Notes: generated by a model not told the origin, from the sequence alone. A stretch of DNA of 53,929 nt, filler included, from Jimgerdemannia flammicorona (GCA_003990765.1; 3 parts of 3 records of this genome joined end to end with filler, not necessarily neighbours in it); one strand, 5' to 3'. Shown: positions 1-53,929, numbered from the whole stretch's first letter. Numbers and translations are program-made.

Positions 1-376
1 AAAAAAAAAAAAAGAGATAGTGAAAGATACTCTAATATCTAGAAGAATAGATATAATGATTATTAATAGAATATGGAAATAATTTAAGATAAATAGAGAA
101 ATATTGAAAAAGAAAAACTACTGGTTATACCCAATATAACAGTGACTCCAGAATGATGACATCAGTATGGGAGACAGTCTTTCCTTGCAAGCCACCAGAT
201 TGGAGTACAAGAAGATCATATAGTATATAAGATGAGTAATGATGACCAACTGTGAGTCATTGTGACTACAGTTCAAGCATCCTGAGGAATATAAAAGAAG
301 GATCAAGGAACTACAGTAGCAGCAATCAATAAGACCCACCAATCCCAAAATAGCTCAAAGACTTACCATAAATGAA

Positions 377-2308
377 ATGTCTGCTACTCACCAAACCTCA
401 AGATCAAGGAATCACCAAGGCACCTCAGTCGAAGAAAGGATGTTCTAAGACATCAGAAGAGCTATGAGGACCCACTCAAGAAGGACTTCTAGTATCAACT
501 TGGGTACTGGTGACCCTTATTACTATATCCTCTACTATCATAAAATGGAAACCAGGATCACCATTGCTACTGAATACCTCCAAATGTGGCAGAAATATGA
601 AATAGGAAACCTTCTCTGCCAAGAGTTCCCACAGGCCAGTACTCAAGAGCTACAAGATGCCACTTCCATAGATATACATGAAATAAGGACAGCTAAGAAG
701 ATCCATCAGATCTTCAGATATGTACCATGGTTGATCCCCAACTTGGAGTATGTTAGAGTCTCAGATTTCAGAGACCTATCATCCTGTCATATCAATGCAC
801 TAGAAGCCAGAGTGGCTACAAAAGCCCAGTCCACTATCACTCTCAATAGTGATGAAGTAGAAAACTTCTAGTACCCCATCCTTCAGGACAATCCAGACCA
901 ATTCCTGCAAGGATTGATCTCAGTATTCCAAGGCCCAAGCATCCAGGTTAGACCTTCCCAAGACCCCACATTTATTCTCTATTTTGTAAAAGAGAACCTC
1001 ACAGACTGGAGAGCTCCAGATCTCCTTGTTTCTGATTTCCCCACTACTGAACATAATGATGTCATCAGTAATAACATCATCCCATGTGACATATGTAAGA
1101 TATACAATAAAGTATACAAAGTATGCTCCTTTTTCTGCTACCTTACTGGTCACAAGGTTTGGTAGGCAACCTTCCAAGTCCCCTTTCCCCTATTATTATC
1201 CCCTCTACCTTGGGTTGGTTTGCTGTACCTACATGGGCATGGTGGGAGAAGGGCAATAGTGATGAGTTGCCCTTTTATTGGTATTAGATCGGTGTCTTCT
1301 CCACTTTTTCGCAGTTTCTGGTATCTTTAGCTGTATCTGGAGTGCATCCATTTTGGTGTGGCACCTTCTTCCTTTTGCCATCACCAATAAGGTGCTGTCT
1401 CGGTGTATCTTAGGCTACGTAGGGAGTCAGCCGACCTTGGGCATCAAGTGCTCAGTATAGGTTATCTGCAGGTCCTTGGTGCCTATGGTGGGGCCCTCTG
1501 GCTTTGGTAAGCTTCCCGGCAAGCACGGTTCTAGTATAGATGACTGTTTTTCAGGTAATGTCAGGATGGGAGGGGAGATGGCCATCACAGATAGGAGAAA
1601 GAGTGATTACAGTGAACCAGTAGGGTGCCAGGCTGGGGGTGGTCATCGGGGCTGAGGCAGACAATATTTTGGTAAGGCCTTTCAATTGGCTGGTGGGGGG
1701 TAGGGTGGTGCAGGGGCCGGCATCCTGGCTGTACCCAACTGGAACTGGGAGCTGATGCAGTAATGCGATCAAGGCCTGCAGACTTAGGGAGTGGGGTCTT
1801 CCTTATTTGGCAGACCTGACTGGAACCAGGAGCTAACACACCAATGTGATCAAGGCCCATAGGCTCAGGGAGTAGGAGTGGGGTCTCTTTAGGCCCTAGC
1901 CCATATATAAGTCCTTTGAGGAAGGTGCTGCATATAAGTCCTTTACTCACCTGCTTTGAATCTACTTTGCTCTCTGTTGGTTGGTTGGGGGGTTTTTTTC
2001 TTTATCTTAGGCTTTCTTTTGGAGTTTGGGGGGCTATTCTTTATTCAGTCCTAGTGCTGCTAGATCTGATGCATAGGTGTGCTCTCATGTGTAAACAATG
2101 ATCCAGCCCTGGTGAGCAGACAAGTCTAGTCTATGTTGTAGGGGTCGATATAGCCAGTATTTGACAGACATAGCTAGAGCAATGGGACTGCTGGACAATT
2201 TAATAGCCTAGGTTAATAGGGGGATATTGTTCAGTGAATGGTGGGGGAGGGTTTTGGCCTATATAGTCTAGGTTCCCTTCCAATAAAAATCTGTGGGACT
2301 ATGAGTCC

Positions 2309-2339
<31 letters not shown>

Positions 2340-2460
2340 TGAAGCATGTGAAGTATGTGAAATACATGACCTACATGACGAATTCACAGACCTCATCTCC
2401 TTTGAAGACATTCTGATCTCTGATGATGAAGCCTCCATAGTCTTGAACATTCTGCTCTAA
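377..2460 (+). pseudogene. LTR-encoded accessory ORF (family A, copy 1), interrupted by the 1122-2339 insertion
   Basis: ATG at 377, downstream of TATAAAA at 290. The 464-871 fragment (KYEIGNLL...AKKIHQIF...VRVSDFRDLS) is homologous to 48763-49553 and 50943-51785; ends ...VLNILL* at 2460. Confidence 0.7.
1122..2339 (+). mobile_element. ~1.2 kb poly(A)-tailed non-autonomous retroposon (SINE-like), copy 1
   Basis: Absent from the other family A LTRs. Ends AATAAA...GGACTATGAGTCC-ATT-(A)n. Homologous at both ends to 27478-28640. Flanks TAAAGTATACAAAG / TGAAGCATGTGAAG differ only by transitions (possible decayed TSD). Confidence 0.75.
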
Positions 2461-2940
2461 GTCTCTTGATTATACTGAATAATGCCAGCACTGGCATTCT
2501 AATGTAACACTGAATAATACCAGCACTGGTATTCTGATATAATACTGAATTATACCAGCATCCTGAATCTGTACAACCATCAGTACTGACCCTGGAACTT
2601 AGTAGTTTTTCCTGTCCTGATATTTTATTTTAGTTATTGGAATTTATATTTAGCTTTATATCTTAGCAATCATTGAATTATATTTTGTATAAATACCCCT
2701 CTTATTTTCTCTGAAATAAAGTCAGTTCTGGTTCACATACATACACTTTCTTGCAAGCAATCTAAGAGATAACAAGACAGTTTAAAGATAAGAAGTTTGA
2801 GGACTATAAGACCTTGGAAAGGCACTCTAATAAGAACTTGCTTATAACAAACTTGTAGTTAGTCTAAGAGATATACCTTGAAGAAAATCTGATGTATTTG
2901 AAGGACTCAATGCCTACTACATGACAATGTATATAATATA

Positions 2941-3142
2941 GTCTTCTCAGTGCAATATACATAATCTCTTATAAGCAATCTAAGAGATAACAAGACAGTT
3001 AAAGATAAGAAGTTTGAGGACTATAAGACCTTGGGAAGGCACTCCAATAAGAACTTGCTTATAAAAAACTTAAGTTAGTCTAAGAGATATACCTTGAAGA
3101 GAATCTGGCATATTTGAAGGACTCAGCAACCACTATATGATA
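2941..3142 (+). repeat. Second copy of the LTR 3' terminal ~200 bp
   Basis: AAGCAATCTAAGAGATAACAAGACAG...GAAGGACTCA repeats ~2755-2926; closely resembles 49850-50053. Confidence 0.85.
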
Positions 3143-4189
3143 CCAAATACAAGAAGAAATAAGTAATAAAATCAGTACATAAAATTAATTATCTAAGAGA
3201 AATAAATATATATAATAAAGTAAAAAGAACAATATAGTGACCAGGAATAGAGAAAGATATCAGACAATTTGTCAAGACCTGTGACAAATACCAGAAACAG
3301 AAATAAGACTAATGAAATCAGACTTCAGGATCAGTACATATATAGATCCAGTACTCTTTACCTATATAGTAATAGATATAATTAACTCTCTACTCTTAAC
3401 TTTGACTGGTAACTGATATATCATTATTATATAGATCTTTTTACAAAATTAATAAAAGCAGGACTCCTCAAGGGGGCCAATGTATAGTTAATTATCAATT
3501 TTTTCTACAAAGAAATCATCTGCTAATTCAAGACCTCAATATAAGTATCTATGGATAAAGAAACAGAATTTATAAACCAGTTCTTTGAGGTTCTCTATAA
3601 GAAGTATAAGATCTAGCACATTCAGACTATAGCCTATCACCTTTAGAGAAATGGATAAGTAGAAAAAATAAACAAGACTCTCAAGAATATCATCACTAAG
3701 ATCTGTAATAACTATGGAAACTGAGACCACTATCTGCTAATAGTATTATCTGTTCTTCAGAATATTTAATCATAAAGTACTTATTTTATCTCTTGAGAAA
3801 TGCTGTTCAGAGAAGAAATTCTCAAGAAATCCTATCATCTAATAGAATTGCTATATGAAAACATATAGATACTAAGATATGAAGACTATATCAAATTAGA
3901 AAGAAAATTAAGGATTATATAACTAATATATAGGCTTTATAATAGAATAATATAGAAAATTTTCACAAGTCTTTAGAGATTATCAAGATAGGAGATAAAG
4001 TTCTAATATATCAGAATATATTAGAAGTCTCATAGTTATAAAAACTAAAGCCTAAGTAAAAAGAACCTTACCTTATATAAGATATAAAAGAGACTACCTT
4101 TTGGCTGTAAAAACTATCAAACATAATCATCTCTACTACTATTTACTGAAACTGGCTTAAGAAATATTATAATCAACTAATAAAGTAAT

Positions 4190-4630
4190 ACTGCTGTCCT
4201 CAAGATTACTAGTGCTATATAATAAGCTATAGAAAGATAGTAGTATTCTATCAAGTTACTGACTATGAAAGAATCCTTTAATAGTATTTAGAGTATAGTA
4301 TAGATATACTATCACAAATCTTATATTTGGAACTAATCAAAACTAGACTGAGTTTCAGAAATACTTCAAGTTAGAATAGCTACTAAATTTGAAACCAGAA
4401 ATAGAAAAAGAAGATTAGATCAGAGAATATCAGTTCTTCTATACTCAGATCACTATTACTAAGAGAGTATATAAGTTATTTAAAGAGGATGAACCAGCTC
4501 TAGTCTATTTCTGAGAGATAGCTCTAAGAGACTTTGGATATACATATCAAGAGATAATAGTATTGGAAGAATATAATAATATAAATCACATAGTATAAGG
4601 AGATTCAACTGATCAAGACTTAGAAGTTTA
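4190..4630 (+). pseudogene. Decayed ORF3 of gypsy family C
   Basis: Translates AVLKITSA...EFQKYFKLE.LLN...YTQITITKRVYKLFKEDEPAL...RDF, matching 11148-11522. Boundaries approximate. Confidence 0.75.
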
Positions 4631-4749
4631 AATAAGATATTTTGGAGATAAATTACCTATTTAGAAAATAGATATTTGATTATAGTATCTGAATTCAATT
4701 CTCAAATATAGCTTAGTCTTACAAAAAGTAGTCATTTTAATAATATAGA

Positions 4750-7171
4750 AAACTTTAATAACTGTTAAAGATTTGGCAGATATTGAAATCCTTGCAATCA
4801 TCAAAATCTTAGTAGATATCAAAAGATTCAATACTTATAAAAAGTGACTCATAGGAAAGAAGCATGCTTTTACTGTAAAAAGAAAGGACATATATTTCAT
4901 AAATGCTCTAATAAGAAGATCAATATAAACAAAGAACTATTCTCCTTATATACCATTACTATAATAGGAGATAATCCCAAAGAAATCTCTAAAAAAATCA
5001 AGATCAAGAGATTTTATATTATTACAAAGATCTCAGACAAAGTATATAAATCTAATATAGACTATAATATCTACTCTAGTATAGAAGTAACTATCAATCT
5101 AAATAAGTAAGTAATTATTAGCATAGATATTAGAATGGAAGTTTCTAAAGATACCTATATTTGTCTTGTAGAAAGAAGTAGTCTGATCAATAAAGAGAGA
5201 CTCTATGTAACTGGAGGAGTTGTAGACTAAGAATTCAAAGATAAGATCAAAGTTCTGCTATATAACACTAGACAGAAGACTGTCAAGATCATATGTAGAA
5301 AATGAATTGCTCAAGCTATCATTGAGATAATATATAATAATCTTGAAGTTAAAAAAACAAATAAACTATCACCTTCTAATAGAGGATAAAAAGCCTTCAA
5401 ATTAACAGAAAAATACTCTAATAAGACTAAAGAGAAGATTAAGATATAGAAGATTGTCTGTATTAAAGAACCTCAAGACCAAGACCAGAAATAGTATCAA
5501 TATATTACTGATAGATATGTTCCTACAAGATGATATACTTACAGAATTAAGATGTACTGTTTTGAACATATAGGAGAATATATTACATATATTCTCAAAT
5601 CCAAAAAGTATAAGTCAACTATTCTGGAATAATGAGATAAAGAAATCAAGAATATCAATAATGAAGATGGAGAAGTACTAGAATGAAAAGAAGAAACTAT
5701 TCTGGAAAAATCACTACCCAATAAAAAACCAATACAGAATATATCTGTCTCTAAGGAAAAATCAAAGGAAATCCTATTGAAGTTCTTATTGATAGTAGAG
5801 CAAGCAAATGCTATCTTAATCAAGAAATTACTAATAAATTTTATAAGGAAACATTACTATATTCAGAAATAAAACAATATAGAAACTCTTTAAGATATAT
5901 AAGAATATACTTTTATAACTTAGAAACTACACTATAAGATAAACCTTCTATATTGCACATCTTTTTGAATACAATCTCATCCTTAAAAAAATCCTGGCTC
6001 ACTCAGAAGAACCCCCATATTGATTAGTAAACTAATATAATCTCTCTAAGAGATATTAAGTTACAATCTGAGTATGTTAAAAAGAAATCAAAGCTCAGAT
6101 GTAATGTTATCTCTATTATTCAGATAAAGAAGCTAATTTAAAAACCAGACTAGTATATTTATATATATAGTTGAAAAGATCTCAAAAGAAGATAATAAAG
6201 AACCCTCTGAACTTCTAAAGAATAAAGATGATGAGAAAGATAATTTTCAAGAACTACTCAAGAAATATGAAGATGTTTTTCAAGAACTCCAAGAACTGCT
6301 ACCAGTCTAAGCAATAGATATAGTATCAAGACTATTTCTAGTTCAGACCCTCTCTATCATAGAATCTATTAAATAACCCAATCTAAGCTAAAGATCCTCA
6401 AAGAATAACTAGTAGAATTAACAAGCAAAGGTCTCATTCATTTATCAAAATCACTATATGGTATACTTATCCTCTTTATTTATAAGAAGAATAGAGTCTC
6501 TATATATGTATTGATTACTGAGCACTCAATAAGATTTCAATCAAGAACCAATATATACTCCTAAGAATTAATTAATTACTTAATCAAGTATATAAGGCTA
6601 AGATCTTCTCACTCATTAACCTCATATCTAAATATCATCAAATTTATATCAAAGAAAAAGTATTTTCAAGACAGTCTTTCAAACAAGATTTGGATACTAC
6701 AAATTCTATATAATACTATTTAATCTTACCAATATATCAGCAATCTTCTAAATATTGATAAATGATATTTTTTGAAAATATCTCAGAGTTTTCATTCTGG
6801 TCTACCTAGATGATATACTAATATATAGTATAAGTAGCATTATTTACTAATAATATTTATAAATAGTCTTCAACATACTTTATAAATACAAGCCCTTAGT
6901 AAAGAAAGAAATACTACTTCTTTAAGAAGAAAATTGAATATCTAAGATTTGTTATCTTAGAAAATAGTATTGTTATTAATCTCAAAAAACCCCAAGCAAT
7001 CTGGAATTGACCCATTCTGAAGACCCTCAAGTCTCTATAAGGATTCAATAGATATTATAGGAGATTTATTTAAGGATTCTCTGTAATTATCACCCTACTC
7101 ACAAGTTTTATCAAGAAAGGAGCTAATATTGAAAAAGAATAGACAGAAGTATATACTACAGTCATAAATAC
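4750..7171 (+). mobile_element. Decayed Ty3/gypsy internal region (family D): gag CCHC, dUTPase, CPHG module, protease, RT
   Basis: CFYCKKKGHIFHKC (~4865), dUTPase-like region, PIEVLIDSRAS (~5773), RT CIDY*ALNK and VYLDDILIYS (~6800). Many stops and frameshifts. Confidence 0.85.
4990..5410 (+). pseudogene. Retrotransposon-encoded dUTPase (decayed)
   Basis: Motif order YNIYS, ERSSL, GGVVD*EFKDKIKVLLYN, IAQAI, RG*KAF matches trimeric dUTPase motifs 1-5. Confidence 0.75.
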
Positions 7172-7275
7172 TATAATATGCTAGCTTAATAGAGATAAAT
7201 GATAAGATTAGAAGTTAATATAGTTTAGCTTAAGCCTTAGTTACTTTGTCAAAAAACAATAAAATATTTTATAAT

Positions 7276-8960
7276 TGTAAGCACACAACCTCCAAGCCAC
7301 TGAAATCACATATCACCCTCTGAACAAAGCCACTGAAATCACATGCGATCTCTAAACAAATCTGGAAATCACCTGCTTGATCACAAAGCTGAGTCAAACT
7401 GAAGTCACAGTGCACAAAGCTGAGTCAACACGAAGTCACGGAATACAAGATTCACACAAACAGAATCTTACCAATCAGGACTAAATGCATATATACCAAG
7501 TACCAAGATGTGTCAAACCAGAGAACCAAAACAAACAACAACCACAACTTCCAAATACACAAACATGACCACTGAGATCTACACCTATATCTGCGCTGAC
7601 ATTTGGAATGCTATTGTCAACCAAGCCACTCTCCCTCTACCCCTCATGAATATCTATAGCCTGGCACCCCTCTATTTCATGGAAGCCTAATGGAATGCCC
7701 TAAACATGCTCAACAAAGCCCACCAAATTGGACAAATCTCAAGCTACTACCAGATTGGCCACCTCCTAGAAGATATGGTCGAACACTACCATGATATAGA
7801 TATTACCCAGATGTCTCAATACCAGAAACTCATTGCCCACAAATACTGAGAACTCTTCTATGAGTATAGCACTGTTATTTCCCACTTCTAAGTTACTATA
7901 GCTGAAATGGTTGCTACCCTGTCCTATGGCCAAATCGATAATATGATATAAGAACTCAACCACAAGTACCTCAAGTATGTCAAAACCACAGACAGAATCT
8001 TCCCACACCCTAATGATCATATCCTGCAAATGCCCCAAGTCAAATATACTATGAAGGACATCTATGATATAATCTACTTCAACAAAGATGAAGCAGAAGA
8101 CAATGATCCCTCTGATGCTGACATGATCTCAAGTTAAGGATCTCTGCCAACTCTGATCACACCACCAACCTTACTGATAAACTTACAATAATTCATAACA
8201 GCATATGAGACTTATTGGGACAATGACCATTGGTATGAATACCAATCCGCATTCACCCCCGATTACTTCAACTATAATGAAGAAACTGAAGAACACAATC
8301 TGTATCTCCAGACAACTCTCAAGATTAAACCAATCACTCTACCACCTGAGTACAAGTGATATGAACCACAGCTACTAGCTTACTACAATCCCATGACTCA
8401 TAGTGCTGTAACCTACAGAAAGTATACAGACAGCAAATCTGATAAAAGTGAAGATGATGCACCTCTCCTCTGCCCACCAACACCTTATCTAGTATACAAG
8501 ACAGATAATGCTATTCTGTAGGATGGTAATGAAGTTTCAATGTATTATTACCTTAGCAAACAAGGAGAAGTAATCCATGAACTACTTTTCCTAGATGACT
8601 ACTTTATCAGAGATGATGTCATCGATAGTGATGTCATTGAAGACTACCCAGATAGTGTCTAAACCTATAAATAGCTTAGCAGTCATAGTATAGTTAGATT
8701 AGCCTTATATGATGTGACTGTAAACTGACTCAGCAGTCAGGTGATCTCTTGACATGTCAGATCACTCTTGTACTATGTGACTGCATTCTGACTCAGCAAG
8801 GCACTTAGTGCTACATCCATATCTAGTATAGTCTAGATAGCCCCTCACTAGTATAAATACCCCCTCCCCCAGACCTCAGAATCTCAGACTTGAACAGACT
8901 TGAAAGACTTGAACAACTCAAACACAACTTCTGAGCACTCCCCCATGATATCCCTTTACA
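7276..8960 (+). mobile_element. Long solo LTR (family B, ~1.69 kb)
   Basis: Starts TGTAAGCACACAACC, nearly identical to the LTR start of the gypsy element at 32186. TATAAATA at 8852; ends CCCTTTACA. Flanks TAAT/CAAC differ only by C/T transitions (possible decayed 4-bp TSD). 3' end less certain. Confidence 0.7.
7565..8662 (+). pseudogene. LTR-encoded accessory ORF (family B)
   Basis: MTTEIYTYICADIWNAI...APLYF...YYQIGHLL...QKLIAHKY*ELFYEY, then an acidic tail ending DDVIDSDVIEDYPDSV*. Internal stops and probable frameshift. TATA-like CATATATACC at ~7489. Confidence 0.65.
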
Positions 8961-10098
8961 CAACTACTTCTAGTATAGCAATATCATAAATAGTGAATAA
9001 ACCTATTTAATAACCTATAAACCACTCTTAAGTAAATCTGCTCCCCATTAGGTCCCACTCCTAACCCCATTACAAAATTTCCTAATTGGGTATTGTCTGC
9101 AGCAATATGCCAATTCAACTAAGCTGGTCTTAGTTTCTTGAACTTTCTGAAATATGGAAAATCCTAAATATCCAGAACTAGTCTGAAAAAGGACTTTGAT
9201 TGAGACATTAACCAAATCTTAAAATCAATAAGTATAGAGGATGTACTCTATATGAAATTGATCTTGACCATAAGAAAACAGTCTCCCAGAATATCCAGAA
9301 CTTCCAGAAAACCCTTCCAGAACTACATAATAGTTACTCTAAAAAACAACCCTCTTATAATAATTCTTTAGTATTCTTATTGATATTTAGTAATATAATA
9401 GTCAAATCTAAATACAGTGGTCAATTCTAATGGATTTTTTTATTTAGATAGTTCTTAGATATAGTAGTAATTTGATAATTTTAGTAAATTCCTTCTTGAG
9501 TAGAAGATAATTTCTATATAACATGATGATCTTCAAAAGTATACAATTTCTAATATAATGATCTTATTTCCAAAATTATGCAATTTCTGGTATAATGATC
9601 TTAGCATATAGTATATTTCAAAACTGAATCAATATTTTATTAAATTTTATATTTTAGTTATTTAAATACAAATTCTCTATAAATATATTTTATATTATAA
9701 TATATTATAGTTTTATATTAGAGATATTTAAAAATATTAAATTTATTATTTTTAAATTTTGATTTTATCTTTAAAAAATATTCTTTATTCAATAGACAGA
9801 CAATAAAATTGAGATATAAATTTAAAATATATTATAGTTATTCTTTTAATATTTCTCTATAATCTCATATAATTTATTTTTTAAAATCTTATTATTTTAT
9901 CTTTTAAAATAATAATAAAAAAACTCTTTTTAAATATATATATATTATATTATTAATATACTGAATTCAAACATTAAAGCAATGATATTTTGTCTAAGAA
10001 AGGCTATTTAAGTATACTTTCTATTTATAATAAATTATAATTTATTTATTAAATAGATTAGTTATAGTTTGAGATTATATAAATTATTATAATATTAA

Positions 10099-10574
10099 AT
10101 ATATATATAAGAATAACAGGAGAATAAATAGATACTGTATAGAACAAACTGATATTAGATAACTAGAAGTATATAGTATCCTCTAATAAAACAAAAATCA
10201 TTTATTTTAGATTCTATATATAATATATACCTTTTTTTATTATTTTTGAATTTTAGTCAATTGATATCACATAACTTATATTAAGTGATATTTTATATCT
10301 TTGATTCAATTTTATAGTATCTTAGATATTTAAGATAATAATAATATACTATTTGAGTATTTATAGTTAGTTTAAAGTAATTTTGCAGTATTTTTAATAT
10401 AGAAAAGTCATATAATATCAATTGATTATAAAAATTTAAAAAAGGTAGATATTATATATAGAATTCAAAATAATTGATTTTTGTTCTATTAGAGAATACT
10501 ATATACTTCTAGTCACCTAATTTCAGTCTGTTCTATATAGTAGCTATTTATTTTCTTGTTATTCTTATATATAT
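10099..10574. mobile_element. Nested MITE with ~180-bp inverted arms
   Basis: 10099-10277 is inverted at 10404-10574; TTAA on both flanks (10095-10098, 10575-10578). Confidence 0.7.
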
Positions 10575-10637
10575 TTAAAAAGAGTTTAGATAAATAAATA
10601 AAATATTAAAAGAATAACTATAATATATTTTAAATAT

Positions 10638-11023
10638 TGTAACATAGCAGACGCTTACTCTTGAAAGTACATCAGATTTCTATATCTTGAAAACTTGACT
10701 GTTCTGACTCTTGCAGAGTCTCTTGAAGTTGCAGGGGAGGGTGGGTGAGTTCGAAGTGTATCTGCCCGCAGAATTACTAGTTCCTTTGCTATCTCTTTGC
10801 TTTGAACTATTTTGATCTGAGGTTTATTCACTCGAAGATACTGAGTTATTTATATAAGTTTGCTAGCTATGAGATGGTTACTGGGTTATGTGGCTAAGTT
10901 ATGAGTCATTTAACACTTTGCGAAATTTTTAGCAAGTTGCGAAATGCTATACTACTTTGGGACTGGGTGTGATCAAGTGTCTATTCCCTATTTCCTTCTT
11001 CCGAATCTAGCTATACCATCACA
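10638..11023 (-). repeat. 3' LTR of family C element
   Basis: Direct repeat of 14545-14930; differences are mostly transitions. Confidence 0.95.
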
Positions 11024-11147
11024 ACTTCCTTCTGAATAGATGATCTCGTCCCTAAAGCATCTATTCAAACTCCCAAGCTTCAATGGTCTGTATGGTCTTA
11101 TATTGTGCAATTTGTTATATCACTGTTTCCCAATGGTGTCGTCTAAC

Positions 11148-11522
11148 TCAGTCGAAGTCTGAGGGAGTCACTCCTCGCAGGTGGGCTAGTGCTGATTCAT
11201 CCTCTTGGAATAGCTTGTGGATTCTTTTGGCAATGGTGATCTGAGAATAGGAGAGCTGGCATTCTGTGATCCAATTTTCTTTGGTCATTTCTGGGTCTTG
11301 GTTGAGTACTTGGCCGAGTTTGAAGTACTCTTGGAATTCGTTTCGATGCTGATAGGCCTTGAAGTGTGAGATCCAAGAGAGATGAGTCTGCATGATGCTT
11401 TGGATACTGTCATAAGACTCCTCTATGGTTGGAGGCTCGGTGGTGTACCATTGTCTCTCGATAGCTCTTTGGGTAGCACTAGTGATCTTGAGTGCCATCG
11501 CGGTACTTTTGTTACTGGCCAT
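11148..11522 (-). CDS. ORF3 accessory protein downstream of integrase (unknown function)
   Basis: 124 aa ORF starting right after the integrase end. The TGA at 11148 may be a decayed CGA, since the frame continues VRRHHWETVI. Homologous to 4190-4630 and to the LTR-encoded ORFs. Confidence 0.7.
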   Translation of the reverse strand: MASNKSTAMALKITSATQRAIERQWYTTEPPTIEESYDSIQSIMQTHLSWISHFKAYQHRNEFQEYFKLGQVLNQDPEMTKENWITECQLSYSQITIAKRIHKLFQEDESALAHLRGVTPSDFD

Positions 11523-11539
11523 GATATTTCTTGAGTCGG

Positions 11540-12445
11540 TTTTGATGAATGGTGGTGGGGATTATTGTGCCTGAGAGTTTTCATAGCCAAAAGGTAGTTC
11601 CTTTTATATCTTGTACAAGGTAAGGTCCTTCCCACTTGGGCTCCAGTTTTCGTGACCATGAAGCTTCAACCATATTCCGATACACCAGGACTTTGTCTCC
11701 TATCTTGATAATCTCCAAGAGTTTGTGGGTCTTTTCCACATTCCTCCATTGTAATGTCTGTGTCTTTGTTATGTAATCCTTAGCCTTCTTCCTGATTTGG
11801 TGTAGTCTCCATATTTCCATGTCCATATGTTTCCATATAGCATCTCTATTGAATGACAAGGTTTCCTGAGAACATTCTTCTCCGAACAGCATTTCTCAAG
11901 GAGTGAAGTGAGTACTTTGTGATCAGATATCCTGGAGAGCAGATAATGCTATTGGTAGATAGTGATCCCAGTTCTCATAGCTATCGCAGATCTTGGCAAT
12001 AATGTTCTTGAGGGTTTTGTTGGTCCTTTCTACTTATCCATTTCCTTGAGAGTGATATGCTGTAGTCCAAATATGCTGGATCTTGTACTTCTTGTAGAGA
12101 ACTTTGAAGAACTGGTTTACGAATTCTGTTTCTCTGTCTGTAGTTACTTGTGTTGGGGTCTTGAACTGGTAGATGATTTCTTTGTGGAAGAAATCGGTGA
12201 TTGACTATACATTGGCTTCCATAAGGGGTCCCGCTTCTATCCATTTTGTAAAGAGGTCTATGATGACGATGATGTATCAGTTGCCAGTCAAAGTCAAGGG
12301 TAGGGGGCCAATTACATCTATTGCAATGTGGGCGAATGGTACTGGTTCTATGTGTGCTGATCCTGGGGCTTGATTTTATTGATCTTGTTTCTGTTTCTGG
12401 CATTTGTCGTAGGTCTTGATGAATTGTCTGATATCTTCCTCCATC
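11540..12445 (-). pseudogene. Gypsy integrase (rve core plus GPY/F domain)
   Basis: IAIDVIGPLP, IDLFTKWIEA, TDRETEF, TTAYHSQGNG*VERTNKTL, KIGDKVLV...KLEPKWEGPY; several stops. Confidence 0.9.
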
Positions 12446-12630
12446 CCTTCTTCCCTGATCTGTTTTTCGAGAGCTTTCTGCCTTCTTTTCTGGTGGATCT
12501 TCCTGATTCTAATGGTGCACTGGTAGCAATCATTGATATGCTCCATACAGTACATCCTGATCCCATGAGGACAGACTCCTTGTAGTGCATAGCCTTCTGC
12601 CATCTTCTTGCACCATTCTTCTTCACTCAT

Positions 12631-13197
12631 CTATTTGACTTTCTTCTTCTTTAGAGTAGTCACCATATAAGCTTCCTCTTGCTCACTCTCTTCTTCCTCC
12701 ATATTGGGCAGGACTCCTTTGTTGACATTGATGGGAATTTGTATCTTCTGTCCCTGGTAGGTGATCTGCATCTTCTGAGCATTGAGATCGATTACTGCCT
12801 TGGCTTTATGAAGCCATTGATTGCCAATGAGAATGTCATAGTTGGTGGTGTTGGTTACGATTACATCTACTGGGATGGTTGCTCCTCCAATCTTGATGGG
12901 AACATCTCGGATCTTTCTCAGAGGTGTGGCTCTTGTGCCATTGGCTGTGACAAACACCAGCTTAGTTGCTTCTTCCACATCCCAACCTAGGTGGTCTGCT
13001 GCCTTCTTGCTGAGAAGACATCCTCCTGCTCCCATATCAATGATGGCCTCAAAGATTCTATCTTCGATTTGGCATATTGCATAAGCAGAGATTTTGCGAT
13101 TGTCCTCACTTTCTTCTCCTGAGTCCTCTTGAGCATTATTGGCCCCAGTTATCTTCCATCCTTGTTCCTTAGTTGTTTCGGCAAGTCCAAACCTCAT
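12631..13197 (-). pseudogene. Retropepsin aspartic protease of family C element
   Basis: EAIIDMGAGGCLLS (DTG decayed to DMG) ... YDILIGNQWL. Confidence 0.85.
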
Positions 13198-14544
13198 TTG
13201 CTGTCTGAATGTTGGGATTTCTGCAAGCTGACCAAAGGTTGCATTGACCTTTTGTTGGCTGAGATCCTTGAAGATATCATACTTGAAGGTCTTGGTCTTG
13301 TGAAGCTTCTTTTATTTTTCTCCTTCACTGGCTGGAGTGGTTCCTCAAATGATATCTTGAACTGCTTGCTCCAGCTCTGTATCTTGGTCCATCTCTTCAG
13401 CTTGGCTTTCCATGGCAGTTTCCATCTGCTTTTCTACTGGGTTCTTCTTGGGTCTTCCTGGTGGTCTCTTGTAGGGTTCTTTGCAAGCATCCTTCTTAGT
13501 GGTCTGAGCAGGATAGGCTTCCCATTCTTCTTCTTCAGAATCTCCAATCTCCTTGAAGGTAATTGTATTGACCTGCTCCTTGTTTCATATAGCATTGCTT
13601 GGTTGAGCCTTGCATTTGGTTTCGCTCATACATTCATAGGAGTAGTGGCCTTCTTCTCTGCAAGTATAGCAGGTGTCTTTCTTCTTATCTGAGGTGGTGG
13701 CAAACTTCTGAACAGAGCAGCGGTCTCTTCCTTGAATTTCCTTTATCATATCTCCCAGGTGGGCAGTCATTTTGGCAAACCTTTTGATGAGTTCCTCCAT
13801 AGGGTCACTGTTCTTTTGCTGCTCTGTAGCTTTTGGCTGAGGTGTGTTTCGATTGGTCATTGTGGTAGAGATTACACTGGTTGCCTTGGGTGTCTCGATT
13901 CTGACTCCTGTGACCCTTTCTATTGTATGGTCTTGTGGGTGTCTGGCTATCTAATATTGCTGAGCATAGGTGACCTTCTGTGGCAGATCCAGAATCACTA
14001 GTGATGAGTGGATGGCCATGGCTATTTCTGGATGGACTCCTTTCATGAAGGTTGCTTTGGCTACTTGATCTCAGATAGCAGCAGCATAATCTATAAGGAT
14101 TATCTGATATCGGATTCTGGTATAGAATGTGTTTGGATCCTTGCTCATTCCTTGGCATGTTGTATTGAGCTGATCCTTCAGGGCTTGCTTGATCTCGTCT
14201 GTGTAATATGTGTTTCGGAGCCAGGTCTTCTGTGCTGTCAGTACAGCATCGGCATCATTTCCTGCATGGGTTACAGCTGTAAATGCTGCTCTGGCAGGGC
14301 CTCGTAGGCTGAAGGGCATGAGGGCTACTTGCTATGCTGCTGTCAGGGTCCTTACAGTGGCATACTGCTCAAAATTGTCAATGAAGATGATGATTGATTC
14401 ATTGGAGGTATATCTGTGGAATACTGGTGGTCTCATATTCATCTTGTCTAGGTATTGGGGCTCGGTTTGGGTAGTGGTGGTTGTTCATTGTTCAGCTTGA
14501 AAGTGAGGGATTCATCTTGAATCACCAGCCAATGGGCACTAAGT

Positions 14545-14930
14545 TGTAATGTAGCAGATACTTACTCTTAAAAGTACATCAGATTTCTGTATCTTGAAAA
14601 CTTGACTGTTCTGACTCTTGCAGAGTCTCTTGAAGTTACAGGGGAGGGTGGGTGAGTTCGAAGTGTATCTGCCTGCAGGTTTACTAGTTCCTTTGTTATC
14701 TCTTTGCTTTGAACTATTTCGATCTAAGGTTTATTCACTCGAAGATACTGGGTTATTTATACAAGTTTGCTAGCTATGAGATGGTTACTGGGTTATGTGG
14801 CTAAGTTATGAGTCATTTAACACTTTGCGAAATGTTTAGCAAGTTGCGAAATGCTATACTACTTTGGGACTGGGTGCAATCAAGTGTCTATTCCCTATTT
14901 CCTTCTTCTGAATCTAGCTATACCGTCACA
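14545..14930 (-). repeat. 5' LTR of family C element
   Basis: Direct repeat of 10638-11023. Confidence 0.95.
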
Positions 14931-15827
14931 ATATATATCTCAATTTATTATCTATCTATTAAATAAAGAATATTTTTAAATAATTTTATTCCAAAACTAA
15001 ACTAATAATTTTTTTAAATATCTCTAATATAAAATTATAATATATTATAATATAAAATATATTTATATAAAGTATTTTTATTTAAATCATTAAAATTTAA
15101 AATTTAATAAAATATTAGAATATACTTTAATATGGTGAATTTATATTAGGAGTTAGATTTGATAGATAACTTGGTTTTGGTAAAAGATACAAATTCTTTC
15201 TAAATTAGTAAATTACTTAAAAATGACAAATGATATAGATTTTTCTAAATTGGTAGATTTTTTGAATAATAACTCAGATATCTTTAGATAGTGTAGATTC
15301 TTGAGCAAAGTTATATCAAAGACTGACTTTGTTTGTATAAATAAGTTTACTGTGAAGTTGTATTTAATAGACTGGCTTTATATTGAGAATATAAGCAGAT
15401 TTCTCTTCTTAACTAATAAAGTTACATAAGAGACTAATTTCATTTATATAAATATATTGAGAGACTGGCTTCACAAAGTTACATTAGATTGACTAGCTTT
15501 ATAGTAAGATTCTTATAGCAGATTTCTTAAAAATAGTAGCTTTTTCTTAAGCAGTGGGGTTTTTTTTTCAAATAGTAGCAAAGTTCTTCACTTGAACTTG
15601 GGCAGCAAATACTCTTAAATTCAGACTTATTCTTTATATCAAAAAGTGGACCAGAGTTGGAAAAGAGAGCTTACAACTTCTTAGTAGTAGCTTATTAATA
15701 GGTTTCTCCTTCTAAGTATATCAGACAATTGACTTTTGTTTTTGATTTTTGGACTGAGGTTTATTTACTCTTATCTCTGGGGTATTTTATATAAGTTGAT
15801 TGCTACTAGGTTACTATATAGCTAACT

Positions 15828-17913
15828 AGAGGAGGAAGAAGGCCCAGCAGGAGCCAAGGGAGCAAACCCAGAGCCAGTGTCAAAGCGAACGGAAGACATG
15901 TGGAAGAGCGTGTATAAGGGGGACGAACAAAGAACGTAACCGAAAATGCATCAGCCATTTATTGTCACGTAAAAACGTGGTCCTTATATACAAAATACGA
16001 CATCCCAAAAAGGGAGGGCGCACCACAACTCAGGGTGAACTGAATTAGGAACCACATGACCGCCGGAGATAAGCGGAGATAAAGGGGGAGCCAATCCCAG
16101 TTGCAGGATAAAAATCACAAACAAACACAAACAAAACAAATCCAAATCGAGATTAAAAAACATCCTTGCCCCCTCCGGGGTCTCGCGCTCGCTCCGGGGT
16201 CTTGGCCTTACTCCGCTCCCCTCCACTGCCTTCGGCCCCTCGCTTCGCTCGGGCTCACTGTGGCTCGCTCCATTTCGGCCTCACCCCTCGCTCACGCTCA
16301 CCCCTCCGGGGTCTGCAGATGTTTTTTAATCTCGATTTGGATTTGTTTTGTTTGTGTTTGTTTGTGATTTTTATCCTGCAACTGGGATTGGCTCCCCCTT
16401 TATCTCCGCTTATCTCCAGTGGTCATGTGGTTCCTAATTCGGTTCGCCCCAAGTTGTGGCACGCCCTCCCTTTTTGGGACATCGTATTTTGTATATAAGG
16501 ACTGCGTTTTTACATGGCAATAAACGGCTGATGCATTTTCGGTTATGTTCTTTGTTTGTCTCCCTTATACATGCTCTTCCACATATCTTCCATTCGCTTT
16601 GATACTGGCTCTGGGTTTGCTCCCTTGGCTCCTGCTGGGCCTTCTTCCTCCTCTGCTGTACCGCCTGCCCTCAGGGCCTCCGTCCTCATCGACGAGCTCA
16701 TGGATGAGGTACTTCCTCCTCCTCCTCCCCCTGCCTTCACCCCCGCCACTGTCTCCTTCGAGACCTACGTCTCGTCTGCCATCCTTTCCCTCCCCCTGGA
16801 CCTTTGTCCTTCTGGTCGTCCGCTCCTCTCCCAGTTCCAGTCAGTTCTTGCCCTCTCCGCTAAGGAGGCTCGTCTCCGCCATGACGTTGACGTCGTCGCT
16901 CCGCCCGCCATCCGCTACTCTGTTCTCCCTGAGGCCCGCCGCCAAGCCCTCTCTGAAGAGGTTCATGCCACCACCGCCGCTGCCAAACTCGCCGCCGCTG
17001 ACACCGCCACTGCTTCTACCGCCGCTGCCTCCACCGCCTTCCACCGTGCCTGTGCCGCTTTTGTGGCCTTCGCCTCCTCCCGCCTTTCGGATGCCGCCCC
17101 TTTCTGTGGCTTTGCCATCCACAAGGTTCCTTCGGTCGCCGCCGACATCGACGCTGTGTGTCATTTCCTCCTCGCCGGCACTTCCTTTGTCACTCGTCTT
17201 CACGAGCAGGAGTCATCACGTGCCGCCGCTGCTGCTCGCACCGCCGCCACTGCTCCCCTCCCTGCCTCCCCCGAGGTTTCGGTCTCCGAGGCCATTCGCG
17301 CCGAAGCTCGTGCTGCTGCTCGTACTGAGGTTCGTTCCTTCGCCGCCGCCGCCACCAAGGCCCCTGCCAAGACCCCCGCCAAGCCCAACCAGGCTTCATC
17401 GGCCTCTTCCCGGTCCCCCTCTCCCACCAAGGCTTCCTCCTCCATTCCCCCTGCCCCCAAGCATGGCCGCCAACTTGGTTCTCACCCTGTCGGGGCTTGG
17501 CCTTGCGCTGTCTGCTCCAGTCGCCTCCACCATGCCTACTGGCACCCGGCCAAGTCCGTCTGTCCTCATGGTGGTGTTCCTCGTGCTGCTGCCCCTTCGG
17601 CTGCTCGCTCGCCTTCGGCCTCCTCTGCCGGTTCCTCCTCCGCCTCCTCCACCCATGCCCCTGAATATAAGGGCTGCACGAAAGCCTGTGGCCACAAGGT
17701 CTGGCACTCTGACAGGGTGTGCTCCCGTTCATTGGGCTTGCCACCTTCAAAAAAAGTCAGAGGGAAGGGGAAGGCCTCCCGCTCTTAAACTTCCCCCCGG
17801 CGTGGTTCTCCCCCGGTGTCCCCGTCCCTTCTCGGATTCCCTCGTCGCTTCTGGTGCGCCCTGAGTGGTTCCTCATGCTGTCCCCCCTTCGCCTTTCCCA
17901 GTTGCTTGTCCCA
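15828..17913 (+). mobile_element. Young GC-rich element with inverted 5' duplication, possibly Penelope-like (Coprina-type); truncated by assembly gap
   Basis: 337-bp inverted arms at 15828-16164 and 16318-16654, followed by a ~400 aa Ala/Ser-rich ORF and a second frame running into the gap. No RT motif is visible, so the class is inferred from architecture only. Confidence 0.4.
16583..17788 (+). CDS. ORF1-like protein, Ala/Ser-rich, with Cys/His clusters and a basic C-terminus
   Basis: Open frame 16556-17788. The codon at 16583 is ATA here but ATG in the mirrored arm (15899-15897). TATATAA at 16492. Motifs CAVC...HHAYWH...C and CTKACGHKVWH...C; ends KGKASRS. Confidence 0.6.
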   Translation: MSSIRFDTGSGFAPLAPAGPSSSSAVPPALRASVLIDELMDEVLPPPPPPAFTPATVSFETYVSSAILSLPLDLCPSGRPLLSQFQSVLALSAKEARLRHDVDVVAPPAIRYSVLPEARRQALSEEVHATTAAAKLAAADTATASTAAASTAFHRACAAFVAFASSRLSDAAPFCGFAIHKVPSVAADIDAVCHFLLAGTSFVTRLHEQESSRAAAAARTAATAPLPASPEVSVSEAIRAEARAAARTEVRSFAAAATKAPAKTPAKPNQASSASSRSPSPTKASSSIPPAPKHGRQLGSHPVGAWPCAVCSSRLHHAYWHPAKSVCPHGGVPRAAAPSAARSPSASSAGSSSASSTHAPEYKGCTKACGHKVWHSDRVCSRSLGLPPSKKVRGKGKASRS

Positions 17914-18013
17914 NNNNNNNNNNNNNNNNNNNNNNNNNNNNNNNNNNNNNNNNNNNNTTAATTAATTAANNNNNNNNNNNNNNNNNNNNNNNNNNNNNNN
18001 NNNNNNNNNNNNN
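17914..18013. other. Artificial contig linker
   Basis: N-run, TTAATTAATTAA (stops in six frames), N-run; identical structure at 35924-36023. Confidence 0.95.
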
Positions 18014-18173
18014 TTTTTCGAGAATCTACATTATACAACTCTCAACCATGGTATGCCCTCGTTGGAATCAAACGTTCGTAGCCATACCATGCCATAAATC
18101 GAGTATCGAGCCAAACCACCACCACCACCACCACACACATGAATGTCCGTTCACGTCCGGTCTGCCTTCCGCA

Positions 18174-20115
18174 TCATCCAGCCCGCTCCTCCGACTCGAC
18201 CAGACTTGGACTCGGAACCTCTACGTCCAGGGCTTTAATTCCGTAACCCCAGAATGCGTTGCACCATGGTTTGTATCCAGCAAATTCTTCTATCGACTTA
18301 TTTGTCACAGTATCATAGTAAGTTCCCGACCACCCTTTGGCGATGCACGTCAATGGTTTGAACGCCTTGAACGTAAGCTCCATGTTCTGCGATACGAGGG
18401 CGCCGAGACGGCCTCCAAAGCCAATGGGAAACGAGCTAAAGTCCGAGCGTACCTCCACGAAGGTGGGAACAAGAAGGTTGGCCAGATTGCAAACTGTTTT
18501 CGGGTTGATGCCACGGCCTTGCAGTGCGGTCAAGACTACAGAAGTGGAAGGTAGCAATTTTGATGAGATGCGCGATGCAGCATGGTCAAGCTCTCGGGGA
18601 TATGTGTATAAACAAGAGGGCGAGAATAAGGTTACCTGCGTCATTCCATATTGCGAGATTCGGGCTTTGATTGTGGATGTAATAATCGCCTTCAACTGGT
18701 TGTATAAATAGTTTTAGCATAAAAACGCATGTGCGATCTGAGAGGCAAAAAAAAAAAACCCCCCTTTTCTCCCTGAAACATACTTAATTCGATCCAGCCA
18801 CCCGGCTTAAGAATACGTTTGAACTCCTGGATCACTTGCACCCATTCGACATCCGTGAAGGATCCGCCAGCTAGCCTTTTCTTTGAAAATTCCCAAAGGA
18901 TTTGGAGGTTTAGTCCGAATATACAAGCACGTGCATTTACCCGTTCCGACAATAAGCCAATTCTTGCGCCCGAAAATTAATATATCGCCATGCCCAAAAA
19001 AAAAAAAAAAAATACACAAATACAGACCTCTGGAAAACGTAATCAAATGTCCCATCGTCGTACGGCAACCGCGGCAGAGTATTCGCGATCCGGAAGGAGC
19101 AATTTACTGGTAGGTGATCCGTCGGGAACACAGGGGCCATGTCCGTACCAATAAAGGTCGAGTTTGGGTATGCCAAAGCCATTTCCTGAAGAGGCGAAAT
19201 TGCCACATCCACACACTCTTCAGTCGACGATCAAACCATCCCCCAACCTGCGGAATAAATCATTCCGGCCACAAGAAAATTAACTTACCAGGCTCCATAT
19301 TCCGGACCCACATCTGTGCAAACATTTTCGTTAATAATTATAAGGCATCACAATTCGACACGAAAAGGTAAGAAGGAAAGAAAAAGAAAAGAGAAGAAAA
19401 AAAGGGGGGGAGGGAGAAAGAGGAAGAGGTATTTCCAACATACCCAACATCGAGCACCTTGATGCCTTTGACAAGCTGGTTCTCGATGGGAGCTTTGAAG
19501 TTCCTTCGAGTGAGGTTTCGGTTGCAACATCAAATGAACAAGGGCGTTCTTCGGTAAAAACTCAGCACCCATGATATCACACGCAAGACTTGTAATCCGA
19601 CGTGAAAGCCAAGCTTACCCTTCAAAGAGATGTCTGACAATTTGGAAAACGCGTCTCTGTCAGTATTCACGCGGGCTTCCATATATCGTGGTTGGTTTGG
19701 AGGGAAGTGGTAGGTGTTGGGGGTGGCACAGACAAGACACGCAACATACCTGAAGCAATAGTGCTGCAACTGCAATCGACTCACCTCCTCCTCATCGTTG
19801 GGAAACATATAACGCCTGTTGCCTTCGACGTATTTGCGTCCATCGATGACCCTGAAGTTTGGCTGGTTAGGCTGATTTTGCGCGGGCTGGGGGGTTTGGC
19901 GAGTGCGTGATGGCGGGTGGCGTGTGGGAGGCGGGGGACGCGAAGTGGGAAGACGAGAGTTTTGTCGCGGTGCCTTGGGTGGAGCCAGGGGAGGAGCCTA
20001 GATTTGGTCATGATCTGAACCTTAGCGCTTTGCCGAGCGCAAATGGACCAGTGCGATTCCGGTAGCAGGTGATCAATACGGTAGATGTCCCAACCTCTTG
20101 GTTATTACTATCCAT
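18174..20115 (-). CDS. SAM-dependent methyltransferase (LaeA-like / Methyltransf_23-25 type), 9 exons
   Basis: GT-AG splicing joins MDSNNQE / APP...GRKY...YMFPNDEEEVSRLQLQHYCFR / HLFEG / NFKAP...VLDVG / CGSGIWSL / EMALAYPNSTFIGTD...FDYVFQR / ...FKRILKPGGWIEL / EGDYY... / VLTALQGRG...GFGGRLG...YGIK...; stop at 18174. First exon less certain. Confidence 0.9.
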
Positions 20116-23100
20116 GGCCAAGACGTTGGTTGGGCTCTTCGCAAAAGGAGGACGATACGAAAGCAGACTGGCATCGTGTGAACACTGGCTCGTAAGGATC
20201 GTTTTATGGGTCGCACAAAATCATCACGGGGACTGTTTCCGACGGCCTGGTTCTCAATCCAAGATGCCTTCTTGACAGTCAAATACACAAGGCAGATGGG
20301 TATATAAGCGGCTGATCACCATAAGGCGTCGTCGTGTCTTTGGTATCCCTATTCAGGCATCCCGACCTCCTTGTCACCCAGCACAAATTTCTTAGGCCGT
20401 TTGGGTAGATGTATCGTATCGTATGATCCAGATACGTCTGCCCCACCAACTCGGTTTGCTCAAGGAAACCGAGATCCTCACCCCTCACCCCCCTGCTGTC
20501 ACTGAACCCAGTAGCCGGGTAAGAGTCGACCCGAAAGAATTAAGTTAGTCATGGGAAGCCAATAGAACCAGTCAAGGTCATTTGTTAAGGGAACAACCAA
20601 TTTAGGCTTTGAACGTCAACATGGCTGGTTGATATGGCTGAAAGTCTTAGATACCATAAACTGTTGTGATTGTAAATGGATTGGCGCCGTCTATAATGGA
20701 AATCAATTGTATTTCGATACAAACAGGCACTTAAAGCCTGGATGGAGACGTGGGAGGATGGTCAAAAGAAAACCGTGGCTCTGGAATCGATGTCAACAAG
20801 GCAGGGGCCAAAAGATGCCAGGCCCGACAATATTGGTCCATCGGAGCCCTTTCTTGTGGATGTCGGAGCAGTATTAATAGACGGTTTTGTTTTTTGTTGT
20901 TTTCATACGATAATACAATAAACAAGATTTTGAGAAGATTTTCTCAGGGGCTTACCGTATAACACGCTGCACAAATGACATGCTCTCAATTGATGGCAAC
21001 CCGCAAAACAGGCTAGAGACTGCTTTCGCACCGGCCGTTTTCGTCTTAGAAACTGAGTTCAGGAGTTGGTATTCCACCTCCCGAACCCCTTGAAAGCAAC
21101 GCGGCGATCCTAATGGGATGATGCTGTGTAATCAAAGCTGCATGGGAGCGTTTTCGGCAAAGCCAGCCGCGACACAGGACAGCACGCGTTTAACGCGTCA
21201 GGCGCGGGTAGCCCCTCCGGCCAGTAGCAGCCCGCGGTGTTCCATGTCACCTGATCGATCTCAGAGTCATGTACCGCACAATGTCCGCGCCCTGTATACA
21301 TAGCTGTGTGCAATCAAGCCTCCGCGGCGGCAGTTGAATATGAGCGCGGCCACGGTGCAGGGGACCTCCAATTCGATGATTTCCCCACCCCTAGTTCCGA
21401 GACCGCTTGGTGGCCAATGTGCGATACTTGGTTAGCATTGCCAAACAATGGTGGGTCGAACATTGTTGACAATCGACGTCCTTTGCTGTCGCATTCTTCG
21501 GAATGATAATCTAGTCTGGAGGCGCAAAACGTGCGTCGGGGCTTGCAGGTGGCGCTTTGGACATTAGTAATCGCTGCACATGTTTCAGGCTAAATAATGG
21601 ATGGCGGTATTGACGGAAATTCACCTAGCTTTGTCTTATTCATGAGATTTTTGGCCATGACGGTGGTCAAATGCGCCACTTCAATTGGAAAAGAGTCATC
21701 ACGCTAGATCCTACGGTAATTGCCGAACCGCAAGAACTTCTACCAAGCCAGAACTGGGAACATTGCCACCTCGACTATTTGACGACCGCGCCATTCGCGG
21801 GATACCAGAATTAGACACACGAACGACCGTCCACAGAGAAAATGCTGCGGTATCCGGGCAACTCCGCGCACACCGTGACGTAAAATACGGGCACAGACAG
21901 GGGGCTGTTGCACGGCATGCGGAGTAACCAAGCCTGATTTACAATCTATAGAGTCCGATGAGCTTCGGCCCATGACAATTTGGGTTTGGGAAACAATATC
22001 AAGAAATAGCTTAAGACGGATTTCAAGCGTACCTTCCAAATATTTCCTTATTAACAATCCGATTAAGTTTCCCCGTTGCCCCGTTGTCCCGTTGTGGTCC
22101 GTGGGCTGATACACAAAGCCTCCGCGAGACTCCTTGCCGTGGTAAAAAAAAAAAAAAAAAAAAAAGGAGGCCTTGGGGCAATATGCGAAGCCATCGGGGC
22201 GCATTCTTCCTTAACACCGACCTACCTCGTTTGAGTTTGTTAAATCTAGGAATCGCCGGAAAAAACTACTCACAAAGTTCTTCGTAGATGATCGTTCTCC
22301 TGATAGGAATTCCAGCATCACCTCGAATTCCTTGACTTCCTCAGGTGTACACACAAGTGAGGAAATCTATAACTCGCTAGCGCCCTCTTCGAGGAGATAG
22401 GAGATAAGGGTGACGAACATATCCAATGGGCCGAAGACGGTGAGGTGGAAGCTGTCATTCTAATGACTATGCTCTCAGCGTGGAGGTCGTAGTGTACGAT
22501 TCCGAGGGAGAAAGGGTCAACCTCGCGGAAGTATTGACTGATTAGTTGTCCGTATTGGTTATCCTCTTTTAAGAAGTGTCTGTGTTTTTTGTTGGGTGGC
22601 GATGGTGATGCGGATAGGTGCACAGTGAGTACCACCTGTCAAAACCGTATAAAAGTGGCACTGTCAGTGCATAGGATGGAAGTGCATGGTTTCCACTATG
22701 ACACTCTTGACTGATTGTCTGTGCATCATCACCACGCCCTAACGTTATTGCCCACACTTAACTCTAGTTTATCGGCCTCACACTGATCGGCCGCTCCGAA
22801 TATCCTGCTTTAAGCTCAGTGACGATGGACTCTGTACCAATAGACACTGAGCGGGGGACAAGCACAAGGCTTCCAAATAGCGAGAAGGCTGTTGTCGGGG
22901 TACACTTTGATGGTTCTATTTTGATTGAAGAGTATTGAGCCGTTTGCAAAAAGGGGGGGTTTACTCTGAAGGCTAGTGGTTGGTTGGAATGTTACACTGC
23001 AGCGCACAATCAATAAGAGCCAGCGCTCGATCATCTGTTTAAGTTTCCGTAAGTTACAGTCCGTAACCGGGGTGATCACTGATCGCCCTCCTCGCACGTG

Positions 23101-23159
23101 ACACCCCCTGCGACGGATGCCCCTTGCTGCGCCTTCCCTCCTCTCTCCCAACATACGCC

Positions 23160-24470
23160 ATGACCGACCACCAACAACAACCCGACCCCAACCGCGCTAT
23201 CTTCTCAAACCCAAACTGGCTCTCCGACGAAAAGCTCCGAGTTATGGGCGTTCCCGATCTCCACAAGGAATCCTTCCGTCGCTACGTCTACCAGCAAGCC
23301 TTCGGTCTCAACACCTGCTTCGATGTCATCGGGCCGCACACCTTCGCCACGGAGTTTCTACCCTTGACCGCCGACGAGGTCGAGGCCATTGTTTCAAACT
23401 TCAGCCCCGTGTACAAAAAGTGCACAGATGAGAACGCGAGACAGAAGGTGAGGGGAAATGTCGTGTTGAGTGCCTTGGCGAACAGGATCGACGCCAGGAT
23501 TGCGATATTGGGAGGCGGAGCCGTGTTCATCAAGCTAAATACGAGGAGTCCCAAGGATGTCATGTTTGACGATTTTGAAGAAGCGCACGTGAACAGAGTA
23601 ATCAAGAGCATCAAGGACGACCTTGTCGACATCCGCAAGGAGCAAACCGTGGCCCTCGAATCCGCCGCCTCCGCCGGCACTACCATAGACCCCGCAGTAC
23701 AACCGCACGTTGCCAACGTCCCCACCCCATCCCCAACCGACTTCGCCCTCGCCTCCCTTAACCGCACTATGCTCCGCCTCCTTCGCCTCACCACGGGTGA
23801 ATCCGCTGTCACGCTCCTCCTGCGCAGTCGCCGTGTCAATGAAGACCTTGGCCGGGTCCGCCAATTCGCACAATATGACTCCTGCGTGCTTGCTGGCCCG
23901 AACGACGCTGCCACCCAACAAGGGGGGGACGAGGGCGAGTCGACGAACTCTCTGGTGGCCAGTCTGGTCCTCCGCGCTTGGTCGGACACGGTCCTGTGCG
24001 ACACGCAGCTGGAGCACCGCGCCTTCGTGTACAAAGGCACGATGACGGCGTTGACGCAGTACGACAGCATGACGTATGACGTTCGGATTGCGCGAGCGAA
24101 GGACGAGATCCCGGCACGGGTGCTCGCGTTCTGGCAGCGCGAGCTGAGGGACAGGCTGGCGGTGCGGCACGAGTCGTATGTAGTGGACTTCTTGGTGGGA
24201 GAGAACGAGATTAAGGTTATTGAGCTGAATCCGTTCCACAACGGGGCTGGAGGGTGCCTGTTCTCGTGGACGACCGACCGACAGCAGCTGATGGGAGAGA
24301 CGCTCGAGTATCGATATGTGTGCGAGCCGGCCAAGGCGGAGGTGTTCAAGGTGTTTCCGGCTGTGTGGGATCGGGAGCTGAGTCGGTTGGTGAAGTCGGA
24401 CGGGGAGAGAGAGAGAAAAGAAATGGGTGTGTTTGGGGTGGCAAGGAAGGTGTTGGGAAAGTGGTTCTGA
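23160..24470 (+). CDS. CDC123/D123-like (R2K clade) ATP-grasp protein, intronless, 436 aa
   Basis: Motifs FIKLNTRSPKD, LLLRSRRVNEDL, LVLRAW, EHRAFV...ALTQY, YVVDF, VIELNPF...LFSW occur in the order typical of the CDC123 family. First ATG at 23160. Confidence 0.85.
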   Translation: MTDHQQQPDPNRAIFSNPNWLSDEKLRVMGVPDLHKESFRRYVYQQAFGLNTCFDVIGPHTFATEFLPLTADEVEAIVSNFSPVYKKCTDENARQKVRGNVVLSALANRIDARIAILGGGAVFIKLNTRSPKDVMFDDFEEAHVNRVIKSIKDDLVDIRKEQTVALESAASAGTTIDPAVQPHVANVPTPSPTDFALASLNRTMLRLLRLTTGESAVTLLLRSRRVNEDLGRVRQFAQYDSCVLAGPNDAATQQGGDEGESTNSLVASLVLRAWSDTVLCDTQLEHRAFVYKGTMTALTQYDSMTYDVRIARAKDEIPARVLAFWQRELRDRLAVRHESYVVDFLVGENEIKVIELNPFHNGAGGCLFSWTTDRQQLMGETLEYRYVCEPAKAEVFKVFPAVWDRELSRLVKSDGERERKEMGVFGVARKVLGKWF

Positions 24471-25149
24471 GCTGTGTGTTTACTTTCTCCGGGCTTTACG
24501 TGCCACATCTCTTGAGAAGTCGCGTTGGTGAGATTGATTGTACGATGGACCTCACGAAAGAATGCTGCCTTGAAGTGCCCTCGCTTCCACGCCAATTCCC
24601 ATTCGAATGGTCGCTATGCTATGAACAGAAGACGGCCGAAGAGTTTAAATTTCTCAAAGCAACGGATCATATATATACAACGCGAACTGGTGTAAGACTG
24701 TAAAATAAAATTGTGTAATGTATAATCCCCCCCACCGTCATCAGTACATTTTTGCGATGTGCCGGTAAAGAACGATACGAACAGCAAGCCATCATGCATG
24801 CCCTTTCGCCACGACAACTTGACAGCTCCCTTCCATTTCTCATCGTTTTCCAACACGATGAAGCGCTAAAATCGGCTAGTGAGAGAGAATGGTAGCACGT
24901 GGTTTCGTCCTTGTTCAAGAGGCTCGCCAGGTGGCTCATGAACAACCAAAACGACGGCTTGTATCTATATCAGTATAAAAGAGAGAGAGGCTGGTCAAGG
25001 CTATATATTCGCAAGCAGGCAAGAAAAGGTTTGAACTTGAACTATTTCATCGAAATTTTCCAAAATATGAGATTTTCTATGATTAAAACCGGAAGCCAGA
25101 GATATTAAATTACAATAGATCATTCACAACGCCCGACCTAATTTACACA

Positions 25150-26276
25150 CTATCTTACAGGCCACTTCCTACTCGACACCTTCCTCCCATAAACGCAATA
25201 CCCTTTGTTCCATGTTTTGTTCGCCTTGAAATTAGCGAATGCCGCCTTCGTCAGGTCTACGCACTCTTCGTGGCTGATCTTGAGGACGGGCGCGACTAAC
25301 GGTGCCAGCGCCGTCCAGGTCATCAGGCCATTTCTTCCATGGAGTTCCCCGACGCGACCACCCCAGCCAAAAGGTATGCTGACGTAGTCACTTGAGATGT
25401 CTTCAAAGTTGTTGGCGGCCAATAGGTTCGGTATTTCTAGAACGTACCCGAGGTCGATACCTTGGGCCTCGGACAGTGAGACGACTGCGTAAAGGGCGGA
25501 GAAGTACACACGCAGAAAGAGAGAGAGAGGTGGTTATTTTTGCAATTATTTTTAAGTTATAAGTTTGCGTGAGCTTCCGCTTCTTACCGGCCTTGTAGAT
25601 TCTCATGTCTGGAGGAGACCGTTCAAACGAACTAGACGGCTCGAACGACTCCACCCACCCTCCCGGCTTCACCACCCGCGCCAACTCCCTAATGCCAGTT
25701 TCCCAATCTCTAGGCGTGAACGAGGCGAACATGCATCTCTGGAAGATGTAATCGAAGGTCTCGTCTTCGAACGGCAGACCCAGGACCGTGTTCGCTTTGA
25801 TGAAGGAGCAGTTCGACGGTATTTCGGCGGATTGCAGAACAACGTCGTTTATATCGATGCCGATGAAGGTGGAATTGGGGTAGTGACTGGCCATCTCTAC
25901 GGTCCACTCAGCCGTTGATCCGCAGCCGGCGTCTAGGACCACGATACCCTCTTGCAGTTGCTCTTCGACCGGTGCAATGTAGTTGCCATGCATGATGTGC
26001 CTGGGGCGAAGGGGTAATTGTAGATCATGGGTTAGGGGATGGGTGAACGACGCCTATAGCTCGAATGCATAGACGTGGATTCGCTACCAACACTGCCAGG
26101 TGAGCTCACCTAAGAATATAATGCTGGTTGAGGCGAATTTCTTCCTTTTCGTCGGTGGGAAGGAGGTAATCGCTATTTGTGTTGTACCTGCGACACTTGA
26201 TCACCTTGAATCCTTCGGGAATGTCGCTCATGGATAGGAATTCGAACGTACTGAGTATATTTGATTGATTCTCCAT
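25150..26276 (-). CDS. SAM-dependent methyltransferase (LaeA-like), 3 exons
   Basis: YLLPTDEKEEIRLNQHYILR / HIMHGNY...VLDAGCGS...FIGID...FDYIFQR...RVVKPGGWVE / ...GWGGRVG...YGRK; GT-AG introns at ~26000-26109 and ~25486-25588. Confidence 0.9.
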
Positions 26277-26828
26277 GGGAGTTGCGGGGAACCCTGGGAG
26301 GATTTTATTTAAGTGCGGAGCACCAACCTTTTCCAGAATCGGGGCGGAACTCGGGAAAATTGTGTGGCACACGCCACTAGTTGGATGACACACCACAATT
26401 GAAATCATACGAACTCAAACATGATAAGTACAGTAATTACATAAATCTGCACCTCTACTTCTTGTCGGTTCTTGACAGTTTTGTCCTGTGTGCGACAACA
26501 ATCTTGTCTATGCGCTTGCCCGTGGAGAGCGTGTCGCTGGACGGATGCGCCGAGCACGCCGCAGTCACATCGTTGTGAAACGTTGGAAGGTTGCACACTG
26601 AAAAGCCACATCTGATTATTCAGACGTTCGGGCTTGGGCAAAGACTTTTAATTGGTGTTGGTCATTTTGTTATTTTTAATTGCGGGATATGGGGATCAGA
26701 AGAGTTTCTTCTCTTCCGTGCTGTTCGCCGAAAGGCTGAAAGACGTTAAGTATCAGGTGAAATTGAGTGTCCGGATCTAGTTCGTCACGAGTTCGCTGTA
26801 TAATTACCCGAGCCTACTCTGTAACTAT

Positions 26829-26958
26829 GGACTGCACGAACAGAACTGCCCCGGACCTGGAGCGAACTTTCTCACCACGGACTGCACGAAACCAGAACTG
26901 CCCCAGAACTTTCCCACCACGGACTACTCGGACCAAAACTGCTCTGGATCAGAACTGC
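26829..26958 (+). repeat. Imperfect short tandem repeats at the edge of the gene island
   Basis: GGACTGCACGAA(AC)CAGAACTGCCCC x2 and GAACTTTCYCACCACGGACT x2. Confidence 0.7.
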
Positions 26959-27477
26959 ATTTTCCAATGAACTGGTACGCGTACTTCGCAAATATATTAC
27001 TTTATTAGATTACAATATATAATAAACAATAGAAAAAGCATATATAATGTTCAGAATAATGCCAGAAGGACAGAAAGAATGTTCGGACTGCATAAAAAAC
27101 ATATACATCAAAGGAATTATATGTGAGTGGGGAACAGACATATAGATTGCATTGGGTTTACAAAGTGAGATTATTCTTCATCAGCTTCCTTCAACCCAAT
27201 TATACTTACATCTCTCTCAATGGTCAACAAGTCAATGTGTACCTTTGTTTTCTCAATTATGCTGACCAACTTCATTGTAATAGTTCTAGTTTCTTTATGA
27301 GAAAGCAGTTAAGTTCTGGAATGTTGTGAATATTTGGTGGAAATTATAGCTGTTAACTAGACTCACTATCTTGAGTTATTTAGAGCTTATAACCTTATAG
27401 TGATAAACAGAAGAAGTAGTTTATTTAAATTATATAAGTTATATATTTTATATATTACTAATAAATGATGTAAATGA

Positions 27478-28640
27478 GACACTCTTTCTCTGCTATCTTA
27501 CTGGTTATAAGGTTTGGTAGACAATCTTCTGAGTCTACTTTCTATAACTTTTATCCTCTTTACTTTAGGTTAGTTTGCTATACCTATTGTAAAGTAGTGA
27601 GAGAGAGACAATGATGATAAGTTGTCTCTTTATCAGTATTAGATTGATATCTTCTTTACTTTTTTACAGTTACTGGTATCTTTAGCTATATCTAGAGTAT
27701 TTTTATTTTGCTATTAACAATAAGATATTGTCTGATATATCATAGACTATATATAAAGTTAGCTAACCTTGGGTATTAAGTACTAGTATAGGTTATCTAT
27801 AGGTCTCTAGTATCTATAGTGGGGCCTTCTGAGCTTTGATAAGCTTCTTAGTAAGCATAGTTCTGATATAGATAACTACTTTTGGGAGAAGTTAGAATGA
27901 GAAAAAAGATAGCTATTATATATAGATAGAAAGATAAGTAATTATAATAGACCAGTAGGGTATTAGACTAGGGGTAGTCATCAGAGCTGGAGTGAATATT
28001 ATATTAGTGGGGTCTTCTGATTAATATAGAGTAATTAGATAGTAGGTATTACTCTTAGCTACTTTTGGTAATTTATAGAGTTGAGCTCTGATAATTGAAG
28101 ATGGTCAGAGGGTCTGAGGCTATCTAGATTAGGTATCTTGGCTATACTTAACTAAAACTAAGAGCTGATATAGCAATATAATTGAGGCCTGCAAGCTTAA
28201 GTAATAGAGTATTGAAGGTCTCTTCCTGTCTTATATATAAGTTCTTTACTTATCTCATTAGGGAGAACCAGGTTCTATCCACTATTCTATACTTTGAGGA
28301 GAGTTTTTCTTTACCTATTACTCTCTTTAGGATAGTGAAGACTATGTAAATTGGCTCAGATATGATCTTGTATATATATTAGAGTTTCAGATATATACTT
28401 AAAAGTATATATTTATTACTCTCTGGTAGTAGAAAGAGTATAATATTCAGAATGAGATACAGGTAACTTTGCCTTACTATATCTGATATAGTTAAATTGC
28501 TGAACAATAGCTAGTCTAGGTTTAATAGAGATATAGTGCTTAGTGAGTAGTAAAGGAGAATTTTGGCCTATATAGTCTAAATTCTCTTTTAATAAAATCT
28601 GTAGAACTTCAGGTCTATTAAAAAAAATAATAATAATAAT
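27478..28640 (+). mobile_element. ~1.2 kb poly(A) retroposon, copy 2 (more decayed)
   Basis: Homologous to 1122-2339 from the same 5' end to AATAAA...(A)n. Flanks AATGATGTAAA / AATAATATAAA differ by G/A only. Confidence 0.75.
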
Positions 28641-28926
28641 AATATAAAACTGATAGAATAGTATGTAGTATAAAGTTATGTACCTATATATTGAGTTACT
28701 ATCTTAATACTTCTACTCAATAAGATATGTAAACTTTAATATATATATATATATATATAAACTAGAATAAAAAAAAAAAATACAAACTAGAATAAAAAAG
28801 CAATATATAATATATATAAAAAACTAGAACTATATAACTTAAATATAACTATAAAATTTTATATCTAAGGAATTTTTATAGATTGAAAAGTATTCTATTA
28901 TAATATCTATATAACTTACTTATCAG

Positions 28927-29454
28927 TAGTACTCTGAACAAGTCAATCCAGATGGGATTTAAATCTCATCTGGATGGATTCAGATCAATGATTGTTTTGA
29001 TTTCCAAATTAGACAATTTAATATTTATATCAAAATTTAATAATCTTGATATCATTTGAAAGCCCTTAATATGGTCTTTCTAATAATACTAAGAATATTA
29101 AAATCAGATTATACATTACTGAGATATTAAGGAAAATGTTCTATTTGATGAAATTTCCAAAATTAGTAAATTGAATAATTTTCCAAATTGGCTATTCAGA
29201 TATTTTCCTTAATAACTTAGCAATGCATAATCTGATTTCAATGTTCTTAGTATCATTAGAAAGACCTTATTAAGAGCTTTCAAATGACATCAATATCATC
29301 AAATTTGGATAATTATTTATCAAGTTATTGATATAAACATTTAATTGTCTAATTTGAAAATCAAAACAATTATTGATTCAAATCCATCTAGATAGGATTC
29401 AATCAGAATCAATCTGAATCCAATCCAGATTAAATTGACTCATTAGGAGCACTA
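28927..29454. mobile_element. hAT-type MITE
   Basis: Termini TAGTACTC...GAGCACTA, long imperfect inverted arms, 8-bp TSD CTTATCAG (28919-28926) / CTTATTAG (29455-29462). Confidence 0.8.
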
Positions 29455-30119
29455 CTTATTAGTAAGAGATATTATCAATATATATAAATAAAGAGATAAT
29501 ATAAATATTCTATAATGTTCAAAATGAGTCTTTACTTATCACATTGATCTTTATATTTATTATAAAGAGACATTCTAGTTATATAATATTATTTTCTAAT
29601 TATAGACTAGTTAGTATCACAAAAGGCAGATGTTATAAATATTATTAGTTATAGATATTAATACTTTTACTTAATCATTATTGCTATACTATCTTATATA
29701 TTACTTATATTAATTATTTTTGCTATATTTCTTTTATTTTTTTTGTAGCATTCATATTTATTTTTTGGTAGTTAAAAATCATTATTATCTAATATTAAAT
29801 TTTTTGCATCTTAATAATATGTATGTGGCTTATATATAGCTTATATCTCTTTGACTATTTTGCACCTATTTAGAGGCAAGATTTTAAAAGTTTATAACTT
29901 TTAAAATCATAATAGCTTTTTAAAAAAAAATTTACTAATAATTTTTTATATAATAATTCTACCTTTGGTAAAAATTTTACAAATTTTTTTTTTTTTTTTT
30001 TTTAAACAAATTGAGATATATTTTTAACAGAAAAACAATGTTTCAAAAAATCATTTTTTCAAACTTTAATTTATCTGCTAAATGATTTTAAAAGACGATC
30101 TTATCTACAGATAAAGGGA

Positions 30120-32185
30120 TATGTATAATTATATCACTTATAATTATAATATATAAAAATACAAACAACTTAAATTAATAAACAATACTCTTCTTTGCTT
30201 TACTCTATATTTATAATAAAGGTTATAAGTCCTAATTAGTAGCTAAAAAATATCTCTCTAAAACTATATATAAGATTATATATTATTCTATATCAAGATG
30301 TTAGAAAATACATATAAACATAAGAGTAGCAAGTTTAAATAATATATTGAATATAAATACTACCATAGATATAGATATCTGGAATAGATATAACAATGAT
30401 CACAGTCTCTATAATAAGTATAAATATAGTCAAAAGGATAATTCTGATCTTTAATAGTAAGAATTATATAATTAGGTATATATTATATAAATAATCTTCT
30501 AAAAGAATATAGTTTAACAGATTATACTAAGTCATAAATATATATAAATAAATAACTATAATATAGTAAAAGATTATAAGATATTAATAGAGATTATATT
30601 TATATTTTCAAATTTTCAAATGAAATATATGATTAATATATCTATAGTAAATAAAATATAAGAGATTTTTTATAATTATTATCAGCAAGTATCTATATTT
30701 AATAGATTCTATATATCTAAAAATACAATTATTCAATTTCTAAATAAAGCTTAAGAAGATGATTTCTGAATATATTAACTATATAGACAATTTTGTAAAT
30801 TAGATAAATTCTCTAAGTATATCAGATAAGAGACTTTCTAAAATATATAATATCATTATAATAGTAATGAGAGAGAGTGATAAATTATCAGATTATCAGT
30901 ATATAATTATAAGTCTTATTAATGAAGAGATATATTAAAGAAATAATAATAATGATAATAATGAGAAAGTCTTTTATAAGTTATATAAATAAAGTAAAAA
31001 GAGTAAATCAAAAGATCAAAAGTATGATTAAGCTAAGTTCAATAGTAATTATCATTACTATAGTAAGTATAGATATTATATAAAAAAGTATTATTATAAA
31101 AAAAAAAACAAAAGAGAAAATAAGAGTAAGAGGAAATATAATAGTAAAGAAAAATATATAAACTATATAGCTGAGACTAATAATAGCCAAAGTAGTATAT
31201 TTTATATATAAATAATATATATAGAAGATCTGAGAAATATATCTATATTTATATCTAAGTTATATACTTTTAGGCTAGCAAAAAGAGATAATATTAATAA
31301 TATAAGTAATATAAATAAAGAATATACTAATATAACTAATAATAATAAAGTATAACTTATAGGCTCAGATACTATATAATATATAATAGCTTATTAGAAA
31401 TAAATCTCTATATAAGAATAGTTTAAGTATCTTATATCTATTAAGTTAGGAGATAATAATATTATCTATACTCAGAGTAAAGAGAATATCAGTATATATC
31501 TCTATAGAAATATTATAGTATCTGCTGGTACTTTTCTAGATATATTATATACTCTAAAGATATATAGATAAGAATCTCTTCTCAATAGGCAAAATAATAG
31601 TCTATAGTAATAAAGAGATATATATACTCAAAGAGAGTAATGGTATACAATTTGAAAAATAATAAAAAGATTATAATAATGTTATAATATATATAATAAT
31701 CTTTAAATAATTAATAATATACTGAATAAAAATAATATAATAGTCTTAATATATAATAATAGCTACTTCAAATATATCTAATATATATAGTATCAATATT
31801 TGAGATATATTGATATAATAAGTCTCAAATAGAAGATCAGAAGTAGATTAGTGAATAAATTACTGATAATATATATATATAATAGCTTCTGTAATGATTG
31901 TATAAAGAATAAAACATCTTAGTATATATTTATTTAAAAAATAATTGAAGTATATCTATAATTTTCAATCTTATCTATACTGATATATAGACTAATATAC
32001 GTATATCCTATCATATTCTGATAAGAGATATTTCTTATATTTATCAATAATTATATATATATAATATATATCTCTTTTATCTATAAAAATTAAAGCTTTA
32101 GAGAAGTTTAAAGAATTCAAAACAGTTACTAAGAATGAAACTGGATGAAAAATATACTATATACTCAAATAATAACTAGAAGTAT
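30120..32185 (+). mobile_element. Heavily decayed Ty1/copia 5' half
   Basis: GGTTATAAGTCC at 30221 resembles the copia-type PBS GGTTATGGGCCC. IKLGDNNIIY (~31441), FCNDCIKNK, LIYTDI and LEKFKEFK give protease-then-integrase order. Cut by an LTR at 32186. Start approximate. Confidence 0.75.
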
Positions 32186-35100
32186 TGTAAGCACACAACC
32201 TCTAAGCCACTGAAATCATATGTCACCCTCTGAATAAGCCACTGAAATCACACGTGACCTCTGAACAAATCTGGAAATTACCTGCTTGATCACAAAGCTA
32301 AGTCAACATAAAGTTACAGAACACAAGATTTACACAAATGGAATCTTACTAATTAGAACTAAATGTATATATACCAAGTACTGAGATACGTCGAAATAGA
32401 GAACTAAAACAAACAACAACCATAACTTCCAAACATACAGACATGACCACCAAGATCTACAATCATATCTGCGCTGATATTTGGAATGCTAAGCCTCTGT
32501 AGCCAAGTGGCTCAACTCTACTGACTTTTACTGCACCAGAACCAAGACTGCATTATACTACTGATTCCAGAACAACAAGGCCCACCATATCCTTAAAGAA
32601 GAAGCAAGAGAAACCCTTCATCAACTACCTGACTCTGAACCTGAAGCAGGCTCTACTATAGTCCTACCTGAATCTGAAACCAATACTGAATCTGAACTTG
32701 ACTTTGAATTAAGTCTATCTGAAATCAGATATACAATTGATTCTGTCTACTTTGATGCCAAGCAAACTCAATTACATAGGGACCAAACTGAAGAAGAGGA
32801 GGAGTATCTCAGTTAATTCAATCCCAGATATACCACCGAAAGAGAAGTACCTCCATCAGGACAGAATATACCTACACAGCAACAAATAGTTATCTATCAA
32901 ACCCCCACTCCAGACCCACAACTACTACTCCAGCAACTTATATAGACCCAAAGAACCCTATCACACTCTGTACCAGTACCTCAAATAGTATCAGTAATAC
33001 TACTACCAGTAGTCTAACCACCTCCAGTAAACAATATGACAAACCAACAGATTCTAGACCTCACAGCTCAGATAGCAATAATGGCAGCAACCATTACTGC
33101 CTTAGTAGAACAGACCCAACCTACCAAAAATCTGAGCCTACCTACCTTCAATGGTACTGCACAAGAAGTCTAAAGCTTCATTAGTGTAGTTGACACCAAC
33201 TTTGAAGCCAATCAATGGACTAATGAGCGAGTTGCTGAATATGTTCTGATAAATAATTAAGACCACACTCTGGAACAACTCTTTGCTACTACTACAGCCT
33301 ATGTCTGCCGAGTTGTTACATTCTTCCAAGGACCTGCCAAAGAATGATGGCAAACCATTCCTAAAAAATCCTTCACATGGGATATCTGACCTGCAGTAGT
33401 TGCTCAAAATACAGCAAACAATGCCCCAGGATATGGAGTCCATCCTGCAGCCTCTGGACTCAAACAACTCATGATTGCTCAATACTACAGCAAAACCATA
33501 ATTGCTGAATCTCGAGTAAAACTCTGCAATCTCAAATTTGATGTATATGGCAAAGAAGAATTTGAAACCTTCTGTACAAAACTTGAGTTACTCCTGAACA
33601 CTATTGGCCTAGGATATATTGCCAATGATGAAGTATGAAATAGTACAAGAGCAGACCATTTATTCAATGCACTACCTGAATGCCTTACTAGAAAAATCTG
33701 AGAACAAGGCCACCCAGTTGGTTGTGATCACCAATAATAATACCTAGCAAGAATCAAGACTATGGTCAAGCAAATCCTAACAGCTGGACCAATTCTGCCC
33801 CGAAGGCAATTCAATAACAAGAAAAAGACTTGGACCAAGAAAGAAGAACCCAAGCATGAAGCATCCCGAGCTCCCTTTACACCCACCTCTTGGACACCCA
33901 GAAATCATGAATCCACTCAACCAAATACCTTCAAGAAACTCACTAAAGGTAAAAGGAACGAACTTCAAAGAAGTAGAGCATGCTTCTATTGCCAAAAGAC
34001 AGGACATATGGTCAGTGCCTACCCTAACTGAAAACCCTGAACAGCAACATAAGCAACTGTCACCACTCTGCACCACCTCAACAACCTAACTACCAGAATA
34101 CTGGACTTTGTCAAGTTAAGACAAACTGCTAAGGCCCCAACTAAAGAAAGTCAAAAAGCAGCTAGATATGACCTGTATGCAGCCAAAGAAGCTATAGTTT
34201 CTAACCGAGAAGTCAAACAAGTCTATACAGAAATCAGTATCCAAATCTCTGAAGGACATGTTGGAAAAATATGCTGTTACAGCAGCCTAGCATTGAAAGG
34301 ACTCTCAGTAGAAAGAGGAGTCATTGACGAAGATTACACAGATGAAATTATTATCCTCATCTGAAACCATAGTTGGACACCCTTCAAGATCCCTATAGGT
34401 TTCTGCATCACCCAGATACTATTGGAAAAGATTGAGTCAACCCTGACAGTCAAGGAAGTCCCTGAACTACTACCTACCATCTGAGGATCCAAAGGATTTG
34501 GCTCATCGAACAAGGCCCCAGCCCAACCTACCATGAGCAAAGAAGAACAATTCTACAAGAAGATTGAAGACAGATATGTACCAAGTGGCCAATGCCCTCA
34601 TGGCATTGGAATGTACTCTTTCCAAATAATTGATAATTACTTCTCTTATATTAATAAACTGGCTCAAAGAAGAACCAATAGAAGGAAAGCTCCTATAACC
34701 AAAATCACCACTATTGGATCAGACAAACTGCTCACACTTAAGGCTTTTGTCAACCGAGCACCTGTCAAGATTATGATAGACAGTGGTGCCTCAGGTAACT
34801 TCATCAGTGAAGAGACAGCCAACAGACTTAAGGTCTTCACCTCTCTGGTACAACAAACTCAAGCAGTTGCTACAGCTAATAGAACCTCACATGTTATTAG
34901 CAAAGAAGTCCACAATCTACCCTTCTGAATTGGTGACTACCAAGTACATATTACCCTCCAAATCATACCACTTCTTGACAACAAAATCATCCTTAGAACT
35001 CCATAGTTGAAATAAGAGAACCCTATGATTGATTGGGTAAACCATTCTCTGACCATCAAGAAAGGATGCTACAACTTCAAACTATAAGATGAAAAAGACC

Positions 35101-35923
35101 CACTCAGTTCTAGTAACTCTGGACCAAAGATCATCCACATTAATAAGCTACAACTTAAGAAATTGGCCAAGAAATGTCCTCTTTTTGCCATCTCTATCCA
35201 CTCATCCAAAGGAGAACCCAAGAACTCTGAAGAAGACTTTTCCAGAGTTGACAGCTATGTCAGACCACTACTTCAGAAATTCTGAGACATATTTCCAAAG
35301 AAGCTCCTGAAAGGCCTATCTCCTAAATGAGCAGTAGACCATGCCATCAAGACTATTCCAGATGCCAAACCAGCCTTCAGGTCAATCTACTACATATCTC
35401 TGAGAGAAATTGATGCACTCAAGAAAGAAATTGATGAACTCCTAGAACAAGGATTCATTAGACCCAGTGTATTACCCTATGGTATACTGGTCCTCTTTGT
35501 TGTCAAAAAAGAAGGAGACCTGTGAATGTGCATTGACTACCATGACCTCAATGAACAGATCATTAAGAACTATTGCCCACTACCTAGAATTGATGAAATA
35601 TTTGATAGACTCACCAACTCACAATTTATGAGCTCTTTTGACCTATGAAATGGCTATTGGCAAATTGCTATGAAAGAAGAAGACATCTACAAGACAGTCT
35701 TCTGAACTCACTATAGATACTTCAAGTTCCTGGTTATGCCCTTTGGCTTAACTAATGCTCCTGCAATCTTCCAGACTCTGATGAATACAATCCTATACCT
35801 ATATCTAGACAAATTCATTGTTGTCTACATTGATGACATCCTAGTCTTCAGCAAAACCCTGGAGGAACATCTTGAACACCTTGAACTAGTACTACTGAAA
35901 CTCTGAGAAAACCAACTCTTTGC
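32186..35923 (+). mobile_element. Ty3/gypsy element (family B): deleted 5' LTR, gag CCHC, dUTPase, CPHG module, protease, RT; truncated by gap
   Basis: 32186-32490 matches the LTR at 7276, then jumps into gag-like sequence. CFYCQKTGH (~33981), IMIDSGASGNFIS (~34770), [27 protein letters not shown] (~35823). Confidence 0.92.
34100..34510 (+). pseudogene. Retrotransposon-encoded dUTPase
   Basis: AARYDLYA, YSSLALKGL, GVIDEDYTDEI, ITQILL, *GSKGFGSS correspond to dUTPase motifs 1-5. Confidence 0.9.
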
Positions 35924-36023
35924 NNNNNNNNNNNNNNNNNNNNNNNNNNNNNNNNNNNNNNNNNNNNTTAATTAATTAANNNNNNNNNNNNNNNNNNNNN
36001 NNNNNNNNNNNNNNNNNNNNNNN
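35924..36023. other. Artificial contig linker
   Basis: N-run, TTAATTAATTAA, N-run. Confidence 0.95.
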
Positions 36024-39000
36024 TTTTTTATAGTCACTTAGACTCTGCCATTTATTACCAGTCTATTAATAAGTTTACAGTATCTCCTCCCACTACCCAA
36101 TCTCTATAGGGGAGTCTCTCTCCATATCATTATAAATAAAGACCACCTTCTTACCCACTACTCCAAACCCTCCCCCCACTCTGTCTACAGATTTTTCCTA
36201 CTAAGTAATACTCTATAACCTCCAACCAAGCTACTAGTCTGTCAAGGTATCTTCTATAAGGCTATGTCAATGTAACAATTAGTCCCTTAAGCCCAGTCTC
36301 CTTCTATTCTCAAAAACAAATAGCCAGTGACTGGCCAGCCCCACCTAAATTGCCAAAACCCAGCCTAAGGTAAGCCATTTCTTATCCACCCCCCACATCA
36401 GTCTATCTCTCAAATTCTCCCACTGACCCCATACACCATCTCTCCTACACACTACCCCCAAATGACCCCCAATATATAGCCTGCCAAAAGTCACTAAGTA
36501 CCTCACACTCTCCTAGCCAATGTTCTGGTATCTACATATATCCCTCTTTCTGCTCTACATTGTGGCACTCCTCACAGTCAAAGCAACCCCCCTTAATAAG
36601 GTGACCCAAGTGGAAGTTGAGCATTATATTCCTCCTCAGTATGTGCCATCAGACCACCTAGTACTTCAGCAGCATCTACCTTCTCACCTCAGCACTCCAG
36701 ACCCATACACTATACCAGTTCTACTCTTTTCTGATATCTACTCCCTGCTATCCACTAGGCTACAGATCCTGGCCTTGTCCCCTTTGGCAATCAATCCCAT
36801 TACTAATATTGAACTCAATTAAGAGAATGCCTCCTAGCAATACCTGATTTCATCTCTATATCACTGGGTCCCAAGCTATCTCCCCTTCATTATTCTGCTA
36901 ATGAATTCCAATGCAGTGCACTCTCTCTGCTACTCCCCACCAGAAGTCTTTGTATCACAATTGAGCAGTATTCTAAAGCCCAACCAATGATAGGAGATCT
37001 TCTGTTGAGCCTCTTGGTGAGGATCTCATCTCCCAGACCTTCTGCAATAGAGGGACCCAACTGCTCCCTCTCAACTCCACTACTCTCTTTAACCACCATG
37101 CTCTCAAGCAGTATAACCTCTTCAGAAAGTTGACCAGCCCAAGTCCTCCTCTTGCCACCAGTAAGGATAAGACCTCCCAATTGATCTGACTCCTTCTTCT
37201 AGCCCAGATCCACCCCTTGGCCAGCTTCATCAATTGCTTCACCACCCAGGCTAGGAAGTCCAGATGATAAGCCAGATACCACAACTTTGGCAGTCAATAG
37301 ATGTTCAAAATCAAGACATGCCCCACTAGAGACAAGTGGCAACCCCCCTAGCTCTACAGGGCCTCCCCCCAGATTCCAACCCTCTGCTCCCACCAAAGTC
37401 TAGATAAGACTGACTCATATATTGACAAATAAATACCCAAGTACTATACTATCTTGCCAGTAGGAATGATTGTTCTGATAACATCCCCTCCCACCAGGCT
37501 ATTGCCTAACACCATCATTTCACACTTATGCCAATTGAGTTTAGCCCCAGAGTTCTCCTCATACCACTCCACTATCTTCTTGAGCTCCTCAATATCAGCA
37601 ATTGATCTCAGACTAACTACTATATTATCTGCAAAGGCCCCAACTTTCCACCCAATTCCAAAGACAGAAAGCCCTACTACCTTTCACCTGATTCTGTCCA
37701 TTAGGGGTTCTAGAGAAAGAGTATACAGAATGGGAGATAGTGGGTCTCCCTAGAGCACACTTCTATCTAAGAGAAATAATACCCCTCTATATCTATTACA
37801 TATGAATACAGCCCTACTCTCTTCCAGTAGACTGATCATTGCTGACTGGAACTTATACAGTATCCCAGTCCTATCCAATACTTTCACCAGCCAGACTTAT
37901 CGCACCCAGTCATAAGCCTTCTCCTGGTTCAAGAAGACCAGTCACCCATTCAGTCCACAAGCTCACACTCCTTTAATAACTCCATATACCCAGGCTGTGC
38001 CATCCCTAATGAGTTGGTCTCCTATAAATCCCCTCTGCTCAATATCCAAGACTTGCTAGACCACCTTCTGTAGCCTTGTAACCACTATCTTAGTTACCAA
38101 CTTTCTGTCTATATCCAGCATAATCGGCCACCAGTTCTTCCAGTTCTCTCACCTTTCTTTGTTCTTGTAAAGCAATATCACCAGCCCCAGATCCTGCTCC
38201 TCCACCCATCTCCCTATCTGTAATATAAAATCACACAATGCCATCATCTTACCCAGTACTCCTGGGACTCCCACCATCTTCTTCCAGAAGTCCTAGGGCA
38301 GCCCATCCTCCCCAGGTGCCATACCCAGCATTATTATAGTAAGAATCTGATGGATCTCTTCCTCTTGTACTGGCAACACCAAGTTATCCAGCCCATCTAC
38401 TTGTGGAGAGTACCAATTCTCCAATGTCTAGTCAATGGCAGTAGTATCAGCCCCACCCTCCTTCTCACTCCACAATCTACTCCATTGCTCCTTTAATGAT
38501 CTAAGAATGTCTTATATACCATATACCAGTATACGATCAGAGTCAAGTACCCCCTCCCACCTTTGCTATACTCTTCTTACCTAAAAGGCCCTCATGAGAT
38601 ACTTAGAGGGCCTCTCCCCTTTCTCCAAACCCTGCCAATGAAGCCATGCCACCAAGCTCTGCACCCTTGCCTCCTCCTCTTCCCACAGCACCTATTGTAA
38701 TTCTCCAACCTCTATTTTCATCCTCATTAATCTCCAATTCTCTCCCCCCTCCAATGTTGCTAGCTCTGCCCAATCCTCCAAGAGTCTAGTCAGCCTAACA
38801 GAAGCCCATCTCACCCATCACCTCCTCTGCTTCCTAGCCTCCTTGCCAGCCTCACTCCAGTAGACCCTGGCCATCTCTTTCATCCTCATCTACCAAACAC
38901 CAACTGGGGCACCTTCCTGCCTCCAGCTCTCTACTCTCAGTTGAATGTCTTCAGCTTATTCATCCCACCAGATCCTATTATCTAATAAAGAGGAATTGAG

Positions 39001-39227
39001 ATACCAATGTCCAGGCCCATCCCCACTCCCTCCAAAATGCCCCTGCTCTAACAGTCCTCAATGATCTGACCAAGGATAACATTTCACCTCCAGCAACTTT
39101 CAAACATCCAAGCTCCAGTAGCTGGCCATCAACATCCAGTCAATCCTCATCCCCAGGCCCTCTGCCCAGTACATATATACCCTCTTATCCCTCCAACACT
39201 CCCTACTAGCATCTATCAGAGCACTTA

Positions 39228-39268
<41 letters not shown>

Positions 39269-42200
39269 GTCACTTGGACTTCTTTATTCAGACTATCTAA
39301 AACACTATTACAATGATATTAACCACAACTGCTACAGTAATATATCATATTTAGTTAGGTTTAGTCACCCAACTCCTTTCTTCCATCTGATCTCATGCTC
39401 CTCCAATACCAGGTGCCCTCAGCTTTGCTGAATAATATCATGTATCTTCTGTAAGGCCTCTGGCTAAAGCCATCTCCCTGATACTACCACCCTTATACCA
39501 TCTCTTGAAGAAGCCCCTTCCACTACTCTACCAGCTCACCAATCTCTAGCCATGGGTCTTACTCAAACACCCATCTCCAATATACTGCCATCAGGACTCA
39601 GACCCCCAGGACTTGACCTAGGCCCCCCCAAATATCTCCTATCTCCTCTACCAGTTAGTGCTTGACCACCAGGCTGATAGGATCTCCAGTCCTTCTGCTA
39701 GCAGAGTGCCAGTAATCTTCCAAGCATTACCAGAACCCTTCTACATCAGGGCAGGCTGCCAGAACATGCTCTGGTGACTGAACCACTCTGCCATCTATCT
39801 CACTGTACCACTCACAGTCCTGATAGCCATCTACCTCCATCCATCTTGTCCAATACCCCAGCATCACATTCCTCCTCAGGAAATGCCACTATACAACCCA
39901 GTACTTGGGAGGTACCACCTTGAGCAAGATATCTCCCCATCTCCATATTCAGCTCCACTCCCAGCCTTCACCCAATCCTGCCTTCTGCCAATCTGCTGGC
40001 CATCTCTCCAGAGGGCCAGCTCTGATCCACTCCATCACCTCAACCAATGAGTACTCCTTCAGACTATAACCACCAATATAAAGGTCCCCCAATTGCCACC
40101 ATCTCTGCTCAGGATCCTCACCATCCTCCATCTCTGGTCCTACCAACCTCATGGCCAGCTAGGCCTCCACTATATCCCACCAGAATCCCTTATACTGTAG
40201 TCAACTGACATTTCCAACCTGAAGCAAATCCTGTATATTCTTCCAAATCTCACTATGGAGGCAGAACTGAATCCCCCAATTGTTCATCGCCAGCCTGCCC
40301 CAACCCCCTTCTCCTATCTCCACCAATTAACACCCCCACCAACCTCTAAGGACCCTTAGCCATCACCTAAAGTCCACCAACCCCAGGCCACTATCAGTTG
40401 TTCACATTACCAGTGCATCCTACCCAATCTGCAGCTGTTTCCTATGCCATAACCAGCCTTCCACAATCTTCTTCAGCTGCTGCACTACTTATTCTGGGAA
40501 GTCCAAGTGATACCCTAGATACTACAATTTAGGCAGCCAATATATATTCAAGACCACAATCCTGCTCATCAAGGAGAAACTCCTCCTAGACCAACCAGTC
40601 AAAGTACCTTCCAACTTCTGAATTGTGCTACTCTATCACTCCTTCAGCAGGACTGTCCCATATACTGAGAACCAAATATCTAGATATTCACAGTACTCCC
40701 AGTTGCCACCAATTGTCCAAATTGTCTATGTTCCCCCAGACCGGTACCAAGTTCCATTGTCTCACACTTACCCCAATTTAGTTTCACCCCTGCCAGTCTC
40801 TCATACTATTCAACCCCTTCCTGCAAGAGGTCCACATCCTCCATGCTACCCAACCCAACCACCATATCATCTGCAAATGCTCCCAGTTTCCATACTATAC
40901 CACTTATTCACAGTCTTGAAAGCTGCCCCTTCAGCCATACCAGCAATGGCTCCAGAGAGAGTATATAAAGGAGAGGGGAGAGAGAATTTCCTTATGGCAC
41001 ACTATGCCCCAAAGCAAACTCTGGGCCACTCCATCCATTCATCATAACTGCTGCTCTGCATCCTTATACCAAGCCCATTAATCTCCCTGTTTCTGCTGCT
41101 CTAAATCCAACCTTTCTCAGAACAGTCTCCAAGTAGATCTACCACACTCTATCATAGGCCTTCTCTTGGTCCAGAAAAACCATCCTACCATCTACCTGCT
41201 GGCTCCTATAGCTCTCTAAGACATTCTGCACCCAAGCTGTACTATCTCTGATCTGCTTTCCTTTGACAAAGCCTCACTACTCTTCACCAACCAGCATGCC
41301 AATATACTACTGCATCCTTTCTGCTAGAATCTTCGAGACCAGCTTTCTATCCACATTCAGCAGCATAATAGGTTGCCAATTCTACCATACCCACCAATCA
41401 CTCTTTTCCTTATATAGGAGGGAAACTAATCCCAAGGAATCATTGCTGATCCAGCTGCCCTCCTTCAGAACAAAGTTGGCCATCTCTACCAACCAGCTGC
41501 CAAACTCTGCCTTGAACTCCTTTCAGAATTCCCAGGGCAATCCATCCTTCCCAGGAGATGAATCAGCCTGTATCTTCTGCAATACCTCCAAAACTTCATC
41601 CAGAGATACTTCACCCATCACTGCCCCCCCTATCTCAGATACCGCTACTACTGGCCAAATGTCTACCATGTTGCCACCATCCTCCTCAGACATCACATTC
41701 TCTTCATGCTCCCCTCTATCCTGCCAGAGAGCCTGCCATTGGCCTGAGACCTCTCCCAATATATCGGCAATCCCTGTGACCTCCATTCTATCTTTGCACA
41801 GTATGGAGGCCCAACTGTATCATACCCTTCTGGCCTTCAAGATTCCAGACAGATATTTAGTTGGTCTCTTACCCTCCTCCAACCACCTCGCCTATAGTCT
41901 GGCAAGTAGACCATCTACTGCCCTATCCTTGGCAGCCCTCAATTCAGTCTGAAGCTCCACCACCTCTACTGCCAGCTAGTGGCACTTCTCCAAACAGGTT
42001 CCCCTCTTTCATTAGCTTCAATTGCCACCTCAGCCCCTTTTTGACCCTCCTTGCCTTATCCTTCTACTCCTTCCCAGCTACTTCACCAATATTCCTCCAA
42101 TAAGTACTAGTCAAATGTTTGAATTTATCCCACCATTCTGCTATTAACTGTCCATCATTCTACCACTATGTTACGTCCTATTGCACAATATCTACGAACT

Positions 42201-45200
42201 GATCTCTTTCCTTCTTCATCCTGAGTAAAGCCACATTAAGATGCCAGTGCCCACTACTACTATTTGCTACTTAAAATCTGCCACATACCTCCACTCCCCA
42301 ATAATCTGACCAAGGGCACCAATGTACTTCAGCAACATCCAGTATATTACTCCAACACTCAGCTACCAGCACCCAATCAATTCATGTCCTAACCAATTTG
42401 TCTCCTACTAGGTGCTACTGGGTGAATAGTCCTGACTCATCTCCCTGATACTGATAGATACCATCCACCAGTCCTATATCACACTCTACCTAAAGCCACT
42501 GAGACAGCCCAGAGGAAACCACTACTCCTGTCCCTCCATCTGACCTGTCCAGTATCTGATTATGCACTATATTGAAATCCCCCCCAGAATGTTCAGCACT
42601 ACCACCTTCCGACCTTCCTAAGCCCACTAGTCCTCAACCCATTGCTTTTACTCTCTGCTAACTACAGGGAGATAAACCAATCCTACTGCTAGACCATCAC
42701 CTACCCCTTCTTTTAGTCTTTCCTACAACAATCTATCACCATAAACCTCAACCTCTACCAGCTCACCTTTACCAATACCAACCAGGATGCCCACCTGCTT
42801 GTTCCAATCCATACCACCATACCATTCTTTACTCTACATCTCAAAGTCCCACTCTCTATATATCCAAACATCCTGAAGGAACACAATATCATATCTTCTG
42901 ACTTTAAGCCATCAAAACAGTCTCTGCCTCTTAATATCATCCTACAACCTATTGACATTGATTGATAATATGTGTAAACTGTTCATCATTATCAAAGAAA
43001 TGTTTAAAGCTCAGCTGGGATCACCACTACTTTCTCAGCCCTTCCTCTAATGATCTCTTGCTGGTCCTTACAAATCACCCTCTAGATTCAATTACCATTT
43101 GTGCTGCTGCAGAAAAGGTCCACTCTTTCTGCTGCTACCTTTCTTATATCTGCCATCCTGCTCTCATCAACATCATATCCTTCATCATCTAGAAGAGCTG
43201 CAACCATTGCTGTCACCAGCTTAGGCCTCTATATTGCAATATTGAGAAATCCCTCCCATGTCTCCTGAGATCCATGAAATATGTCCACTTCCTTGATGTC
43301 TTCCTCAGTAAGTTCCTCAAGTACCACCTGATACCAGCTCTCTGCCATCATCACCAGGGGCCCAGGAGTCAATGGCCTGGGGGTTCTGCTCAGCTCCTAC
43401 AGTTGCTCTCTATCTGTCAACACATCTGAAGCCATATCCACTAGCTCATCCTCCTCTAAAACCTTCTCCAAATGAACCACCTCACCAGCCTCAGGGCACT
43501 CTCAATGAACATTCACTGCCCCAGCCATATGGGTGTCGTCAACCTATATCTCTGGCACTACTTTGATATCTGTCTCAAAGCTTCCTTCTCTCACCTCCTC
43601 CTTATCTGCCCATTTTCCTCTCATTAGTGCATGTGCTGAGCTCTCCACACCACCCAGCTGGGAGAAAGACACCTCTACCACTTCCACACCCTCCATCTGA
43701 TTCTTAGCCTCCTCTACTCTTACCTCCTCTTCCACTGTCACCCCCTGAAGGGCCATCTGCAGACACTCCCAATTTTCTTTCCTCCATCTCTTCTGCTTGC
43801 CATCTGTCTGAATCCAGACCCAATCCTTGGCAAACTCCTCTCACTTCCTCTTTCACAACTCCTTGGTAGCCTCTCTCTCTTCCAGAGCAATTACCAACTC
43901 TTCCTCCTCTTGTTCTGTCCTCTTCCTCCTCTACACCTTGCACTCCTGTCCTCCAACTCAAATCTCCTCAGGCCAATCTTGTCCCAGACCAGTCACCTCT
44001 ACCACTATCTCCTTGGTCTCCTGTCTGCCCAATGTCAGCAAACCCTCTACCACCAGTTGAACAGCTTGTGGGTCCCACCTCAAATACCTCACTATCTCAA
44101 TCCTGACACCCTTGACCACTATCCCTTTTTCCAGTGCCTTCACCATTGCATCCTCCTCCACAAATCCAATCTCCACTACCTCCGCTGAAGAGATGAACTT
44201 CAAGGATTCTGCCCCTGCCACTTCCTCCCCCACCAGTCTCAGAACCTCTCTAGCTAATATCACCAATCCTAAGAAATTTGCCAAAACTGTCCATATCGAT
44301 ACTGATTTATAAAAGAAAGGCCTCACTATCAACTTGTCTGTCCCAGCCACTAGGGTCACCTTCCCCTTAATTTCAGAAATATCAGCAGTTGCCTCACCCA
44401 TCATAGCTATGCCACCAGCAGTCCTCTCCCCAGCCACCAGCCCAGCCACAGAAGAACCAGTCCCCAGCATCACACCACCAGACCCCTGTCCTCTTCCAGC
44501 CACCTGACCTATCACCTGACCCATCACCTGATCCCTTCCCCTGTCAACACTATACCCCCCCTGCCCCACCCTCAAGACCTGGCCACAGCCCTCCTACTTC
44601 TAACCACAGTACACCAAGCCTTGATTCCACCAGTCCTCCCCTGGCCACCAGCCCCTCCTGCAGCCATACCAGCCCCTGCAACTGCTGCAAAGCTCTTGGA
44701 AATACCCAGACCAGGCCTCCTTCTCTCCAGATGCTCAGAGCTAGAGGAACCTTGACTAGCCATGTTGCCAAAACTTGATGGTTTTCTCTGAAACTTATTG
44801 TGCCTTATAGATAGACTCCTGCTGCATGATGTACATCAGTTTGTTTGAAATAAAAACTTGAAAATATGTTGTCTTTTGCTGAAAGGTGCTTGTGTGGCTT
44901 AGCTCACTCTGTGTAGTTTGAGCAAAAGAAGTCCTCTACCATCACCAGAGCACTTAGCCTTTCCACTTCCTCTCATGCCACTAGCCCTCCACTCCTACTC
45001 TCAGCTCTCTATCCTCCATCAGTTCTATCCATCAGTACATCTCAGACCATATTGAAGTCTCTACCAAGCACATCTACCCCAGCCTCTGCAAGGACCCCAC
45101 TCTCCTGGAGACCCTTCACCCAATCCACATGCTCACTCTATACAGCAGGGCAGTAACAGGAGTCTACTGTGACCAGCTCTCAATCTGTACATATTCACTC

Positions 45201-47500
45201 TCTTCAGACCAATCTATCTCTCCAGCTTCTCATATCCCATACCTCTCCTCTGCCTTTCCAGACCAGAATTCCAATCTTGCCCTTTCAAACTACCTCACCT
45301 CCCCATTCCTTTGTCCATTTCAGCCTATCCAAATCATTCTCACACCCAACATCCTACAAGAGGAAGAGATCAGCCTCCAATCCCATTAGCCAAGTAAAAA
45401 TCTTCCTATATCTAGAAGTACTCTATAACCTATTCACATTCAGAGAGAAAATGTTAGTTATACTATTCATAATGAAATATAGTGTGTTATCCAGTCCATC
45501 TCTACTGCTCTATGTTCATCTCTTCCTGTGCTATATCCAGATTATGTTTTGCAGTCACTGCCTCCTCTTCAGCCCTCTGAGTCTCCAATCCAGTCAATAG
45601 CTCATTCATCTCTCCATCTGCCTTCTCCTCAAACTCCTCCTGGTACTCCAGACAGGCCTCCTGCTAGAGTTGTAATCTATGATGCTTGGTCCAGCAGTAT
45701 TTAGCCCTCTCACTAGCATCACTTATTAGCTCTGCCTCCCACTTCTTATCCACCTCATACCCTTCCTCCTCCAGATATACTATAAGGATTTCTGCCTTTA
45801 ATGCCAACACTACTCTATCTCCCTGCAGGATCTGTACCCAATGCTCATCACTCATTACTCTCAAGTCCACCTCCCTTAACTCTTCAGCCACCAGATTATT
45901 CATCATCCTACACATCCAAAGTAGGTTCCTCACCTCCTTCTCTCCAGGAGTCACTGGTCTCCCTCTATCCAGCATTGTGGTATGCTCTAGTACTCACAGA
46001 CTCATCTCACACCTCTGGGATATCTACTAGTTCCTCCTCTCCAACCACCACCACATATCCCCTGTTCACTACCTCAGAAACTCCAAATTGCACTTACTGG
46101 GCCCCCCACATTGGCACATCCTCTACCACCTTGCTTTGGGAAGTCAGACCTCACCTGATAAGAGGAGTAGGAGTAGACAAGTCCTCCCAGTCCTCCTCCC
46201 AGACCTCAAATATACCATCAGCATATAGGTCATTGCCAGTTATCTTCCTGTCCTCTCCTGTCCCCTTCTCTGCACTCCCACAGTCCAGACACTTGCTTTG
46301 GCACCCCCCACCTCTACCATTCTACCCACATCCTTCTGTGGTCTACCTTCTAGCTTAGCTAGCAGCTCCTTCTGTCTCTTATGTTCCTGAGCTCTTTCCC
46401 ACTATCTCTTGTCTACTCAAATCTACTTCTCATCTACTACCTTCAAGTATATCAACTCTACAAATGTCTTTCAAGCCTTTGTCCACTACCACTCAACTCT
46501 TTCAGCACTTCCAACAAGTTCTCTTCCTCCTCCTCACTCCCCTTCACCCTTATCACCTTGTACAAGATTGCCCTCCAGACCATCACCAAAGGTCAGTCCC
46601 TTGTCTTCCTGATAGCTTCCTTTTCTGACAGCCAAATCTATACATCAATATCCCCAGTCCTGAGCAAGATCCCTTTCCAGATCCTGAAACTGATATCCAC
46701 CACCTTGCTATACTCCACCATAACCTCCTCAACTCTCCTTCTCATCTCCACTACCATTATCATGGGTACTCCTTTTACCAGCAGTTATACCACCCTGGGA
46801 TCTTATCTCAGGCAATATATCATAGGGACACATACCTCCCCAACAGTCAATCCAATCTTCAGCACCTCCTCTAAAGGCCTAGCCTCCTCAAAGCCCACCT
46901 CCACTCTCTCTAATCCCTTCAGGAACTTTACTGACACTGCCCCAGCCACCTGCTTAGTGATAAGCCTCAGTACTATTTTCACTATTACTGCTAGGCCCTA
47001 GAAGCACAATGTAACCACAAATGCTAAGATTAATTTTTTGAGTAACAGGGCCACCACTAGGTCTATTACACTATCTGCCAAATCTCCCTGCCCTCCAAGC
47101 CCCAGTCACCCAGCTATACCATTAGCAGTTATATATGGATTTTTTCCAGATTAGCAGTCTCATTACTATCAGCTATTATGCCACTACACCCCCAGCTCTA
47201 CTGCCCCTACTGCCAAGGGCTACTCTCCTATGTACTGTCACCTTCTTCATCTCCTTGCCTTTTCTCAGCCATCTCTCTAGCCCAGACACCTGCTGTCTCT
47301 CCTTTACTATCTTTACAAAGCTCATCCTCTCTGACCTCTGTCCTCTACTACTATCTCCTCTCCTTCCATATCTTCCTGCCAGCAGCCCCCTCATACCCCC
47401 CCCCCAGGCCAGGACCTCTCCCCACATACTGCCAGTTGAATGTGCTTAGGCCACCCTGCCCAGTACACATCTCAGATTACCTATCAGTCAACATATTATT
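36024..47500 (-). mobile_element. L1/Tx1-like LINE, copy 1, split by nested LINE
   Basis: Poly(T) at 36024. Minus-strand RT motifs GDPLSP (~37740) and GAFADN (~37630); endonuclease PWSDH (~39065), resuming after 44960 with DFNMV and FSLNVN; ORF1 with a Cys knuckle KCLDCG (~46285). 5' end approximate. Confidence 0.8.
39231..44943 (-). mobile_element. Full-length decayed L1/Tx1-like LINE, copy 2
   Basis: 36-nt poly(T) at 39231-39266; 16-bp TSD AYCAGAGCACTTAGCC (39215-39230, 44944-44959); ORF1 from 44763; ORF2 motifs LSINVN, GDFN, SPGKDGLPWEF, LDQEKAYDRV, GAFADD. Confidence 0.9.
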
Positions 47501-48505
47501 TGTCTCTTTTCTCCAAAAATAATATTATAAGTACTTTCCAAAGGTTGTATAACCTGAATGGTACTGGAGAAAGATATGAACATTATCTACATCTATATCT
47601 AAGTTATATACTTTTGTGCTAATAAAAAGCAATAATATAAATAAAGTATATATTAATATAGCCAATAATAATAATATATATCTAATAGATTTAGATATTA
47701 TATAATATATAACAGTCTACTGAGAATAATTCTCTATATATAAGTTCTTTGAGTATCTAGTACCAATCAAATTAGGTAATAACAATATTATATATGGTCA
47801 AGAAAGTAGAAATATCAGTATATATCTCTATAAAAATATCACAAAGTCTACTGGTACTTTTCAGGATATACTATATACTTTAAAAATAGAAAAAAATCTC
47901 TTTTCAATTTACAAAACGATGGCCTACAGTGATAAAAGGATACATATATACCTAATAGAAGCAATAGTATATGGTTTAAAGAATGATAAGGAGATTATAA
48001 TAGTATCAAAATGAGATAATCTTTATATGATCAATGGTATGTCAAGTAGTATAAAAACCTCTGTGTATATGTCAACTATATCTGATATATTCAATATATA
48101 GCATCAATATTTAGGATATATATATAGACAAATTAAGTCTAAAAAAAATAATAAGAAATAGTTTAGTGAGAGGATTACTGACAATATATATCCTAATAAC
48201 AACTTTTGCAAAAATTATATAACAAATAAAGCATTCTGATATCTATTTAAAAAATGAATGAAATATGTATCTAGTATACTTAATTTAATCTATACAGATA
48301 TATATAGTCTGATATATACTACTTCTTATAGAGAGAAGAGATATTTCATCATATTTATTAATAATTATATATATGAAGCATATATATATTTCTTATTAAT
48401 AAAGAATGAAGTCTTGGAAAAATTCAAAAAGTTTAAAGTAATTATAGAGAATGAAATAGAATGTAGAATATATACTATATACTCAGATAATAGACATAAA
48501 TATAT

Positions 48506-50053
48506 TATAATGGTGACCTCAGAATGATGACATAAGCACAAGAGATAGCAATTTCTTATAAGCTACCAGATCAGAGCACAAGAAGATTATACAGCATAAC
48601 TCACCCAGACTATAAGATGAGCTATAATGACTAACTATGAGTCATTGTGACTACAGCATAGGTATTTTGAGGAATATAAAAAAAGGATCAAGGAACTACA
48701 GTAGCAGCAACTCAATAAGACCTACCAATTTCAAAATAGCTCAAAAACTTACTATAAACAAAATGCCTGCTGCTTGCCAAACCTCAAGGTCAAGAAATCA
48801 CCAAGACATCTCAGTTGAAGAAAGAATATTCCAAGATATCTGGAGAGCCATGAGGACCTATACAAGAAGGACTCCTAGCCTTAATCTGGGTACCAGGGAT
48901 CCTTATTACTTTATTCTCTACTATTGTAAAATGGAAACAAGGATCACTATTGCTACCAAATACCTCCAAATATAGCAGGAGTACAAAATAGGAAATATTC
49001 TCTACTGGGAGTTCCTACAGGCCAGCCCTCAAGAGTTACAAGATACTACTCCCATGGATATATGTAAAATAAGGACAGCTAAGAAGATTCATCAGATCTT
49101 CAGACATACACCATGGTTGATCCCTAACTTAGAGTATGTTAGAGTCTCAGACTTCAGAGATCTGTCAGCCTGCCATATCAATATACTAGAAGCCAGAGTG
49201 GCTACAGAAGCCCAGTCCACTATCACCCTCAATGGTGATGAAGTAGAAGACTTCTGACATCCTATTTTTCAGGACAACCCAGATCAATTCCTACAAAGAT
49301 TGATCTCAGTATTCCAAGACCCAAAAATCCAGGTTAGACCTCTCCAAGACTCCATATTTGTTCCTTATTTTGTAGAAAAGAACCTCATAAATTGAAGAGC
49401 TTCTGATTTCCCTACTGCTAAATATGATGACATTATCAGTAATGATGTCATCCCACATAACATATGTAAAATATATGATAAAATATTTGCAGAACTCATC
49501 TCCTTCAGCAATGACAAAGATGAAGCCCCATAGTCCTGAACATTCTGCTCTAAGTCTCTTGATTATACTGAATTATACCAGCACTCTTTTTTTATATAAC
49601 AGCTATTTCTCTACTGGTACATATTCTGATCTTGTGTGATTTAAAATTATTTCAGTACTCTTTTCCTATATTACTAAAATTATACCAGTATTCTAAACCT
49701 GTGTGACCATCTGTACTGACACTGGAACTTGGCAGTTTTCTGTATTTTATTTGGTTATTGGAATTTATATTTAGCCTTATATCTTAGCAATCATTGAATT
49801 ATATTTTGTATAAATATCCCTCTTACATATTTCCTTTGAAATAAAGTCAGTCTACTCAGTACAATACATATAATTCCTTGCAAGCAATCTAAAGAGATAA
49901 TAAGATAGTTTAAAGATAAGAAGTTTGAGGACTATAAGACCTTGAGAAGACACTCTAATAAGAACTTGCTTATAACAAACTTGAGTTAGTCTAAGAGATA
50001 TACCTTGAAGAGAATCTGATATATTTGAAATACTCAGCAACCACTATGTAATA
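48506..50053 (+). mobile_element. Solo LTR (family A, 1548 bp, uninterrupted)
   Basis: TSD ATAT at 48502-48505 and 50054-50057; colinear with 135-3142; removal restores the copia reading frame. Confidence 0.88.
48763..49553 (+). pseudogene. LTR-encoded accessory ORF (family A, copy 2; ancestral ~260 aa)
   Basis: MPAACQTSR...IFQDIWRAM...DPYYF...YKIGNIL...AKKIHQIF...VSDFRDLS...; essentially one frame with isolated transition-type stops. Confidence 0.75.
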
Positions 50054-50683
50054 ATATCAATAGTATATCCAAGCAGTACTTGAGAAAACAAAGTATACAC
50101 TATCAGATAATAGTGCTATATATACTATAGCAGAATAGTATAACTAAGTGATTTAACCATACAACTATAGAAATAGTATATATAATAATTAATACAGCTA
50201 GATTATCATATTCTTATTAGATCAAAGTCATTAATATAGTAGTATATATATATAACTGACATGTATCTCAAACATTGAGCAAGAAAGCTGATAATAATAA
50301 TAAGTAATTTAGAAATAATTATAATCTTACTTCTGAGTAGAACAAAGCCAGATATATTATATCTATATATATTTAGATATAATATATATATTCTTAATAA
50401 GAGCAATGATAATCAGTATAAGTTTAAGCTAAAAGTCAATAAGTATATATTTCTTCAGTATTTCAGTAAGATATATTGAGTTTGGAATCTATACAAATAT
50501 TATATAGTAATCTCATATAATATATAGTTTAATAAAAAATAAAAATCAGAAATCTCATATAGATATATTTATTAGAACCTCTACTTCAACCTCTACTTCA
50601 ACATCTATATCTCAACAAGTATAATATCTAATATCAATCTCTCTAATACATAAAGCAAAATTATTTTCAATTGTTATATATAC

Positions 50684-51859
50684 TGTAATAGTAATCTCAA
50701 AATAGTAACATTATCACAGAAGATAGCCTTTTCTTACAAGCTACCAGATTGAAGTATAAAAAGATTATATAGTATGACTCATCCAAGCTACAAGATGAGT
50801 AATGATGACTAACCATGAGTCATTATAACTATAAGATAGATATCTTAAGGAATATAAAAGAAAGACTAAGGAACCACAGTAGTAGTAACTCAAACAAGAC
50901 TTACAAAATCCTGAAATAGTTCAAAGACTCACTATAAACAAAATGCTTATTATCTACCAAACCTCAAGGTTTAGAAACTACCAAAAATTCTCAGTCTAAG
51001 AAAGGATGTTCCAAGACATTAGGAGAGCTATGAGGACCTATACTAGAAGGACTCCTAGTCTTAACCTGGGTACTGGTGACTCTTATTACTTTATCCTCTA
51101 CTATTATGAAATGGAAATAAAGATCACTATTACTACTGAATACCTCTGGATTTGACAGGTATACAAAATAAGAAACCTCCTCTATCAGGAATTCTATTAG
51201 GCCAGTTCCCAAGAGATATAAGATACTACTTCTATGGATATATGCGAATTGAGAGTAGTCAAAAAGATCTATCAGATCTTTAGGTATATACTTTGGTCAA
51301 TCCCCAACTTGGAGTATATCAGAGTCTCTGATTTCAAGGAATTGTCAGCCTGCCATACAGATGTACTAGAGGCCATGGTGACCACAGAAGTCCAATCCAC
51401 TATTATTCTCAAAAGTAATGAAGTAGAAGAGTTCTGGAATCCCATTCTCTAGGACAATCCTGATTAATTTCTGCAAGAATTAATCTCAGTATTCCAAGGC
51501 CCCAGTATCTAGATTAGATCCTCTCAAGATCCCACCTTTGTCTCCTACTTTGTAGAAGATAATCTCATAGATTGGAGAACCTCTGATCTCCTTACTCTCC
51601 TCTCTGCTACTACTAAATGTGATGTCATCTCACTAATTGAAATGTACAACATATACAAAACATATAAAATATGGAAAATAGATAAAATATTTGCTGACCT
51701 CATTTTCTTCAAGGACATTCTGACCTCTAGCCTTAATGATAGTAATGAAGATGAAGCCTCTAGAATTCTGAACATTCTGCTCTGAGTTCTTTATATAATT
51801 ATTAGAAATTATTCCAATATTCTGATCTTGTATAACCAATTATACAGACACTCAAATTT
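50684..51859 (+). mobile_element. Family A LTR, copy 3, with decayed accessory ORF (50943-~51785); cut by Ngaro/DIRS-like element
   Basis: Starts TGTAATAGT; colinear with 48506-~49730; fragment MDICELRVVKKIYQIFRY...VSDFKELS. Confidence 0.82.
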
Positions 51860-52122
51860 ATACTTACAATGAGGGGGCTCGCTCGAGACCACAGGTCAAT
51901 GAATGCAGGAAGGTCTTGGGCGTATAGCGCCCAAAATGTTTCAACGCCGTTGTTTGTCTAAGGCGTGTCTAAATCAGGCGTAGTCTTTCCTTTTTTGGTA
52001 CTAGCGCGGTAGGCGCATTACTTTTATATGTAATTCTACCATTCACCCAACATTACTTAGTACGCGCTTTACACTTACGCTTTTGCGCTTCCGTACATTC
52101 GTACACATTTCATTATATTACC

Positions 52123-53574
52123 ATGGTCCTCTCCACAAATTCCTGCCTTTTGTGTCGATACGACCCTTCCCATATGTCGAAGGGCCAACACGACCTGGGC
52201 TCCGCCTCCTGCCCTTTCCGCTCGGACGTTAATTTCATCGAGCGTGTGCTCCGTTTTCTGCAAGACGACCTGGAATCTGATAGCGAGAACCCTGACATTG
52301 CTATCCTCGTGGATTATCTCACCACCCTCCCTGACCACTCTACTTCCGCACCCCGCCGAATCACGCGTCTATCGGCGCGTGCCGCATCCAAGGCTCCTAC
52401 TAGCGCTACGGCGGCCGGACCGGCTTTTTTCAGCACACCGGCCTCTGATGTTTCCATCGAAGCCAGCGTTGCTCAGCTCCAAGAGCATGCATCCGCGCAA
52501 GACTGTCGGTTCGATGAACTTTTTCAGCTCTTATGCTCTCGCCCCGACATCGTATCTTCGGCGGCACCGGCTAGTGCAGTTCCTGCCGTTTCTGGTCAAG
52601 ACGCGTCTCCCATCATCGATCAAGCCTTTATCGATCGCGCTACTGCTTCTCTTTTGGCGGTTCTCGCACCCCCATCCTCATCCCAGCCCTTACTGACTAT
52701 CCCTTCAGTTCGGTCCACCAGCATTCACGGCCCTGCCGGTAATCCCCAGGGTGAGTCCATCCCTATACCTCCTTCTGTCGTCTCTACCCATACCGTTGTC
52801 CGAGGCGTCAATCTCTCTTTAAAATACGCCCATGTTAATCAACGGCTGTTGGCCGCAGTCGTCGACAATTCGTTCACCGCCGTGTCGCTCGGCCGTTTCT
52901 TAGAGCGAAACGTCGTTTCTATCGGTGGTCTTCCTGATGCTCAATTCATCGAAACGTTTGACGAATCGGGTGCCCGGATCATTCTTCGAAAGCCGCCATC
53001 CCTTATCAAAGATCTTCCGGACATCCCTGCTTTCCTCGCCGCCCTGCTTACGTATTTCAGTGTTCTTCATGACGCGTACCCGGGCCTCACCGATCCTACT
53101 CCATTCTTTTCATACGCCGTGGATTTTATTTTACTATCAACGTCATCGTATTGGTCCGCGCTTCTCGATTATCATGTCTCCTTTCACACAAAACGACTGG
53201 CGGAGATTGCGAACGACGGTGTTTCTTTGGTATGGTGCGAGCACTGGGCCCGGCGCGACCCCGACCTCTTTATGATCCTTAGTCTACATCAACGTCCGCG
53301 AACTCCGACCTCTACATCTAATCCGCTTAAGCCCTTTAAGTCTCGCAACGTACAACGGGGGCTACGTCTTACTGATGGCTCCTCTGCTCCATCTACCGAG
53401 AAAGCCTCTCAACGGTCTACTTGTCGGGCATACAACGGCGTTCTATTCGATGGATCACCCATGAAGGATCCTGGGTGCAATAGAAAAGGATGCCCTTATG
53501 TGCATTCCTGTTCTCGCTGCAATGGTGATCATCCGTGGTATCGATGCTCCCACAATCCATCCTCTCGCCCCTAG
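52123..53574 (+). CDS. Gag-like ORF1 (483 aa) of Ngaro/DIRS-like element
   Basis: Intact ORF with N-terminal CxxC...H...C and a C-terminal Cys/His finger. Confidence 0.82.
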   Translation: MVLSTNSCLLCRYDPSHMSKGQHDLGSASCPFRSDVNFIERVLRFLQDDLESDSENPDIAILVDYLTTLPDHSTSAPRRITRLSARAASKAPTSATAAGPAFFSTPASDVSIEASVAQLQEHASAQDCRFDELFQLLCSRPDIVSSAAPASAVPAVSGQDASPIIDQAFIDRATASLLAVLAPPSSSQPLLTIPSVRSTSIHGPAGNPQGESIPIPPSVVSTHTVVRGVNLSLKYAHVNQRLLAAVVDNSFTAVSLGRFLERNVVSIGGLPDAQFIETFDESGARIILRKPPSLIKDLPDIPAFLAALLTYFSVLHDAYPGLTDPTPFFSYAVDFILLSTSSYWSALLDYHVSFHTKRLAEIANDGVSLVWCEHWARRDPDLFMILSLHQRPRTPTSTSNPLKPFKSRNVQRGLRLTDGSSAPSTEKASQRSTCRAYNGVLFDGSPMKDPGCNRKGCPYVHSCSRCNGDHPWYRCSHNPSSRP

Positions 53575-53929
53575 GAACTCGCCCCCGTTTATTCTTTACA
53601 CATACCCCCGGCCGCTCCAAATACCCTACTCCGTCGCCCATTTACCGCCCCTCTCAACGAAGCGGCTCAAGACATTCTACGTCGTTTTCCTCTTCCTTCT
53701 TCCGCTCTTCGCCCTGTCGCGTGGGCGCGTGAGCTCCAGTCGTATCCTGCCCCGCGGGTAGCTCAGGCTGCCATCGCCGCTATTACTCAAGGCGCTCTTC
53801 TCGGCTTTGATGGGCCTCGTCGGCGCCTGCTGTCCTATAATCATCGCTCCGCTCTCGACCACCCGGAAGCGATCACGTCTGACATTGAGCGGGAAGTCGC
53901 CGCCGGTAGAATTTGTGGCCCGTTCTCAT
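53575..53929 (+). CDS. N-terminus of pol (RT) ORF, partial
   Basis: 118 open codons in the same frame as ORF1 directly after TAG; no ATG. Confidence 0.75.

Follow-up and report, generated by a model that had tools for sequence, protein, structure and literature searches.

A small accessory protein family common to three LTR-retrotransposon families of Jimgerdemannia flammicorona and encoded beside or within LTR-type repeats

Accessory genes are what distinguishes 'complex' from simple retroviruses. The LTRs of foamy viruses are long because such genes extend into U3, and the foamy-virus protein Tas combines a DNA-binding part with an acidic activation part. MMTV sag and lentiviral nef are likewise genes that lie in or overlap the retroviral U3, the product of the former being a membrane-anchored superantigen and that of the latter a myristoylated adaptor. 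To our knowledge, accessory genes of LTR retrotransposons are rare, scattered and almost never understood; one of them, brtn of Botrytis, is reportedly antisense, going by the title of the study on it. Tas is described as acting on both the LTR and an internal promoter (PMC8670036, PMC4929722, PMC13220597). ORFs additional to gag and pol, in many cases of unknown function and in some common to several element families, are described for fungal gypsy elements ('add. ORF', function unknown; PMC2864245), for elements of bdelloid rotifers, which share them (PMC5408684), and for BcGypsy1 of Botrytis (brtn; PMC8365987), and to this extent they resemble the protein family of the present study. The passages of these three papers that describe the ORFs mention no LTR-internal ORF, no conserved upstream TATA box and no member of the sequence family presented here, and the bdelloid ORFs belong to other families.

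The stretch of DNA analyzed here (the window) comprises 53,929 nt from Jimgerdemannia flammicorona (GCA_003990765.1), with three parts joined by filler. Three retrotransposon families of this repeat-rich window, A, B and C, encode one small accessory protein, either just 5′ of or within their terminal repeats. Its six copies are located where an earlier note, made from the sequence alone, had placed them: at 377, 48763 and 50943 for family A, at 7565 (with a remnant at 32443) for family B and at 11522-11064 and 4142-4535 for family C. All six are dead. The statement of that note that the A, B and C units share no similarity at the DNA level also holds (blastn, word size 11, E 1e-5). Direct comparisons of the encoded proteins revealed weak similarity, with E-values of 0.02 (A-C) and 0.29 (C-B) for tblastn within the window and of 7e-6 (C-A), 1e-3 (B-C) and 0.08 (B-A) for blastp, while the profile-profile comparison, covering C against A only, gave a probability of 51% (P 1.5e-4; hhalign). 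Taken alone, these comparisons are only suggestive, and the weak values within the window (E 0.02-0.3) are what one would cite for a chance resemblance of decayed open frames with no real protein behind them. However, an independent profile test rules such a resemblance out. An HMM built from seven family members, none of them being A, B or C, was run against 974 ORFs of the window and nine reference proteins. It recovered all 13 A-, B- and C-type sequences at E 2.2e-20 to 3.9e-7, with the best unrelated ORF of the window reaching E 1.1. Moreover, intact relatives exist for each of the three types, and the joint alignment yields a confident predicted fold, which leaves chance a practically negligible probability. 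The membership of the A, B and C accessory ORFs in the same family, conserved at the protein level, is a confirmed observation; the overall interpretation of the earlier note is partly supported.

We are highly confident that A, B and C carry one conserved LTR-retrotransposon accessory family, whose members, of 150-365 aa, begin at a start codon of their own. An N-terminal helical domain of ~130-150 aa, predicted with confidence, is followed by a tail that varies and is acidic in most cases. In C, the gene is located between integrase and the purine tract/3′ LTR, in A wholly within a ~1.55-kb unit that has LTR termini and is flanked by 4-bp target-site duplications, and in B within a 1.8-kb LTR-like unit. 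The features of family C are as follows.

10637-14931, minus strand: C1 element, Ty3/gypsy type, RT and RNase H deleted
10637-11024 and 14544-14931, minus strand: C1 LTRs, 95% identical
13588-13950, minus strand: C1 gag zinc knuckle
12634-13311, minus strand: C1 protease
12630-11584, minus strand: C1 integrase pieces
11064-11522, minus strand: C1 ORF3 (HMM E 1.7e-18)
3147-4686: second C-family element, into which A1 is inserted
4142-4535, plus strand: C2 ORF3, frameshifted and decayed, part of the second C-family element

The anatomy of C1, in which the joint of the deletion lies near 12448 (loose ends of contigs from two runs), agrees with the claim that ORF3 is a separate ORF, with integrase on one side of it and the purine tract/3′ LTR on the other. 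ORF3 and integrase occupy different frames; ORF3 stops short of the 3′ LTR by 37 nt, with the purine tract AGAAGGAAG downstream of it. It is intact over 11522-11148 and then contains two stops, and the relative P0004 matches 11522-11064 with 83% identity across all 153 residues (tblastn). The same Met start is present in eight of twelve C-type sequences, the other four having an internal Met start.

In family A, self-comparison by blastn together with ends and flanks (units), and translation, tblastn and HMM (ORFs), gave the following features.

135-3142, plus strand: A1 unit, probable solo LTR
~1103-2349: insertion nested in A1
131-134 and 3143-3146: A1 flanks, CCAA
377-2457, plus strand: A1 accessory ORF, divided by the nested insertion into 377-1102 and 2350-2457
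48506-50053, plus strand: A2 unit, 1548 nt, probable solo LTR
48502-48505 and 50054-50057: A2 flanks, ATAT
48763-49530, plus strand: A2 accessory ORF, a single frame with three in-frame stops (HMM E 1.2e-11 for 48976-49254)
50684-51800, plus strand: A3 unit
50943-51773, plus strand: A3 accessory ORF, the most decayed of the A copies (HMM E 3e-8 for 51222-51449)

The A units share 75-80% DNA identity, with 135-1115 aligning to 48506-49486 and 50721-51593, and 2425-2909 aligning to 49519-50036 (blastn). The intact relative P0021 matches one frame in each of them (A1: 440-1102 and 2350-2457; A2: 48826-49530; A3: 51006-51773; tblastn), and the ATGs are found at 377, 48763 and 50943. The first piece of the A1 ORF contains two in-frame stops, and its part 449-868 is matched by the HMM at E 4.5e-14. 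The units start with T(G/A)TAAC/T and end with TG(T)(A/G)ATA, i.e., a decayed TGT...ACA (TAT...ATA in A2); A1 and A2 agree in both ends, and A3, whose 3′ side is interrupted by a GC-rich, undecayed element beginning near 51900, agrees in its start. As these ends are accompanied by 4-bp target-site duplications (CCAA for A1; ATAT for A2, in AT-rich DNA and weak evidence taken alone), the ~1.55-kb A units are probably solo LTRs, and the ORF lies inside an LTR-type unit just as the earlier note had proposed. A1 is nested in a C-family pol, directly upstream of the integrase zinc domain, and A2 is flanked by weak Ty1/copia Pol matches in the right order (Pol_BBD at 47730-48011, SH3_retrovirus at 50279-50476).

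Family B is represented by one long and one short copy.

7276-9074, plus strand: B1 unit, 1799 nt, LTR-like, TGT...ACA ends
7565-8662, plus strand: B1 accessory ORF, a single frame of ~365 codons interrupted by several stops
32186-32491, plus strand: B2, first ~306-308 nt of the B unit

The B1 ORF starts at 7565 as previously noted, but its ~365 codons reach 8662 and make it longer than described before. P0018 matches 7565-7948 and P0025 matches 7907-8659 (tblastn); the HMM recognizes the read-through of 7535-8128 (P0017, stops as X) at E 3.9e-7 and P0018, which is its intact relative, at E 2.2e-12. B2 keeps the first 16 codons of the ORF (32443-32490) and beyond its ~306-308 nt gives way to unrelated sequence, followed by gag, dUTPase, protease and RT. 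The placement of this ORF in an LTR is favored by the TGT...ACA ends, a TATA box and an AATAAA signal; on the other side, B1 lacks a target-site duplication (flanks TAAT and AAAT), and no element bounded by a pair of B units was found, B2 diverging from B1 past ~306 nt. The 1.8-kb B unit is therefore LTR-like but unproven as an LTR.

A TATA box is located 78-90 nt upstream of the ORF ATG in all three types, and a second one lies downstream of the ORF.

290-295, plus strand: A1 TATAAA, -87 from the ATG
48675-48680, plus strand: A2 TATAAA, -88 from the ATG
50853-50858, plus strand: A3 TATAAA, -90 from the ATG
11603-11608, minus strand: C1 ORF3 TATAAA, -86 from the ATG, within the last integrase codons
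~2688-2693, plus strand: A1 second TATA
49809-49814, plus strand: A2 second TATA (GTATAAATA..CC type), unit position 1304 of 1548, AATAAA ~30 nt later
8852-8857, plus strand: B1 TATAAA, with AATAAA near 8996

The whole of C1 (4295 nt) contains just three TATAAA, namely the ORF3 box and the two LTR boxes, and a related locus of 1535 nt (L001) has its single TATAAA at -80. The canonical TATAAA is absent before the B ORF, where TATATAC is found 78 nt upstream of the ATG. TATA boxes are generally commoner in AT-rich decayed DNA, with three per A unit and three per B unit. The second TATA, which has the form GTATAAATA[AC]CC and is followed by AATAAA, is common to the A, B and C repeats, and we infer that in the A unit it would be the promoter of the genomic RNA. 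As this shared box lies downstream of the ORF, a location of the A and B ORFs in U3 would fit. R-U5 then measures ~215-245 nt in all three repeats and the length of U3 alone varies (C ~200 nt, A ~1330, B ~1600). We lean towards the reading that the TATA box 78-90 nt 5′ of the ATG is a promoter belonging to the ORF itself and that the LTR supplies the poly(A) signal, which would result in a short subgenomic mRNA, and that each A or B LTR, solo ones included, may be a self-contained gene in U3.

As the window contains no full-length A or B element, the case for A and B being LTRs is built on their termini, on target-site duplications and on the layout of the promoter. Quite improbably, the A and B units might instead be 'ORF plus LTR' fragments, or else small mobile units complete in themselves, the gene not being LTR-borne. 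Within the window, no gag-pol body has an A or B unit at both of its ends, B1 lacks a target-site duplication, and B2 matches it over just 306 nt. In L001, a purine run and a TGTAA... start come after the ORF stop; they resemble a purine tract and the start of an LTR, so that this ORF would fall outside the LTR. However, A1 and A2, both complete, are collinear, have TGT...ACA ends and 4-bp duplications, and show a 3′ layout (TATA, AATAAA, ~240-nt tail) that resembles, as a sequence pattern, the U3-R-U5 of the proven C LTR. The positions of the B units relative to gypsy bodies with a dUTPase are also the correct ones, B1 lying 3′ of an RT fragment (6319-6814) and B2 lying 5′ of gag. An LTR-borne gene in A and B is the reading retained here.

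The protein family is rare. Among 1.84 billion representatives, 17 matches were obtained at E<=1e-3, 14 of them absent from the query profile, all open and 49-342 aa in length, and every match with a recorded source stems from an environmental assembly. The family is missing among the annotated proteins of the searched collections. No consistent or significant assignment resulted from PDB, Pfam, NCBIfam or PHROG (19 members in the Pfam scan), which for Pfam agrees with the earlier note's view of a family outside the described domains. AlphaFold modeled the N-terminal domain with a pLDDT of 51.4 when 14 sequences were supplied and of 90.6 (pTM 0.81) when 19 were supplied, and the predicted domain is, with confidence, all-helical. 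A clear fold match did not emerge: Foldseek gave a best E of 0.81 against the PDB and of 0.56 against BFVD, the PDB profile search a best E of 0.023, and no significant match to a DNA-binding or any other domain emerged from Foldseek, PDB profiles, hhalign, Pfam, PHROGs or NCBIfam. Scores against ParB/SopB/VirB-type helix-turn-helix domains and DUF3102 are at the noise level for helical models (e.g., phage P1 ParB by hhalign: probability 0.4%, P 0.15). Two Pfam candidates were rejected. HTH_Tnp_Mu_2 (PF09039) was matched by the ORF3 of the window at 13.1 bits (E 0.1), below its gathering threshold of 20.5 bits, and by only two of 19 members overall (best E 0.031). DUF6546 (PF20183), a lead from a protein atlas (score 0.87, 114 shared features, below the atlas's own trust levels), was matched by none of 19 members at E<=1 (hmmscan). 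The claim that the protein is not env stands: the maximum 19-residue Kyte-Doolittle hydropathy is <=1.08 in all 16 members analyzed and none has a hydrophobic N-terminal core, so that the signal peptide and transmembrane segment of a retroviral or errantiviral env are lacking in these 16.

The last 40 residues carry a net charge of <=-5 in 13 of 19 members, and bulky hydrophobic residues are interspersed with acidic ones in these tails. The C-type tail is weakly acidic (-2, -3), one member has +2, and the A-type tails end in conserved hydrophobic motifs amid acidic residues. As our best but tentative reading, in which we place less than even confidence, the protein may be expressed from its own promoter and regulate its element in trans, in the manner of foamy-virus Tas, the analogy concerning the mode of action and not homology. 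The predicted helical domain would bind nucleic acid and tether to the LTR and the internal promoters a tail of the activation type, acidic and hydrophobic, which would raise transcription of the element. This reading is weakened by the absence of a significant match to a DNA-binding domain in the searches above, by the weakly acidic C-type tail, by the non-canonical box before the B ORF and by the window showing no expression, as all six copies are dead. A post-transcriptional factor of the Rev/Rex kind, with a basic N-terminal stretch and the helical domain binding the RNA of the element and a leucine-rich hydrophobic C-terminal motif serving as export or packaging signal, appears improbable. 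It would suit the Arg/Lys-rich N-termini of six of 19 members (+3 to +5 over the first 25 residues), the hydrophobic ends of the A-type tails and the position of the gene at the 3′ end of the element, as in retroviral regulatory genes. Yet the N-terminal charge is not conserved (-6 to +5), and the conserved part is a predicted folded domain of ~130 aa and not a short arginine-rich motif.

CpG dinucleotides reach an observed/expected ratio of 0.03-0.08 in the old repeats of the window versus 1.0 in its genic part, and this heavy depletion implies that the host attacks the elements. A counter-defence factor blocking host silencing, or a targeting factor tethering the integration complex to chromatin, would suit such a host, but is unlikely, as the members were found to resemble no known silencing suppressor, chromodomain or integrase-binding domain. 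A hint of targeted integration comes from two diverged copies of another element, in which gene-bearing units are inserted at sites 2 nt apart; however, these sites fall within an ATATAT run, and their near-coincidence may come from a simple preference for such sequence.

In this family, an accessory gene has been kept across element families whose DNA is beyond alignment, and the domain it encodes is well predicted and has no solved relative. The layout is regular: the gene has a TATA box of its own and is placed before the purine tract or within U3. The family offers a concrete candidate, open to cloning, for studying how retrotransposons deal with a methylating and mutating host, and routine repeat masking may conceal such genes. 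If the protein is a transcription regulator, solo LTRs would be genes and no longer inert scars. Going further, every long LTR, solo LTRs included, might be an autonomous gene (promoter, ORF, poly(A) site) for a DNA-binding transactivator of a new fold, the scattered solo LTRs forming a network that acts in trans and keeps this family, perhaps along with related ones that share the promoter motif, transcriptionally awake. This is a rather unlikely proposal, which, if true, would constitute a retrotransposon counterpart of complex-retrovirus regulation outside animals.

Compared with known systems, the family would share with sag and nef a coding sequence in U3, which is thereby present in both LTRs, and differs from them in the absence of a hydrophobic segment and in a different, all-helical predicted fold. 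With Tas (Bel1) it shares the position as a 3′-end gene downstream of pol and, judging here from sequence, a promoter of its own within the element. Unlike the elements encoding Tas, those of the window reside in a non-animal host, are of the Ty3/gypsy type and have no env, and A and B appear to carry the entire gene together with its promoter inside the LTR.

The accessory gene copies that an earlier note had described in three retrotransposon families (A, B and C) were all recovered where it had placed them, by translation and by tblastn with intact relatives from protein searches.

Accessory-gene units and family A start codons
135-3142, unit A1: complete, with a nested insertion inside, decayed TGT...ACA ends and CCAA on both flanks
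48506-50053, unit A2: complete, with decayed TGT...ACA ends and ATAT on both flanks
7276-9074, unit B1: TGT...ACA ends, TATA box and AATAAA
32186-32491, unit B2: first 306 nt common with B1, then unrelated sequence
377: ATG of a family A accessory ORF
48763: ATG of a family A accessory ORF
50943: ATG of a family A accessory ORF

Each A copy has a single frame matching the intact relative P0021 (440-1102 plus 2350-2457, 48826-49530 and 51006-51773), and all window copies carry post-insertion decay. The accessory ORF of B1 is longer than previously seen and extends over 7565-8662, since the relatives P0018 and P0025 match 7565-7948 and 7907-8659, respectively; its first 16 codons are repeated at 32443-32490. 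In family C, ORF3 at 11522-11064 aligns with the 153-aa relative P0004 over its full length, and a second copy (C2) occupies 4142-4535. By blastn, the A units are mutually 75-80% identical over three copies and, as the earlier note had held, no DNA similarity connects the A, B and C units.

The direct comparisons of the three protein types, namely tblastn within the window (A-C E 0.02, C-B E 0.29), blastp between the proteins (E 7e-6, 1e-3 and 0.08) and hhalign of shallow C versus A profiles (probability 51%, P 1.5e-4), are suggestive only. An independent HMM was built from seven newly found members, none of which is A, B or C, so that circularity was avoided, and was run against the complete set of 974 window ORFs (30 aa or longer) together with 9 references. 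It retrieved all A/B/C-type sequences (13/13) at E 2.2e-20 to 3.9e-7 and two short pieces of these copies at E 0.025 and 0.045, with the best unrelated window ORF at E 1.1. On this profile evidence the homology of the A, B and C accessory proteins, as proposed before, is settled.

The family is rare and unannotated. A joint-profile search of 1.84 billion representative proteins yielded 17 matches at E<=1e-3, 14 of them outside the query profile. Close relatives, all from JGI and ENA records, number 11 proteins for C (65-83% identical), two for A and one for B. The 10 clusters examined, a count that leaves out the matches P0024, P0025, P0026 and P0034, comprise 19 members, whose sources are exclusively JGI/IMG, ENA or read-archive assemblies and whose contigs do not exceed 4848 nt; all relatives found derive from soil-type assemblies. 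A metagenome scan for A-like genes reduced 93 pattern matches to one undecayed locus of 1535 nt (L001), whose divergence from the A copies (~42% protein identity to P0021) is too large for a dN/dS estimate. None of 49 matches was retained in a scan of viral contigs. The members cannot be assigned consistently to any family in Pfam, NCBIfam or PHROGs, the latter two yielding just isolated weak matches; a PDB profile search gave no match below E 0.023, and a protein atlas search returned unrelated or low-scoring clusters only.

The gene's setting is clearest in element C1 (10637-14931, minus strand), a Ty3/gypsy-type element with 95%-identical LTRs of ~386 nt and TG...CA ends. It contains a gag zinc knuckle, protease and integrase pieces and lacks RT and RNase H; a deletion joint is marked at 12448 by loose contig ends from two sequencing runs. 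ORF3 starts 58 nt past the integrase stop in a different frame and, with two stops read through, terminates 37 nt short of the 3′ LTR. It precedes the purine tract AGAAGGAAG, which bears out the position upstream of the PPT that had been claimed for it.

For families A and B the accessory ORF had been placed inside the LTR, and this claim stands in part. The collinear units A1 and A2 are best read, from their sequence features, as solo LTRs, as each is a discrete stretch bounded by LTR termini and 4-bp duplications; the TATA/poly(A) layout adds to this. Since the window holds no full-length A element, pairing at both element ends stays presumptive. Directly after A1 follows the integrase zinc-binding domain of the second C-family element (Integrase_H2C2, E 4.9e-7). 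A2 may lie inside a Ty1/copia integrase, given two weak flanking Pol matches in correct order (Pol_BBD at 47730-48011, SH3_retrovirus at 50279-50476) and motifs which we take to be those of Ty1/copia integrase. Neither the decayed flanks of A2 nor the decayed stretch ahead of B2 matched Pfam at E<=0.1. A copia-like stretch is present in two diverged copies (71% identical; 47571-48492 and 31225-32174), each interrupted by an accessory-gene unit, namely by A2 (48492-48506) and by B2 (32174-32186). The two insertion points, at an ATATAT-like site, are only 2 nt apart, which could reflect targeted integration or a common sequence preference.

B1 has TGT...ACA ends, TATA and AATAAA; its flanks carry no target-site duplication, and B2 does not continue to match it past 32491 even in a sensitive blastn, so that the similarity is restricted to 306 nt. 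The B units lie on the expected sides of dUTPase-bearing gypsy bodies, B1 being located 3′ of an RT fragment (6319-6814) and B2 5′ of gag, dUTPase, protease and RT (33741-35903). On these sequence grounds the B unit is LTR-like, a putative rather than a proven LTR. That neither the A nor the B unit is an LTR at all, a reading to which the unpaired A units and the missing B1 duplication would lend themselves, is considered quite improbable given the termini, the A duplications and the promoter layout. The dUTPase domain at 34053-34361 (E 1.1e-15) is positioned between gag zinc knuckle and protease of a gypsy-type element, and a second, more decayed arrangement of this kind is found at ~4850-5593; dUTPase-bearing gypsy elements are on record from fungi (PMC2864245). 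On this ground, and on the soil-type origin of all relatives found, the host is likely a fungus.

The reading of the A and B units as LTRs with the accessory ORF in U3 draws on the family C LTR, which is proven and contains a single TATAAA at position 171 of ~386 (motif GTATAAATAACC), followed by GTGAATAAACC. The same motif pair occurs downstream of the ORF near the 3′ end in A (position 1304 of 1548) and B (1577 of 1799). As the part after this TATA measures ~215-245 nt in all three families, their difference in length lies wholly in U3, and this, together with the LTR-type TATA and AATAAA downstream of the ORF, places the accessory ORF of A and B in U3.

Another TATAAA is located upstream of the ORF's ATG, at 87, 88 and 90 nt in A1-A3, at 86 nt in C1, where it lies inside the last integrase codons, and at 80 nt in L001, with B having TATATAC at -78. 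It is the sole TATAAA in L001 and the sole one outside the LTRs in C1; 0.016-0.05 would be expected per 25-nt window. From this layout we infer an internal promoter and a short transcript terminating at the poly(A) site of the LTR. The L001 gene may, judging from its surroundings, lie outside the LTR as in C, since past its stop codon come a purine run and a TGTAA... start. L001 also contains a 33-nt motif twice (170-202 and 1481-1513, 82% identical), the first copy preceding the ORF TATA by 126 nt and the second located 218 nt past the putative LTR start, which could be a cis-element of two promoters or the trace of a partial LTR duplication. A1 (~250-262), A2 (~48635-48650) and A3 carry TGAGTCA, which we take to be an AP-1/Gcn4-type site, ahead of their ORF-proximal TATA; B1 has it twice as CTGAGTCAA (~7390-7430), with TGACTCA twice downstream of the ORF. 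These may be host bZIP sites.

The window consists of nested retrotransposons surrounding a short genic island, identified by Pfam on ORFs.

Genes of the genic island
23076-24467: D123-family ORF
25406-26053: methyltransferase

Old repeats are AT-rich with a CpG observed/expected ratio of 0.03-0.08; the ratio is 1.0 for the genic part, and a young GC-rich element near the right edge reaches 1.27. Differences between their copies are mostly transitions, and C-to-T changes between A copies occur before A, T and C alike. Since CpG is nearly gone from the repeats whereas their TpA observed/expected ratio is ~1.0-1.1, the decay is, by composition, CpG-centred and not CpA-centred as in classical RIP. 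Contigs from three sequencing runs identify the window C element as a G-to-A/C-to-T decayed version of a family from soil-type samples; in three DNA-type runs just 7-11% of the window's sampled words were present, and no RNA run figured among the matching runs listed. As the Pfam search was confined to stop-free window ORFs no shorter than 55 aa, decayed domains may have escaped it.

Several further stretches stand out. The ~11 kb at 36100-47500 are very strongly strand-biased, with a GC skew of -0.42 to -0.49, and have a CpG observed/expected ratio of 0.03 and many plus-strand ORFs without Pfam match, the sole domain being a minus-strand RVT_1 fragment (37447-37683); their near-zero AT skew is unlike the expectation from simple G-to-A hypermutation. 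Unit A3 is truncated by GC-rich, undecayed sequence (51973-53929, CpG observed/expected 1.27) with a 533-aa ORF carrying a terminal Cys/His-rich motif and then an open frame running off the window, neither of which matches Pfam; the whole probably represents a young mobile element from a different class. Two pairs of 44-base N runs (17914-18013 and 35924-36023), taken as masked stretches, have identical flanks (repeat family D4), the second pair interrupting the B2-associated element directly after its RT fragment. A 337-nt inverted repeat (15828-16164 and 16318-16654, 93% identical) adjoins a very GC-rich, proline-rich open frame without Pfam match (16524-17861).

As to the protein itself, AlphaFold gave a pLDDT of 51.4 with 14 sequences and of 90.6 (pTM 0.81) with 19, the P0004 model being all-helical with the conserved Y.IG..L and IAKRIH..F motifs in helices 40-75, 81-88 and 92-105. 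The earlier view that it is not env holds, as none of 16 members has a transmembrane or signal-like segment. Bulky hydrophobic residues are scattered through the acidic tails, whose net charge over the last 40 residues is <=-5 in 13 of 19 members and just -2 and -3 in the C type. Of the DNA-binding rows in the fold search, just those for SopB, VirB and a protein with DUF3102 cover residues 60-153; their scores do not rise above noise, and hhalign against phage P1 ParB gave P 0.15.

In the best, still tentative reading the accessory protein would be a self-promoted trans-acting regulator, whose helical, putatively nucleic-acid-binding domain would recruit the acidic, activation-type tail to the element's promoters. 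Gene position, promoter layout and tail composition are what is seen; binding and activation we infer. The analogy is with foamy-virus Tas, which acts on LTR and internal promoter (PMC8670036, PMC4929722), the two places where the accessory protein would act as well. Among rival readings, a counter-silencing or integration-targeting factor is considered unlikely, and a Rev-like RNA factor less likely still. Genes in U3 are known from retroviruses. A literature search, with most subscription journals outside its coverage, retrieved no report of a retrotransposon with an ORF inside its LTR. That LTR retrotransposons can carry additional ORFs is known, examples being a fungal 'add. ORF' without assigned function (PMC2864245), extra ORFs of rotifer LTR elements (PMC5408684) and brtn of a Botrytis element (PMC8365987). 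Within this known kind, the present case is distinguished by its undescribed protein family, its regular gene layout and its LTR-borne form.
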